A stretch of DNA of 64,000 nt from a virus. Positions within the stretch are counted from its first letter, which is position 1; each line of letters starts with the position of its first letter. The stretch lies in the IMG/VR virus record IMGVR_UViG_3300033143_008750, positions 1-64,000 of that record; one strand, given 5' to 3'. A program made the translations under genes and the position numbers. Positions 1-64,000 of the stretch are shown piece by piece. Below the pieces are notes generated by a model. The model saw nothing but the letters and a program-made list of their open reading frames with translations. It was not told where the DNA came from and did no database searches.

Positions 1-291
1 ATGACAACATTTAATTTACCAGTAGAATACGATAACCTTTGCTCACAAGAGCGCAAGGCAGTTCGTGAACAATACATCAAAGAGCAAAACAACCTGTGTT
101 GGCATTGCGGCGAAGATTTGTTTAGTGATCCGCCAGAACGAATTACTGAAAAGAATATCAACTTGAAATTATTTCCAGTTGGATTTTTAAACAGTCCTAT
201 TCATTTACAGCACGATCACTTTTCAGGATTAACTGAAGGTGCAGTTCATGGTTATTGTAATGCAGTACTGTGGCAATATCTCGGGAGATGA
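1..291 (+). CDS. Small His-Me finger / endonuclease VII-like protein
   Basis: CxxC (CWHC) plus HLQHDHFSGLTEGAVHGYCN resembles the DHDHxTGxVRGxLCxxCN motif of EndoVII-type nucleases. Confidence 0.6.
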   Translation: MTTFNLPVEYDNLCSQERKAVREQYIKEQNNLCWHCGEDLFSDPPERITEKNINLKLFPVGFLNSPIHLQHDHFSGLTEGAVHGYCNAVLWQYLGR

Positions 292-383
292 GGGAGTTAA
301 GTGTTGGTAGCGTTGGAAGCGATACTTTTTAATGCCTGCATTCCCTTCATCTCTCGGTTATCACAAAAATAAAGGAGAACAAA

Positions 384-572
384 ATGTCTTTTAAATGTAA
401 TTATTGTAGTGAACCGCAACCGAATGGCATAAAGCCAAATAGAGTTGTTGTTGAAACTCGGAATGTCACATATCCGAGAACAGGAGATGGGCAACAACCA
501 TCGGGCACGGAAATTGTCAAAGAGGTTATTTTGTGTGCTGATTGTAATGTGGCGGAGTCAGTAGTGTCATAA
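384..572 (+). CDS. Small zinc-ribbon hypothetical protein
   Basis: AAGGAG RBS; CxxC pairs at both ends (CNYC, CADC). Confidence 0.65.
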   Translation: MSFKCNYCSEPQPNGIKPNRVVVETRNVTYPRTGDGQQPSGTEIVKEVILCADCNVAESVVS

Positions 573-607
573 TTACACCGTGTCTACCAATTTTAATAAA
601 TAAGTAT

Positions 608-718
608 ATGTATAATGAAATACCGAAAGGACAATTATGTGATTCAGGCTGCGGTGATACAGCACACTTCTTTAGTGAAGGAACAGGACGATATAGGTGC
701 TTAAAAAGTATTATTTAA
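608..718 (+). pseudogene. Short ORF resembling the Cys-rich N-terminus of phage homing endonucleases (probable remnant)
   Basis: Read by hand: MYNEIPKGQLCDSGCGDTAHFFSEGTGRYRCLKSII*; follows an ATAAATA late-promoter-like box; no nuclease domain follows. Confidence 0.35.
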
Positions 719-736
719 ACATAGAATTATAGATTA

Positions 737-821
737 GCCTATATGATGGAATTGGTAGACATGCTTGACTTAGAATCAAGTGCTGCGAGGCGTGGGGGTT
801 CGACTCCCTCTATAGGCACCA
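737..821 (+). tRNA. trnL: tRNA-Leu (anticodon TAG)
   Basis: Acceptor GCCTATA/TATAGGC, discriminator A, encoded CCA (819-821); D-loop GG; anticodon arm CTTGA-CT TAG AA-TCAAG; long variable arm; GGTTCGACTCC T-arm. Confidence 0.96.
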
Positions 822-828
822 TTTTAAA

Positions 829-990
829 ATGATTAATTTAATTAAACACACATATAAATTTGATGATGAGACACAAACAGTATCTTATATACTTCAAGAT
901 GCTGATAATCGTCACTCAGTTGGACATCTAGTTAAAGAACATATTAAATGTCCAAAAGAATACGAAGATGCAAAATACGCTGGCAGATAA
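829..990 (+). CDS. Small hypothetical protein, paralogue of 1202..1360
   Basis: Read by hand (53 aa); shares HTxxFDDxxQT...EHIxCPKEY with 1202..1360; its stop overlaps the next ATG. Confidence 0.7.
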   Translation: MINLIKHTYKFDDETQTVSYILQDADNRHSVGHLVKEHIKCPKEYEDAKYAGR

Positions 991-1199
991 TGACATATAT
1001 TCTTAAAGTAAACAGTCAAGACTTGTACTTAGGTCCAGCTAGGGTTGGACAGATAAGAGGTCCGTTGGCTAATGCATTTGCATTTAACTCATATGATGAT
1101 GCGAACTGGCTAAGAAATAAGTTCGGATTAAAAACTAGATATAGCATAGAGTCTATAACTGACAAAGACTTGTTTACTGCAAGGTTGAAAGGTAAATAA
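990..1199 (+). CDS. Small hypothetical protein with C-terminal FxxxLKG motif
   Basis: ATG at 990 coupled to the upstream TAA; ends DKDLFTARLKGK. Confidence 0.7.
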   Translation: MTYILKVNSQDLYLGPARVGQIRGPLANAFAFNSYDDANWLRNKFGLKTRYSIESITDKDLFTARLKGK

Positions 1200-1201
1200 T
1201 T

Positions 1202-1360
1202 ATGAGTTCATACGTACATACATTTTCATTTGATGATAAAAACCAGACAATATGGTGCGTATATCGACATGCATATCATGGCAAGGCGATTGCCCGACGA
1301 ATCAGCGAACATATTGAATGTCCAAAAGAATATTTTAAACGAAAGTTGAAAGGTATATGA
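1202..1360 (+). CDS. Small hypothetical protein with C-terminal FxxxLKG motif
   Basis: Read by hand (52 aa); ends PKEYFKRKLKGI. Confidence 0.7.
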   Translation: MSSYVHTFSFDDKNQTIWCVYRHAYHGKAIARRISEHIECPKEYFKRKLKGI

Positions 1361-1587
1361 ATAAAGCATATTTTATAATCAAGGACGAAGGACGAGAAAA
1401 CCAGATGTATCATTGCTGGGGCAATGGCATGGGAAATCAACCTTGGACATTTAACATTTCAAAAGCAAATCACTGGCCTACTGATGAGGGGCCAAAATTT
1501 ATAACAGCAAATCAAGATTATATATCAATAAGTGTCGTAGCGATAACGAAAACGGAGTATTTTAAACGAATATTACAAGGTAAATGA
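1357..1587 (+). CDS. Small hypothetical protein with C-terminal FxxxLxG motif
   Basis: ATGA overlap; ends KTEYFKRILQGK. Confidence 0.75.
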   Translation: MNKAYFIIKDEGRENQMYHCWGNGMGNQPWTFNISKANHWPTDEGPKFITANQDYISISVVAITKTEYFKRILQGK

Positions 1588-1763
1588 TTAATTTTTTTAA
1601 AAATAGAAGGAAGAAAAAGTTTTTGAATCGCTTGAAATATGGACAGGATGAAAAACCTGTGTATACTACAGCAGCAATGACTGATGCCTTAATGATTGGA
1701 GATGAAGAAAAGGCAGAAATAATATTACATGAAATTATTAAGCGTAGGTTAAAAGATATATGA
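1584..1763 (+). CDS. Small hypothetical protein
   Basis: Read by hand (59 aa, MINFFKNRRKKKFLNRLKYG...HEIIKRRLKDI); ATGA overlaps on both sides. Confidence 0.65.
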   Translation: MINFFKNRRKKKFLNRLKYGQDEKPVYTTAAMTDALMIGDEEKAEIILHEIIKRRLKDI

Positions 1764-2008
1764 TACAAGAATTTTTCACAATGAGTTCAAACATTACTAT
1801 TATTATAGATCAAAATGCATTATCAAATGCTGATTATAATATATTTTTTGGAACTGGCGGCCCTGATGATCCTCTCGTAGCATTCTATGACAAAGAACGA
1901 TTGATTTCATCAGAACAATATAGTTATCACGGCAGATGGCGGGGCTGGAAGCACGAAGTAATCGAAAATGAGAAAGAATACTTTAGACGTAAGTTGAAAG
2001 GCAAATAA
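1760..2008 (+). CDS. Small hypothetical protein with C-terminal FxxxLKG motif
   Basis: Ends EKEYFRRKLKGK. Confidence 0.75.
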   Translation: MIQEFFTMSSNITIIIDQNALSNADYNIFFGTGGPDDPLVAFYDKERLISSEQYSYHGRWRGWKHEVIENEKEYFRRKLKGK

Positions 2009-2010
2009 GA

Positions 2011-2187
2011 ATGACTGAAAAAAAGAAATATTGGTTATCTGACTCTAACGATAAACACTATATATTTGAAGCAGAAAATGATAGAGAGGCTTTACGTTAC
2101 TTTTACGAATCAGGTGATCGCGCATATAAGTACGGAAGAGCAGATAAAGCATATTTTATAAAGAGATTAAAAGGTGAAGAAATATGA
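2011..2187 (+). CDS. Small hypothetical protein with C-terminal FxxxLKG motif
   Basis: Read by hand (58 aa); ends DKAYFIKRLKGEEI; overlaps the next start. Confidence 0.7.
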   Translation: MTEKKKYWLSDSNDKHYIFEAENDREALRYFYESGDRAYKYGRADKAYFIKRLKGEEI

Positions 2188-2567
2188 AACATCCTATACA
2201 ACCACTAACAAAAGACAAGCACGGCACGGTTCGATTCAAACCAAATCTCATCGTTAATCACCTTTTGGATAACGGCGGAATAGATTTGAATGCTCTTGCT
2301 ATGATAGATTTCTCGCAGGAAGATCGTGAGCAGTTTGCACAACTTATTGGATATAGTTTGTGTGGCTTTGGCGAGCTTTCGTATGTATCAGACGCAGCAT
2401 ATGAGACCGCTGATAAGATGTACGAAAAAGGATTAACAGAATCAGATGCGCGTATTGAGCATCTTGAAGAAACACTAGAGGAAGCACGGGAAGGCGTGAA
2501 GCAAGCAGCTACATCGCTGTTTAGAATTCACCCTCACGACCTAGAAGAATCATGCTTGACAAAATAG
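2184..2567 (+). CDS. Conserved phage hypothetical protein
   Basis: 127 aa ORF in a coupled run; contains QFAQLIGYSLCGFGELSYV. Confidence 0.75.
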   Translation: MKHPIQPLTKDKHGTVRFKPNLIVNHLLDNGGIDLNALAMIDFSQEDREQFAQLIGYSLCGFGELSYVSDAAYETADKMYEKGLTESDARIEHLEETLEEAREGVKQAATSLFRIHPHDLEESCLTK

Positions 2568-2740
2568 TATTAAAATTAGAAACAGAAGAGGAGTATCGCA
2601 AAGCACTTGCTGATCTTCTAGAATGGATGAAGTATGAAGATGTTTCTGCGCCTCCTTATGTAGAGAACTTGATTCAAGCATTAGTAAATTACGAGGAAAA
2701 CACTTTCCTATGGAATGGAAAGAATGAAACACTTAGATGA
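2552..2740 (+). CDS. HigA-antitoxin N-terminal-like helical protein without an HTH domain
   Basis: LETEEEYRKALADLLEWM...LIQALVNYEENTF matches the I-x-T-E-E-x-Y-x-x-A-L...L-x-x-L-[IV]-x-x-Y-E pattern of HigA N-termini. Confidence 0.5.
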   Translation: MLDKIVLKLETEEEYRKALADLLEWMKYEDVSAPPYVENLIQALVNYEENTFLWNGKNETLR

Positions 2741-2915
2741 TGTAAACGAGACATATTGGCAGCACTTTAAATTCGCATTCCGCATAGGACTTATATTTCT
2801 TATCACAGGAGTGCTTGTTATAGCTCACGCCATCTATCCTAACGCTTTCAAGAGTGTAGGATCAAAAGTAGTTAGATATTTACATGATGAATTAGAGAAT
2901 AGAAATAATGAATGA
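2715..2915 (+). CDS. Small membrane protein (DUF6356-like)
   Basis: HLDDVNETYWQHFKFA...HAIYP with a hydrophobic segment. Confidence 0.6.
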   Translation: MERMKHLDDVNETYWQHFKFAFRIGLIFLITGVLVIAHAIYPNAFKSVGSKVVRYLHDELENRNNE

Positions 2916-3055
2916 AATTCAACAAATGGATCCGCATCTAGTAGTATTGATGCAGTGGCTCAAAGATAATGACGAATCAGATGCGTCAAAGCGTGAACAT
3001 GCTAACCGTACCGGTCAGTATATTCCTGATTTGCTTGAAGACAGTTCGGATAACT

Positions 3056-3358
3056 ATGACTGAGGCCGAGAAAGCAAAATTCTTACGTAAGCTCCGTATC
3101 GGTAAACCGAAAGGCGGACACCTAGAACTATGGGGATCGCATTATTTCCATAACGGTCGATATTCTGGTATCATCACTGATGATCCTAGCGGTCGTTTTG
3201 AAGATGGTGATATTATTACAACATCACGGTGTGTTAAAATGCACAATATCGACAACGAAAAAATCTTAGAAACCGAACAAAGTTATTATACGTTAGGTTG
3301 CGAAGGCACATATGCTGATCGGGAAGATCACAACGAATTAGGAGATGAATATGAATAA
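3056..3358 (+). CDS. Conserved phage hypothetical protein
   Basis: Likely start ATG 3056; GRFEDGDIITTSR...ETEQSYYTLG pattern common in phage proteins. Confidence 0.65.
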   Translation: MTEAEKAKFLRKLRIGKPKGGHLELWGSHYFHNGRYSGIITDDPSGRFEDGDIITTSRCVKMHNIDNEKILETEQSYYTLGCEGTYADREDHNELGDEYE

Positions 3359-3620
3359 TATCACAAACACAGCAAATGCATCATGTTTTTGCGTAGGAAA
3401 ATTGCCAGGATGTACTTGCGGCGGCAGATGTCGTTGTGCATGTACTTGTCTTATAGACAAGTCGTTTGGAGGATCAGGTTGGATGACTGTAACTGACAAT
3501 CCCGACTTGATTTCTGAAGGTGGTACGGAAGAGATACACAAAACAAAGAGTGGCAAGGGCGCAGTCGGCCAAGCAATCGCAAAGGACAAGTTACGTAAAC
3601 TTCCACCGAACTGTTCGTGA
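3345..3620 (+). CDS. Cys-rich small protein (putative metal-binding)
   Basis: CFCVGKLPGCTCGGRCRCACTC; AGGAG RBS. Confidence 0.6.
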   Translation: MNMNNITNTANASCFCVGKLPGCTCGGRCRCACTCLIDKSFGGSGWMTVTDNPDLISEGGTEEIHKTKSGKGAVGQAIAKDKLRKLPPNCS

Positions 3621-4030
3621 AACTTCTCGACTATCATACTGTTACTGACAAAGACATTTTTCTTCTGAATCTACACGGAGAAGATGTTGAATTTAGCATG
3701 GTAGAAAATGATGACATGCCTACGTTCTTTCAAACATGTATGAAGCTTAATTTGTTAGACTTTATGTGTCAAAAAGAATACAGAGGCACACTTGCTACAT
3801 TCAAGATTGTTCGACCATTTATGTTTCGCATGAATCTTGGATATCGAGAATTTACGATTAATTTACTATCAAATGATTTATTGAACATCACTGAAATACT
3901 AATGGCACATGACTACTATCGTGAACCTGATCCAAATGTTAGTGGTTTTCGTTACCTCCACGAATTATATTTTGATTTCTCTAACGAACAAAGAAACAAA
4001 TCGTACAAGAGTTTTAACTATGAAATGTGA
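3617..4030 (+). CDS. Hypothetical protein, tandem family member 1 (N-terminal FxxxLxG motif)
   Basis: GTG start overlaps the upstream TGA; DKDIFLLNLHGE...FFQTCMKLNLL. Confidence 0.7.
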   Translation: MKLLDYHTVTDKDIFLLNLHGEDVEFSMVENDDMPTFFQTCMKLNLLDFMCQKEYRGTLATFKIVRPFMFRMNLGYREFTINLLSNDLLNITEILMAHDYYREPDPNVSGFRYLHELYFDFSNEQRNKSYKSFNYEM

Positions 4031-4415
4031 TTTTCGTAATGGCGAGTTATCAAAGAAAGTCTTGTTTAAATCAAGACTCTCGGGCGAACCGATTCATTTT
4101 GGTTTTATCCCTATATGGGAACTAAGAAAGTTTGTTAGGTACTGCTTAGAGAATAAACTCATAGCGCCGCTCGATCCATCAAACTCAAAAAATCCTTGGT
4201 ACACAGCAGATGTAAATTTTGTGTATGTATCGACATATTCACGGACAACTGTTTGGCCTATTGCGCAAATAATGACATGGCTTGCTGATCTACTTCGTGT
4301 AGAATTTGCAACTGGAGGGCTGTATCAATTACGAACTGCTCAACAAACGATTGATTGCGGGCCGGCCCACAGTGCAAGTCATTACGTAATCAGAAACAAA
4401 ATGTATATTTCATAA
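4020..4415 (+). CDS. Hypothetical protein, tandem family member 2
   Basis: Likely start ATG 4020; KKVLFKSRLSGE...FVRYCLENKLI. Confidence 0.7.
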   Translation: MKCDFRNGELSKKVLFKSRLSGEPIHFGFIPIWELRKFVRYCLENKLIAPLDPSNSKNPWYTADVNFVYVSTYSRTTVWPIAQIMTWLADLLRVEFATGGLYQLRTAQQTIDCGPAHSASHYVIRNKMYIS

Positions 4416-4786
4416 TGAACAAAGAATACAATTTTAAAGAATTTACTTACAAGGATATGTTTGAAATCAAACTCAAAGATGCTATTCCTAACTTTGGATA
4501 TATGTCGTGTTCTAAGAGAAGTAAATTCTTTAAGTTTTGCGTAGATGCAGGATTCATGGAGTTTTCAGGAGCATCATCACAAAGAAAGAGATATGCATAT
4601 ACTGTATTAGTTTCATTTATATACTCTGCAATGGGAAATTATCGTCCTACTGATGTAGAGTGTTATCAAGGACAAATAATAGTTATAGATAGTGCGTTTA
4701 GAGCCCGAGAAAAATTGAATAGTTCTTACGGTTTAGATATACACGAATTCTCGCTGCAACTACCAATTGAGTATAGTGATGCGTAG
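4415..4786 (+). CDS. Hypothetical protein, tandem family member 3
   Basis: TAATG coupling at 4413-4417; YKDMFEIKLKDA...FFKFCVDAGFM. Confidence 0.7.
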   Translation: MNKEYNFKEFTYKDMFEIKLKDAIPNFGYMSCSKRSKFFKFCVDAGFMEFSGASSQRKRYAYTVLVSFIYSAMGNYRPTDVECYQGQIIVIDSAFRAREKLNSSYGLDIHEFSLQLPIEYSDA

Positions 4787-5087
4787 TTCTAAGAGTAAAG
4801 ACGAATTTTTTCGCAAGATGAAAAAGAAGCCAGCCCAACAAGAGGTCTTGGATAATCTTGCTGATTACAGCATTGAACAACTGGAAAACTTGCGAGGCAA
4901 CGTATTCCCGAAATGGGTTCGACAAGCCCTTGTAAAGTGCAAAGAACAGGAACTGGAATTCATAGCTCGCGGCTGCAAAACACCTGAACAAGTCGCTACA
5001 GAACTTGCTATACGAATGACGAAAGCAAGTCTTGACAATGCGGAATGAGGCTGCTATAATAGTGGTCTAAAGAATAGGTAAATAGTC

Positions 5088-5591
5088 GTGAACAAGGAAG
5101 AATTCAAAGACAGGCTCGCTGGAAAGTTCTATAATTTAGAGATTGTAGACGATACACACAGCAGAGATACAAGTGAACCCGATCCTAACGATAGTTGGGA
5201 TAGGGCTAGCACGTATACAACTCATAACATTGAGGGCTTTAGAGCCGCTCCTGAGTCTGACGGAAAGTATTATGATATTGTAATTCCGTATGCTCCGCTA
5301 TTCGAGGAGTTGTATTATTTGCTATATGTTGTGTATTCGACAGGTGATAGCTTCGGACACGATGAAGGAAATAGCATTGAATACATCGGATTCTACAAGC
5401 CAAGTCAGCTACATATTGCGCAAGAAAATGAGCGCAAGATTTATGACTTTATGAAAAATGAAAATAGTAATAAATATTCTGTTAAGCTTAAAAGTCCTGA
5501 AGGCAAGGTGTTCGATCAATCTGTGCCTTGGAAAGGATATTTTGAGAGCATGGATACTATGGAAATCATAGAAATTGATAGGATGAACTAA
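5088..5591 (+). CDS. Conserved phage hypothetical protein
   Basis: Downstream of a TTGACA/TATAAT promoter (5032-5060); N-terminal KEEFKDRLAGK; YSTGDSFG motif. Confidence 0.75.
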   Translation: MNKEEFKDRLAGKFYNLEIVDDTHSRDTSEPDPNDSWDRASTYTTHNIEGFRAAPESDGKYYDIVIPYAPLFEELYYLLYVVYSTGDSFGHDEGNSIEYIGFYKPSQLHIAQENERKIYDFMKNENSNKYSVKLKSPEGKVFDQSVPWKGYFESMDTMEIIEIDRMN

Positions 5592-5959
5592 TGAAAAAAG
5601 TTGACCGCAAACAAGTAATCGTCTTACGCAAAGATTTAGGTATGCGTAAAGGCAAGATGGTAGCGCAAGGTGCTCATGCATCTTTGGGTGCTATCTTGCG
5701 TGACGGTAAACTCAAAAAGAGCAAAGATATTGATGCTTGGCTTGAAGGCCGATTCACAAAGATTTGCGTAAGTGTAGATAGTGAGGAAGAATTGCTAGAA
5801 GTCTACGAAGATGCTCGTAGAGCGAAGCTGGCTTGTAGTCTTATCACAGATGCAGGTCTTACTGAGTTTCACGGCATACCTACCAAGACAGCAGTTGCAG
5901 TAGGTCCAGGTATTCCCGCCGAAGTTGATAAAATCACCGGCGATTTAAAATTATTGTAA
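5591..5959 (+). CDS. pth2: Peptidyl-tRNA hydrolase, Pth2 type
   Basis: KQVIVLRKDLGMRKGKMVAQGAHAS, DAGLTE, TAVAVGP and ITGDLKLL are diagnostic PTH2 motifs. Confidence 0.95.
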   Translation: MKKVDRKQVIVLRKDLGMRKGKMVAQGAHASLGAILRDGKLKKSKDIDAWLEGRFTKICVSVDSEEELLEVYEDARRAKLACSLITDAGLTEFHGIPTKTAVAVGPGIPAEVDKITGDLKLL

Positions 5960-5969
5960 GGAGTAAATA

Positions 5970-6596
5970 ATGACTGACAGTGCAGATAAAAGAAGTGTTT
6001 CAACTGATGCCCTAGAAACTCTAGGTACAATCATCGGCCCTAACGAGGCGCGTGATGCTATTCACTTGGCAGTTGATCCTGCCGTAGCAGTAGAAGTTTT
6101 GCAGCCAGGACAAGACGTTGGTTTTGTTGTAGGCGGAGTAGGCGTGTGTGATGATCCCGTAGGCATTGTTGACCCGTTCTTGAAAGCACCAGTACAAGTT
6201 GGTGAAATGTTTTGGTTAGTTGTTTACCCAAGAGAAATTACTTCTCTACGTCACGTTTGGTCGCACCCAAAATTTGATGAAGAGGAAGAATGTGTTGTTG
6301 CTGACCAAGAAGCCCGCTTTGAATTCAAAAAAGAACTCGACGGCACAAACGCAGCAGGTCGCTGGATCGAAAGCTATGCAGATAGCGTTGGTTTAGGATT
6401 TGACGAGTTAGTGAATGCTGCTGAGGAGTGGATCGAAACTAGCCATGATACGACATGGGGCGGAGAGTATCTAAACCGTGGTGAACTGCTAGATGGTGTA
6501 CAACTACCGAGTGAGTTTTGGATTCACTATCAGAAATTTACTGGTAAAGTAGTTGAGCCAGAATATCAACAGAACTTCTTTACGTGTAGTTGCTAA
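5970..6596 (+). CDS. Conserved phage hypothetical protein
   Basis: AAGGAG RBS; RDAIHLAV...GIVDPFL...SLRHVWSHP...FFTCSC. Confidence 0.8.
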   Translation: MTDSADKRSVSTDALETLGTIIGPNEARDAIHLAVDPAVAVEVLQPGQDVGFVVGGVGVCDDPVGIVDPFLKAPVQVGEMFWLVVYPREITSLRHVWSHPKFDEEEECVVADQEARFEFKKELDGTNAAGRWIESYADSVGLGFDELVNAAEEWIETSHDTTWGGEYLNRGELLDGVQLPSEFWIHYQKFTGKVVEPEYQQNFFTCSC

Positions 6597-6760
6597 TGAT
6601 TAACTTTGAGAGTCCGTGCGTGAGTTTATGCGAGCTTGATGAAACAGGCGAAAATTGTATTGCTTGCAAGCGGACTCAAGAAGAAATTTTTAGTTGGATG
6701 ACTTATACACAAGACGAACGCAATAGAATAATACAAGAGGTCAGAACAAGAAAGCTATGA
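6596..6760 (+). CDS. DUF1289/YdhL-like small Cys protein
   Basis: Read by hand: SPCVSLCELDETGENCIACKRTQEEIFSW; TAATG coupling. Confidence 0.8.
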   Translation: MINFESPCVSLCELDETGENCIACKRTQEEIFSWMTYTQDERNRIIQEVRTRKL

Positions 6761-7164
6761 AAGAGAACAGGCCAAGGAAAGGTAATAAAATGCCACCTAA
6801 AAACAAAGACCTGCCTGAGCAAATCCGTAAGAGATTTGATAAAGTAGATTTAACATATGCTTATTGTCCTACAGGCTGGATTGATCTTGTTACTGAGTTA
6901 GATGAAAAACTTGCGGTTCTAGTGCCGCATTACAAGATTCGGCAAATCAAAGAGAAATTTGCTGGACTACGATATTACGTAGATGTACCTTTGTATGGAG
7001 ATGGTTCATCACGAAATCAAGCACACAACCTAATATCTGAGTATGAGAATAAATCATATTCTATATGCGATGTGTGTGGTGAACTTGGAAAAGAAACAAA
7101 CTTAACTGGCTGGATGGCTACACGCTGCGAAGCCCACAATACAAAGGAAAAAGCAGAGAACTAA
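6757..7164 (+). CDS. Conserved phage hypothetical protein
   Basis: GW..L...QIKEKFAGLRYY...CDVCG motif. Confidence 0.8.
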   Translation: MKENRPRKGNKMPPKNKDLPEQIRKRFDKVDLTYAYCPTGWIDLVTELDEKLAVLVPHYKIRQIKEKFAGLRYYVDVPLYGDGSSRNQAHNLISEYENKSYSICDVCGELGKETNLTGWMATRCEAHNTKEKAEN

Positions 7165-7165
7165 A

Positions 7166-7378
7166 ATGACGTACCCGATGATAACAGAAGAAATGGAAAC
7201 ATTTGTAGGAAAGATTTTTGAGCAAGATTTTACACGCGATGATATAGAACAAGCATTCCCTGAATATAATGTATTCATATCAAATAAGAATGCGTTAGCA
7301 ATAGCAGGTTTACGAACAGATAGACTCCGTGTTTGGTTAGATGATGACAAAACTGTTGTCAAGGTAATAGCAGGATGA
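7166..7378 (+). CDS. Protease-inhibitor I78/I13-like small protein
   Basis: C-terminal LRTDRLRVWLDDDKTVVKVIAG resembles the R-x-D-R-L-x-V-x-x-D-x-x-x-x-V-x-x-V-x-x-G signature. Confidence 0.45.
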   Translation: MTYPMITEEMETFVGKIFEQDFTRDDIEQAFPEYNVFISNKNALAIAGLRTDRLRVWLDDDKTVVKVIAG

Positions 7379-7524
7379 CTAGTAAGATTTTAAAAGATAT
7401 GCACGAAACTGCCCTAGGCATGTACAAGTGCGGCACCATGGACAAGCAAGCATACATGAATTTCAAGCGTCTTTGTGAAGCTAAAGAAACAAGTGGAAAT
7501 AAAGTTCCAAGAAAAATGAAATAA
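7375..7524 (+). CDS. N-terminal fragment of an XRE-type (HigA-2/YiaG-like) antitoxin, lacking the HTH
   Basis: Read by hand: MTSKILKDMHETALGMYKCGTMDKQAYMNFKRLCE..., resembling the S-x-I-L-x-x-x-HETA-x-x-L-x-x-x-G-x-x-DK-x-x-x-x-x-F-x-x-LC start of these antitoxins. Confidence 0.55.
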   Translation: MTSKILKDMHETALGMYKCGTMDKQAYMNFKRLCEAKETSGNKVPRKMK

Positions 7525-7553
7525 GTGTTGACAGAATCACATAAGGTGTTATA

Positions 7554-7937
7554 ATGATATACTTCATACAAGCAAAGCAGTATGTTAAAATTGGTTATTC
7601 TAAGAATCCCCAATATCGTTTAAAGAAAATGCAAACTGCTAATCCTGTAAAATTAAAATTGCTAGCTACTATGTCTGGTGATTGTAAAACTGAAAAGGGC
7701 TTGCATGAAGCATTCGAGAAAGCACATTATCGTGGAGAATGGTTCCGCTATAATGGCCCTTTAAAAGCTTCTATCATGGCATTTAAAGATAGCAATAACA
7801 AAATATTAATAGAAGATGTACGATCATTCCAACAGGCAGGATTACATCTTAAAGCAAGACAAAGGCTAAACAGATTAACGGCAAGCGGAAAACTTGACCA
7901 TAAATTTGTAAAGCAAATGAAGAAAGATTATAAATAG
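7554..7937 (+). CDS. GIY-YIG-superfamily protein (T5orf172/MUG113-like)
   Basis: IYFIQ..YVKIGYSKNPQYRL..MQTANP...E..LH..F....RGEWF. Confidence 0.85.
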   Translation: MIYFIQAKQYVKIGYSKNPQYRLKKMQTANPVKLKLLATMSGDCKTEKGLHEAFEKAHYRGEWFRYNGPLKASIMAFKDSNNKILIEDVRSFQQAGLHLKARQRLNRLTASGKLDHKFVKQMKKDYK

Positions 7938-7940
7938 ATT

Positions 7941-8703
7941 TGTGCGTGAGACTATAAGCAATGGCAACATTGTGAATGCGGGGAATCCAACAATAACCGC
8001 GCCACCTCTTCGGAGAATGGTAACCCCACGCAAGCCGCGATTCAAACGGCTTCGCTAAGGCGGAGATACTTAGAACGCAAGGCAAAGGGACAGGTCATAC
8101 GCTGGGGCCAACGGTGAAGGCGGAGACTGGATGTTTAACAACATCTTACCTTTGTATGTCAAACTTGCTACTAAGGAGAATCAAATGGTAGTTGTTGTGT
8201 TCGAGTCTTAGCAGGCAAGGGCTATACAGCAGTTCGATAGTTAGCGGGAAATCCTACCGCGACTAGAAGAACAGTCGAAAGTATTCTTAGCCGAAGAAAC
8301 GACAGAAGGCGTGTTGCATTTTGTATTCCAAAAGAGTATGAAACAACAGGAGTAGCACATCTTCGTTGGTACACAATTAATAATGCTCAATGTGGGCATT
8401 TGTTTTAGGAACAAAATTTTGCAGGTTCAAGTCCTGCTATTAATTAAACGTAAAGACTGCTCCAATGTTAGACGGAAATGGCTTAATTCATCACTCTTCG
8501 GAGAATGGTGACTAACAGAAGCTCACAAGGTGGAAGTTAGTTTATGCAAATCTGCTATCGCCAGCGACTCATAAATCGGCAGCCATGTTGTTAGACTGTT
8601 TCGTAGCTTCGGCTTGGGGCAGTGGATAAGTTCTTAACCATCGGGGTTGTACCCAATGGGCAAGGGAGCGAAGGTAATAGCAGGTATGTGTAATCTCAGC
8701 ACA
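7941..8703 (+). ncRNA. GOLLD-like giant structured RNA (~760 nt)
   Basis: No credible + strand ORF; termini pair (TGTGC-G-TGAGA with TCTCA-GCACA); many GNRA/UUCG-capped hairpins; segments GTGTTGCATTTTG...AACAGGAGTAGCACATC, ACGTAAAGACTGC and 3' TAATCTCAGC match my recollection of GOLLD; TATAAATA late promoter at 7929-7936. Confidence 0.8.
8376..8445 (+). tRNA. Degenerate tRNA-like element embedded in the GOLLD-like RNA
   Basis: ATTAATA/TATTAAT acceptor, GCTC/GGGC D-stem, TTTGT/ACAAA anticodon stem with loop TT TAG GA, GCAGG-TTCAAGT-CCTGC T-arm; no U8, short D-loop, no CCA. Confidence 0.6.
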
Positions 8704-8729
8704 CCACTCTTTCTACAACGGACTATAAT

Positions 8730-9866
8730 GTGTTTTTAAACAAAATTTATATCATTTCATGGTTCGGGCAACGCACTGATCCTACTCTGCGTAACAAACG
8801 TAAAGAATTACATCTAAAACAAATTGAATGGTGTTGGTCACATGATCTTGACATCGTTGTATATGCACAAGACTACGATGAAAGTGATTACGTTGATGGC
8901 ATAACATACATCAAACACACAGGCGATGTAATTCCGCCAGGACACGCTCGCAATAAATTGCTTGAGCATTACTATCAAACAGACGACGATTTTGCTGTAT
9001 TCGCAGACAATGATTGTGTTCTCTATGAGCTACCTCAGCACAAAGATTCGATTGACTTCATTGAACGTCTACGCAAACTAGATATGAAAGACTTTGAATC
9101 AGTCGGCATCATAAGTCCTTTGAATCCCGCACGTACAGCATTCTCACAAGACATAGGCAAAGCAAGCTATGATGAGAATTATACCTTCAGACGATATGCG
9201 CGGGTCGGCGGCGGACTTCTGTTTATAAAGAACCTACAGAAACACGCGAACGAAAAGTTGTATTTCGATGAAGTGAATTTCGGTTACGTAGACGGTGAAC
9301 TAATCCCAGGAGAAGACAGCGACTTCGCATACACGCTCTGGAAAGCAGGACACGGAACGTATGCTACAAATCACGCAATCATGCATGAGTATGGCCGCAA
9401 AGCTTCAACGTGGATTGCTGATGATTCGAAACGATACGACAGATACATAGATATATTCGTGCCAATGATGAATGAGAAACACGGACATATATTGCTGTTA
9501 GGCGTTGGCTCTGGTGACTTAGATAAGGGGTACAGCTATTACGGAGTATCTACTCATGTGAACAGCGGAACGCGAGTACGCTTTGCCCGAGACGCAAAAG
9601 ACAGAACCAAAGTATTAACGTATCACGGCCACACAGGTATCGAGTTTCATCCTCTGCCTGAGCCAATGCAGATCACTGAAATGATTCCGATACTGGAAGC
9701 CAGTGACTTGTACAAGACAAACGCAGCATTCAAAAAAGGTGTTGATCGTATGACTGGCAAGGTAGCCAAGAGCGGAAGAGGCCATTCTCCGAAGCTAAAG
9801 ACATTCACAAATTGGTCAGTTCTTGACCCAAATAGCCTCCCTGAAAAAATCCAAATTAAGAAATAA
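8730..9866 (+). CDS. GT-A fold (family 2-like) glycosyltransferase with an extra C-terminal domain
   Basis: GHARNKLL, FADND (DxD) and GEDSDF motifs. Confidence 0.7.
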   Translation: MFLNKIYIISWFGQRTDPTLRNKRKELHLKQIEWCWSHDLDIVVYAQDYDESDYVDGITYIKHTGDVIPPGHARNKLLEHYYQTDDDFAVFADNDCVLYELPQHKDSIDFIERLRKLDMKDFESVGIISPLNPARTAFSQDIGKASYDENYTFRRYARVGGGLLFIKNLQKHANEKLYFDEVNFGYVDGELIPGEDSDFAYTLWKAGHGTYATNHAIMHEYGRKASTWIADDSKRYDRYIDIFVPMMNEKHGHILLLGVGSGDLDKGYSYYGVSTHVNSGTRVRFARDAKDRTKVLTYHGHTGIEFHPLPEPMQITEMIPILEASDLYKTNAAFKKGVDRMTGKVAKSGRGHSPKLKTFTNWSVLDPNSLPEKIQIKK

Positions 9867-9925
9867 ACAGGTTGACATTCTCTGAAAAGGTGTTAAGCTG
9901 TAAGTGAGAGATAGGAGAATACAAA

Positions 9926-10261
9926 ATGGCAATTTCCAAACAGACACGAAAACTCTTAAATGAACGTCTGCTTATGATCGACAAACTCCGCCACGAATTT
10001 GGCCGAGAATTTGGCGACCCCAATAACCCTGACAGTATTTGTGATAAGTGCGGTTTCCGCAAGGATCACAAACTTCATGGCGAACGCTGGAAAGTTCAGT
10101 GTTGGGAATCTGAGGCAGGCTGGGGAACATCCTCGATGGGCACAAGCTACTTCGATACGAAGGCCGCTGCGGACGCGTATGTCCTTGATTATAATAAGGA
10201 TAATACGGCAAAAGCGGTCCCTAGCTGCTATTTCTACGCAGATACGCCAGTTCAAGTATAA
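9926..10261 (+). CDS. Early hypothetical protein
   Basis: TTGACA promoter at 9872 and AGGAG RBS; WESEAGWG motif. Confidence 0.75.
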   Translation: MAISKQTRKLLNERLLMIDKLRHEFGREFGDPNNPDSICDKCGFRKDHKLHGERWKVQCWESEAGWGTSSMGTSYFDTKAAADAYVLDYNKDNTAKAVPSCYFYADTPVQV

Positions 10262-10264
10262 TCT

Positions 10265-10365
10265 TAAACCATTGATTCCTAAAGGAATTTAAGTGTTGAC
10301 GCCACTTGACATAGTGGAAAAGCTACTGTATAATTATACTTGAGAATTAGGAAAAGGCTAAATTA
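10265..10365 (+). promoter_or_regulatory. Early sigma70 promoter cassette with IHF-consensus site
   Basis: TAAACCATTGATT (10265-10277); TTGACA 10306, 17-nt spacer, TATAAT 10329; leader TTGAGAATTAGGAAAA. Confidence 0.8.
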
Positions 10366-10770
10366 ATGACTCACATTAATGACGTAATCGAAGCAGTAAA
10401 AACTGTCAAAGACTTTGTTAGCGACAGCCAGCTTGAAGCAATGGGCAATGGCGTCCGTGGTGAGGAAGGCGAATTCTTCAAGACTCTGTTTGTTAAACTT
10501 GCAGAGCGAATCAATAACATGCCAGTGACTTACAAAACTGATGGTCAGGGTGACGAGGCAATCGTTCACTTGCACTATTTCAGAGATAACATGGATTGGT
10601 ACATTACTGAGAAAGACGTAGGCGACGAGCAGATTCAAGCTTTCGGCCTTGCTGACCTCGGAATGGGATTTCCTGAGTTGGGTTACATCAGCATCGAGGA
10701 ACTCGTTGCAAACGGAATCGAACTCGACCTGTATTGGACTCCGAAGACGCTTGGTGAGGTAAAAGCATGA
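10366..10770 (+). CDS. DUF2958-like protein
   Basis: WYITEKD...AFGLADLGMGFPELGYISIEEL...ELDLYW.PKTL. Confidence 0.75.
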   Translation: MTHINDVIEAVKTVKDFVSDSQLEAMGNGVRGEEGEFFKTLFVKLAERINNMPVTYKTDGQGDEAIVHLHYFRDNMDWYITEKDVGDEQIQAFGLADLGMGFPELGYISIEELVANGIELDLYWTPKTLGEVKA

Positions 10771-11730
10771 GCCTCTATCACGCATCATTCAAAGGCCGAA
10801 AAGTCAACGCACATTTCAAGCCACTTCGTCGTATCGCTGTTGTGCTAGAATCAGACAGCATCTATGACGTTAAAGCAAAAGTGAATCAACAGTACGAATT
10901 CATTACTAGCTTGTGCGTCACTAATTGTGAAAGTATCGGCGCAGAATTATTCGAAGTAGCAGCATAATGCATCAACTTGAAGCAACAGCAACGTCTTATT
11001 GTTTTGAAATCTCAATTCCTGAGTTTGAAGCAATGGAGATGCGCGACGAGGAACGCTACGATGATGGTGAACAGAAACATCTTTTCGAAATCCTCGATTC
11101 GATGGACGGAGTCAATGATACTGAATATAACGGTCATTTCGGCTCATTTGTATATTTCACAGTTAACGCCGAACAGTGTAATGATGGCGAAACGCTCAGA
11201 TTGATCGGCGACATTATTCTCAGGTATGTTCGAGGCGAGGATTTAAGAATATGAGCCGTATGACTGACAAAGAAACCAACAGAGCAGCACTTCGATATTC
11301 GCTGACGCTGACAGCAGCAACCGCGTTAGTTATTAGCATGAATGTGTTTGCTGGTGTCAAGCTTGGTTACGATGTACGAAATTTAGAATGGTGGTTGATT
11401 AGCCCTGCGCTGACAATCTTAATCTGTTACATAGCAACAAAGTTGGCAATCAAATGACTCCAATAGAAGCAAAATTTGCGCGTGAAGCAAAAGCACATCC
11501 TACACGCTGGATTATTACGCCTAGCGGTCGCGGTACTTTTACGATAGTGCGAATCGCACCTGATCTGAGACCTCGTCCACAACTGAGGTTAGTAACATGA
11601 ATGAACAAGAGAAAGCACTCCGCGAAGCATTTGCGGCAGGAATGGTTGCGCGTGACGCTGGTGCAGAGTTTGACGAAGCTAATGATTGGTTCGATGCTTA
11701 CATCGAAGATGAAACTGAGAGGACAGTAAC

Positions 11731-12075
11731 ATGAATCACCCACTTGACAAATATGCGGAAGATTTGCTGAAAGCTGCCGCCGAAGGTCCAGAAGGAATGG
11801 AGAATTGGCTCAAGGATTTGCAGAAAGAAGTCGGCGCTCCCGACGGACCCGAACTTCCTGATTCAATCGAAATCGAGTACGAAGACGGTACGAAAAAAAC
11901 GTTTGAAGTGCCGACGTTTTATAGTTTCGACAATCCTGCTCCGCAAGAGGTGATCGACAGTTGGAGCGAGGACGAGGATGAGTACTTTGACGGCGACGGC
12001 AACCAAATTAAGCCTTTCGATCACCAAATTCCAATCGTTGATCCTGACTTGCCACACGACGAGGACGAAGAATGA
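11731..12075 (+). CDS. Highly acidic hypothetical protein
   Basis: Very D/E-rich 114 aa ORF with GAGG RBS. Confidence 0.7.
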   Translation: MNHPLDKYAEDLLKAAAEGPEGMENWLKDLQKEVGAPDGPELPDSIEIEYEDGTKKTFEVPTFYSFDNPAPQEVIDSWSEDEDEYFDGDGNQIKPFDHQIPIVDPDLPHDEDEE

Positions 12076-12224
12076 GCTACATCGAAATGATCGACTATGC
12101 ACTAGAAGAAGCCGCAGGCACAATGTGTTGGGCTTGGTTTAGGCTTATGTGTTTTTATTACTCAATTGTAGTGTATGGTGAATTTCACTATATGCTTCCT
12201 TGGGGATAAGGTCCAGGATTGATA

Positions 12225-12392
12225 ATGTTCATCACGAACCAAATTGAGTTTGATGCAGCAGCAGATCAACTTGAAGCATACTTGCTGATAAAAGATCCGA
12301 CTAATGAAGAATACGCACAATTTCAGGCTCTTGCAAGACACATGGAAATCTATGTAGAATCGCAGCCTACCGATCAAGAAACAATGCACTAA
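12225..12392 (+). CDS. HigA N-terminal-like helical protein (second example)
   Basis: Read by hand: MFITNQIEFDAAADQLEAYLLIKDPTNEEYAQFQALARHMEIYVES...; AGGA RBS. Confidence 0.45.
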   Translation: MFITNQIEFDAAADQLEAYLLIKDPTNEEYAQFQALARHMEIYVESQPTDQETMH

Positions 12393-12404
12393 GGAATTAG
12401 ACGA

Positions 12405-12785
12405 ATGAATAATTATGAAAGCAAAGACGTATATACTCGCAGACGCGATGATCGAATATACGGATTATTTGCGAGGGTGTTTATCAGTCAAGGCGACAGA
12501 ATTTTCAGCATCAATGATGGTAATTATCAAGTAGATCCTGACTTCCGAACTATCCAAACGTATCAAGGACACTTCATACATCCTGACGGCATGTTCACGA
12601 ATCACTCTTGCGATCCGTCTGCGGCGGTCGATGCTTCAATTGGCGTATTGTACGCTTTGCGAGACATAAATCCTGATGAAGAAATCACGTTTGACTATAA
12701 CGAAAGCGAGTCAGACATTCAATCCAACTTTGACTGTAGCTGTGGCGCAGAGAATTGTGTCGGCAGAATCGGAGAGGACAAATGA
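12405..12785 (+). CDS. SET-domain protein-lysine methyltransferase with post-SET zinc motif
   Basis: GLFA, NHSCDPS, RDINPDEEITFDY and CSCGAENC motifs. Confidence 0.92.
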   Translation: MNNYESKDVYTRRRDDRIYGLFARVFISQGDRIFSINDGNYQVDPDFRTIQTYQGHFIHPDGMFTNHSCDPSAAVDASIGVLYALRDINPDEEITFDYNESESDIQSNFDCSCGAENCVGRIGEDK

Positions 12786-13110
12786 GCATTAAAATACCTG
12801 AGAGTGTGGTTCTACGTACACAAAAAGAAGTGTACGAAATACACAACGAATATGCAGAATCTCGCCGTAAGGTCGAAGAGGCTGAGCGCGCACTTGAACA
12901 AGCAAAGAATGTACTCGAATTTAATAAAGGGAATTTTGTCGAAACTTGTAAATTTTTAGACGAAGTTTCACCGATGGATGCAAACGACGATTGGGATTGG
13001 GTGCAAGAAATCGACCCTAATTTCAGGAGAACAGAAAACGATTAAGTAATTCGTAACTAAAATCAACAGTTTTCAAGAATAACCTACTGAAATATAGTGG
13101 AATTTACTCC

Positions 13111-13139
13111 TTGACAATGCGGTAAAAAACACGTATAAT
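13111..13139 (+). promoter_or_regulatory. Consensus sigma70 promoter for the ligase operon
   Basis: TTGACA-17 nt-TATAAT. Confidence 0.85.
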
Positions 13140-13168
13140 ATACATACAAATTGAGAAAAGGCCCCAAA

Positions 13169-14500
13169 ATGATCTATCAAATTATCGAAGAAATCAAAGC
13201 CGATTCAAGCAAAAACGCTAAAATCGCAATCCTCACGAAACACAAGGATAACAAACTTTTGCAGCGCGTGATCGTTGCATGTTACAGTCCTTACATTCAG
13301 TACTACATTCGCAAAATCCCTTCTTATTCTGCTGCTAGTCGATCTAATCCAATTACGTTGGACAAAGCACTTGATTCGTTGAATGCGTTGACTACTCGCG
13401 CTGTCACTGGTCACGCAGCAATCGACTACTTAGTTGATCTCCTCGAACGTCTTAGTGCAGAAGAGGCATACATTTTGACGCGAATCATCTTGAAGTCGAT
13501 GGACGCTGGTTTCTCAGAATCTACAGCAAACAAAGTCTGGAAGAAACTTGTTCCGACTTATCCTTGTTTGCTTGCAAAAGGTTGTGACGAGAAAACAATC
13601 AAACGTATGTCTTGGCCTGCATTTAGTCAGTTGAAAGCTGACGGTATGCGAATCAACGTACATGCTACTGATACACAGACCAACATTAACATTAACTTGT
13701 GTGGTCGAAGTGGCAAAGCAGTCGATATACTCGGCGAACTTGACACAGATATGATTAAGTTAGCATCACACATTAATCATCCTGAAGGTGACTTTATGAT
13801 TGACGGCGAACTCATATTACTTGAGGATGACGGTTCAGTTATGGAGCGCAAGAAGGGCAACGGTAAGTTGAACAAAGCGATTCGCGGCAAGATGCCTGCG
13901 GACGAAGCAGCAAAAGTACGTATTCGCGTTTGGGACATTATCGGCGCAGAGTCATTCAAAAATGAAAAAGACGAAACTCCGTATAGCGAACGATTCGAAA
14001 TGCTCAAGCAAGCTGTCGAAGCGGCCGGCCCAGGTAAGTACGAATTAATCGAAACAATCGAAGTTGCCGACATTGGCGAAGCACAAGCACACTTCAAGCA
14101 AATGCTCAATCGTGGCGAAGAAGGTTCATTGCTGAAAAGCTTCGATCATGTTTGGGAAGACAAGCGGTCTTACGGTCTGCTCAAGATGAAAGCAATCAAA
14201 GACGCTGACCTCGAAGTTGTTGATTGGGTCGAAGGTACTGGCAAATACGAAGGTATGCTTGGTGCATTGGTCTGTCAGTCTTCGGACGGCAAGGTCGAGG
14301 TGAGTGTTGGTTCAGGTTTCTCAGATGCTCAACGTAGGAAGTTTACGCGCAAAGCGACTGTAGGTCGTGTTATCGAAATTCTGTACAACGAGCGCATTTC
14401 AAGTCGTGATCGTACAGATGTTGATAGCTTGTTTCTTCCGCGATTTGTAGAATTGCGTGAGGACAAGGACGTAGCTAACAGTTCAGCAGAGATTTCATAA
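13169..14500 (+). CDS. lig: ATP-dependent DNA ligase (T4 gp30-like)
   Basis: KADGMR adenylation motif; DGEL, EGSLLK, KMK, VGSGFSD and LFLPRF motifs. Confidence 0.96.
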   Translation: MIYQIIEEIKADSSKNAKIAILTKHKDNKLLQRVIVACYSPYIQYYIRKIPSYSAASRSNPITLDKALDSLNALTTRAVTGHAAIDYLVDLLERLSAEEAYILTRIILKSMDAGFSESTANKVWKKLVPTYPCLLAKGCDEKTIKRMSWPAFSQLKADGMRINVHATDTQTNININLCGRSGKAVDILGELDTDMIKLASHINHPEGDFMIDGELILLEDDGSVMERKKGNGKLNKAIRGKMPADEAAKVRIRVWDIIGAESFKNEKDETPYSERFEMLKQAVEAAGPGKYELIETIEVADIGEAQAHFKQMLNRGEEGSLLKSFDHVWEDKRSYGLLKMKAIKDADLEVVDWVEGTGKYEGMLGALVCQSSDGKVEVSVGSGFSDAQRRKFTRKATVGRVIEILYNERISSRDRTDVDSLFLPRFVELREDKDVANSSAEIS

Positions 14501-15488
14501 TGAGTGAAAGTGATTTTATCATTCATCACGTTGAAAAGTGTGACGGCAGGTGGCGCATATCATATGAGCGCCGCAGCGAATGGAAGCCTAAGACGGTATT
14601 TTTAGATGAACTGTTAGATGAACTTAATGTTAACAGTGAGGTGAAGTGATGAAATTCGCAATTATGTGGTTTGGCATTGGGACGTTTGTTGCAATTGTAA
14701 ACTTCACTCAGTGGTGCTTCGATGGCTGCTTGATTGGAGAAGGCCCTGAGGATCGGTTTTACTATCTCAGTGGCATGTTGCAGAACGTTTTCTTTGGATT
14801 TGTTTTTGGCCCGATTCTTCTGGTTATACAGATCACACAGGGCATGCCGATTCTTCCGCAGAAGCACACACTTGCTTCAAAAACTTCACGACGATCAGAA
14901 TGACTGAGATTTTTCTCTTAATTATCTTGCCATTCATTCTAGATGAGAATGACATAGTGTTTATTAGCCATCGAAAGCTGCGTAAGACAAAGCAAAAACT
15001 CTTACGTCGCAAAGCAGCAAGAGATTCAAAATGAAACTCTACCAAGAAACACGCTTACAAGCATTGATGATTTTATCTACTGCTATCGGTTTAGTTGCAG
15101 CATTAGTATTGCTAGCAGCTGGACTCATACAAAGTCACCTACCGTATTTGATTTATGCAGGTATTGATCTAATAATCGTGTTTATTGTTATCTCAATCGG
15201 TCATCGACGCGCCTTAGCAGTAATGGCTCGCGTGAAAAAGATTGGCGAAGGCAATGGCAATGCAGCAGATGACCTTGAATGGTTAAAGTCGAGGAAAAAA
15301 AGATGATTGCTGTTTTGTGTGCCATTTTGTGTCCTATGCTTGTAATTCTAGGCGTTGTTAGTATTAGCGGAGCGCCGAACATGACTTGGTATGAAAAAGC
15401 ATTTTCGCCGACAATGATTTACGCAGGATTGGCTTGCGGTTTATACGCAATATATTCACTTATTACATTTATTTTCTGAGGTAATACA

Positions 15489-15758
15489 ATGGATATTCAA
15501 TTTCTTGGTTGGTGCAAGAACGAAAAATCAGACAAAGTTTGGGGTATTGTGAAGAAAGACGATGGCCTCTACGTAACATTTTGGGGCCGGCGCGGTGCGA
15601 AGCTTCAAAAGAAATTGATCGAAATGGAATCTTATGATGCGAGTGCGCTGATCCGTTCAAAAGAGAAGAAAGGCTATCGTGAGGTTCAGAAGGACGACAT
15701 GGAAATGGTTCACGATTCGTTGCGTAAGCACGTTTTCAAAATCGGTTTGTCAATTTAG
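15489..15758 (+). CDS. WGR-domain-like protein
   Basis: SDKVWG...TFWGRRG...K.KKGY. Confidence 0.75.
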   Translation: MDIQFLGWCKNEKSDKVWGIVKKDDGLYVTFWGRRGAKLQKKLIEMESYDASALIRSKEKKGYREVQKDDMEMVHDSLRKHVFKIGLSI

Positions 15759-16247
15759 GAATTATCATGCCAAGAGAACCATATTCATACGAAATCGTTT
15801 CGGAGCCGTTACTCGGTTGGCCTACGATTAACCTTATATGCGACGATTTAACAATTCGCACTGTTACAATGCCAATTAATGTAACAGAGGATCTTGTTGC
15901 ATTACTCAACCAAGTGTACCAGAGAGGGTACTTAGAAGGACAAGCAGGGACATAATGAAAATTGGTGATACAATCTATTTTCTTTACGATTACATGCTTG
16001 AGCGTGGAACAGTAATTGGCATCGGCCCCGTAAACGTTCGTGTACAGTTCGGGTCGGGATACATAACTCGTCAAGTACACGCAAAATGCGCAATGCCTGA
16101 CGAGTCAATTGCAGTCGTTTGGGAATTGCACAAAGGTCGTAATGGCCGTGGCGGATACAGGCTGGAACGCGAATTGTATGCTAACGAACGTGTACCAGCG
16201 AAGGATTGGAAGTATCAAACATACGTATATGAAAAGGTAGCCCCGTA

Positions 16248-17354
16248 ATGGAAACATATTATCTCATATTACTTGTGCCAGTAATTATCGCACTGATCGC
16301 TCGCCTAAAGTTTAAAGTGTCGATCACATGGCCTGAGACGGCAGCGCAAATTGCTATAATGAGTTTAGTCTTATCAATAGTTTGGCTTGCAGGTAGTTGG
16401 AGTCAGACGCACGATACTGAAATTTGGAACGGTGAAATAACAAGTAAGCACAGAGACCATGATACATACGAACAAGCTTATGATTGCTTCTGCACTACTG
16501 ATAGTGACGGCTACGAATCTTGTTCAACTTGTTACGAAACTCATTATACAGTTGATTGGTATTTGAAAAGTACAATCGGCAATATTCGAATTGATTATAA
16601 AGACAGCACATGGAGAAGTGTCTACGATAAGCCTGATCCACAGAATTACAAAGATGCGTATGTCGGCGAAGCATGTTCGGACACTCGCGGCTACACGAAC
16701 TACATCAAAGCTGTGCCTGATAGTCTGTTCAACATGGAAGACGCGGTGTACGAACAATTTGATAGCCTGATTCCATCGTATCCAACTGTATATGGCAAGT
16801 ATCACGTAGATCATGTTATCACAATGGGAATGGGCAGCAATCTTGCAATACGAGATTGGAATGACTACTTAGCAGGAAAGTTGAGAAAACTCGGTCCCGC
16901 TAGTCAAGCAAACGTTATCGTTGTTATTGCAAATACAGCAGACCAGACATATCGCCACGCCCTTGAAACAGCGTGGGTTGGCGGTAAGAAAAATGATGTT
17001 ATTGTTATCGCTGGTGTAACGAACTATCCGCAGATTGATTGGGTGGACATAATTACACTCGGCCAAAACGCTGGCAACGGATTAATGACAGTCAAGATTC
17101 GTGACGATCTAATGGAACTCGGATCAGTTGAAAGCGGCCAAGCATTTATTGATGTAGTTGCGACGAATGTTGGACAGCACTTTGATCGCAAGCCGATGGC
17201 AGATTTTGAATACTTGAAAGACGATATACAACCTGCAACTTGGGTGTTAATAACGGCTTTCATTCTAGCGTTCTTTTTGAGCGCAGGTTTAACATGGGCA
17301 TTTCATGTTTATGATCCGTTCGGCAGTAATTATCGCCGTCGCCGATACTATTAA
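16248..17354 (+). CDS. Membrane-anchored protein with a large periplasmic (TPM-like) region
   Basis: Two N-terminal TM segments, WVGGKKNDVIV motif, C-terminal TM and Arg-rich tail. Confidence 0.75.
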   Translation: METYYLILLVPVIIALIARLKFKVSITWPETAAQIAIMSLVLSIVWLAGSWSQTHDTEIWNGEITSKHRDHDTYEQAYDCFCTTDSDGYESCSTCYETHYTVDWYLKSTIGNIRIDYKDSTWRSVYDKPDPQNYKDAYVGEACSDTRGYTNYIKAVPDSLFNMEDAVYEQFDSLIPSYPTVYGKYHVDHVITMGMGSNLAIRDWNDYLAGKLRKLGPASQANVIVVIANTADQTYRHALETAWVGGKKNDVIVIAGVTNYPQIDWVDIITLGQNAGNGLMTVKIRDDLMELGSVESGQAFIDVVATNVGQHFDRKPMADFEYLKDDIQPATWVLITAFILAFFLSAGLTWAFHVYDPFGSNYRRRRYY

Positions 17355-17370
17355 GTTAGTGGAGTAGAAA

Positions 17371-17637
17371 ATGAAAACATTTATGATTATGATTATGATT
17401 GTATTTGTATTGGGTGCATGTGCGCCAGCCTCACAGAAGACACTTGACCTTCGTGAAGAACGAGCATATGACCAGCAAGAACGTGAAATACAGTTCGACA
17501 AAGATACACAACGCTGTGACTTACAAACTCACATGATGGCAATTGATCGTCGGCTCGGCCATGCAACACGCAACCAAGTAGTTAGAAACGTGCCAGGTCG
17601 TGGTGACAAATGGTATTGTGTAAGACGCACACATTAA
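17371..17637 (+). CDS. Putative lipoprotein
   Basis: Signal peptide ending in the lipobox VLGAC. Confidence 0.6.
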   Translation: MKTFMIMIMIVFVLGACAPASQKTLDLREERAYDQQEREIQFDKDTQRCDLQTHMMAIDRRLGHATRNQVVRNVPGRGDKWYCVRRTH

Positions 17638-17664
17638 TAAGTAATTTTAAACAGGAGTAACAAA

Positions 17665-18246
17665 ATGAAGTATCAAAGAGGTGTAGCAGGTTGGGTATTT
17701 TTGGGCATAGTGTCAGCAATTGCATTTGTAATTATTGGCTCATATGTAACAAACGCCAACTATGGTAATCGTGCAGAGCGCGGTCTTGAAGCAGTAAAGG
17801 CCGACAACATGAACATTCGTTCAACTCACTCGCTCAAGATCATGGAACTTGCACAAATTCCAGCGATGTACAAGAATGATATTATTGAGATTTACACAGC
17901 AGCGATCAGTGCGCGCTACGGCGAAGAAGGTTCGCAGGCTATGTTTCAGTTCTTGAAGGAACAGAATCCTAATATCGACGCAAGCGTGTATAAAGCAATT
18001 CAGCAAGAGATTACTGCAGGTCGTAATGAGTTTAAGGTCGCACAGACTCGGCTCGTAGATCAGAAGCGTGTATACGTTACTAATCTCGGTTATGTCTGGA
18101 AGGGCTTTTGGCTTGAGCAAGCAGGTTATCCGATGTTGAATGTCGGCTTCCAAGGCGGATCAGATGATTTCGGAGTTGTCCTCAGTGGCGACACGAATGA
18201 AATCTTTGAATCTGGCATCGACAAGCCTCTCGTACTTAGTCAGTAA
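17665..18246 (+). CDS. LemA-like membrane-anchored helical protein (probable partner of 16248..17354)
   Basis: N-terminal TM; FLKEQNPNID..Y..IQQEI.AGRNEF. Confidence 0.65.
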   Translation: MKYQRGVAGWVFLGIVSAIAFVIIGSYVTNANYGNRAERGLEAVKADNMNIRSTHSLKIMELAQIPAMYKNDIIEIYTAAISARYGEEGSQAMFQFLKEQNPNIDASVYKAIQQEITAGRNEFKVAQTRLVDQKRVYVTNLGYVWKGFWLEQAGYPMLNVGFQGGSDDFGVVLSGDTNEIFESGIDKPLVLSQ

Positions 18247-18247
18247 A

Positions 18248-18598
18248 ATGATCTGGAACCCAATCAAAAATCGTAGGCTTCGCAGGGACTGGCGTCTTGT
18301 CGGTACCCTCGAAGCCATTTACACATGGACAGATTTGGACAATGAAAAAGATACAGCATACTATTATCTAAAAGAGAATGGTATGGGTGAAAGAAAATGC
18401 ATACACGACGGAACTGGTAATCTTGGCAAAGATGGACGAAATTCACCGGCCTGGGCGGAACGTAAACGAGTATCACATCCGATATATTTAGAGAAAATTC
18501 GTCCTTGGCTTGAAGGTAGATACGATCCCGATATTCCAAGTTATGAATCAATCAAAGCAAAAGAATTCAAAGATAAACTTGCAGGAAAAATTACATGA
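18248..18598 (+). CDS. 'YLxENxxGERK...PWLxG' paralogue family member
   Basis: Similar to the 30129, 30482 and 30829 ORFs; ends EFKDKLAGKIT. Confidence 0.8.
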   Translation: MIWNPIKNRRLRRDWRLVGTLEAIYTWTDLDNEKDTAYYYLKENGMGERKCIHDGTGNLGKDGRNSPAWAERKRVSHPIYLEKIRPWLEGRYDPDIPSYESIKAKEFKDKLAGKIT

Positions 18599-19789
18599 CT
18601 ATTATGACTGTAATATGTGATCCAACAGAATTTATCCGCGTGATTGGTGCTTTCGATCAGCCGTCTGTAAATAAGTATATCGGCAAGGTTGGAAGGACAA
18701 TGTCTCACGGCAAGAATAAGAGAGATTCCGAAGAACTATTTTTTGTTCGGATGCACGGTGAAACAGACCTCAAAGTATTTGCTATTAAACAAGTTGAATT
18801 CATCACTGAAAAAGAATACTTCAAAGGATGTCTTCGTGGTCGGACTTAATAAAAATCGAATTTCGCTCGGCGATATTGTATTCGTAAACATGAATAATGT
18901 CATGGATAATAACTTTGTAGGCAAAGCAGTAAGAATGCATGAAGGAACTAAAGTACGAGTCAATAAAGCAGATAATTTTGGTCGAATCGTATACATAAAT
19001 CGTTGCAGTCATGCTAACGAAACACAGAGAAAACAGTACTTCAAGGATTGTCTTCGTGGATAAACAAATAAAAGTTGGTGATCTTGTACGAGTAAATTCA
19101 CCTGATGCTAGTTGCAACTTTTTAGGTTACGGCAAAGTACTTAAGTTAAGTGGCCGAGAAGCAAGAATTAAAATTTTTGGGTTTTTTCAAACGTTACCAT
19201 TCTTTATAGATGAATTAGAACCTACTACAGAAAAAGAACAGAAGCGTTATTTCATGGACCGCCTTCGTGGATGATGATTTCTTGAAACTACATCCGTCAA
19301 TTAGTGTAGGAAGTATCGTTTCTATACGAAGTGCAGACTCCAAAAATATTCCAGGATATATAGGAATTGTAGTAGAAACTAATGTCTGGGAGCCAGGTGG
19401 AAGACGAATCTACATTCCAGGAATAGGAGAGGTTGAAACTGGCCTTGATAAATGCTATAATGCTACAGAAGCAGAACGTAAAGAATACTTCAAAAATGTA
19501 CTAAAATATGAATAACAAACTTCCAAAAGTTCCATTCCAATTTACTCGCCCTGAGGAAATTATCCGCGTTGGCGATCATGTAAGAATTGTAAATTATCTT
19601 GAGGATAGTAAACCTGTCGGCATCGTTGAAAGAAGGAATGGCGGCTACATTTATGTGAATGTCAATCTAGATAATCAAGAGCGCCACCAGTATAAAGGCC
19701 ACTATGAAGTATATGAAAATGAGATCGAAAAGATTACTGAACAAGAATATTTCAAGCTACTTTTAGCAGGTGCAAATGACAGTGACTAA
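18595..19789 (+). other. Array of five coupled small SH3/KOW-like genes (18595..18849, 18836..19063, 19056..19274, 19267..19515, 19508..19789)
   Basis: Most have GDxVxV...G-x-V beta patterns; all end in YFxxxL(xG); starts overlap the preceding genes. Confidence 0.75.
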
Positions 19790-19992
19790 GTGGATACTAA
19801 TATTGAAGCTTCTAGGCCAAGATCACGAAACTGGTGAAATAGATTGGCATGAAGCTGTAAGGGTTGAGAACTTATCATTTCAGACTTGCATTGACGAATT
19901 AGTAACGATGGTCAACATATTTCAGATGGAAGGCATAGAGCATGACGTATACTGCAAAGAAATGCCCGAAGAAACAACGGAAAAAGAAACGG

Positions 19993-20021
19993 TTGATAAA
20001 TAACTGTAGTTAATGTATAAT
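19993..20021 (+). promoter_or_regulatory. sigma70-type promoter for the tmRNA gene
   Basis: TTGATA-17 nt-TATAAT. Confidence 0.7.
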
Positions 20022-20027
20022 AATGAA

Positions 20028-20390
20028 ATAGTTGTGTGATAGTGTGTTAGTAGGCTGGGACGGACGCGGCTTCGAAGCCGCCATCTCCACCAATTTCGAA
20101 AGCACTCTCGTAAATCGCAGCAATCTCAGACGGCGCCAAAACGCTATCTTAAGCATAATCTAAGTATGTGGGACCTGTGGGGAGAGTGTTACTTCGGGGA
20201 TGAATTGGAATCGACGTACGGATCGGAAGCACAAAGGACAACTCGCTTGGCAACGTAATTGCTAACTAAAGCAATCGGAAACGAAAACTTTGAAATCATC
20301 GGCATGAGAGAAGCTTCGGCTTCTTTCGCGTAATCTAAACAATTACACCGATCGAGCTATAAGCCAGCTTGTAACCAAATGAGCTAGGAA
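20028..20390 (+). ncRNA. ssrA: Circularly permuted (two-piece) tmRNA
   Basis: The 3' half GGACGCGGCTTCGAAGCCGC-CATCTCC-A-CCA (ends 20092) lies upstream of the 5' half GGGGATG-AATTGGAATCGAC (starts 20196); the acceptor stem has the G3.U70 Ala determinant; tag frame 20277-20333 reads GNENFEIIGMREASASFA*; outer ends approximate. Confidence 0.9.
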
Positions 20391-20440
20391 AGGGGCATCG
20401 ACGTAGCTGAAAACTCTACGTTCGCCCCTTTCTGCTTTTA
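20389..20440 (+). terminator. Terminator-like hairpin after the tmRNA
   Basis: AAAGGGGC...GCCCCTTT stem followed by a T-rich tract. Confidence 0.65.
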
Positions 20441-20456
20441 TACGATAAATACATGT

Positions 20457-20876
20457 ATGAGATTAGACGAAATCACAAGAACAAACGGTGCAGTCGATAG
20501 GAAGCTTCCTGGGCTATATAATGCTCAAGTTGGCGACATTATCGAAATTGGCTTCGAAGGTTCTAGAATCAAACACAAAGCTAAAATCGCAAAAGTCGTA
20601 GGAAACGATAGATTAGTTGATGCTGACGGCAACATATTTAATCGTAGCGGAATAGTATTTCGTCGCAAATCATATCCCCTAACATCATTTCGTGGCAAGA
20701 TCATATCTGCAAAACAAATGACACAGAAAGCACTAGACAATGACCACGAAGATCGTAAAGTTGATTACTTGAAACGCAATAATTGGGAGAATGTTGATCC
20801 AGAAACAAGAGATAAAATCTTGTCTCTATTACGTGTGTCTTTCACTTCTATGCAAGGCATGAAAGATTACAAATGA
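20457..20876 (+). CDS. Late protein with MRLxEI N-terminus (possible virion-internal protein)
   Basis: GATAAATA at 20444-20451 just upstream; shares the N-terminal pattern of the next gene. Confidence 0.65.
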   Translation: MRLDEITRTNGAVDRKLPGLYNAQVGDIIEIGFEGSRIKHKAKIAKVVGNDRLVDADGNIFNRSGIVFRRKSYPLTSFRGKIISAKQMTQKALDNDHEDRKVDYLKRNNWENVDPETRDKILSLLRVSFTSMQGMKDYK

Positions 20877-21712
20877 GACTTCACGAATTAGTAGAACATA
20901 CCTTTCCTAAGATTAAAACACATGATCGCAAAGGTGCGCACTTGCCTGACTTGTATAACTATGATGATGAAGAGGCATACATAGGTCCAAATGATAATCC
21001 TCCTGGTTCAGGCAATCCTAATCTAGACAATCCTGATATAGATACACTCGGCACTGGCGCATTCGCTACTGCGTATCGACATAAAGATACTCCGCATGAT
21101 GTTACGAAAGGTTCAAAAGCACAATCTGAACCCGATGGCTGGCAGGTACTATTTACTGCATTATCTAAAGATGAAGATGCACAAGCAAATCCATACTTTC
21201 CCCGCTTTCGCAGTATCAACACATTCAAACAGAATGATGATTATGCAGTCGATCCTAAGCAATCATACGTAGTCAAAGTAGAAGCACTTGAGCCATATGC
21301 AAATCTATCAGACAAAGAACGTGAAATGCTAGTCAACAAAATATTCGAAGAAACGGGCGAAGATATAATTAATCATTATTGGGAAGAAGAAACCCGTGAT
21401 CGTTGGAATCCCCGCGGCCAGCCACAGAGCTTCCCAGGGCAAAAGTTTGCATGGGCGATTCGTGCTTGTCTAGAAGGAGACACATGGCAAGATGAATTAC
21501 GCTGGGCAATTCAAGACAAGAAATTTCTACAAGCAATTGAATTTCTACAAAAGACTGCTAAAGAATCAAACTACGAATTTGACCTACATCGAGAAAACAT
21601 GATGATTCGTAGGACATCAGTTGGTGTACAGCTAGTACTCAACGATCCACTAGGATTCAGTACCGACGCCAAGCAAAAACAAGAAGTCGAAGGCCATCCT
21701 GATTGGGAATAA
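20873..21712 (+). CDS. Protein kinase-like protein (Ser/Thr kinase fold)
   Basis: LGTGAFATAY Gly-loop, VTK lysine, DLHRENMM catalytic loop, LVLNDP metal-binding motif. Confidence 0.8.
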   Translation: MRLHELVEHTFPKIKTHDRKGAHLPDLYNYDDEEAYIGPNDNPPGSGNPNLDNPDIDTLGTGAFATAYRHKDTPHDVTKGSKAQSEPDGWQVLFTALSKDEDAQANPYFPRFRSINTFKQNDDYAVDPKQSYVVKVEALEPYANLSDKEREMLVNKIFEETGEDIINHYWEEETRDRWNPRGQPQSFPGQKFAWAIRACLEGDTWQDELRWAIQDKKFLQAIEFLQKTAKESNYEFDLHRENMMIRRTSVGVQLVLNDPLGFSTDAKQKQEVEGHPDWE

Positions 21713-22310
21713 AGCTTGACAAGTACCACTTTATCGTGTACAATGAGGCATGGAATACAAGATCAGGCAATTAGACTGGTTCAAGCGCAGAGAGCCTACT
21801 AAAATCCCACAGCCTGTAAAAGTGGAAATCGACAATATTGAACTTGAGAAGAATTCTTACTGTGATATGACAGTAGAATACGATGATGGTGAGGTATTTG
21901 TCTTCGATGGTCGGGTACAGTATAACGACATCAAAGACACATGGACTGTTCATGGATTTTCTAGTGACAGCGGACGACAGTGTTTTGTGGATATAGTAGA
22001 ATGAAATACGAAACAGCAGAAGAAAAATTTGAACGTAAACTCAAGTACGGCAAAGACGAATGGGTACCGCAGCCTTGCAACATGCAAGAAGGTCAGCCTT
22101 GCCCTTATGGATGTATCATAAACAAACGTGTAGCCCCGCCAGTGTATTACAGTCTATCAGGTGATTGTCGCTGTCCTTCAGCAGATGATTGCTGCATGAA
22201 TTTGCAATTCGACAACGAGTATTACAGAACTAGAGAAATAGAAAAGGCAAAATATACGTAAAAATTCCCTCCAAAACAGGTAAATACTACTATAACAGAG
22301 GAGAATAATA

Positions 22311-22478
22311 ATGTTTGATTTTATTGCATTTACATTACGAGAAGGATTATTTATGCTCGGTGGTGCTTTCATCGCTTGGAACGTTCCCCGTCCACAATGG
22401 GCAAAGGATCTGCAGGCGTGGGTAGTTCTTAAGTATAGTGAAATTTCAGCTAAGATAAAAGCTAAGTTCGCTAAATAA
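22311..22478 (+). CDS. Small late membrane protein
   Basis: Read by hand (55 aa): hydrophobic N-half, WNVPRPQWAK; GAGGAG RBS; GTAAATA box upstream. Confidence 0.65.
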   Translation: MFDFIAFTLREGLFMLGGAFIAWNVPRPQWAKDLQAWVVLKYSEISAKIKAKFAK

Positions 22479-23243
22479 TTCCACTATTTTATGGTCAAGA
22501 TTTCCAGTTAAATCTGTCTGTCATAAAGAAACAGGAAGTTTCGAAAAATATCAGGGACAAGGATGTTCCTGTATTTGCCTGTAAAACTTGACTTTTCACT
22601 AATGAAACTATATAATACACGTATGAATACTATTAATGAATTAGAACCAATCTCACCTGAGAAATTACTAGCAGATTTTTCCGATTATACTATTGCAGAG
22701 TTAGTTATGGAAATTAAAGAACTGCGCAATAAGTTAGAACAAGAAAAGAAAATTACCACGGCTAAAGAATTTAGGCTTCAAAAGACATTAGTAGAGTTAG
22801 AAGAATTAACAACTCGTATAAATACTGCTAGAGCTAACTTACGTGGTGATGTAAAAACACCAGAGGAAACTTAATAGTGCATTTTTGTCCAGAAGAATTT
22901 AGATTGCTGATGATCTTAGTAGATTATGTGGTCAACACGTATCACTATTGGGTCTGTGGTTTCAAGGTTCGGTTTCTTAATGAAGATAAGCATGACATAA
23001 GCGATCACTACTCGGATAACGAATGAGCGGAATTTGTAGTGCGCACCATCCGAGCCTTGGACCCGTAGAAGGCTGTGATCTATGTCATTCAACTATTGAA
23101 GATTTACTCGGCGAAAGTACAGTTGCAATTATGCGAGCCGAAGCAGAAGCAGCAGGTCTATTCACATGTGATTGTGGCTTTGAATATTACAAAACAGTAG
23201 ATGCCTGCCCACTTTGTGATAAAGAACGCAAAATTATACTCCC

Positions 23244-23579
23244 ATGAATACAGCCCCGATAATATTCACTGATTCAGCAGCAGAGAAAGTCCTTTCTCTA
23301 CTCCAAGACGAAGAAAATCCAAACATGATGCTCCGCGTATTTGTTCAAGGTGGCGGCTGTTCTGGATTCTCATACGGATTCGCATTCGAAGAAAAAATTG
23401 AAGACGGAGACCTGACTGTAGAGAACAGAGGTGTGACTCTGATTGTTGATCCTATGAGTGTGCAATATCTGATCGACGCCGAAATTGACTACACTGAAAC
23501 CCTTGCTGTATCTCAATTCGTGATCCGAAATCCCAATGCTTCTACAACTTGTGGATGTGGCTCATCGTTCGCCGCTTAA
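23244..23579 (+). CDS. erpA: Iron-sulfur cluster insertion protein, ErpA/IscA (HesB) family
   Basis: [17 protein letters not shown]...IDY...[14 protein letters not shown]. Confidence 0.93.
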
Positions 23580-23691
23580 GGCCAATATACCACTTAAAAC
23601 TCAACAATCGTCACAGAGCCCCTCAGACGGTCTGACAGCGCCTCAGAAACTAGTGTTCTTACGGTCCCGTAATCGGTAACGGACTCAATAA

Positions 23692-23791
23692 AATCAATGA
23701 CTTATAAGTTGTTGTAAAATAAAGAGATTCAGGTATTGACTTTATTCCACTATTTACGTATAATTGTGTTTGAGAATTAGGAAAATCCCAC
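23692..23791 (+). promoter_or_regulatory. Early promoter cassette with IHF-consensus site
   Basis: AATCAATGACTTA (23692-23704); TTGACT-17-TATAAT; leader TTGAGAATTAGGAAAA. Confidence 0.8.
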
Positions 23792-24970
23792 ATGAGAACA
23801 TACATAGTCGGTGGCGCAGTTAGAGACTTTCTGCTCGGCAAGCCTGTCAAGGACTTCGATTATGTAGTCACAGGTGCTACGCCACAGGACATGCTCGACC
23901 AAGGTTTCACACAGGTCGGCGCTGACTTCCCCGTTTTCCTTCATCCTGATACCAAAGACGAGTATGCACTTGCGCGAACTGAGCGCAAGACTGCTGCTGG
24001 ATATCACGGTTTCGAGGTTAACTTCGATCCCACTGTTACCATAGAGGACGATCTGTCCCGCAGAGACCTGACTATAAACGCTATGGCAGTTGCAGTCGAG
24101 GATTGGGAGACTTACAAGTTTACTCTAGATCATCAACTCCTTGTTGATCCGTATGATGGCTTCACTGATCTGAACCGTCGAAGGCTGCATGTTGTTGGTA
24201 AGGATTTCGATACGTACAGTGAGCAAGAGAATCAGACGTTTCATACTGCATTCGGAGAGGATCCAGTTCGGATACTGCGTACTGCACGATTCCAGGCACG
24301 ATACGGCTTTGCACAATCTCGCGAGACCACTGTCGCTATAATGGAGATGGTTAAGAACGGAGAGGTTGACGCACTAGTTCCTGAGAGGGTTTGGACTGAG
24401 ACTGTTAAGGCGATAGCAGAGGATCGTGATCCGCTTGACTTTTTCTTCTTCCTAGACTTCCATGATTGCAAAAAGAAGCTGTTTAAGCAACTGAATCTGA
24501 CTGATGCACTGATATACCATTTTGATAACGTTCGATACATGAACGCGAAGCAAAGAATGGCGCTGCTGACTGTTGGTTTCAAGAACGTCGATCAAGTTGG
24601 TGCTTTCTTCGATAAGCTGAAGGCTCCGACTGACTTCAAGAGACTCGCACAGGCTGTTCACAGACTTGCGAAGCTTGCTAACATGCCTCAGAAGGATTGG
24701 ACTGCTGAGACTATAGTTGATACGCTGGCACTGGTTCACGCAGACGATCTTGATTCTGCTACGTCAACCGTTATGGGTATGCATGAGGATTACGTTAGCG
24801 ACGGTTTTGAGGATCGAGCTACTTTCTCTGGCTACATGTTTGCTATACTTGGCGACATAGGTTTCAAAAACCTGACGCTAGATCAGCAAGCTACGCTGAA
24901 AGGCAAGGCGATAGGTGATGCGCTGCGCGACATAAAGGTTGCTACGACGGGAGCAATGCTAGATGCTTAA
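23792..24970 (+). CDS. cca: tRNA nucleotidyltransferase (CCA-adding enzyme, class II)
   Basis: [46 protein letters not shown] and PERVW.E motifs. Confidence 0.94.
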
Positions 24971-26355
24971 AGACGCGCTATTGAAAGTAAGAAAAGGCTA
25001 TACGCCTAAGGATCTTTTTAAGCTAAAGCTTACTGGCGAAGCTGTTAACGTTTTGCGAGAGACACTAGCAAGAGAGTTAGATAGCTGGCTAATGGAACGT
25101 GAAATTTTTGAACCTGTTGATTTTGATAATGCATATAGCACAGGCAAATGGATTTCATTAGGTAAAGGTGGAGCTACATATCGCTGTTTATATCCTGTAC
25201 GCATTTGGCACGTAAATGGCAGAGGTGGAAACGAACAAATAAATGTAGACCACATGAAGCCAGGCGACATTTGGGGATTCTGATGAAAGAACTAATATTT
25301 AATCTTGTGAATGGAGTACGTAGCGGAATTCCGCTGTGTTGCAATCTGTTCTTTTCGCATAATGCACTTACGCCTGGGCCAGTCGGAAAAAGAGTATACG
25401 AACAGCGCACAGGAAAAGAATTCGATGTATTCGCTTGTGACGATGATGAAGCACATTACGTCCAATGTAATCGTTGTTGGGTGAAAAGAGAGTGAAAGAG
25501 ATTCGCAAAAACGGAGTTATTCTGAAATTTTTGATACTGGAAGACTAATGGCCGCTGAACACTACAGACCAAAGATTGGAGTTAAGAAAGCTGGTTACTA
25601 TCAGGGCTACTACTGTGGCCGCTGCGGAGCGCCTGGACTTGCAATGCAAGGTAATCGTAAACACGGAAGCGGCGTGTGTCTTGCTAACCCTCTGATGGTT
25701 AAAAAGTTGCAGGAAGCTAACACAGTCGAAGCAGAAACAAAACGACAGTTCATTCTCGGCCTTCAAAAAGGAAAAGGAGATCACAATTCTCCTAGACGTT
25801 ACTAATGAGAAAAGTAAAACCTGTTGTTACAAAGAAATACGTATTCGCTCGTAGACTCGACGGCAAACCTATTGTCTTAGATTTCTTCGATAGTGACATG
25901 CGCAAAGAGAAATTCACAGTAACTCGCCAACTCTTATTTGATCTTCGTGTACACGAATGGTTACATGATGAACCTGGTTATTCTTGGGTGTCGAATCACG
26001 AAATTCATTGTATCTTGCCGCGCGACCATGAACCATATACAATGGTGATTGCAGCAGGTACGAAATTCGAATCTAAAGACTAATGAAAATACTGACTGAA
26101 AAATATATTTTTGAATGCAAACTCAAAGGCAAGCCTGTTATGATTCACACTGGTTCGCTATATCACAAAGACATTCTAAAAATGTTAGTCAAAACGGGCA
26201 TATGGAAAAAGGATCCGATCTTCACTGATAAATTTTGGCGTGAATATTCATTTACTATCCTGTATCCGATTCGGTTGACTGATGAAGATTTGGACAAGCT
26301 GCCGACAGACTGGATATATTTAGGCATTGGCGATCATCACACAGTCTGCTTATAA
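24963..26355 (+). other. Run of small hypothetical genes (24963..25283, ~25283..25495, 25548..25805, 25805..26083, 26083..26355)
   Basis: Coupled ORFs; three begin with the FxxxLxG motif (KDLFKLKLTGE, KYVFARRLDGK, KYIFECKLKGK). Confidence 0.7.
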
Positions 26356-26368
26356 CGGAAATGGTTGG

Positions 26369-26518
26369 TAAGTCATTGATTTATATAGGATTGTAAGTTA
26401 TTGATTTTTAGTAAGAGGTGGAAAAAGTTGTAAGTCGTTGATATCCTTATGGTTATAAGGTTGACAATGCCGCTTTCCACCTGTATAATTTACTTAAGAA
26501 TTAGGAAAAGGACAAATT
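26369..26518 (+). promoter_or_regulatory. Early promoter cassette with three IHF-consensus sites
   Basis: YAANNNNTTGATW at 26369, 26394 and 26431; TTGACA 26461-17-TATAAT 26484; leader TTAAGAATTAGGAAAAGG. Confidence 0.82.
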
Positions 26519-27004
26519 ATGAGTGACTACATCGTAACAAAGCTAATTTCTCGCAACATGCATAATGTATCTGGTAAGATGCGCCTGTTGCAAATGGAAC
26601 GCGGCAGAAAGTTAGGTGGACACAACATTACTGGTACGGCATACAGTGGTTGGATCGACGGTGTCTACTGCGAAATCACACATGTAGTTACGCGACACAT
26701 GGGCGACTTCATTAAGTTGCATGTTGCTCGTAACGACTTTCCGAGCATGGCAGCACTTGTTCGTCACTATCGCGCAGTCAAGCAGGAATTGGTGTAATGG
26801 GAATTCGTGAACTTCAAGCACAGAAAGCAGAAGCCCTCGAAATGTATCACGAGGAATGCGCACGTATCGACGCAGAGATTGACGCGATTCGTAAAGCGCG
26901 CGGAACCAAATTGAAAGTGTATACGCCAACTGCGAACGATGCTAAACTAATGAATATCGCTGATGGTCGCACTCGTCAACTGAACCCGCACGGAGAATAA
27001 CAGA

Positions 27005-27412
27005 ATGAGTTATGCACTTCCTCAAGTTGGCGACATTATCACTGTCAAGACATATTACAAGAGTCACGTAATTGGTCGGACAGAAGAGGATGACACGACA
27101 ACGTATGAAAAAGTCTGCGTAGCTCCGAGCTTTGCTTGGACGAAGACTAACGCATTCTGCATCCCCGCTGAAGGTGAACCTTACATCACAAAGCGCACAA
27201 TCTCATTGAACTCAGTCGTTGATCTGATCGTTCACAAAGGTAGTGACGCTGAAGGCTGCACAAGCGGTACGAAGTTTGTAAAAGTCCCAGGTAGCAAGGG
27301 TAACGAATATATGGTCACAGTAGTCGATGGATTCGGCACAGAATGCGAATGTCTCGGTTTTCACTATGGCAAGAATTGTAAACATTTGAAAATTGCACAG
27401 GAAGCAGCATAA
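27005..27412 (+). CDS. SWIM-type zinc-finger protein
   Basis: V.GSKGNEY.V...CECLGF.....CKHL. Confidence 0.8.
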   Translation: MSYALPQVGDIITVKTYYKSHVIGRTEEDDTTTYEKVCVAPSFAWTKTNAFCIPAEGEPYITKRTISLNSVVDLIVHKGSDAEGCTSGTKFVKVPGSKGNEYMVTVVDGFGTECECLGFHYGKNCKHLKIAQEAA

Positions 27413-28383
27413 TGAGTAATTCCATGTACAGGACAGGATTTGTATTCAGCGATATTTCTCAAGGTCATCGCGTCGATACTCGCGTAGCAACGGGTGTACG
27501 CAAAACGACCGTTGGGCTTCCTGATGAAAAGAACGGGTTTATTCGAATCAACAAGAATACTCCGTGGAATCATCAGCGCGACAACTTTGAAGACATCCAA
27601 GAAGTCCTAGCCCGTCACGGAAAGAGTTTGACGCGAGTTTCGATGTACACTGATACAGACGGAATTCCTAGCTATCAGGACATTAGCGGACGACGCGCAG
27701 GAAGGAAAGTCAATCTGACTTCGTTTGTTGCACTCTGCACTGATACGCTGGTGTGGCAAAAGTACGAAGGTCGCTGCGCTGGCGGTGGTCAGAATACTAT
27801 TTACGTTGGTGGGGAGAAAATGAAACTCACTACGTTCCTTGAACTGCCGTATTCGGCACAAGACAAGCTTATTCGTGCATCTGGAGATACGAAATGAATT
27901 TTGAATTTGAACTTCGCAGTCCTGTACAAACTACGATTATCGAAGCTGATATTGACCGAATTGTTCGAGGACACATTGAAGCAAGTGATCCGCGTGACGC
28001 AGCAGAGAAGATCGTGAGCGCATGTCGCCCTGATCTTGACGATGGATTCGATTCTCTTACTCCTGACTTTACAATCGAACGCAACCGAGACGGATCGTTC
28101 AGAGTCGAAGTTGACACTCACGGTCTAGTTGATGCGACTATTGAACTTGAGGTAATAGCATAATGTACTCACTTGCACAGAAACGAATGATGGCTAAAGT
28201 GGCCGGCGAGACAGAAGTAGTTCTCACGATGGAAGAAGTCGAGTACGAACTTGAAAAGTCTCGGGCACTGGATCAACAAATCGTCAAGTACATGGAATAC
28301 GTACCTGAGGATATTCTGAAGGCTGAGGCTGATGAAATGTTTGCTGATTACGCAGACGGCGAAGGCCCCTACGGAGATCGCTA

Positions 28384-28845
28384 ATGGAAGCTTTGAAATT
28401 ACACGCAGTTTCGATCTTCGCATTTGGCGTAGGACTTTTCATGCTGCAATCACCTAACATTGGTACAGGTTTTCATTGGAGTATCGGCATCTTGACTGTA
28501 ATCGGCTCTATTCTTACGATAGTACAGTATTTGCCTGTTGCTGCTTGGAAACTATTTCTCACACGGCCAGACATATTCGGCCCTGAAGGCGAGAGCCACG
28601 AACGCGCATTGAAGCTGTATGATTGGTCAATTGAAGTTACTCGTCCATACGTGGGCAAAATCGACCTTGGAGTTGCACTGATCGCAGATGTAATCTTAAT
28701 GTCTGGATTGTTAGCTCAAGGTTGGGTAATTCTCTTTGGAATGCAATTTATAGCTTGTGTAATCGGCTACGCAGTTATTCGCTCATTTCTTACTAATTAT
28801 CAAGACATTTATGCATTTGTAAATGGCTCAAAGGATATCGCATGA
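28384..28845 (+). CDS. Integral membrane protein
   Basis: About four hydrophobic segments. Confidence 0.7.
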   Translation: MEALKLHAVSIFAFGVGLFMLQSPNIGTGFHWSIGILTVIGSILTIVQYLPVAAWKLFLTRPDIFGPEGESHERALKLYDWSIEVTRPYVGKIDLGVALIADVILMSGLLAQGWVILFGMQFIACVIGYAVIRSFLTNYQDIYAFVNGSKDIA

Positions 28846-29133
28846 AAAACGTAGATCGTACAGGTTTATATTTATTGGTTATCATATGTATAATGAATAC
28901 ATGTGGTACCAATGGCGAACACTCTCGTATACAACGCGATCTTGATGCAACAAAGAATCAGCTAGAGTACGTTGTTCACTTGCTTGAGGGCGGCGAGCCA
29001 AGAACAGTAACAGAGTTGGATTGCAGTGGATCTACAGACGCAATGATTAGTTGCCGTCCTACGGAGAGTCAGTAGTGCTAACTCAAATTGAACGCTGGAA
29101 GAAAGACATTTGGAATAAGCAAGGTCTGATATA

Positions 29134-29421
29134 GTGAATTTAAAGAAACGTATCTTTAATGCACGAATCAGTGGCAAGTCTATTGACATCGACCATTTTA
29201 ACTGTCTGCGCACTAGATTTATTAACGAGTTGTTGAAATATAATGTACTCGACGTAGACATTTCACAGCCGCACAATCTAAGTGCAGATGAAGTAGTATT
29301 CAGATTGAATGATTCTGTTTCTTCTAACGGTGCTGAATATGCAGTAGGACAGAGGATATTATTCAATAAGTTAAGCATCAGCGGCATTGTACGAGTAGCA
29401 GAGGACCAGGACAATGGCTAA
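29134..29421 (+). CDS. Hypothetical protein with N-terminal FxxxI/LxG motif
   Basis: KKRIFNARISGK at the N-terminus. Confidence 0.6.
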   Translation: MNLKKRIFNARISGKSIDIDHFNCLRTRFINELLKYNVLDVDISQPHNLSADEVVFRLNDSVSSNGAEYAVGQRILFNKLSISGIVRVAEDQDNG

Positions 29422-30128
29422 GGAAAGCAAACGAATTACGCCTTTTGTGCTTACTGAATTAACGGTAGCACAGAAGCAAAAGATACGAGAAGGTATGTAT
29501 GCTATGCACAACTTTACTAACCACGAAGCTAACACAGTAGGTTTAGCAAGTTGGACTAACGATCACAGGCAAGCTTGGGAGCTTGCACGAATGGATGAAA
29601 TGGGTGAAACACAATGAATTACGTAATTTACAATTCAAGTCTAATGACTGTCGAAGGAAGCTTTGATAGCATTGAAGATGCAGAGGCAGCGTTACCTGTC
29701 GATGTTGGTGATTTAGTCGCAGCATTGCGCAGCGATTATGAGCAAGCATTCGCAGCTATGTGCGAACGACGCGACAGTGCTACATCGAACAGAGTTGAAA
29801 GCACAGACGAATCCAGAATGACTGATATAGAACGCTATACGAACATGAGAAAGGTGCTAGCAGAGCGTCCTATATTTGATAGCGAGGAAGATGCTAGAGA
29901 AAATATGCGGGCAAAGGATGGCGAGTGTCGCCGTTTTGTAATTCGTGAATGCGGCTCGCTAGGCATGTACAGAGTTTGTTATTGTTTCTTCTCAACACCA
30001 CGAGGCAGCGACACGCCTGTTTGGTCATTCAACGATGAATACAGTTTCACACACGGCCAAATGTATATGTTAAAGCAACGTGCTGCAACAGCAGTCGGCC
30101 TTGAACTCATTGACAGCATGGAATAATT

Positions 30129-31218
30129 ATGAATTGGCTTACAAAATACTTTGAAAAACCTGATTGGCGTCTTGTTAAAGAGATTCAATCGGGGTACCTG
30201 TTTACTCAATTTCATCACCTTACTCCAAAGGATATAGTCAACGAGCAAGAAGAAGAATTAACGTTCTACTTGTACGAGAATCAATTCGGCGACAGAAAAT
30301 TTGATGCTGTTGATAGCAGAAAAGGTGACATTAACATCAAAACTGCTTCGAAAGATGAGTGGCTATTTCGTTGTGGAGATTATCGTCACACTATTCGTCC
30401 TTGGCTGGACGGAAGTTTGAATCTTGATATTCCAACATACGAATCAATTCCACGTAGAGACTTTAAAAAGGTGTTAGAAGGATGAGTTGGTGGACAAACA
30501 TATTCGGGGGAAAAGATGAATGGCGCATGTGCAAGCAGCTTGATACGACATTTATCAGTAGTGATGCTTATACTCGCGTAGAGACTAAACACAATATCAA
30601 CTACTACTTATACGAGAATCAATTTGGTGAACGCAAATTTGATATTGCTGATTCAAAGCGTGGTGATTGTGAAGTTAAACGTTTAGAAAAAGATGATATT
30701 ACGTTCCGTCTACGACTTTATAGAGAAACGGTGAAACCTTGGCTCGACGGTCGTACTGATCCTGAAATACCATCATATGAATCTATTCCGCGCAAAGACT
30801 TTCAACGCATACTGACGAAGAAAAAATAATGTTGACTAAATTTAAAAATTGGTTTCGAACTAAATTCTGTCATGTTGATTGGCAGCATGTTGGATTATTC
30901 GAACATGTGATGCGATACGACCGCGAAGAATGGATGACATACATTCATTGTTTTGAATCTTTCCGCGGTGATCGCAGAATCGAAATTGTCGGTGCATATA
31001 ACTTACTAAGCGAAGCAAAAAAATACAAAATTGATGACTTCGATGGAAAATTTAAAATTACAAAACTGTATCAAACAGAACTTTATCCTTGGCTGTGTGG
31101 TAGAGCAGATGCAGGAATCCCAGGATACGAACTAGTAAAAAGTCAGAAATTCGACTTCACAAAGAAGTTGAGAGGCGAAACTCCTATCGTATTGAATGAC
31201 GATGAAAAGAAGGCTTGA
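30129..31218 (+). other. Three tandem paralogous genes (30129..30485, 30482..30829, 30829..31218)
   Basis: Shared W-x-x-[VCL]...(L/C)xE(N/S)xxG(E/D)R(K/R)...PWLxGxxxxxIP(S/T/G)YE...(D)FxxxL; a fourth copy lies at 18248. Confidence 0.85.
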
Positions 31219-31531
31219 CACGCGCAGGCGTTTCATAGTATAATAGAGCCTAGGGAGAATATGATGACAAATATTATCCGCACCACAATATATGCAGAAG
31301 AGGAAAAAGAATTTTGCTTGTTTCTTAAGGACGCAGGATTCAGTAATTTTGACTTGTTCCCAAATAAAGACAAGATTTACCTTAATATTTGTTTTCATAC
31401 TCCTGCGACTATTATGACTTACACATTGCGCGGTGTCGAGAATGACTACAGGGCTTCGCGCAGCAACACGTATTATTACGACCTCGATCAAGATTGGGAT
31501 GATGAGGCCGGCGATTTTTTCGGGGACGAGA

Positions 31532-32371
31532 ATGATTTCTAAAACAGCACTTGTAATCTACCATCACCCTTGCTTAGACGGATTTACGTCAGCATGGGCA
31601 GCAAAACAAGCACTAGGTAACACAGCAGAATATATTCCAGGTAGTTACGGCAACGACGGCGAACTGCCTGACGTTGATGGACGAGTAGTTTATCTACTTG
31701 ACTTTTCTTATCCGTTAGACGTTATGCTTACTCTTGCTAGTCGCGCATCAAAGGTGATCGTTCTAGATCATCATTTGTCAGCACAAAAAGATTTAGAACC
31801 ATTGCTAGATAACGGAACTATCGAAGGCGAATTCGATATGAACCGTTCGGGAGCAATGATGACCTGGGATTATTTCTTCCCTGATCGTGAAGCACCTGAC
31901 TTTATAAGCTATGTACAGGATCGCGATCTTTGGCTCAAAGAACTTCCTCTCTGTGAAGAAGTGAATCTTGCTATGTTTTCATACACATACACTTTTGACA
32001 ATTGGGATAGGATTTCAGTAACGCCTATCAGTGATTTACAGCAAGAAGGTTTTGCAATTCATCGCAAACACATGAAGGATGTTCACGAACTCATAGAGCA
32101 AGTGCAATACATGACGATTTGTGGCTTTGAAAACGTACCGACTGTAAATGCAAACTACTTCTTTGGCAGCGATCTTTGCGGCTTACTCAGTGAAACATGT
32201 CCGTTCGCAGCTTATTACTGGATCAACAGTGAAGGCGAATACGTATTTGGTATGCGGTCTTGTAAAGACTTTGAGAGAGCAGTAGATGTATCAGTCATAG
32301 CAAAATCTTTTGGCGGTGGTGGTCATGCTAATGCAGCAGGTTTCCGAATCAAAGATTTAAACGAGTTATAA
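31532..32371 (+). CDS. DHH/DHHA1-family phosphoesterase (nanoRNase-like)
   Basis: YHHPCLDG, LDFS, LDHH, DRDLW and GGGGHANAAGF motifs; likely start ATG 31532. Confidence 0.9.
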   Translation: MISKTALVIYHHPCLDGFTSAWAAKQALGNTAEYIPGSYGNDGELPDVDGRVVYLLDFSYPLDVMLTLASRASKVIVLDHHLSAQKDLEPLLDNGTIEGEFDMNRSGAMMTWDYFFPDREAPDFISYVQDRDLWLKELPLCEEVNLAMFSYTYTFDNWDRISVTPISDLQQEGFAIHRKHMKDVHELIEQVQYMTICGFENVPTVNANYFFGSDLCGLLSETCPFAAYYWINSEGEYVFGMRSCKDFERAVDVSVIAKSFGGGGHANAAGFRIKDLNEL

Positions 32372-32396
32372 CAGAAAATTTATTGAGTATAAATAT

Positions 32397-32888
32397 ATGA
32401 CTATGCAGCAAACTCATTCACCACAACCGAAAATATTCGGCAAAGGATATGGTCATCATATTTTGTATAACTACAGGCTTATGAAAAAGTTTTTCTGGCT
32501 TGGGTGGAAGATGATGGTTCATATGTTTATCCCCAACGTATTTTATGAACGTGCGCATTGGGAAGTGATCGACCTATATCACAAAATGCGCGGGCTCCGC
32601 CATGGTACGATCAGTGACCATCGCTGTTCAAAGTGCGGTAGCGATCTTATGTCAGCAGATGAAAACTATTGCCGACACAATGAGCTAAAAGATATAGAGC
32701 GAGAACGCGAACGTATCGAACGATGCGATAAAGCATTAGAAGAACTTGATATGTCACCAGAAGAATATCAGTGGTCATTAATTCCGCAAGATGAAAAAGC
32801 AGAAATCATGCAACGCATGGAAGAAATCAATTCTGGCGAAGTCGAGAGCATCGACTGGCACGACCTCGAACCCCAAAACTCAAAATAA
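32397..32888 (+). CDS. Hypothetical protein: DUF6356-like N-terminus, CxxC, addiction-module-like C-terminus
   Basis: Y.HH.....HMFIP N-terminus; C-terminal IPQDEKAEIMQRMEEINSGEVESIDW. Confidence 0.55.
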   Translation: MTMQQTHSPQPKIFGKGYGHHILYNYRLMKKFFWLGWKMMVHMFIPNVFYERAHWEVIDLYHKMRGLRHGTISDHRCSKCGSDLMSADENYCRHNELKDIERERERIERCDKALEELDMSPEEYQWSLIPQDEKAEIMQRMEEINSGEVESIDWHDLEPQNSK

Positions 32889-32930
32889 TAATTCTCGATA
32901 AATACTAGTTTAGTATTGAGGAGAATTATT

Positions 32931-33293
32931 ATGGCATTTGAGCCACCAGTATATACTTATAAGGTCGCACTAGTGACCAAAATTGTCGATGGAGACACTA
33001 TCGACGTACACCTAGATGTCGGCTTTGAATCATACGTACACAAGCGTCTACGATTCTTAGGCATCGACACTTACGAAATCAGAGGTGATGAGCGTGAGCA
33101 AGGTTTGCTAGCAAAAGCACGCCTAACCGAGATTATCGAATCAGCCGATAGATTATACGTCCAAACAAAAATGGATGGCGAGGGTAAGTACGGCCGCGTC
33201 CTAGCTACACTATGGACTGAAAAAGACGGCGTTCTAACTGACGTAAATCGTCAATTGATAGAAGAAGGTCACGGCGTAGAATATATGGTCTAG
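32931..33293 (+). CDS. Thermonuclease (SNase-like)
   Basis: KIVDGDTID, RLRFLGIDTYE, GKYGRVLA and VNRQLIEEGH motifs; late promoter at 32897. Confidence 0.92.
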   Translation: MAFEPPVYTYKVALVTKIVDGDTIDVHLDVGFESYVHKRLRFLGIDTYEIRGDEREQGLLAKARLTEIIESADRLYVQTKMDGEGKYGRVLATLWTEKDGVLTDVNRQLIEEGHGVEYMV

Positions 33294-33359
33294 CTTTGTT
33301 CCGCTTAGATGCGTTATTGTGATAAATAAGAGCAATAACACGTTAAAAGGAACAATTAC

Positions 33360-33776
33360 ATGGCACTCGTAGTACCCAATAACTCAGAAGTTATCATGCT
33401 TCAATACATCACAAACAACGATGCGCCAGAGAACATCTCGATTCGGCTGTACATAAATAGTGTAACACCAGATGAGAGTTCCACGGTAGCTACATTCACA
33501 GAAGTACTAAATGAAAGCGGCTATACAACAGGCGGTCAATCATTGACACCTGCTAGTTGGAGTATTATCTCTGGAAATCCTTCACAGGCTGAACACACAG
33601 AAATCACTTGGACTTTCACAGGCGCGCTAACAGCACCTGGGGATGTATACGGGTATTACGTTACGCGAGACACGGGTGGCGAACTGATGTGGGCAGAGCG
33701 TTTCACCAATGGACCATTTAACATCACAACTAACGGTGATGAGATTAAAGTCACCCCACGACTAACGCTAGAATAA
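33360..33776 (+). CDS. Virion structural protein (tail-associated)
   Basis: Late promoter at 33321; beta-rich, TFT...VYGYYV...AERF...GDEIKVTP pattern. Confidence 0.7.
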   Translation: MALVVPNNSEVIMLQYITNNDAPENISIRLYINSVTPDESSTVATFTEVLNESGYTTGGQSLTPASWSIISGNPSQAEHTEITWTFTGALTAPGDVYGYYVTRDTGGELMWAERFTNGPFNITTNGDEIKVTPRLTLE

Positions 33777-33788
33777 TAGGATTTCAAA

Positions 33789-34358
33789 ATGACCAAATCG
33801 TTTAAAGACAACTATGAAGATGCTAATAAAAAACCAAAGCTTGAAGGCATGAATGTTACTGTTGATGAGAACGGAAATACTAGTGTTTCTGTAGCTCTTG
33901 ATCCAAACGCAAAGCCAGTTATTCTTCCACGGCCATCGCCAACTATGACTATCCTAAGCGGCGATGATGCACCTGATCTAACAATCACACCAACTATAAC
34001 TCTAGAAGAAACGATTAAGCAAGACATTAAAGAAGTTCTTACGGAGCAACGTGAGCAATCTGCTAAAGTATTAGAGTCTGTTATGAAGACCAATACAAAG
34101 ATTGCCAATAGTGTAACTAAGCTTGTAAAAAATACTACAGAGACAAATGATAAGCTAGTTGAAGCTATCATATCGTTGACTGATAAAATTTCATTGCTTG
34201 AAGCAAAGCTTGAAGCAATTAAGAATCTAGAGATTCCGACCCCAATTGTACACGTTCAAGCACCGAACACGAAAGTCCTTAAAGAAATTCATCGAGACAA
34301 GAATAATTTAATTACTCATATTGAGGAAGTTGAAGTACCAGTTGACGAGGACGAGTAA
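33789..34358 (+). CDS. Coiled-coil late protein
   Basis: Heptad-like central region; C-terminal IHRDKNNLITHIEE. Confidence 0.65.
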   Translation: MTKSFKDNYEDANKKPKLEGMNVTVDENGNTSVSVALDPNAKPVILPRPSPTMTILSGDDAPDLTITPTITLEETIKQDIKEVLTEQREQSAKVLESVMKTNTKIANSVTKLVKNTTETNDKLVEAIISLTDKISLLEAKLEAIKNLEIPTPIVHVQAPNTKVLKEIHRDKNNLITHIEEVEVPVDEDE

Positions 34359-36634
34359 TGGCTGTAAAGTCTTTCGATGATACTAACGGCAATGGCATTA
34401 CCCGTGATGCTCCGCTAGACAGTGGTGATGTATTTGATGCGCGTGTGAAGAACCTCAACTATGGTGGTGCAGGTGGCGCAAACATTACATTGCAGTTCTA
34501 TCAAGGGGCTGGGTGTGCTGCGCGTAAAGTTGGTGCGGCAAGCGGCGGCGGATTCACAGTAGGTAGTTACACAGCGAGAGACACGACCACTGCAACGTAT
34601 CGCACTGTCATGGCTAAGATGCAGACAACCAAGCTTGGCACAATGAATCCTGCTGGCATGGACTTTTGTATCGGTTCTGGCGTAGGTGCTGCTATTGGTA
34701 ACGTACAGCATTGGTGGACTATGATTGACGATGGCACGATCCCTGCACCAGGCTGGGAGTTCTCGCCTCAAGGTGGTTGGGTCATCAAGCCTATTGATGT
34801 AACGCTTAGAGCATTCCACAGAGGAACTGCAGGCACACCTGATGAGACAGCGATGCACAACTTCGGCGCTTGGTTAGACCTGAGTGCCGTAAGTGGCACG
34901 GATAGAGATTTATTGATTGATTCGCCTGATTGGGTTGAAAATGGGTTCCATGCTATAGGTGGTGATAGCACTGATCCTGATATTACATTTGATGATTTCG
35001 TAGATGAAGACCAAGGAGCAAGTAGTACTAATTTTGCTCGCACTGGATTATGGCAGGAAAAAGAAGGTATTATTCAGTGGTTTGGCGCAGGCGTTGTAGG
35101 ACGAACATATGCTGGAACTGCTACTGCTTCTGCATTTACAGACAGCTTTAGGACACTTGTATGTCCAGGCGGCTATGTACGCGAAGGATTTAACAATTTA
35201 GAGTTTGATATAACAGTAGCAACAACTACTGTTGCACTAGATAACATTACTATTCTTGGACAAGGACGTTCTGGCATAAAGCGTTTATTTGACGCAACAG
35301 ATTCAGGTTCAGGCGGTGATGTAAATGTCACATTAGACGAAATTGCCTTTACTGCACACGGCTTCTTTACATGCGAACAAGTTTTGTATGATAGAGAAGG
35401 TAATACAGCTTATGTTACTGGTGCAGCACTTAACGGCGAAAGCCAACTTCTTACTGGCACAACAGGTGAATATTATTATGCTATTAATGTAGATGCTGAT
35501 ACATTTGCACTTGCTTCAAGTTTTGCAAACGCACTAGCAGGAACACGACTTGCATTAACAGCACAATCAGGCGAGACACATAGCTTTACTCGCACACCAG
35601 ATACAAGACCAGACGTTATTGTTACTTCCGATGCCGCACCTGGCACGTTCGATATGACAAACAGCACCATTACTAGTGCAAGAGAAATTACAATAGATTT
35701 GGGTGCTGAACTTACTAACACACAGCTTATTACGTCAGGTAAATTATTTCTTAATGAAGGCATCTTAACTGGCTGCACTATTAATGCAGCAACAACATTC
35801 ACTAATGAAGCATTTATTCTATCAGATACATTATTTACATCATCTACTGCGAATGGTGCTATCGCTGGTTGCAACTTTACTGCTGGGCCTGATGGAGGCC
35901 ATGCAATCGAAATTACTGCAACAGGTAGCTACGCATTTGACGGTAACTCGTTCACGGGGTATTTAGGTACGCTAGGTTCAAATCCTACAGCAGACAGTGG
36001 TTCTTCAAGTGCGGCAATTTATAACAATTCTGGCGGCACAGTTACATTAAATATTACTGGTACTGATACTACTATACCATCAGTTCGTAATGGTGCAACG
36101 TCAGATACAGTAGTTTCAGCCTCAGCAACATTGACACTAACAGGTATAGAAACAGATTCAGAAGCACGTATCATAAATCTAGATGATGTTATAAATTTCA
36201 ATAAAGAACTAGCTGGTAACGATCAAATTCACGGCCTAGTAATTGCCGCTACAATTGCAGATGGTGGCTCTGGTTATTCAAACGGTACACAAACATTAAC
36301 AGTAGTTGGCGGCACTGGTACAGCAGCCACAATCGAAGTCACTGTCGCTGGTGGCATTGTTACATCAGTAGATGGCATTACAACTGCTGGTGATTATACT
36401 GCTAATCCTCCTACTCCATCAACAACAACTGGCGGTGGCGGCACTGGCTGTACATTACGACTAACTATTCGTGGTACATTCAGTTATGCATACGACGCCG
36501 CCTCTACCCCAAACGTTGCTATCATTGTGTTTCATCTCGATTTTAAAGAAGTTCGCATCGAACAACTCCTTTCATCATCAGATGCGTCAATCCCAATTCA
36601 ACAGACTACAGACCGAGTATTTAATAATCCATAA
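34358..36634 (+). CDS. Tail fibre / virion appendage protein
   Basis: G/T/A-rich; 'HGF.T...YY...DADTFALA' module and GGSGY repeat. Confidence 0.75.
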   Translation: MAVKSFDDTNGNGITRDAPLDSGDVFDARVKNLNYGGAGGANITLQFYQGAGCAARKVGAASGGGFTVGSYTARDTTTATYRTVMAKMQTTKLGTMNPAGMDFCIGSGVGAAIGNVQHWWTMIDDGTIPAPGWEFSPQGGWVIKPIDVTLRAFHRGTAGTPDETAMHNFGAWLDLSAVSGTDRDLLIDSPDWVENGFHAIGGDSTDPDITFDDFVDEDQGASSTNFARTGLWQEKEGIIQWFGAGVVGRTYAGTATASAFTDSFRTLVCPGGYVREGFNNLEFDITVATTTVALDNITILGQGRSGIKRLFDATDSGSGGDVNVTLDEIAFTAHGFFTCEQVLYDREGNTAYVTGAALNGESQLLTGTTGEYYYAINVDADTFALASSFANALAGTRLALTAQSGETHSFTRTPDTRPDVIVTSDAAPGTFDMTNSTITSAREITIDLGAELTNTQLITSGKLFLNEGILTGCTINAATTFTNEAFILSDTLFTSSTANGAIAGCNFTAGPDGGHAIEITATGSYAFDGNSFTGYLGTLGSNPTADSGSSSAAIYNNSGGTVTLNITGTDTTIPSVRNGATSDTVVSASATLTLTGIETDSEARIINLDDVINFNKELAGNDQIHGLVIAATIADGGSGYSNGTQTLTVVGGTGTAATIEVTVAGGIVTSVDGITTAGDYTANPPTPSTTTGGGGTGCTLRLTIRGTFSYAYDAASTPNVAIIVFHLDFKEVRIEQLLSSSDASIPIQQTTDRVFNNP

Positions 36635-36709
36635 TCTTAATTTTTCCTTAATTTTGATAAATATAAGCTATAAGCAAGTACAAAATCAAATTTGAGGAGA
36701 ATTAAATAA

Positions 36710-39700
36710 ATGGCGATTGTCACAGACCCTGATCTGCTTTCACGCGCAGATGTAATTTTTGGCACAGCAGCCCAGCAAATATCAATTTACCCAGTAGGCG
36801 ACATAGAAAGAAACGGCGCTGGTGTAGAATATATTGATTGTTGGGTCGGAACGACAGGAACAATTGTGTCTACACAAAACTTTGCAACTGATTCAGTTGT
36901 AGCAGGCGATGTTGTAGCTGTACAGAATAACTTAGATGCTGGTCACTATTACGTGCAAGGTATTGCAACAGTAACTTTAACACTAGCTACGATTGATTCT
37001 GGTACAGGTGGCGCAGCAATGACTACGCTAACAGTTCAAACTTCCGCAGCATGGGACGGTACATCAGACCTTGATGATACTGCATCAGTAGAACAAATTA
37101 CGCTAACTACACACGGATATGTAACAGGTGACGCACTTATTTATGACAATGGCGGCGGCACAACGGTTACTGGCTTAACAGACGGCACACCGTATTACGT
37201 TATTCGTGTTGATGCAAACACAATAGCACTTGCAACAACATATGCAAATGCAGTAGCAGATACAAGAATTGACTTAACAGATACGGGCACATCAGCAGCT
37301 AATATATTCCATGATCGACTAATTATTCAAGTATTCAATAACGGTGCTAACACCGTTGAAAACATTGTTGGTCTTGACACTTCAGGTGACGGCGACGGCG
37401 ACGTATCAGACGGTATTACACAGCAGGCCATTTACTCTTTCGGTAAGGAAGAGTGGCGTGTTGACTCACAGATTACAGACGTTGATACTAACTCATACAA
37501 CGATGATTTGATTAGACACCAATTTCCTTTCGAAGCTATTACGTCGGAGCAATTCGAGGTAGGTGGCGGTACTTCACATGACAATTGGAGTTGGTTCAAC
37601 TTGTACACTCGTAAGAAAGTTCGTACAGCTGGTTGGGCTGAGAAGACAGATGTTGGTACAGGCGATCTAGCAAGAGAGACAGGTGTTATTACACTGGGCA
37701 GCATTGACGCTGACGCGCAAGTATACTATCAGCAGACTTCTATTGTAACAGCAAAGGTTGACTTTACATTCTTAGGACCAGTAAACGAAGCACTTAAGGT
37801 TTATGATGATGCATCAGCAGACAACACTCCAGAAGATGACTTTACAACATTCCTAAAATTGTTTGTACGAAAGAAAGGACGATCATATACTGGATCAACT
37901 ATTTCAGATATTGGTGTAACAACAATTCAAACGATTGTAAACCGATTCCCGCTAGCTCACACAGTTGATACAGGTATTACTTTGACTGACGCTAACTTAC
38001 TTGGCCTAAATCCATACAAGTTTGCAGCAGCGCCAGTAGCAATTGAATCAGGTTCAGACGGTGACAAGACAATTACACAAGCAACATTTACCTCTACAGC
38101 GGTAGGTGATTTTGCAGCAGCAGGTGTTATTGCAGGCGACATTCTACGTATTACGGAAGCTGACGCTGACGTAGGCTACTACGAAATTCTAACTGTAGCA
38201 ACAACAACAATTACTATTAAAGAAACAGAAAGTGTTACTGGTAATGACTTCACGTTTGGTACAGGTTGGGCAGTAACCAACGCAACATCAGACTTTGAGA
38301 TTTACACAAGTGTACTATCTCCAACTCCAGGATTAGCAACATTACGTAATTCGGGTGTACTAGTTGACGCAACAGCAACAAGTCTAATTGATGTATCAGG
38401 TATAACTGGTACTCTAACTGACGGCGGCGGTGTTAACTTTACAACAGACGGTGTAGCAATTGATGACATTTTGATTATCTCACAATTCTATGACATCAGC
38501 TTTAACGCATCAACAGACGTTGACGTTACAACAGCAGATACAATTCAAAATGCGACTCACAACTTGCGCACTGGTGATCGTATAGAATATGATGATGAAG
38601 GTCTTACAACTATCGCAGAATTAACAAGCGGTAGAGTGTATTACGCAGCAGTAGAAACTACTGGTCGATTCTGGCTTTGTAACACTCTAGCAGATGCATG
38701 GGCAAGAGCAAATGGTGACTCAACTGAGATTACGCTAACCCCAGGCGTTTCAGAATCACATACTTTCCACGTACATGAAGGCGACGGCTGCTACCCAATC
38801 ACTACTGTTGCAGCAACAGTTCTAACTATAGATACAGCAGACTATCAATTCCCAACAACAGCTAAGACAATCGGTACTAACTACCGTGTTGTAGAAGCTG
38901 GCATGTACTTGCAGTATAAAGATAAGACTGTACAAGAAATGAACGATACACAAACAACAACTCCAGTCACAGACTTAGACTTCTCTGGCGGTAATACAAT
39001 TACTATTGTTGGCGGACCTGCAATTGGTTTCGACTATCTTGACGATGCCGGCGCAACAGTTTCTATACAGGCTGGTGATATGCTTGAGATTTCAGGATCA
39101 ACAAGTAACGATGGTCGTTATACTGTATTAACTCGTACTAGTTCATTAGTGCTTGTTATCTTTGAAACATTCCCAGCTAATGATCTAAACGATCAGGCTG
39201 GTGTAACACTATCAGTTAAGCATGGCTTTGAGCGAACACTAGGTACAGACGATGTATCGTTCAATTGGAAGGTCTCTGGCAACGGTGGTTCACTACAGAA
39301 TGTATATGAATTTGTACAAGAAGAATTACGTTCAGATACTACAATTGACTGTGGTGCAGGCACATTTGTTCCAACAGCTAACACTGGTCTAGTTGGATTT
39401 ATTGGCGACATTAACGATCTGTTGATGACATTTGCTGCTCCAACAGGCACAGGTCTTAATCTGTTTATTGATGATCTTGACAGTAACGACATTAACAACG
39501 CGACGTTTAACGATCACGCTGGCAATGCTCAGAACTTCCCATTCACATCTGCTGGATCACTAGTATTCAACCCGAACTTAACAAACGACGACAATTCCAA
39601 GTACTGGTTGTTCTTTACTGACGATAATGCCCCAGGCGACAACTTAGGTAGAGATTATGGTTCAGAGAATGCTATTATTGTTGATGACGCAACAACACCA

Positions 39701-39985
39701 ACAGCAAATCCAATCACTGGTTTTGTTAACGCAGCAGGTGGTGCAACTCACGGTGGTACACGATCAGTAGCAAGTGGTACAACGTCTATTACGTTTACAT
39801 ACGCTTACGATACTAACGTACAGCGAGGCTCAGGTTCAGGTAGTTCAACTGCTCCAGTAACGCTTGTTGCTATCGGCGCACCAACAGCACAGTTCGTTAT
39901 CGCGACAGGTAGCATTACTAATGCTACTGGTATTACGATTTCAGCGGTTGCTGCTCTAGAACGTAACTACAACGGCGCGCTATAA
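36710..39985 (+). CDS. Large virion structural / tail-fibre-like protein (1091 aa)
   Basis: Late promoter at 36656, GAGGAG RBS; T/D/G-rich with repeated 'H....GD...Y.....L..G..YY' modules. Confidence 0.8.
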   Translation: MAIVTDPDLLSRADVIFGTAAQQISIYPVGDIERNGAGVEYIDCWVGTTGTIVSTQNFATDSVVAGDVVAVQNNLDAGHYYVQGIATVTLTLATIDSGTGGAAMTTLTVQTSAAWDGTSDLDDTASVEQITLTTHGYVTGDALIYDNGGGTTVTGLTDGTPYYVIRVDANTIALATTYANAVADTRIDLTDTGTSAANIFHDRLIIQVFNNGANTVENIVGLDTSGDGDGDVSDGITQQAIYSFGKEEWRVDSQITDVDTNSYNDDLIRHQFPFEAITSEQFEVGGGTSHDNWSWFNLYTRKKVRTAGWAEKTDVGTGDLARETGVITLGSIDADAQVYYQQTSIVTAKVDFTFLGPVNEALKVYDDASADNTPEDDFTTFLKLFVRKKGRSYTGSTISDIGVTTIQTIVNRFPLAHTVDTGITLTDANLLGLNPYKFAAAPVAIESGSDGDKTITQATFTSTAVGDFAAAGVIAGDILRITEADADVGYYEILTVATTTITIKETESVTGNDFTFGTGWAVTNATSDFEIYTSVLSPTPGLATLRNSGVLVDATATSLIDVSGITGTLTDGGGVNFTTDGVAIDDILIISQFYDISFNASTDVDVTTADTIQNATHNLRTGDRIEYDDEGLTTIAELTSGRVYYAAVETTGRFWLCNTLADAWARANGDSTEITLTPGVSESHTFHVHEGDGCYPITTVAATVLTIDTADYQFPTTAKTIGTNYRVVEAGMYLQYKDKTVQEMNDTQTTTPVTDLDFSGGNTITIVGGPAIGFDYLDDAGATVSIQAGDMLEISGSTSNDGRYTVLTRTSSLVLVIFETFPANDLNDQAGVTLSVKHGFERTLGTDDVSFNWKVSGNGGSLQNVYEFVQEELRSDTTIDCGAGTFVPTANTGLVGFIGDINDLLMTFAAPTGTGLNLFIDDLDSNDINNATFNDHAGNAQNFPFTSAGSLVFNPNLTNDDNSKYWLFFTDDNAPGDNLGRDYGSENAIIVDDATTPTANPITGFVNAAGGATHGGTRSVASGTTSITFTYAYDTNVQRGSGSGSSTAPVTLVAIGAPTAQFVIATGSITNATGITISAVAALERNYNGAL

Positions 39986-40032
39986 TAAATAGCCACTATG
40001 TTCAGGAACAGTGCCAATTACGGCATAAATAC

Positions 40033-40060
40033 AAGGGAGCATCACGCTCCCTTTTATTTT
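40033..40060 (+). terminator. Rho-independent terminator
   Basis: AAGGGAGC-ATCAC-GCTCCCTT then TTATTTT. Confidence 0.75.
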
Positions 40061-40078
40061 ATATACAGGAAATCATAG

Positions 40079-40498
40079 ATGAGTGACCAATTTACAGACG
40101 AACAACTCCTAAAAATGGCAATGGGCGTCCCCGATGAAGATACAAAAGAAATTTCTGAATTGATGAAATTAAAATCTGAATGGGAAATTGTGCCTACGCG
40201 TGGAAGAGACATACTTACAAAACGTAAGAAAATGCGCCATAATATGTTTAAAATAATCAAAAGAATGAAGCGTGAACTAGAATTGCTTCCTGAATTAGAA
40301 GCAATCAAACAAATCATAGATCCGCAACTAAACGCGAACCATCAAATTAACTGGGCTACATTTACATTCTATTGGGATATTCATCCTAAGGATCATACAA
40401 AAATCATCACAAAAGATCGCTGGTTTGCTGAAGGCGGAAGCTATGATGATCTAGGTGCGTTACGACCTACAGCATTCACAGAACAAGAAATTGATTAA
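40079..40498 (+). CDS. Hypothetical protein
   Basis: 139 aa ORF with AGGA RBS. Confidence 0.7.
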   Translation: MSDQFTDEQLLKMAMGVPDEDTKEISELMKLKSEWEIVPTRGRDILTKRKKMRHNMFKIIKRMKRELELLPELEAIKQIIDPQLNANHQINWATFTFYWDIHPKDHTKIITKDRWFAEGGSYDDLGALRPTAFTEQEID

Positions 40499-41065
40499 AT
40501 GAAAATACTGTACACGCTAGGCAATTACATCTATTGCGGCCATCAAGTCTTATGTTATATGATAAACAATAAGAATGAATGTGTAGAAGATTTTCAAAAA
40601 GAAACTGAAAAATGTTTTGCAGCATCTATGCAGCCAAAGAATCACATGTTTCATGGTCACTCAGAATTAGAAGGAATGGATGCTGAACCTCCGATTGTAG
40701 GTGATGTTATTTGGACGCACACCTCAGGAAATCAATATATCGCAGCAGGAATTTGGCAAGAGTCTCCTACAGCGCCAATCAATTTTGACGCATTGCGACT
40801 TATCATGCGTAGTCTACAGCGCAAAGCGATAGAACTAAAGCAATTACAAGTGTCTATCCCACTATTAACAAGAGACCACGACCTTAATCTATGGAACTTC
40901 ATCTATCCTATAATCGAAGAAGAATTCAAAGATGTTGATGTACAAGTAATCGTTCATATTCCTACAGAGGAAGAACTGCTGACCTTGTTAGATAACATAG
41001 GCGGTACGTTTAACGAACTCCAACGCAAGTCACCCGAGATACGATTCGCACAATCTAAGAAATAG
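40499..41065 (+). CDS. Degenerate macrodomain-like protein
   Basis: Layout KILY..GN...GDV...FDAL....SL......SIP.....W....PIIEE matches Poa1p/T4 tk.4-type macrodomains, but the Gly-rich loops are absent. Confidence 0.5.
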   Translation: MKILYTLGNYIYCGHQVLCYMINNKNECVEDFQKETEKCFAASMQPKNHMFHGHSELEGMDAEPPIVGDVIWTHTSGNQYIAAGIWQESPTAPINFDALRLIMRSLQRKAIELKQLQVSIPLLTRDHDLNLWNFIYPIIEEEFKDVDVQVIVHIPTEEELLTLLDNIGGTFNELQRKSPEIRFAQSKK

Positions 41066-41103
41066 TGATAAATAAGGGTATACGTTAAACGAGACCTTTA
41101 TTA

Positions 41104-42672
41104 ATGCCTCACTTCAATGGCCCAAGTTTGTTAATCACACAAGATGCACCTACAGCAGGTGTATTGAACCTTAGTGTGGAAATAGATATGTACAGCAAAT
41201 GGAAAGAGTGGACTATTGGTAGATACTTTTTCGATACAGAAACAGATGTAAATGGCACAACAGAACGTATTTCCTACACAGACCATAGTCTATATACAGG
41301 ACAAGCGGTAACTTATCGTAAAGATGGTGGCACCGAAAATATTGGACTAGTTAATGATACAGAATATTTTATTCGCGCAGATTTTAATCCTGGGCCTGCT
41401 TATAATAGAAATGAGTTTGAGCTATACGATACAAAAGTAAATGCAGAAGCAGGCCCCGTAACTACAACTGGCCGTATTGACTTAACTGCATCAGGCGGCG
41501 GTAGCGGCGAAACACACAGACTCACAGCAGATAATTCAAAATTTATTAATGCGTTTCGTACAATTGGTGGTGACCCTTTGACTCCAGGCGTAGAAGCTGG
41601 ACCATATTTCTTCCTCCAAAATCAAGATGTTTTTGGTGGTGATGGTTGGCGTATCATTAGCACAGACGAAAATCAAACTCTTAACTATCAAGGCAACTTA
41701 GTTGGTGAAGATTCAGCAAAAGAGCTTATTATTCCTACCCCTACCAGAACTGTACTTCACTTAGGATTGCAGCCAATTACGCAGCGTGTAGATGAAATTT
41801 TAACACAGACCCAGCTTGGTCTATTTAATGGTGCAGTTCACATTGACACAACTGGTGCTGGTGTTGCAGGAACAGAATTCCCTACAGGAACAGAAAGCGT
41901 TCCTGTAGACAATCTAACAGATGCACTTTCGATTGCAGCTACACTTAGTTTTCACAGATTCGTTGTTCGAGGAACAATCACTTTTGGAAGTGCAGCAGGT
42001 GAAACTAGTTGGATTGGTAACAGCACCGATGCTGCTATCAATATCAACAATCAAGATATTTCTGGTACACACTTTGAAGGTGTAACATTATCAGGAACAC
42101 TCGCAACAGTTACAGACCATATCATAATTAATAATTCTACAATCAATACATTAACAGGATTCCGTGGGACAATAACTAGTTCTTCTATTGCAGGCCCAAT
42201 ACAATTAGTGTCTGGAGATACTAAACTTTTCAATTGTGTTTCAGATATTGCAGGCGCATCATCATTTATAATTGATGCAAACGGACAAACAGGCATTATT
42301 TTAGCAGTACGAGGTCTTAATGGCGGTATTGAATTAGAAAACTTTACGCAAAGTGATACCATTTGTACACTCGGAATAAATACAGGAAAAGTTACGATTG
42401 CAGCTAGTTGTACTGATTTTAGTGATTTACAAGTACGTGGTGTAGCAACATTGAATAATTTATCAGCAGTGGTAGCAGGGTTAGGTAAGACCATTGATAC
42501 AAGTGCGCTCGTAGATGCTACGGATCTTATGATAACAAGACAAATGGTTGCTGGTAATGTAGTAGTCTCTCTTGACGATCTTACTGTAACTGTCTATGAT
42601 GAAGATGGTACAACTATACTAGTAGTACTCGACGTTAGTGCAGACGGTAGAATCAGAACGAGAACAACTTAA
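41104..42672 (+). CDS. Virion structural protein (tail-associated)
   Basis: Late promoter at 41067; contains the same 'H.L.TG....Y...GG....GL....YF' module; beta-helix-like middle region. Confidence 0.72.
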   Translation: MPHFNGPSLLITQDAPTAGVLNLSVEIDMYSKWKEWTIGRYFFDTETDVNGTTERISYTDHSLYTGQAVTYRKDGGTENIGLVNDTEYFIRADFNPGPAYNRNEFELYDTKVNAEAGPVTTTGRIDLTASGGGSGETHRLTADNSKFINAFRTIGGDPLTPGVEAGPYFFLQNQDVFGGDGWRIISTDENQTLNYQGNLVGEDSAKELIIPTPTRTVLHLGLQPITQRVDEILTQTQLGLFNGAVHIDTTGAGVAGTEFPTGTESVPVDNLTDALSIAATLSFHRFVVRGTITFGSAAGETSWIGNSTDAAININNQDISGTHFEGVTLSGTLATVTDHIIINNSTINTLTGFRGTITSSSIAGPIQLVSGDTKLFNCVSDIAGASSFIIDANGQTGIILAVRGLNGGIELENFTQSDTICTLGINTGKVTIAASCTDFSDLQVRGVATLNNLSAVVAGLGKTIDTSALVDATDLMITRQMVAGNVVVSLDDLTVTVYDEDGTTILVVLDVSADGRIRTRTT

Positions 42673-43541
42673 TGGTTTCACGTTGGTCTAACTTTCCTAT
42701 CTTTACTGCTCGTAACGGGCAGATCAAAGTTCTACCTATTTACATGGATCCGCCTATTGCAGTAGGTGTTACTTCTGATATTGTTATGGGTGGTTGCGCT
42801 CCTGTCACATTTATTGATGTAGGCGCAGGCGCAAGTACTTTCTGCTACTTCCCAAGTTCAATACACAGTGTCAATGTACTCAGTGATGCACACATCATTG
42901 TTAGTACAGGCGGTGTGTTATGTGCTACATATATCGTCCCGCCTTACGGAGTTGAACTTGAAGGCACAGCACCAATCACAGTTACACTTGGTGGTGTTAC
43001 AGAGTTTTGCTATCCAGCAACGGGTGGCGTTACAATGGGCGGCGCCGCAAATGCTACGTTTACAGAAGGCGCAGGCCGCGGCGGCAAGGGTACTCCATAT
43101 TGGAAGCGCCAACGTCAAGCACAGCCTACACATCACTTCTATTCAGCAGAAGCGTTTTTCGAAAACACGCTACAGTTGGGTGGTGCAGCAGACGCAAGAT
43201 TCAGTCCAGCACCCTATCAGTTCATCAAGTCGCTACCAAAAGTACCTTATACTCCACCAAGGAGAGATTCAGAGTTTGTTGAGTTATTCAAGGAACTTGA
43301 AGCGCAGCCGCGAACGACTACGTTTAGCTATGAAGCTAGTGGTGGTGTAGTTGCTGCAGGTAACGCAAAGGATAAACACTTTGATTTTAGAAACTTCATC
43401 ATTATGAATGATGAGGATATACTCATTTCTGATGTTTTATCAACAAACGGCAGCCCGTTTATTACAACCACCTTCGATAAAAACTTAGCACAAGCAAGAC
43501 GAGAGGATGAAGAAGTTATAGAGATTTTCGAATTACTATAA
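42672..43541 (+). CDS. Late structural protein with 'F.Y...GGV...G.A' repeats
   Basis: TAATG coupling; repeated GGV/MGG.A.. units; acidic C-terminus. Confidence 0.65.
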   Translation: MVSRWSNFPIFTARNGQIKVLPIYMDPPIAVGVTSDIVMGGCAPVTFIDVGAGASTFCYFPSSIHSVNVLSDAHIIVSTGGVLCATYIVPPYGVELEGTAPITVTLGGVTEFCYPATGGVTMGGAANATFTEGAGRGGKGTPYWKRQRQAQPTHHFYSAEAFFENTLQLGGAADARFSPAPYQFIKSLPKVPYTPPRRDSEFVELFKELEAQPRTTTFSYEASGGVVAAGNAKDKHFDFRNFIIMNDEDILISDVLSTNGSPFITTTFDKNLAQARREDEEVIEIFELL

Positions 43542-43542
43542 C

Positions 43543-43566
43543 AAAAAAGCCCCTTTCGGGGCTTTA
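43543..43566. terminator. Bidirectional terminator between convergent genes
   Basis: AAAAAAGCCCC-TTTC-GGGGCTTT. Confidence 0.8.
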
Positions 43567-43595
43567 GTATTATTACTTATTGAAATATTAAAGTA

Positions 43596-44228
43596 TTAGC
43601 TTCCTTGTAGATCAGCTTCCGTGCGACCACTTGGGCCTGCGCCGTCGTCAACTCCAACAATCGGCCATAGGTAAGTATTTCCACCTACTGCAGGGAATGT
43701 CTTAACTGTTCTAGCGTTAATAATTCTAGCATTTTGTAGTGGCGGATCAGCATCTGGTGCATCACCGATATTCTGTGTACTATCTGAGTAGCCTGTACCA
43801 GCACCGTTAAGTGCGACAGATGCTAGTGAACCATTTGATACTGTGTAATCAAGCGTACCAGCCGTGCCACCTGCAATTGATACTGCTGTGCCAGCAGCCC
43901 AATAACCGTAGCCTGCGTTAGCAATTACTACTGTATCAATTATGCCGCCCGTTTGTGTGATTGTCACTGTAGCTTGTACAACTGACTGAGCATTCTCAGG
44001 CTGTACAGTTACCTGCATCTCGCCTACTGCGCTAGGTGTTGCATTTACTAATGTGCAAACTAAATTATTTGCTGGTGTTGCTGTTTCAGCAACCAAATAC
44101 TTAGAATTTGATCGTTGTGAAACAATGTGTGCTGTAACATTACCAGAACCTACATCGGCTGTGCAAGCGATCTGAAAACCGCCGCCTACAGGGTCACCGA
44201 AAAATTTCTTATTTAATGGACGTCCCAT
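43596..44228 (-). CDS. Late virion protein (MGRPLNKKFFG family)
   Basis: The only credible minus-strand gene; GAGG RBS; GATAAATA late box on the minus strand (44332-44339); G.GY repeats. Confidence 0.8.
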   Translation of the reverse strand: MGRPLNKKFFGDPVGGGFQIACTADVGSGNVTAHIVSQRSNSKYLVAETATPANNLVCTLVNATPSAVGEMQVTVQPENAQSVVQATVTITQTGGIIDTVVIANAGYGYWAAGTAVSIAGGTAGTLDYTVSNGSLASVALNGAGTGYSDSTQNIGDAPDADPPLQNARIINARTVKTFPAVGGNTYLWPIVGVDDGAGPSGRTEADLQGS

Positions 44229-44505
44229 TTTAATTTCCTCTTCTTATATCGAGAGCTACATTGCTCTACGAGTCAGTGGTCGTCGCTTTTCGAAAAACGA
44301 CTTACTGAACAGAATACTTTATCTGCAACGTTATTTATCATTATACTAAATAAAAGCATAGACACAAAGAAAAAGAAACCACTAAATGAATGGAAAGCCC
44401 AAACATACCTCAAAAGTAAGTAAAAAAATAAAAAGAAGATAAATACTTGCTGAAAGAGGTTGACAAATTGAGTTAACTCCGCTATAATACACGAGGATTA
44501 AACGA

Positions 44506-44778
44506 ATGAAAAGTTTCCTGATTACACTATTTTTGCTTTCACCACTGGCGATTGCAGATGAAATACTTATCACAGATGTAGCGATAAAAGCAGGAGATCA
44601 AGTCATAGTATATGTAGATGATATTGGTCGGTTCGTGACAGTTACAACAGAGAACGATGTAAAAATCGTATTTGATGCAGAAGACGTACTACCTGGAAGA
44701 CATGAAGTTTTAGTTCGCGTAGTAAATGGTAAGTTAAGAACAGTTAAAGAAATAAAGAAAACGATTGAAGTTGATTAA
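44506..44778 (+). CDS. Secreted/periplasmic small protein
   Basis: Consensus promoter 44460-44488; signal peptide ending AIA. Confidence 0.7.
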   Translation: MKSFLITLFLLSPLAIADEILITDVAIKAGDQVIVYVDDIGRFVTVTTENDVKIVFDAEDVLPGRHEVLVRVVNGKLRTVKEIKKTIEVD

Positions 44779-44869
44779 TTTCAACAATACTAACACAACA
44801 CAGGAGGCACACGCATGGCACTCACTATCTAGACTATATTAATATCAATATAGTTAAAATGGAGTTATT

Positions 44870-45322
44870 ATGCGTGGAAGAGGAGATCGACGGTATCTCA
44901 CAGAGAAATACCAACGGAAGCAAGTCAGACTAGCATATACATTCGTATATGATAAACCATATGACCAAGAACGATATATTCGAACGGAGTTTGCGCGAAA
45001 GCGAAGATTCTACGATATATTGCGCGAGAATTATGTACAGCACAAATACTGGCATTCAGAAAAATGGATGCTGAGTCAAAGCGGGAACGAACATACGATT
45101 TCGCGAGAGGAGTTAGGACGTTACAGGAATCATTCTTTTGATGATTGCGGTAAACCAAAATGTCCAGGATGCAGTAATCCTCGACGGGGTTATGGATGGT
45201 ACGACAAAGCGGATGAGTTAATAACAATGCAGGAACGAAAAGCAGAGTTACATTTGAAAGAAGAATTGAAATTTTATAAGGAGAGAAAAAATGAAAAGGT
45301 TAAAAGCATTATTGCAAGATGA
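44870..45322 (+). CDS. Basic protein with CxxxxCxxCxNPR zinc-type motif
   Basis: DCGKPKCPGCSNPRR...TMQERK; GGAG RBS. Confidence 0.75.
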   Translation: MRGRGDRRYLTEKYQRKQVRLAYTFVYDKPYDQERYIRTEFARKRRFYDILRENYVQHKYWHSEKWMLSQSGNEHTISREELGRYRNHSFDDCGKPKCPGCSNPRRGYGWYDKADELITMQERKAELHLKEELKFYKERKNEKVKSIIAR

Positions 45323-45413
45323 TCTGACAGTCGCGGTGCTAGTATTCGTAGCAACGTGGTCAGCAGTTGTTGCCGCAGTAGCGATCCCATTGTCGCCTTT
45401 GTTTTGATGGAAG

Positions 45414-45565
45414 TAAGTCCTTGATTTATAAAGAAATTTATAAGTCACTGATTTAAGAATAACACATGAAACCCTCGTAAGTCTTTGATTTGCGAGGGTT
45501 TTTAGTGCTTGACTTTAGGAAAGATTTTCCGTATAATGTACGTAATAGTTAGGAGAGAGACCCAC
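45414..45565 (+). promoter_or_regulatory. Early promoter cassette with IHF-consensus sites and upstream terminator
   Basis: Sites at 45414, 45441 (1 mismatch) and 45478; AAACCCTCG/CGAGGGTTT hairpin; TTGACT 45509-17-TATAAT 45532. Confidence 0.8.
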
Positions 45566-46350
45566 ATGTCCGCATATATTTCAACTCGCGATCTGCATTT
45601 TCAAAGTGTTGGTCGTAGTTTCTTTCAAGAAATTTCTTGCCTGCCCGATAAACGTATTCCGTTGATGCAAGTGTATCCTGATTCGTGCGACGTAGGTTTT
45701 TATCTCGTTTCACATTCCACTGGAATGAAAATCAAAATGGTCGAAAGCGAAGTGAAGCGTGTTGGTGGCGAGATTATTTCGTGGACGTTTCGTCCAGTTG
45801 ACAAGAACGCTCCGATCAATAACGTCGTTATCGTAAACGATTAGGAAATCAAATGACTCTCAAAGAAATGATTGAACAGCATCCTGAGTGGGCTGATTTA
45901 GACGTAGTCCTTTATACTGACAGCGGCGACTACGAATACGTAGGTGCAAGCGCAAGTGTTTACGCTGTCAAAAGCAGCCCGAACCTACCGCATCCAGTTT
46001 TGGTTTTCTCGGCGAATTAAATAATGAGTAATATAATCTTGTCCTGTATTTGCATCCTTAGTGTCATTGTCCATGTTTGGCTAATGATACGATCAAATAG
46101 AAAAGCTGGATTGCTCCTAACCGAACAGGTAATGCGATAATGAGTGACCAAACGACAATTATTGAAGTTGATACCGAATTCGGTTGCTTGGTTGTAAATC
46201 ATGTTATTGAATCTACACTTACTAAATTTGATTTGGTGCGTGTCACTTCTCATTATGAAGTACTTGTTGATGATGTAGTAAAGCATACATCAAATGATCC
46301 AGAGGATATCATGCGGGCACTTGGACATTACATTGCAGGACTCTCATAAC

Positions 46351-47052
46351 ATGCCTAAAATTATAGCTAGAAAATGTCCGTTCACGAAAAAGCTTTACGA
46401 AACCCGAAGCGGGTATCGTAGACATTTATTGAAGCTGCGCAAAGAGCGCAATGCTGAACGATCAATTTGGATCACGCAGCGCGATGCACGAAACAAGGCT
46501 CTAGATGCTCTTGGTAAGGTGACTACGATCTCCGAACTTAAGAAAGCTGTGATGGCGCAGTACACGAATATGATGATTGCATCATGGGGAACTGACACTA
46601 AGAAAATTGCAATCGCGAAGAAAATTCGTATGGTCGATTTTGATTTGACAAAGTTACGTTATGAAGAACGGACAAGCAACACACATGCTTGTCCACGCAA
46701 TGGTGTAACAAATTGGGGTTGCAAGGATGAGGATGGACCGAGAGGATATCCTGGCTTTTCTGGCCGCATTAATTATGCGCTGATAGTTCCGAAGGGCTTT
46801 GATGGTTGGTTTGCAGACTTTAGCAATACACTCCAAAGCTTCGGCATTCACACTGGAACAGGCGGTTCAGGAAGCATAGGTCCAAAGAATTCAGACAAGT
46901 ACAGTTACGATGTGAGAATTTTTGTTGATGATTTCTCAGGTATTGATGCGCACGTTGATGAATTACTTGAAGTCTATAAAAAGATTGTGTTTACAAAGAA
47001 ACTCAAGAATGAACGAATCCATGATCCTGTTTTTACTTCGGTATTGGCTTGA
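46351..47052 (+). CDS. Conserved large-phage hypothetical protein
   Basis: KCP.T.K.Y....Y..HL; SNTHACP.NGVTNW; GYPGF.GRI; GIHTGTGG. Confidence 0.75.
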   Translation: MPKIIARKCPFTKKLYETRSGYRRHLLKLRKERNAERSIWITQRDARNKALDALGKVTTISELKKAVMAQYTNMMIASWGTDTKKIAIAKKIRMVDFDLTKLRYEERTSNTHACPRNGVTNWGCKDEDGPRGYPGFSGRINYALIVPKGFDGWFADFSNTLQSFGIHTGTGGSGSIGPKNSDKYSYDVRIFVDDFSGIDAHVDELLEVYKKIVFTKKLKNERIHDPVFTSVLA

Positions 47053-47336
47053 AATATGAAACTTACTAAACATCAAGAAAATATTATGACTTTCCTTGCG
47101 TCTCGGCATAAAACTAGCTCTAAGTGGGTAACTGCCACAGATGCATCACGCGCATGTGGCTCTAATTATAGTCAACAATCAAGTACTTCTTGGGCTTTGC
47201 CTAAATTGCGAACTCTTGTTAAGAAAGGCTTACTTATTAGTGCTACATATACAAATCCTATAAGCGGCAATGATGCATATATGTTTTCATTGAATCCTGA
47301 AACCAAGACTGCGTTTCGGTTATTGCTTAAGGTAGA

Positions 47337-47672
47337 ATGATGAATGAATTTCACCTTTTAATTGACGATTTTCGCACGTATGACATGGATCATACAGCGC
47401 GAACAGCGCAGGATGGCCGACAGGCTCTCTTGTCGTTTCCTGTGACTCACTTGTACATGGATCACGATTTGGGTGAACATAGTGACACAGACGGATATAA
47501 AGTAGTCGTTTGGGCATTAGAGCGAGGCGTGTGCCCTGCTCATGTTCAACTAGTTACATCGAATCCTGTTGGCCGTGACAACATGGCAGCAGCACTTGAA
47601 AATGCTGGCTATACAAAAACAGTTATAGTAAGCGGCATACAATATGTACAAGGAATTATAACAGATGTCTAG
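47337..47672 (+). CDS. Cyclic-phosphate-processing receiver-domain protein
   Basis: LLIDDFR, LYMDHDLGE, GY.V..W and TSNPVGR.NM motifs. Confidence 0.75.
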   Translation: MMNEFHLLIDDFRTYDMDHTARTAQDGRQALLSFPVTHLYMDHDLGEHSDTDGYKVVVWALERGVCPAHVQLVTSNPVGRDNMAAALENAGYTKTVIVSGIQYVQGIITDV

Positions 47673-48222
47673 ATTACGCATTTCAAAAAACGGCATGCAC
47701 GAAGACTTTAACAAAGTCGCAGCTATCAAAGCTGTTCGACAGTTATGTGGAATTGGCTTGAAGGAAGCTAAGGATGCAGTAGAGGAAGCTATGACAGGTA
47801 CAGTTGTGGTCATAGCAGATTTAACTCCGCATTCTTCATCACAAATGTCTAGTCAGGATGCGCATGAAAATCTCCGCGCGCAAGGAATGGAATTGCTCAG
47901 AGGCACTTCTAAGACTGAATTTATTGTACAAGCAATTCGTGAATCTGCAAAGCTGGCCGCAGACGAAGAAGAAAATAATCTTGCAATCTTGCTCCTTGAC
48001 GTATTGCGTCAACACGAAATTGACGTAGCTGAAAAAGAAGAAAATTGGAGGATTGCGCAAGAACAAAACAAAATGAGAGCGCACAACGAAAAAGTACGCA
48101 GAGAGGAACAAGATAAAATCCGCGATCAGCAAGAGCGACGTTTTCAAGAATCGAGGAAACGTAAGCATGATGAAGAAGTAAACATAGGAGCATACCAACC
48201 ATCAGAGGATAGCTTTCGATGA
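47665..48222 (+). CDS. Ribosomal protein L7/L12 C-terminal-domain-like protein with a charged helical tail
   Basis: NKVAAIKAVRQLCGIGLKEAKDAVE. Confidence 0.8.
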   Translation: MSRLRISKNGMHEDFNKVAAIKAVRQLCGIGLKEAKDAVEEAMTGTVVVIADLTPHSSSQMSSQDAHENLRAQGMELLRGTSKTEFIVQAIRESAKLAADEEENNLAILLLDVLRQHEIDVAEKEENWRIAQEQNKMRAHNEKVRREEQDKIRDQQERRFQESRKRKHDEEVNIGAYQPSEDSFR

Positions 48223-48820
48223 AAGTCTATTACATAACAACCTTCGGAAATAACGTATTTTATGTTCACGCTCCGAGCGGCGAGGAAGCAATAGCGCATC
48301 TTGTTGAGCAGGTAACGAAATACTATTTCAAGCACAATCTTAAAGGCGACGATGTTGCTACGCCGCCAACAACACTTGGAAAAAATATCATTGTCGAATT
48401 AGGAATGCACAAAAGTATTATTACTGACAAGGATATAGTTGCTGAGGATGTAACTGCGGTTGCATACATATTTTCATCTGCTGGCAAACCTTATTGGAAG
48501 GATTGGGATTTATCAGTTAGCAATGTATTACAAGACGCATAATGTATATCGTCGGACAAGCACGTAATCCTGAGGATGACAACGACGCTGATCGTTGGAC
48601 ACTTGAAATACACAGGGTGTCAGATACAGACATAAATGATATTGAGCATTACTGTTGCATAGAGATACACGAAGATACACTTGATTTGTGTTTGTTGAAA
48701 GCTAAAATCATCTGCAATGTCTTTAATGACAAAGGATTTGTAGGTGCAGAAACAATGGTCAAGAAATTGAATTCAGAACAGAAAAATATACCACAAATTT
48801 AACTAAGAAGTGAGATCCAC

Positions 48821-51160
48821 ATGAAACTTGAAACACCGAGTGTACCAGTCGAAATATGCGGCGAAATTGCCTCTGGCGACTTTCACATTAAAAACTCCGC
48901 AACAGCATTTGCAATTCTGTCTAGCGGTCTGTATTCAAACAAGTATGAAGCGATCTTGCGTGAACTAGGTTGTAATGCATACGACAGCCACGTAGAAGCA
49001 GGATGTGTAGACAAACAATTCACAGTTCATCTTCCTACAAGGCCCAATCCTATTTTCAGTGTCCGTGACTATGGCATCGGCCTAGATCACGAACAAGTAA
49101 TGGGATTGTACACGACGTATTTTGAATCGACTAAGAATAACAGTAATGATTTTGTTGGTTGCATGGGACTCGGTTCGAAGTCTCCTTTCAGTTACACTAA
49201 GAATTTCACAATCACCGCTATCAAAGACGGCATCAAAGGCCAGTACTCAGCATTCATCGGTGAGAAGGGCGTTCCTGCAATAGTTCAATTGCTTGATGAG
49301 AAAACTGACGAGGGCAATGGTGTAGAAATTTCGTTTGCAGTTGAAAATCGCAGCGATATGCGCCAATTTCAGCATGAAGCCAAGAAAGTCTACAAATGGT
49401 TTCAACTACGACCAGAATTCACTGGTGCTGAACTAGATATTCCTGAATTAGAATATGCAGAAATGGATATTATTCCAGGAACGCACATGGAAGAATCTCG
49501 TGGTTGGAGTAACAAATCAGTTGCTATCATGGGAAATGTAGCATATCCGATTGACGTTCCTGACGGTGAGGAACTTCCTGAAGGGATTCGTGAACTTATG
49601 CATGACAATAGTTTTGCAATCCGCTTCGATATTGGTGAACTTGACATTGCTGCTTCCCGTGAAGAATTGAGCTACGTTCCTCACACGATAACAAACCTCA
49701 TCAAGAAAGGTGAGGAAATTATGGCAGCACTAGAAGTTTATGTTGTCAATAAGATCAAACCAGCCAAGACAAAGTGGGAGCGTAACATACTTGCTGCTGA
49801 ATTGATTAACAGCAATGAAAAGTTATTTGGCGGAATCGTAGAGAATTATCTCAGCAAACACAGAGCGCAGTTCGTCAAAGGAACGAAACGTCAATATAGT
49901 CGCTTAGAAATTACTGTTCCAGTTTCCGAAATGGATAAGATCAACGGTATTAAATATACGATGAAAACTATTCGTAAAAATTACAACGATTATTCAAAGA
50001 CTCAACTTGTGAATATCAAAACAACTTCACAAGCGAAGCCGAAGCGTCTACAGAAGAATCCTAAGCTACATGGATACGATTCTCAAAATCGTTGGGAAGT
50101 TCATCAAGTCGATGCTAATAAAACTCAGATCATTTTCAATGACGAAAGTGGTAATATCTTAAAGCGAATCCGTCAAGCATATCTTGATCCTGATTACAAA
50201 GACTTGTTCACCAATGCGAATATCCTTATCTTTCAAGCACAGAATAAAGATACTGATAAAAAAGCCATCCTGAAATTCATTAAATCTCGATTTGGTAAGT
50301 CTCCGATTCTGTACGCTTCACAGCTACCGAAAGTATTGACAATCTCTGGCGCGCTAGGAAACACGAATGTAACTGTACAGCGGTTCATCGGCAAGCGCAC
50401 AGGCCGCTATGGTCGCGACGAGCATACATTCGATGCTGTCAATGGTAAGATGAAAGATATTCCGCCAACCATTGAGAAAGGGAAGAAAAAGATATTTTTG
50501 TATCTTAAGTTGTCGCACAAGTCAATTTTAAAACCTGATGGCACTGGTAATGTATGGAGTGCAACATCCATGATGGACTTGCTAGATAATAGTGAGATTG
50601 CTAAGATCGCAGGTATTAATCTTAACAAAGTCTACGGTGTAAACAAAACGAGTTTGAAAACTGTCACCAAAGATAAGCGTTGGGTTAACTTCTTCGATTA
50701 CATCAACAAAGAATTTGATAAGATCGACTGGAAGACTGCAAGAATTGAAACAGAACACAAAATCATTGGTCAGCAGTTCAATGACTCAGATTACCTTCTA
50801 TCAAAGGTCGATGATTCTACTCTGTTGAAAATGGCTTCGACTAAGACTCCTGTAGGAATCATGTTCACTCACTGGAATAAGTGGAAGGCATCGACTCCAG
50901 CGAAAGCGAAGAAAGGAATCAAGATTGAATATGATCGCCTGATTCGTGTTATGCAAGAATTTTTCCCGCAAAAAGATTTCACAAAAACATCTGCGAAACT
51001 GGATGTGGCAAAGATTGAAAAAAAGTACGAGAAGATTTTTGAAAATGTGAAAAATGCGTATCCAATGCTAGATTATCTCACTCTTAGTGAAAACTATCAT
51101 TCAGATCATCATTGGAGAGATGCACTTAATTATATCAAACTTATTGACAACGCACGATAA
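48821..51160 (+). CDS. rIIA: RIIA-like protein (GHKL ATPase N-terminus)
   Basis: LYSNK..AILREL.CNAYDSH, VRDYGIG and G.MGLGSKSPFSY motifs; adjacent to rIIB. Confidence 0.92.
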   Translation: MKLETPSVPVEICGEIASGDFHIKNSATAFAILSSGLYSNKYEAILRELGCNAYDSHVEAGCVDKQFTVHLPTRPNPIFSVRDYGIGLDHEQVMGLYTTYFESTKNNSNDFVGCMGLGSKSPFSYTKNFTITAIKDGIKGQYSAFIGEKGVPAIVQLLDEKTDEGNGVEISFAVENRSDMRQFQHEAKKVYKWFQLRPEFTGAELDIPELEYAEMDIIPGTHMEESRGWSNKSVAIMGNVAYPIDVPDGEELPEGIRELMHDNSFAIRFDIGELDIAASREELSYVPHTITNLIKKGEEIMAALEVYVVNKIKPAKTKWERNILAAELINSNEKLFGGIVENYLSKHRAQFVKGTKRQYSRLEITVPVSEMDKINGIKYTMKTIRKNYNDYSKTQLVNIKTTSQAKPKRLQKNPKLHGYDSQNRWEVHQVDANKTQIIFNDESGNILKRIRQAYLDPDYKDLFTNANILIFQAQNKDTDKKAILKFIKSRFGKSPILYASQLPKVLTISGALGNTNVTVQRFIGKRTGRYGRDEHTFDAVNGKMKDIPPTIEKGKKKIFLYLKLSHKSILKPDGTGNVWSATSMMDLLDNSEIAKIAGINLNKVYGVNKTSLKTVTKDKRWVNFFDYINKEFDKIDWKTARIETEHKIIGQQFNDSDYLLSKVDDSTLLKMASTKTPVGIMFTHWNKWKASTPAKAKKGIKIEYDRLIRVMQEFFPQKDFTKTSAKLDVAKIEKKYEKIFENVKNAYPMLDYLTLSENYHSDHHWRDALNYIKLIDNAR

Positions 51161-51197
51161 TTGTGCTAACATGTAACAACAACTGAGAGGTACTAAA

Positions 51198-52076
51198 ATG
51201 AAATTTCCACATATTTACCAAGGCAATAGCCTGACTATCTTTATCGAAGGGAAGCAGCACACAATTAATCGTGAAACGCATCCAAATTTCGATAAGGTTA
51301 TCGCAGCGATGCGCGATGAGGATTGGGATGTAATTCCAGACCTTGTTGATATGACCCGCGCAATTGCAAACTTCACTTCCGACAACGGCGACATCGAAGT
51401 TAAAAACGGCGATGTTTATTACTTGGGACGGCCTTTTCACAATGCAATGACAGATCGTTTGTTAGCAATGCTTGAAGAAGGTTTTCCAGTAGATGCTCTC
51501 TGTAACTTCCTGTCTCGACTGAAAGAGAATCCGTCGAAACGTGCAGTTGACGAACTTTACGGTTTTCTTGAGAACAACGATTTGCCGCTGACCGAAGATG
51601 GTTACTTTCTTGCGTACAAGAAAGTACGCGAAGATTATACAGATATTCACAGCGGCACGTTCGATAACAGCATTGGTCAGACTTGCTCAATGCCTCGCAA
51701 CGAGGTAAACGAGGACAAAGATCAAACTTGTTCTTCGGGCTTGCATTTCTGCTCACTTGATTATCTTCCGCATTTCGGCGGACGTTCAGGCTATCGCGTT
51801 ATGATCCTTCAGATCAATCCGCGTGATGTTGTAAGCATTCCGTCTGACTACAACAACGCTAAGGGCAGAACTTGCCGTTACGAAGTTGTTGCAGAGCATA
51901 ATGCTGAGAATCGGGATACGACTTCTGCGTTTAGCTCAGTTGTTGTTTCTGCTAGCTCAGGCGCACCGCGGGAAGTTCGTGATTATGGCAACGGTCAGTA
52001 TCGGTATGTAGATAACGGTTACTACGCTTCACAGGAAGATGTGATGGCGTGGAACGACTATCTAGATAACAAGTAA
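51198..52076 (+). CDS. rIIB: RIIB-like protein
   Basis: NPS.RAV.ELYGFL, DG.FLAYK.V, CSSGLH, P.DVVSIP.DY and K.R.CRY.V motifs. Confidence 0.92.
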   Translation: MKFPHIYQGNSLTIFIEGKQHTINRETHPNFDKVIAAMRDEDWDVIPDLVDMTRAIANFTSDNGDIEVKNGDVYYLGRPFHNAMTDRLLAMLEEGFPVDALCNFLSRLKENPSKRAVDELYGFLENNDLPLTEDGYFLAYKKVREDYTDIHSGTFDNSIGQTCSMPRNEVNEDKDQTCSSGLHFCSLDYLPHFGGRSGYRVMILQINPRDVVSIPSDYNNAKGRTCRYEVVAEHNAENRDTTSAFSSVVVSASSGAPREVRDYGNGQYRYVDNGYYASQEDVMAWNDYLDNK

Positions 52077-52083
52077 GTACAAC

Positions 52084-52150
52084 GGGATGCGGCTGGCGTC
52101 GCAATGATGTGGGTCCTTGCTTCTTCTCAGCGCCAGTCGTATCCTTTTTG
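52084..52150 (+). terminator. Long GC-rich hairpin plus U-tract after rIIB
   Basis: GGGATGCGGCTGGCG (52084-52098) pairs with CGCCAGTCGTATCCT (52131-52145), followed by TTTT. Confidence 0.6.
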
Positions 52151-52378
52151 AATTTGTGTGATCCGTTTGGGGATCGGTAGAGCACCTAGACGAAGATTGT
52201 GCAGTCACTTCTTGTTAACATTGTTGATATGAATACTGCCAAAATTTGTAAACGACTGGCTCATAAGTCCAACACTTATGATGAACGTCGGTGGATGGCT
52301 ATTAGTTTGCTAAATAGTTCAGCTAGGATGGGGACTTCGGGTGGGGAATTCGAGGGCACAGACACATACAAGGCAAAT

Positions 52379-53080
52379 ATGGCATATACGAAAAAGATTA
52401 AAAAAATAATAGACGATGGCATAATTACTTATATCAACGATTACGGAATAGATCCTGAACATCGCGAAATCTATCTATTTCCAAGAGAAGAATACATGTA
52501 CGGCGGCGGCGACGAAGGCCTCGCAGAACCAGGCGTCGAATTCAGTCTCGCAAATCAATTCATCCGCAACATCAGAATCTTATCAAATATCTCACCTGAT
52601 CCTATTCTCATACACCTAAAATCTTGTGGTGGAGAATGGCACGAAGGTCTTGCGATGTATCAAGCAATCAAAGCTTGCAGATGCCACGTAACAATCCTAA
52701 ACTATGCAAGCGCACGTAGCATGAGCAGCATCATATTCTCAGCAGCAGATCATCGTGCAATGATGCCATTTTCAACATTTATGATTCACACAGGTACTCT
52801 GGTGCTACTCGGCACAGGCACACAAATTCAAACTGAATATGAAGAAGCTAAGAAAGCAGATAAAATTATGCTTGATATTTACGTTGACTTACTCAAAGAA
52901 TCTGAACTAATGAAAAGCTGGACACGTAAACGTATTAACACATGGCTTGTCAAGAAAATGAAAGACAAAGAAGAGGTCTACTTCACAGCAGAAGAAGCAG
53001 TAGAGCATAATTTTGCAGATACGATCTTCGGCGCCGACGGAACCTACGACTGGAGTGCATTAACTAATTCCTCCACATAA
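52379..53080 (+). CDS. ClpP-like serine protease
   Basis: PI.I.L.S.GG...G..MY, A.SMSS (Ser), FMIH (His), YF.AEEAV...FAD.I; likely start ATG 52379. Confidence 0.85.
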   Translation: MAYTKKIKKIIDDGIITYINDYGIDPEHREIYLFPREEYMYGGGDEGLAEPGVEFSLANQFIRNIRILSNISPDPILIHLKSCGGEWHEGLAMYQAIKACRCHVTILNYASARSMSSIIFSAADHRAMMPFSTFMIHTGTLVLLGTGTQIQTEYEEAKKADKIMLDIYVDLLKESELMKSWTRKRINTWLVKKMKDKEEVYFTAEEAVEHNFADTIFGADGTYDWSALTNSST

Positions 53081-53120
53081 TTGATAAATACAGTTATAAC
53101 TATAACTGGAGATTTATCAA

Positions 53121-53732
53121 ATGGGCATGGAAGATTTTCTAGGTTCTGTAATAGACGAGAACGAGAAAGACAACGATAGCACAGACCACTTTGACAAAGC
53201 AATACTAATCACGCTGAAACACGAAGGCGGTTTCGTTAATGATCCAGTTGACCCAGGCGGCGCAACTAATTGGGGTATGTCCATTCGTTTTCTAAAAGGT
53301 GCAGGTGATTCGGATGGCGACGGCTTCGATGATGGTGACCTAGATCACGACGGCGATATTGATGTTGATGATATTAAGAATATGACTGTTGACCAAGCAC
53401 GTAAACTCTACCGTACTCATTTTTGGGACAAGTATAACTACGATACAATTTCTGACTTTATTGTAGCTGCACGTTGTTTCGATATGACAGTCAATATGGG
53501 TGCAAAGCAGACAGGCAAAATTGTACAACGCGCATTAAATAACTTGGGTAGCTCACTTAAAGTTGACGGCGCGATCGGCAAGAATACGTTTGCAACAATT
53601 AACTGCACTAACTCTGAAATGTTGATGGCAGAAATTCGTCAGGAACATGCGCAATTTTACCTAGACCTTATAGCAGCCAAACCAAAGTTTGAAAAATACA
53701 GAAAAGGTTGGTTACGACGCGCTGCGGCGTAA
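53121..53732 (+). CDS. Glycoside hydrolase family 108 endolysin with C-terminal peptidoglycan-binding region
   Basis: HEGGFVNDPVDPGGATNWG, FD..VNMG, VDG.IG..T and GWLRR motifs. Confidence 0.92.
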   Translation: MGMEDFLGSVIDENEKDNDSTDHFDKAILITLKHEGGFVNDPVDPGGATNWGMSIRFLKGAGDSDGDGFDDGDLDHDGDIDVDDIKNMTVDQARKLYRTHFWDKYNYDTISDFIVAARCFDMTVNMGAKQTGKIVQRALNNLGSSLKVDGAIGKNTFATINCTNSEMLMAEIRQEHAQFYLDLIAAKPKFEKYRKGWLRRAAA

Positions 53733-53860
53733 GTAATGCAACTGTTTAATCATAGGTGTAACACAGATAAATAACCTTACATAGAGAAATACTCTGTGAA
53801 TACAATAAAACTGTGTTACACATTATGGTAAACTCAAAAGAATATACTCAGGAATGAACA

Positions 53861-54424
53861 ATGAATAAAGCACTAATCATACTTACAGCATTAATATTAA
53901 TTCCCTTCACTTCTCTAGCAGGAGAAGTGGAACAGACAGCAATGGACAAACTGTTAGATCAGTATGAACTAAAACAGCAAGTAGCTAACGCATCAGCACC
54001 ATTAGACTTATTATCAGAAAATCGCAGATTAAGAAATGAGATTATTGATCTACGAGTTGAGAAAGACGGACTGAGTGAACAAGTATCATACTTGCAAGTT
54101 ACAATTAACAATATGGTTTCATCAGAAGGTGAACAATCAGGTTGTGACGTTGTAGAATGCGTACCGTTAGAAGATGTAATGAATGAGAAACTTATTACAT
54201 ACGTTATTACTTCTTTAGGAATGTATAGATTAGCAGAAATACTAGATCAAGCAGCCCCAGTAGAAAACGTTGAAGCACATACCAAAGCACAGAAAATAAT
54301 GAAAGGTGTGAAATCAGACTTAGATGTGCTGGGCTTCGATACTTCGAATATGTCAGAAGTTCCTGAATTAGATGAATTGCTGGAACAGTTAGAAATAACT
54401 CAAGGCTCAAGGCTAGCACGATAA
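53861..54424 (+). CDS. Exported coiled-coil protein
   Basis: Signal peptide (..SLA); coiled-coil region; late box at 53766. Confidence 0.65.
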   Translation: MNKALIILTALILIPFTSLAGEVEQTAMDKLLDQYELKQQVANASAPLDLLSENRRLRNEIIDLRVEKDGLSEQVSYLQVTINNMVSSEGEQSGCDVVECVPLEDVMNEKLITYVITSLGMYRLAEILDQAAPVENVEAHTKAQKIMKGVKSDLDVLGFDTSNMSEVPELDELLEQLEITQGSRLAR

Positions 54425-54462
54425 GTTGCACCACTAAAATATAATCAATTAAGGTGTAAATT

Positions 54463-54855
54463 ATGGTACCCAAAACAGAAGAAACAAAACTTACGGTAAA
54501 GATGCTAGGAATAATAGCAAGTATAATATTAGCGATATTAGGTTCAGTCGCCAGTAGCTTTGTCTTTGTTGATAATAGATATGTCAACAAAGATATTTAT
54601 GATGTTCATGTAACACAAAACGATGAAGACTTTGCAGAAATGGATGAGAAAACAGCACTATTAATAAGTGCAATGCAGACTCAAAGTGAGCAAGACTTAA
54701 ATCGTGTTTATAAAGCTATCAAAGACGCATCAGCATTGCCCCTCATTGTTCGACGCGATCTACTACAGGCACGAAGAAGTACACTAACTCCCGTAGAAAG
54801 TGATGAACTAGAGATTTTGAACACAAAGCTAGATGAACTGAATATAGAACAATAA
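54463..54855 (+). CDS. Single-pass membrane protein (possible lysis accessory)
   Basis: N-terminal TM then helical region; lies in the late unit after the endolysin. Confidence 0.6.
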   Translation: MVPKTEETKLTVKMLGIIASIILAILGSVASSFVFVDNRYVNKDIYDVHVTQNDEDFAEMDEKTALLISAMQTQSEQDLNRVYKAIKDASALPLIVRRDLLQARRSTLTPVESDELEILNTKLDELNIEQ

Positions 54856-54878
54856 GAACATACAACAATCATAAGCTT

Positions 54879-54902
54879 AGGGGCGTTTTCGCCCCTTTTT
54901 TA
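54879..54902 (+). terminator. Rho-independent terminator
   Basis: AGGGGCG-TTTT-CGCCCCT-TTTTT. Confidence 0.85.
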
Positions 54903-54940
54903 CGGTTGACAAGTGGTAAAAGAGGTGCTAAAATATCGTA

Positions 54941-55402
54941 ATGAAAATTGGATTCACAGGAACACAGACAGGAATCACTCCTCCGCAGTTTGACTTACTT
55001 GTAGAAGTGTTGCAAGAGCTCCACGAAGTCACAGAAGCGCATCACGGAGATTGTCTTGGTGCTGATAGAGAATTTTCTATAATTGTTGATTGTATTTTCG
55101 GTACCGGTAAGATACATTGTCATCCTCCAGAGGACGGTAAGAAACGAGCATTTTGCAGAGTAGATGTAATGTATGAGGCTCTTCCGTTCTTGGTTCGTAA
55201 TCATAATATCGTAAATAAAACAGATATATTGATTGCTTGCCCGAAAGGAATGAATGAAGAAGTACGATCAGGAACATGGGCAACAGTACGATTTGCACGA
55301 AAGCAGAAAGGCATCATTGTAATCCTTTGGCCAGATGGTAAATACACATATGAGGAACATAAAATTCCTACTTACCCAGATGAGGACGTAGATGAGGATT
55401 AA
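54941..55402 (+). CDS. SLOG (DprA/Smf-YspA-like) nucleotide-binding protein
   Basis: IGFTGT, HHGDC.GAD, RN..IV...D.LIA.P and SGTW.TVR.A motifs. Confidence 0.8.
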   Translation: MKIGFTGTQTGITPPQFDLLVEVLQELHEVTEAHHGDCLGADREFSIIVDCIFGTGKIHCHPPEDGKKRAFCRVDVMYEALPFLVRNHNIVNKTDILIACPKGMNEEVRSGTWATVRFARKQKGIIVILWPDGKYTYEEHKIPTYPDEDVDED

Positions 55403-55674
55403 AGCAAGAGCAAGCTTAGATCGTTTGAAAACGATGAAAAACAAGAAACGAAAGTTTGTTGCAACATCAGAATTAGATCGTGAGACTTGGATTGAATGTG
55501 ATGTATCAGAAACAAAAATCGGTCTCAGGAATACAGCGACAACAAATCGCTACATTGAATTGATTGCATGGACTAACAAAGCAGCAATAGGAAGATACAC
55601 AAGAGTAGATGGATCGTTTTGGTTTGAAAACGAAAAAGATGCATTTAAATTTAAGTTGAAGTGGGGCGAACCCG

Positions 55675-56034
55675 ATGGCAAATAACAGACGACCACAAGC
55701 GCCGAAGCGCAGAAATTTTGTAGCGAAGAATGCTAATAAGGTTCATCGTCCGCAGACTTTCCGCGACCGTACCAAGTATGATAGGTACGAGGATTATTTG
55801 AGCGATCAACTTGACGATTATATTGCTGACATTGAGCCTGTCGGAGATGTAATGAGCAAGGAAGAATTTGTAGCAAAAATCTCAGGAGAAGAATACGATC
55901 CTGACATGCGCAAAGATTATGAAGATTGGCTTGCCGCACAGAACGATGGCGGTACAGAAACGTGGGAAGATTACACCGACGATTACACCGATGATGATTT
56001 TGCTGACGAAAGATTTGATGATTATGACTACTAA
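55675..56034 (+). CDS. Basic N-terminus (ArfA-like pattern) with acidic C-terminal tail
   Basis: RNFVAKNANKVHRPQTFRDRTKYDR followed by a D/E/Y-rich region. Confidence 0.5.
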   Translation: MANNRRPQAPKRRNFVAKNANKVHRPQTFRDRTKYDRYEDYLSDQLDDYIADIEPVGDVMSKEEFVAKISGEEYDPDMRKDYEDWLAAQNDGGTETWEDYTDDYTDDDFADERFDDYDY

Positions 56035-56360
56035 GCAAAAAATGCTACTGATGTACATGCCGAATGGCGGACAAGATGGACAGATGAACGTCTGGTATCA
56101 AGGCGATCATAGTCACGTTGAGTTCCGCGGGCGTCCGTACACAGATTGGGATAGCGAATTCACTGACGATTGGTTTCAGCGTTCCCATGATGTACTTGAG
56201 GGATGGCATTCGTGCGTCCTGCACACAGATCAAACACTAGCGATACTGCCTAATCATCCTGATTACGCAGGTCTGGTTTCACTGATGGCTGAGGCACAAA
56301 CTACTTCCTAAATATCTCCTAAAGTTAGATAAATACTAGCACTATAAGAGGAGATAGTAA

Positions 56361-56897
56361 ATGACATTTATACACATGGGAGCTATGACTGCCGCTGCGG
56401 CAGACCAATTCACAGTTTCACTTAACGGTGCTAATATTTCAGCCACTGGCGGATTCGGCTATGACTGGGGCTGGTCTTTTAAAACAGACGGGCACGTTGA
56501 AGAATATCGTAATGGGTTTACTAATAATATTCACTCCTTAACAGATTGGATTGATCCTAAAATGGGGTTTACTGCCGCAGATTATGAAGTACGCGGTGGC
56601 TTGCAATCAGATTCATCGAGCGAAGCAAAATCTACAACTGGTTCTAATGCGTTTATACCTACTACGGTTGGCCTTATTGGTTCTTGGTACGGCCTAGGTA
56701 TAACTCGCGTTTTCAGGTTCGGAATCGACACATTCCATGATAATGAATTTTCTAATGGATGGATGCGCTTTGAAATAAGAAACATTACCAATCCAAGCCT
56801 CAATACACTATCAAGCGCAGTTGACGCAGCGGCAATCATGGCTGTCGGGGAAACTGCTACAGCATACTACTATAATATCGAAATTGGCTTTGAATAA
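56361..56897 (+). CDS. Late structural-type protein
   Basis: GATAAATA at 56328 and AGGAG RBS; beta-rich. Confidence 0.65.
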   Translation: MTFIHMGAMTAAAADQFTVSLNGANISATGGFGYDWGWSFKTDGHVEEYRNGFTNNIHSLTDWIDPKMGFTAADYEVRGGLQSDSSSEAKSTTGSNAFIPTTVGLIGSWYGLGITRVFRFGIDTFHDNEFSNGWMRFEIRNITNPSLNTLSSAVDAAAIMAVGETATAYYYNIEIGFE

Positions 56898-57059
56898 GCT
56901 AACCTACTGATTATCTCAACAAGTGGAAATGTAGTGGTTGACAAACCGCCTATAGGCGTGTATTATACTCATGTAAGCTAAATACTAGTACGAGAAAGGT
57001 GGACTTTCTCAAGCAGCAAGGGATTCTTGCAGCAAGCAGACGATACGGAGGGTATCGAA

Positions 57060-58133
57060 GTGAGTGAAAGAAAATACGATTTAGCCGTGTTCATCGGCCG
57101 TATGCAGCCCTTACACAACGGGCATGTACAAAACATCCAAAACGCCCTCGAAATTGCAGACAATGTTCTGGTTATCGTAGGCTCAGCAAATCAACCCCGT
57201 ACTCCCAGAAATCCGTTCACGGTAAATGAACGTGCTGAAATGATATATTCAGTTTTCGGCGAAGATTGTGACCGTGTACAAGTCGAAGGAGTTGAAGATT
57301 ATTACCCTGACGCACTCTGGCTCAAAGATGTCCAGACTGTAGCGCACAAGCACATTATCGGCGCGGATATAGAACACTTTACTGATGCAAAAGTAGCAAT
57401 TCTCGGCCACGACAAAGATCACACAAGTTTCTATCTGAATGAGTTTCCTACCTGGGATTTCATTGAGATTGGTCATCGACTTCGACAAGCAAAGTTTCCT
57501 AGAATTATTGATGCGACTAACATTCGCAATGCATATTTCGACGGTGATTTCGACCACATTGTCGATCAAATTCCAGCAGAAGTTTCTGCCTTCATGCAGA
57601 AATTCTACAAAACTCCAAAATACAATATGCTTGTTGAAGAACAAGCATACATCACTCGTTACAAAGAAGAATGGTCAGCAGCACCTTATGCGCCAACTTT
57701 CGTAACGACTGACGCAGTTGTTGTACAAAGCGGCCACGTACTTTTAGTCAAAAGACGCACCGCACCTGGAAAAGGTCTTTGGGCACTCCCAGGCGGCTTT
57801 TTGAATCAAACTGAACGTTTAGAAGATGGCGTGATTCGCGAGCTACGTGAGGAAACAAAATTGAAAGTTCCCGTCAAAGTCTTAGAGGGCAGCATACAGC
57901 ACAAGCACACGACAGTATTTGATGCGCCTAACAGAAGCTTACGGGGCCGCACAATCACAAACGCATTTCTCATTGATCTTGCTGCGCAGCCTAAGCTGCC
58001 TAAGGTCAAAGGCGCTGACGATGCAGAAGAAGCCAAATGGTTTCCTCTAAATGTAGTTGACGCAATGGGAAGTATTCTTTTCGAAGATCACAAGCTAATC
58101 ATCCAAACGATGGTTGCGAAGTTGGAGAACTAA
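57060..58133 (+). CDS. nadM: Bifunctional NMN adenylyltransferase / Nudix hydrolase (NadM-Nudix)
   Basis: FIGRMQPLHNGH, GSA....T.RNPF...ER and Nudix box GG.....E......RELREET; likely GTG start at 57060. Confidence 0.93.
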   Translation: MSERKYDLAVFIGRMQPLHNGHVQNIQNALEIADNVLVIVGSANQPRTPRNPFTVNERAEMIYSVFGEDCDRVQVEGVEDYYPDALWLKDVQTVAHKHIIGADIEHFTDAKVAILGHDKDHTSFYLNEFPTWDFIEIGHRLRQAKFPRIIDATNIRNAYFDGDFDHIVDQIPAEVSAFMQKFYKTPKYNMLVEEQAYITRYKEEWSAAPYAPTFVTTDAVVVQSGHVLLVKRRTAPGKGLWALPGGFLNQTERLEDGVIRELREETKLKVPVKVLEGSIQHKHTTVFDAPNRSLRGRTITNAFLIDLAAQPKLPKVKGADDAEEAKWFPLNVVDAMGSILFEDHKLIIQTMVAKLEN

Positions 58134-58135
58134 TC

Positions 58136-58973
58136 GTGGAATTCGGCGATAAAGTATTTGTAGTAACCTCTGATAAAGTTGTTGAAGGAACAATATGTCA
58201 TCACATTTCTCACAGAGGAGTTGTGACAGGATACTCAGTTCGCAGCGAAGAATTACAGTCATTCCCAGAGACTACAAATTTTGCAAAGAGAAGCATTTTT
58301 GTTGACGAGAAAGACGCGAACAAAGCACTATTCAAGAAAAAATTGAAGGCAGACAAAACAATAGTAATACCTGCCTCAGACAAAGTAGGTGACAGGCACT
58401 GGATAACAGCCCACAAAAGAGGCGCGCACAGATAATGAATAAAGGTGACACAGTATTTGTAATTCATCACTCGCAAAACGTTTTTTCTGGCGTACTCGGT
58501 GATGAGGTTGACGCAGGAGCACAAGGATTTTATACTCGCTGGGGTTCAGGACACATGATTTATTTTCGTACAGGGGCCATTTCAGGGCCTGAATCAGTAA
58601 CAACAAGTCTTTACAGCGATGAAAATATTTTCTGCACAAAGGACGCTGCGAAAAAAGAAATATTTATGAGAACCTTACGCTGGCCACGATTGAGAAATAT
58701 AGCATGAAATTTCCAATTGATACTAAAGTATATGCAATCTTCGGCGGCAAGGTTCATATGTCATACGTGAGAGCGCAGAGCAGGCAGTACAAAGAATTTA
58801 TGAGACTTCATTTGTTTGCTAAAATAACAGTGATTAATGAACACGATGTTCCGATGATTATTGACTTACATCCAGATGATGTTTACAAGGACAAAGTAGT
58901 AGCACAAAAAGTTTTATTTGAAAGAAGATTGAGAGGAATTCCCGAAAACACAAGATATGAATTGGAGGATTGA
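58136..58973 (+). other. Three small KOW/SH3-like genes (58136..58435, 58435..58707, 58704..58973) between the NAD genes
   Basis: GD.VFV-like N-termini; [IV][FY]..K..A.K.[LI]FxxxL near the C-terminus. Confidence 0.72.
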
Positions 58974-59211
58974 CATGAACAATTTACAGCTTATCAGAGA
59001 AGTAGCATATCAGGAACGCATTCATCGTGAGCTACATGGTGTTGAAGCTAGCAAAGCTTATTTGAGGGTTTTGCGCAAGGCAGCATCGGTAGCAGACGTT
59101 GAAGGCGTATTTGCTGATGTAACATTTAACGACTACGGATTGGCCGAAGGCGGCCCCTTCGTAAAACACTAAGTCCTGCAGTGGAGCGGGCATAATTGTA
59201 AGGAGATTACA

Positions 59212-60744
59212 ATGAGCATTATTCAAGAAATTAGAGAAACATACGGAGTAGCTGGTGACACAGATAGCTACAAATTCTCACACCCTGACCAGTATCCAGT
59301 AGGAACGACCAGGTTGATGAGTCACATTTTTGCACGAGGCAGTACAAAAGGTGCAGACGGCCTTCCGCTGTTTACGAAAGTGCAGTGGGCTGGAATGCAG
59401 CTAGTAATCAAAGAGCACCTCGACCGTCAGTTGACGCACAGGCAGGTTGACAACCTTATTGCTTTCCAAAGAGAACACATGTTCGGACTTGAACTAAATG
59501 CACTGGAAGTTGCACTTCGCGCAGTAGTTGACGATTACCTCGGCTACATGCCTGTCAGGATCCGCGCAATTCAGGAAGGTCTGGTCGTTCCGATCGGTCA
59601 AATCCTTGCTACAGTTGAAACTACTGTAGAAGATGCGCGTGTAATTGCACTAACAACGTATATCGAAACAATGATTATGCGTGTCTGGGCACCTACAACA
59701 GTTGCAACAACATCCTACCACATCAAAGAAATCATTTACGATGGTTTGCTGAAATCAGCAGATGAGCCAGATTTTGAGATCCCGTTCAAGCTACATGACT
59801 TCGGTTCTCGCGGTGTGTCAAGCATGGAGAGCGCAGCATTCCTTGGCGCAGCACACTTGTTCAATTTCCAAGGCAGTGACACGACAGTTGGTGTTATGGC
59901 AGCAAACATCGGGTACCATTCTGATATGACTGGCCGCAGCATCTTTGCTACGGAGCACAGCACAACGACAACGTTTGGTCGTTACGGCGAAGAAGCATTT
60001 GTTAAGCAGGTGTTTTCCAAGGCTGCAAAGCCAGGCGCGATCTTTGCTACAGTAATAGATAGTTACGATCCTATTAACTTTGTTGATGTTATCGCACCGA
60101 AGTTCAGGGATCGCCTACGCAAATCAGGTGCAACATGGGTGCTTCGTCCAGACAGTGGTGATCCTGTCATCACACCAGTAGAAATGGTACGCAGGCTTGC
60201 AAAAACATATGGATTCACTTACAATAGTAAGGGCTACAAGGTTCTTGACAACGTGCGTGTACTCCAAGGCGACGGCATTGATATTAACGATGTTAGAGCA
60301 ATCATTAACCTGCTACTTGAAGAAAACTGGAGCATAAGCAACATTGCTTTTGGAATGGGTGGTGGTCTGTTACAGAAGAACAACAGAGACACGCTCAAGT
60401 TTGCAATGAAGGCTTGCGCAAGGTATGAAGATGGTCAATGGATCGACGTTTACAAAGATCCTATCATTTACGACGCAACGACCTGGGAACCAATTAGCTC
60501 TAGCTTCAAGAAATCAATGGCTGGACGCTTAGAGTTGGTTCACAACGAGGTAACTGACGACTACAAAACCGTACGCATTGAGGAAGTTAACGACTACGTA
60601 GTACAGGGTTACAAGCCAATGCTTGAGACGGTTTGGGATGCAGGCGAACTCATACGCGATATGACTATGGATCAGGTGCGTGAAAACGCTAAACTTCCAG
60701 CAGAACGTATTGCAATTGAGAAAGTAGTAGCCGAAACTGCCTAA
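59212..60744 (+). CDS. nadV: Nicotinamide phosphoribosyltransferase (NAMPT)
   Basis: DTDSYK.SH..QYP, KLHDFGSRG, ATEHS, DSYD, RPDSGDP, QGDG and FGMGGGLLQ motifs. Confidence 0.95.
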   Translation: MSIIQEIRETYGVAGDTDSYKFSHPDQYPVGTTRLMSHIFARGSTKGADGLPLFTKVQWAGMQLVIKEHLDRQLTHRQVDNLIAFQREHMFGLELNALEVALRAVVDDYLGYMPVRIRAIQEGLVVPIGQILATVETTVEDARVIALTTYIETMIMRVWAPTTVATTSYHIKEIIYDGLLKSADEPDFEIPFKLHDFGSRGVSSMESAAFLGAAHLFNFQGSDTTVGVMAANIGYHSDMTGRSIFATEHSTTTTFGRYGEEAFVKQVFSKAAKPGAIFATVIDSYDPINFVDVIAPKFRDRLRKSGATWVLRPDSGDPVITPVEMVRRLAKTYGFTYNSKGYKVLDNVRVLQGDGIDINDVRAIINLLLEENWSISNIAFGMGGGLLQKNNRDTLKFAMKACARYEDGQWIDVYKDPIIYDATTWEPISSSFKKSMAGRLELVHNEVTDDYKTVRIEEVNDYVVQGYKPMLETVWDAGELIRDMTMDQVRENAKLPAERIAIEKVVAETA

Positions 60745-60751
60745 ACTGAAC

Positions 60752-60783
60752 GGGACGGTGCTCACATAGCATCGTCCCTTTCT
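60752..60783 (+). terminator. Rho-independent terminator
   Basis: GGGACGGTGCT-CACAT-AGCATCGTCCC-TTTCT. Confidence 0.75.
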
Positions 60784-61036
60784 TAGGAGAAAAGTAATGA
60801 CTGTTTATCAATTATTGATAGAAAATATGACAACGCTAGGCCACATGGGTTCTAGCCCGACAACTATTTCTCGTAATCTTTACTCTAGTCTTGGCACAGC
60901 ACAGGCTCATGCCAAACTTAATTACCAGAAAGATATTATTTGGACGAAATTGGGAGCGATGTCTTGGTCAAGTGGTGATCTTATACATGTTATGTACACA
61001 ATCCGAGCAATCGAAGTTATTGATTGAGAGAACAAC

Positions 61037-61747
61037 ATGAAATATACATTCACACCTAATATAAGAACAGTTGCTCAATTCAAACCTGTATGGACAACTG
61101 ACATTATCAAAAACGAACCGATGATGTTTTCAGCCGATCCTGCATTTGCGCATACACACGGTCGCTCTCTAACTAGAGAGATTACAAGAATGTTGCTCCA
61201 CAGCAAAGAATACAAAGAAATTGTAATGTTTGCACCGCAAGATGATTTTTTCACAGTAATCGACACCCGCGTTACTATGACGATGAAGGGCATGTATCCT
61301 TCAATCCCAGGATGGCACTGTGATGATATACCTCGCAGCAGAACAACAGGCCAGCCCGTGTTGCACGGTGTCAATCCGTTTGTACAACATTTCATGGTGA
61401 TTCTCTCCGATCAGGAAAGCACAGTCTCCGCTACGGAATTTCTAAATATGACGGTTGAGCTAGACATTGACCTTGCAAACGTATGGCAGAGCGTAGACCA
61501 TGGAATCAACGAGAGAATGGATACTTATCGTATACACCAGAAAGAAACTGATAACCATATGAATCCAATGACGAGCTTTATCAAACCAGGTGACATTGTT
61601 CGATTCAATCAGGAAGCGATTCACAGAGCCTCTCCGACAATCACCCCAGGATGGCGATTCTTCTACAGACTCAGCATAACGCACAGAAAGCCCGCTAACG
61701 AAGTCCGAAATCAAGTACAGGTGTATGCATCAGAAAATGGTTGGTAA
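61037..61747 (+). CDS. 2OG-Fe(II) dioxygenase-like protein
   Basis: PGWHCD (HxD), distal HRAS His and R.F.R 2-oxoglutarate-binding pattern. Confidence 0.7.
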   Translation: MKYTFTPNIRTVAQFKPVWTTDIIKNEPMMFSADPAFAHTHGRSLTREITRMLLHSKEYKEIVMFAPQDDFFTVIDTRVTMTMKGMYPSIPGWHCDDIPRSRTTGQPVLHGVNPFVQHFMVILSDQESTVSATEFLNMTVELDIDLANVWQSVDHGINERMDTYRIHQKETDNHMNPMTSFIKPGDIVRFNQEAIHRASPTITPGWRFFYRLSITHRKPANEVRNQVQVYASENGW

Positions 61748-61794
61748 GAGCTTAGAGGAGCTTACAGACGGTCATATAATTTTTGACCCCTCTG

Positions 61795-62049
61795 CAACCG
61801 CTTGATTTCATTGAGGTTTCTGATACCTGAATAGAGGAAAAGGTCTGTTATAGACTGACTGATACACTGACCTGCCTTGCGATCAATTAAAACGTAAGTT
61901 ATTGATTGTATTACAATGAACCGTAATAAAATCAACGACTTAAGTGCAAAAATTAATTCTAACTGACTGATATCCTTAGGATTAAAGATTTGACTTTTTC
62001 CTTCCACATCTGTATAATTTACTTAACGATCAGGAAACAGGACAACACT
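61795..62049 (+). promoter_or_regulatory. Early promoter cassette with multiple IHF-consensus sites
   Basis: Sites at 61795, 61895, 61930 (opposite orientation) and 61960 (1 mismatch); TTGACT 61990-17-TATAAT 62013. Confidence 0.78.
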
Positions 62050-62439
62050 ATGTCGATTACCAAAGCAAGTCTCCCGCAAATTCGCAAAGACATTAATGCT
62101 GCACTCGCAACAATCGAAAAAAAGCATAATCTCAGATTCAGTATCGGCGCCATCACGTATGAGGTAGGCGCAAGCTTACGCACGAAGCTTGAAGCAGTAT
62201 CGACTGCTGACCATACAGGCAACGCGATCAATCCTGACAAAATCAAATTCGAAAAGAATGCTTGGAGAGTTGGCGTGAAGAAAGACGCTTTCGGCCAAAC
62301 GTTTACGTCGAATCGCAAGCACTTCACGATTACGGGACTCAACACTCGCGCTCCGAAATATCCCATTCAAGCAGTAACGGCCAGTGGAAAGCGTTACAAG
62401 TTTCCAGTGAGCCATCTTCCTTCTAGCCTGCAAGCTTAA
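62050..62439 (+). CDS. Early hypothetical protein
   Basis: ATG 62050 after AGGA RBS; ITGLNTRAPKYPI...GKRYKF. Confidence 0.75.
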   Translation: MSITKASLPQIRKDINAALATIEKKHNLRFSIGAITYEVGASLRTKLEAVSTADHTGNAINPDKIKFEKNAWRVGVKKDAFGQTFTSNRKHFTITGLNTRAPKYPIQAVTASGKRYKFPVSHLPSSLQA

Positions 62440-63722
62440 TAATGCCTAGCATTTCACCGCTCTCTAGTTTGAATAACGACGCCGATGTCCTCAGGGATCT
62501 TCGGCGTCGTGTTAGAGAAATGAAAGCCGCAGAAAAGGATAGTAAACAAGGATATAGTGCTTGCATCAAATTCTATGAACGAATTCTAGAATGCGTCCCT
62601 GACATAGACTATGAGAGCATTTATCGCGCCGCTGCCGCAGGCGTTACTATGCGCAATACTGAAATTGATCGTTTGCAAAGAATCATTTATGACAATGTTC
62701 CTAATGCAGTAGAACTAATAAATGAAGCTCCGCAAGCGTTAGGACGCAATGTAGTGAGGGAACACGAACTTAAACTCAAAACGTTTAAGAATAAATTGAA
62801 AGATGGAGATTAACAATGAAAATCACAGATTGTAAGGATTTTGAGGACGATGATTCGACTGTAACTGTGAGAACTATTCTCGGAGTAACTTCTGAGGGTT
62901 GCGGAGTTATAGAACGCGAATTTGAGTACGAGGATGAGGATGAGAACAGCAGGACTTTCGGCGAAACATTGACGGGTCTTGAAACAATCCTCGAAATGGT
63001 TGATCTTGACGAGCAGGTTCTTCGCACGTTGGAGGAACTTTCGGAAGAGATTACCGCAGACGATTTAACTCTGGTTGAGGACGAATAACATGGCTAAGAA
63101 AACCCCGACAGATGTACGCGGGTATATCTATGAAGTAGGCCAAGAGATTGCAATGGCTAAAAGTTCGTACAGCATGGCCTCAGGCGCTCATGTAGAGATT
63201 CGTACAATATCAAAGGTCGATGGTGAAAAGGTCTATGTTGCAGGTTCAAACGGAACTGGCAATTACTGGCTCAGAAATCACGACAATGCAGCTATTTTGG
63301 ACTAATCATGTCTGATTATTATAATACAATCGGCCAGCGGTTCGAAAAAGAAAAGAACGCCCTCGTTCCGAAGCGCGACTACATAGACGGTCATCCTCTT
63401 GAGGATAAGATTCGTAGAATCGTATTCAAATCTGGCCTCAAGTACCCAAATCACGATGCCGCAGGACAATTCAATCTCAAAATACAGACTGCAATCAGAA
63501 CTATCACATCTAAAACGTATTCAGATATGTTCGGCGCGATCAAGTACACAGCAAATGAAATATTATGCGGCGAAGAGGTTGAACAGCATCTTGACTACAT
63601 TTTTGCAGAACTGGAAGAATATCAAAAAGACGTTAAAGCATTGGTTCTCAAGCATATTAAGGAATTGCAAGACTTGTAGAATTGTGCTATACTAAATACA
63701 TCCATTGATTGGAGAAACAGAC

Positions 63723-64000
63723 ATGGCCAAGCCCAAAAAGCGGAAAAGCAAATACTTCGTAAACGTTCCTGATATGAGCATCATTCAGAGGACGCACAAG
63801 AATCACGGGCATATGGTGTGGCAGGCGCTGCATTATGCACAGTACGAAATGACAGACAAAGGTCTCAAGAAAGCTGCAATCGAGTATGCTAAGAAAAGCA
63901 AGCTTGATTTTAAACTTCTGAATGTCTTGACAGACAAGGAATTAACTATGTTCGGCAAGTACGCACTGATCCTGAATGGCGGTGGCGAATTGACCGAAGA
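63723..64000 (+). CDS. Hypothetical protein, truncated by the window end
   Basis: GGAG RBS; open frame MAKPKKRKSKYFVNVPDM... runs to the end of the window. Confidence 0.7.
   Translation, partial: MAKPKKRKSKYFVNVPDMSIIQRTHKNHGHMVWQALHYAQYEMTDKGLKKAAIEYAKKSKLDFKLLNVLTDKELTMFGKYALILNGGGELTE

Follow-up and report, generated by a model that had tools for sequence, protein, structure and literature searches.

Encapsulin cargo-loading peptides and the capsid targeting sequence of the T4 internal proteins are terminal peptides by which unrelated proteins dock onto a phage-type shell or scaffold; the T4 sequence is found at the N terminus only and is removed by the prohead protease, its cargo being packed into heads. 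Sliding-clamp-binding peptides and ClpX-type signals are short, linear terminal motifs through which unrelated proteins compete for one hub, and usually take the form of unstructured tails. The membrane-targeting helices of MinD, FtsA and MreB are terminal, short and basic, their F and L standing four residues apart (i, i+4). The encapsulation peptides of bacterial microcompartments are described as helices of 15–20 residues that sit at either terminus of unrelated cargo proteins and give them a common address; they are amphipathic, without sequence conservation and attached by a poorly conserved linker (PMC4594438).

Here we describe some 30 small proteins of one uncultured giant-myovirus lineage that have in common a short, basic helix of 13 residues at one end. 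The window analysed is a stretch of 64,000 nucleotides from a record of 72.5 kb that is itself a fragment (CheckV 32%). The motif, about 13 residues long, forms a peptide module of its own, which is predicted to be α-helical and is more conserved than the proteins that carry it. Its best reading, to which we give somewhat less than even chances, is a lineage-specific terminal docking helix, 'docking tag' being the role that we infer for it.

Location of the motif

A sequence-only reading of the window had listed 30 copies, for which it gave the starts of the carrier genes rather than the positions of the motif. All 30 peptides are present in plus-strand frames, 19 of them C-terminal and 11 N-terminal, in carriers of 50–233 aa. 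Genes were called with a simple purpose-made caller, and the N-terminal placements are backed by database homologs that begin at the same position. In the C-terminal copies the G lies 0–13 residues before the stop (27 in gene 58136), and in the N-terminal copies the F is found at residue 6–19. All segments given below in brackets after their genes lie on the plus strand.

Near the left end of the window, C-terminal segments are found in genes 990-1199 (1143..1196), 1202-1360 (1304..1357, which matches the strict pattern discussed below), 1357-1587 (1531..1584), 1760-2008 (1952..2005) and 2011-2187 (2125..2181), while gene 1584-1763 carries an N-terminal variant (1590..1646) with the G shifted one residue later and has an ortholog in L029. 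The N-terminal segments that follow belong to genes 3056-3358 (3059..3106), 3617-4030 (3629..3685), 4020-4415 (4035..4091, the best-conserved block among 19 homologs), 4415-4786 (4430..4486, with D for G, the L029 and L028 orthologs having G) and 5088-5591 (5091..5129). Six C-terminal copies lie in genes 18248-18598 (18536..18592, family C), 18595-18849 (18790..18846), 18836-19063 (19010..19060, the G being the last residue), 19056-19274 (19221..19271), 19267-19515 (19459..19512, Y for G) and 19508-19789 (19721..19777). Further N-terminal copies are those of genes 22001-22261 (22004..22054), 24963-25283 (24987..25043), 25805-26083 (25814..25870), 26083-26355 (26086..26136) and 29134-29421 (29137..29181, I for L).

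Family C also supplies the C-terminal segments of genes 30129-30485 (30432..30482), 30482-30829 (30770..30826, K for G) and 30829-31218 (31126..31182, 13 residues beyond the G). The largest carrier, the 233 aa product of gene 46351-47052, has its copy at the C end (46960..47016), as do genes 58435-58707 (58633..58689) and 58704-58973 (58887..58943, retained in G001 and P0024); in gene 58136-58435 the segment (58301..58357) stops 27 residues short of the C end. A weak C-terminal copy in gene 62442-62813 (62775..62804) stands outside the 30-segment alignment, A7, and is missed by the model made from it. Three occurrences were absent from the original list: a C-terminal copy in gene 55392-55685 (55614..55670), an N-terminal copy in gene 65118-65426, just beyond the window, and, in gene 48219-48542 (48315..48347), a similar but internal site, in which F is residue 37 of 107 and which is retained in the G001 ortholog.

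The consensus reads T-x-K-[ED]-[YLIV]-F-K-[RK]-[KR]-L-[KR]-G, and in A7 the F is present in 30/30 segments, L(+4) in 29/30, K(-3) in 24/30 and G(+6) in 20/30.

Enrichment at protein termini

The pattern originally proposed, [KE]x[YILVM]Fxx[KR]LxG, fits in its strict form only 10 of the 30 listed copies, where 300 within-protein shuffles give 0.02; all 10 matches are terminal, and the three minus-strand frames contain none. The core F...L.G of the motif, which was itself defined after the data were seen, occurs 28 times in the window against 4.23 expected (300 within-protein shuffles). Terminal sites account for 22 of these where shuffles give 1.3, and internal sites for 6 (2.9 expected, with 30 of the 300 shuffles getting there). 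Over the whole 72.5 kb record, 23 sites lie within 25 residues of an end against 1.65 expected, and none of 500 shuffles is as high; the stricter null consisted of shuffles preserving the composition of each 25-residue end zone. All 23 fall among the 139 proteins shorter than 200 aa in the record, and none in its 26 proteins of 200 aa or more. The terminal enrichment over shuffled backgrounds on which the sequence-only reading depended is therefore present, and by the F...L.G counts the motif is real, terminal and in small proteins, and missing from recognisable enzymes and large proteins.

Among the records searched, the motif is restricted to this lineage. The A7 model gives three hits each in the kin G001 and G002 and none in eight other phage records (PA5oct, RpAliso, fHe-Yen9-01, two contigs of ~410 kb, G003, G007 and G008), in a search that passes a coarse first filter and may lose short matches (0-1 candidates passed), and that, within the phage's own record, failed to pick up the copy at 65118.

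Conservation at the protein level

As the motif always adjoins a gene boundary, it could arise as a side effect of some nucleotide-level junction signal, be it a promoter, a recombination linker or the ribosome-binding site for the gene downstream; indeed, the L-K-G codons of array A are TTGAAAGG, which contains AAGG 5-7 bases ahead of the next ATG. We regard this as extremely improbable. At positions with identical residues in different families, the same codon is used in 648 of 1613 cases (0.402), where codon usage alone predicts 0.406, so that conservation resides at the protein level, as the sequence-only reading required, and a junction signal with base conservation beyond what the amino acids need is contradicted. 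Codons within the motif are varied (F as TTT 24 times and TTC 11 times, Leu by all six, Gly as GGT 6, GGC 7 and GGA 6), the N-terminal copies sit 15-55 bases within genes, where a junction signal would be unneeded, and the strict pattern is absent from the minus strand.

The motif is also better conserved than its surroundings. Across 20 ortholog pairs, identity is 143/200 (71%) in the motif and 830/1816 (46%) in the remainder, F and L being retained in all 20, and in alignment A5, of 16 sequences, no columns apart from the start are invariant or nearly so except those of F, L and K. The family of gene 5088-5591 offers a view of the helix apart from its domain: 27 of 43 homologs possess it and 16 lack it, the latter starting 1-9 residues ahead of the first strand or bearing an unrelated extension. 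As judged from these homologs, domain and helix can be separated. In gene 829-990, a paralog of 1202-1360, the C-end tail is preserved (949..987), with E and Y standing for F and L, a variant retained in the L027 ortholog, which suggests that F and L are dispensable for that fold.

Structure and physical character of the helix

AlphaFold2 models of two carriers place a terminal helix on differently modelled domains, in line with the helix that had been proposed. Gene 19056-19274 is modelled (pLDDT 81.8) as an SH3/Tudor/PWWP-like barrel of five strands with a C-terminal helix after it, at residues 59-71, with matches to the barrel at a Foldseek TM of ~0.6 and, in VIA, a Z of 8.1 (rmsd 5.0, 66 aligned). 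The model of gene 4020-4415 has an N-terminal helix at residues 8-21 and then an α/β domain, for which no structural match was found, the best Z being 3.5.

The suggestion of an amphipathic helix with basic flanks stands for its second half only. The net charge is +2.4, but the mean hydrophobic moment of 0.29 hardly differs from the 0.27 of all proteome 12-mers and lies under their 90th percentile of 0.45; mean hydrophobicity is 0.15, with 2-3 hydrophobic residues in 12. Since the helix, though basic, has no marked amphipathicity, a membrane anchor is unlikely, and the membrane, one of the hubs originally suggested, loses ground with both hydrophobicity and moment at proteome background. An amphipathic targeting helix of MinD or FtsA type would account for a terminal, short, basic segment with two or three large hydrophobic residues, and the core spacing resembles that of the MinD tail. 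Such anchors accept any bulky hydrophobic residue, however, whereas F and L here are nearly invariant, and together with the background-level physical values this makes the explanation very unlikely. On the same values of hydrophobicity and residue count, the hydrophobic face is too small to insert into a bilayer.

Relationship among the carriers

The carriers had been called otherwise unrelated, a description that holds in part. A matrix built solely from the five array A copies recovers 19 sites in other proteins at a once-per-proteome threshold and 10 at 0.1 per proteome, and matrices from the other three groups give 8, 10 and 11 hits in cross-validation. In profile comparisons with hhalign the motif alone is aligned between A6 and A5 (19 columns, 92%, E 6e-7), and the N-terminal family A4 aligns with the C-terminal family A5 over 21 columns (83%, E 8.5e-6); no similarity between families is found outside the motif. 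After masking of 17 residues, phmmer separates 33 carriers into 29 clusters. On the other side, carriers form tandem arrays in which the stop of one gene overlaps the start of the next, and BLAST groups some of them into families. Many of those in tandem arrays are probably old paralogs, so part of the sharing would reflect descent.

Taken to its limit, this argument makes the motif a structural cap: the carriers would be very old tandem paralogs in which the terminal helix, as the most constrained part of each small fold, is the only one still recognisable, and shifts of starts and stops at tight gene junctions would have transferred it from the C terminus of one protein to the N terminus of its neighbour. 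Besides the arrays and the BLAST families, several observations point this way. Array D and the 58 kb array have an N-terminal G-D-x-V-x-V pattern in common in addition to the helix, and the same-codon rate within families is raised (0.516 against 0.408), as recent duplication predicts. In both models the helix adjoins the domain without a linker, a strand beginning 3 residues past the G in gene 4020 and the helix 2 residues past the last strand in gene 19056. The PWWP and chromo-barrel matches to the latter, folds with a C-terminal helix on the barrel, extend through the helix to residue 72. It may thus be that the helix does no more than pack against the domain to which it is attached.

We nevertheless consider descent a rather unlikely explanation of the whole. 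The two models differ in secondary-structure layout and have identical residues at equal helix positions, and packing on different surfaces should not hold F in every A7 segment and L in all but one. Nor does descent sit well with profile comparisons that recover nothing beyond the motif, with a 5088 domain that lacks the helix in 16 of its homologs, or with a paralog, 829-990, that tolerates E and Y.

Genomic context

Carrier genes are grouped in blocks fronted by near-consensus sigma-70-like promoters and are therefore probably early genes. This timing would suit a turnover tag, a terminal degron that would deliver early proteins to an AAA+ protease and so confine their action to the early part of infection. 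Known protease recognition signals do occur at either end of unrelated proteins, and one gene of the window, at 52199-53080, specifies a protein of the ClpP family (Pfam CLP_protease, E 1.2e-17). ClpX-type protease tags are read at the extreme terminus, however, whereas the motif lies 0-27 residues from the end; no unfoldase or adaptor is found among the 80 proteins scanned with Pfam, and nothing ties the ClpP gene to the carriers. A degron is accordingly quite improbable. The same 80 proteins, from a record that is a fragment, include no microcompartment shell genes.

The motif might also serve an enzyme of the phage as recognition site or substrate. One candidate is the SET-domain protein encoded at 12405-12785 (Pfam SET, E 2.1e-11), which would act on the near-invariant Lys at -3, present in 24 of the 30 copies; the models from array D are similar to Tudor, chromo and PWWP barrels, a group with methyl-lysine readers among its members. 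The basis of this idea is co-occurrence in one contig, the barrel likeness is generic for SH3-like folds (Z 7-8, a level that the tool calls common), and A5 shows no conserved aromatic cage, so that we hold it to be highly doubtful.

A possible mechanism of docking

For the docking helix we propose, tentatively, the following scheme. An α-helix, often beginning after T, S or A and closed by a Gly cap, would be retained by selection at the very N or C terminus of about 30 small proteins. Contact with a single common partner, engaged in trans, would be made by the invariant F and L between their flanking Lys and Arg residues. That partner would probably be a nucleic acid or an acidic surface on a protein, and many different small phage proteins could thereby be brought to one place. 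If this is true, 30 proteins would compete for one site and a very abundant partner would be needed, a consequence that counts against docking.

Comparison with known systems

Like the encapsulin and T4 signals, the phage motif is a short terminal peptide common to unrelated proteins. Unlike the T4 capsid targeting sequence, it occurs at both ends, with at least 19 copies C-terminal, and its carrier genes follow sigma-70-like promoters, with no cleavage site evident. With sliding-clamp-binding and ClpX-type motifs it shares its shortness and its position at protein termini, but the consensus is another one and the motif is a predicted capped helix beside a domain. The resemblance to the helices of MinD, FtsA and MreB, in being terminal, short and basic with F and L at i, i+4, does not extend to hydrophobicity and moment, which in the phage helix are at proteome background.

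There is also a parallel in outline with the microcompartment encapsulation peptides. Both are short helices, predicted in the phage case, at either terminus of proteins that are otherwise unrelated. The phage motif, however, is strongly conserved in sequence, its helix is basic without a raised moment (0.29 against 0.27), and in the two models it has no linker (3 and 2 residues); its carriers, in place of cargo enzymes, are small proteins in presumed early gene blocks.

Results

Terminal enrichment and protein-level conservation

All 30 terminal peptides listed in the sequence-only reading are present in the window; the positions attached to them hold as start coordinates of the carrier genes but not as sites of the motif, which lies at the far end of the gene in C-terminal copies and just inside the gene start in N-terminal ones. 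The pattern proposed with them, [KE]x[YILVM]Fxx[KR]LxG, fits 10 of the 30 as written; its core F...L.G is matched at 22 terminal positions of the window. In an alignment of the 30 motif segments (A7), F is found in 30/30, L at +4 in 29/30, K at −3 in 24/30 and G at +6 in 20/30, with K or R at +3 in 21/30 and at +5 in 19/30. Against a background of 300 within-protein shuffles, the strict pattern occurs at 10 sites, all of them terminal, for a shuffle mean of 0.02, and it has zero matches in the three minus-strand frames. The core occurs 28 times (shuffle mean 4.23): 22 sites lie at most 25 residues from an end (mean 1.3) and 6 are internal (mean 2.9), the latter number being reached by 30 of the 300 shuffles. 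Over the whole record, 23 terminal F...L.G sites compare with 1.65 in shuffles that keep the end-zone composition, a count reached in 0 of 500, and 23/23 fall in the 139 proteins shorter than 200 residues, with none in the 26 larger ones. The enrichment at the ends of small proteins that the earlier reading had put forward as its test is thus borne out, and a chance origin of the motif is excluded.

That reading had also asked whether conservation might lie at the nucleotide level. Where copies from different groups of carriers share a residue, their codons agree at 648 of 1613 positions (0.402), a rate of 0.406 being expected from genome codon usage; copies within a group agree more often (0.516), as duplication would lead one to expect. 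Within the motif, F is written TTT 24 times and TTC 11 times, leucine uses all six codons, and glycine is GGT (6), GGC (7) or GGA (6). The motif is conserved as protein, not as DNA, and the alternative of a nucleotide-level signal is contradicted, with a negligible probability.

Sharing between carrier families

BLAST joins some carriers into families (829, 1202 and 1760; 4020 and 4415; 18248, 30129, 30482 and 30829; 18836, 19056 and 19267; 25805 and 26083), and the motif itself supplies much of the signal that joins them. Once 17 residues are masked, 33 carriers fall into 29 clusters (phmmer, E up to 0.01). Alignments suggest looser groupings beyond these families, with a G-D-x-V-x-V start common to the arrays at 18.6–19.8 kb and 58.1–59.0 kb and a P-x-F-G block C-terminal of the motif in 3617, 4020 and 4415. 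A weight matrix built from the five copies of array A alone picks up 19 sites outside its training proteins when the threshold is set to one expected match per proteome, nearly all of them terminal, and 10 when it is set to 0.1 per proteome; matrices trained on the other three groups give 8, 10 and 11 matches. Profile–profile comparison of A6 with the C-terminal barrel family (A5) aligns the motif only (19 columns, probability 92%, E 6e-7), as does that of the N-terminal family (A4) with A5 (21 columns, 83%, E 8.5e-6). Two comparisons with the profile of family C (18248, 30129, 30482 and 30829), which is built from four sequences only, were weak (<4% probability). The motif is thus robustly shared across groups.

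Pfam has no family above cut-off for the 30 carriers, nor for the further carriers or look-alikes 62442, 55392, 65118 and 48219. PDB sequence searches with profiles A1 (family C), A2 and A3 yielded nothing significant, the best match being ribosomal protein bL19 (E 0.055, with A2), and the ESM Atlas offered no usable lead on the carriers.

Conservation in relatives

Homologs of the carriers were found only in metagenomes. The protein encoded at 4020-4415 has 19 (42–89% identity), in whose alignment conservation is highest over the motif and the block that follows it; F16 and L20 never vary. Several metagenome contigs (L027, 89%; L029, 44%; L028 and L030-L032) show synteny to the window's left end, and their orthologs carry the motif at the same ends as the window carriers. 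Extra copies occur in these contigs too; L029, for example, has two genes of the array-A type and one of the barrel type. A barrel-family profile search of 1.84 billion representatives returned 12 proteins at E up to 0.001, of which 10 were retrieved, all of 72–107 residues; a tail resembling the motif is kept in nine, and the remaining one, P0023, matches gene 15955, a gene without the motif. Family C has 104 homologs, with F...[LI] within the last 35 residues in 91 and mostly M or Y in place of F in the remaining 13. Over 20 ortholog pairs, identity is 143/200 in the ten-residue core and 830/1816 in the rest of the proteins, and F and L are preserved in 20/20.

The A7 model finds three sites in G001 and three in G002, the close relatives, and at E up to 0.05 none in PA5oct, RpAliso, fHe-Yen9-01, two contigs of ~410 kb, G003, G007 or G008, a blank that is soft because the search has a coarse first filter. 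F...L.G counts are at background in the kin contigs G002-G004, which presumably span late or structural regions for the most part. No relative of family C (A1) turned up in viral_contigs, G001-G004 or genome_contigs, and the loci around distant homologs of 16248, 31532 and rIIA (L005-L008, L022-L026) show no motif-like terminal copies.

Separability of the helix from its carriers

Among the 43 homologs of 5088-5591, 27 have the N-terminal helix, their first strand being preceded by 15–21 residues, and the 16 that lack it are the more distant ones. Fifteen of these 16 start 1–9 residues before the first strand, and one helix-less homolog, P0073, has an unrelated 22-residue extension. Absence of the motif from the L029 ortholog of 5088 was considered and rejected, the motif being present in another frame; at L029 6740-6830 a frameshift separates it from the rest of the ortholog, reflecting either a real break or an assembly error. 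In 829-990, a paralog of 1202-1360, the tail is kept while E and Y replace F and L, a variant that is conserved in L027.

Predicted structure and rival readings

AlphaFold2 models were built with family alignments for 19056-19274 and 4020-4415. The former (mean pLDDT 81.8) has five strands followed by a C-terminal helix, residues 59–71, which is the motif, and resembles SH3-like barrels (Tudor, KOW, NdhS and PWWP; Foldseek probability 1.0, E ~5e-3, TM ~0.6); against a PWWP domain, VIA gives Z 8.1 and an rmsd of 5.0 over 66 aligned residues, a level common for this tool. In the latter (mean pLDDT 75.7) the motif is an N-terminal helix, residues 8–21; one strand and a second helix come next, and more alpha/beta elements after them. 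Foldseek and VIA found no fold match for this model (best Z 3.5). In the models, the same residues thus lie on a terminal helix of two differently modelled domains. The helix often starts after T, S or A, ends at Gly and is very basic (net charge +2.4 over 12 residues). Its amphipathic character is weak, the mean hydrophobic moment being 0.29 against 0.27 for all 12-mers. Its mean hydrophobicity is 0.15, and with such a value a role as membrane anchor is highly improbable.

The main rival explanation is that of a structural cap helix, inherited by very old paralogs and shifted between gene ends by boundary moves. It would fit the models, in which the motif directly abuts the domain with no linker and, in the barrel, is placed much as the helix of PWWP domains, and we regard it as possible, if rather unlikely. 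What the motif helix may quite possibly be is a docking element for one shared partner, acting in trans. Docking in trans is favoured over packing in cis because F and L are near-invariant on two different domains, because the module is present or absent within the 5088 family, and because the ‘dead’ variant of 829-990 is tolerated.

Genome setting

The virus record runs to 72,565 bases, of which the window covers the first 64,000. CheckV puts the completeness of the record at 32% and that of kin contigs at 11–21%, so the record is a fragment of a giant phage genome. Among cultured phages it has remote relatives only: by tblastn, no rIIA match in the phage collection reaches 60% identity, the best cultured one, PA5oct-like, being at 46% over the first 293 residues, and a megablast of 30–50 kb against that collection gave no match. 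A CCA-enzyme query found nothing in viral_contigs. The whole record carries the IMG/VR label ‘provirus’; no integrase or bacterial flank was seen in its annotated parts, and the contig end resembles, by eye, the N terminus of a putative tail-sheath protein.

Nearly all genes (144 by our own simple caller) lie on the + strand, densely packed and with frequent stop/start overlaps. The sole clear minus-strand gene, 43596-44228 (210 residues), is weakly similar to PHROG families for the baseplate wedge and for head closure (E 1e-5 to 1e-3). PHROGs identify rIIA and rIIB, and other recognisable genes encode PTH2, a MUG113/T5orf172 domain protein, an ATP-dependent DNA ligase, an Fe-S assembly protein, a staphylococcal-nuclease-like protein and a GH108 lysozyme. 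ARAGORN places two tRNA-Leu genes on the + strand (737-821 and 8375-8446, both with anticodon tag). Three large proteins without Pfam or PHROG family (34358-36634, 36710-39985 and 41104-42672) have a segment of ~100 residues in common (BLAST 30–35% identity, E 3e-7 to 5e-4), and an 89-residue Cys-rich protein with C-x-C and C-x-x-C runs (3351-3620) is kept in L027, L028 and L029. Three carriers sit between the NAD salvage genes 57027-58133 and 59212-60744, which encode an NMN adenylyltransferase-Nudix fusion and a nicotinamide phosphoribosyltransferase.

Two further genes bear on what the motif might be. At 52199-53080, adjoining rIIB and the GH108 lysozyme gene, lies a ClpP-family protease gene (PF00574, E 1.2e-17) whose start is uncertain (GTG at 52199 or ATG at 52379); that the motif is a degron has this co-occurrence as its sole support, and is improbable. 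The 126-residue SET-domain protein of 12405-12785 (PF00856, E 2.1e-11) is a possible phage lysine methyltransferase, and the speculation that the motif is its substrate site seems far-fetched.

Near-consensus candidate promoters of the sigma-70 type (TTGACA, 16–18 bases, TATAAT) occur in intergenic gaps throughout the window. Perfect ones, most of them 17–32 bases upstream of a gene start, lie between genes at 5032-5060, 7528-7555, 10306-10334, 13111-13139, 26461-26489, 31215-31244 and 44460-44488; some carrier arrays have no such promoter immediately upstream. From these promoters we infer that the host polymerase transcribes the small genes of promoter-fronted blocks, and does so early; over the whole region, strong promoters of the host type seem to be what the phage depends on.

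Discussion

We tentatively propose the following for docking in trans. The motif would be a peptide module under its own selection, attachable to either end of small proteins in presumed early blocks, and because the helix is basic, its partner might be an acidic protein surface or a nucleic acid. Small, very acidic proteins with net charges of −11 to −27 are encoded at 31261-31542, 55675-56034, 62816-63088 (−24) and 11731-12075 (−27); two have acidic-aromatic C-terminal tails and three lie immediately downstream of motif carriers. These are possible candidates for the partner or hub. In a more far-reaching and more doubtful version, an address tag defined by its sequence may have evolved within this lineage: a capped basic helix at either protein end, K-x-hydrophobic-F-x-x-basic-L-x-G, would bring at least thirty rapidly evolving early proteins together on a single hub, for instance the ribosome, the nucleoid, a condensate made by the phage or one of its acidic proteins.

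Other ideas were discarded. The 185-residue protein of 47665-48222 matches the ribosomal L7/L12 C-terminal domain over residues 16–42 (PF00542, E 1.2e-8, above cut-off), and appears to be an unusual case of a phage protein with a ribosomal-stalk segment. The start of 65118-65426 is similar to it by eye, without a Pfam L12 match. Mimicry of L7/L12 helix 4, an idea prompted by the 47665 protein, was dropped on this missing match and on an hhalign comparison of A7 with that protein, which gave nothing (probability 0.1%). A ubiquitin-like C-terminal Gly, prompted by three carriers that end at G, was discarded as incompatible with the N-terminal copies and with the longer tails.

Most small proteins that phages make early have no known function, and they tend to be studied singly. 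If about one fifth of the record's genes share one docking helix, a single peptide pull-down could locate where the whole repertoire acts, and the helix could double as a portable tag. Enrichment at protein ends can also reveal short linear motifs in phage ‘dark matter’.

Among known systems, terminal targeting and docking peptides come nearest to the motif; they include the cargo-loading peptides of encapsulins, the T4 capsid targeting sequence, clamp-binding motifs, protease recognition signals and MinD-type membrane helices, and the motif follows the same logic, being short, terminal and borne by unrelated carriers. Open-access full text, searched with chosen wording, yielded no account of early phage proteins that have a motif of this sort in common. 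The encapsulation peptides of microcompartments also target or dock from protein ends (PMC4594438) and have this logic in common with the motif; however, they are amphipathic and joined by a linker, neither of which applies to the motif, whose sequence differs from theirs and is unusually well conserved. Should the address tag prove real, it would represent a viral equivalent of the targeting peptides of microcompartments and encapsulins, put to use in host take-over.
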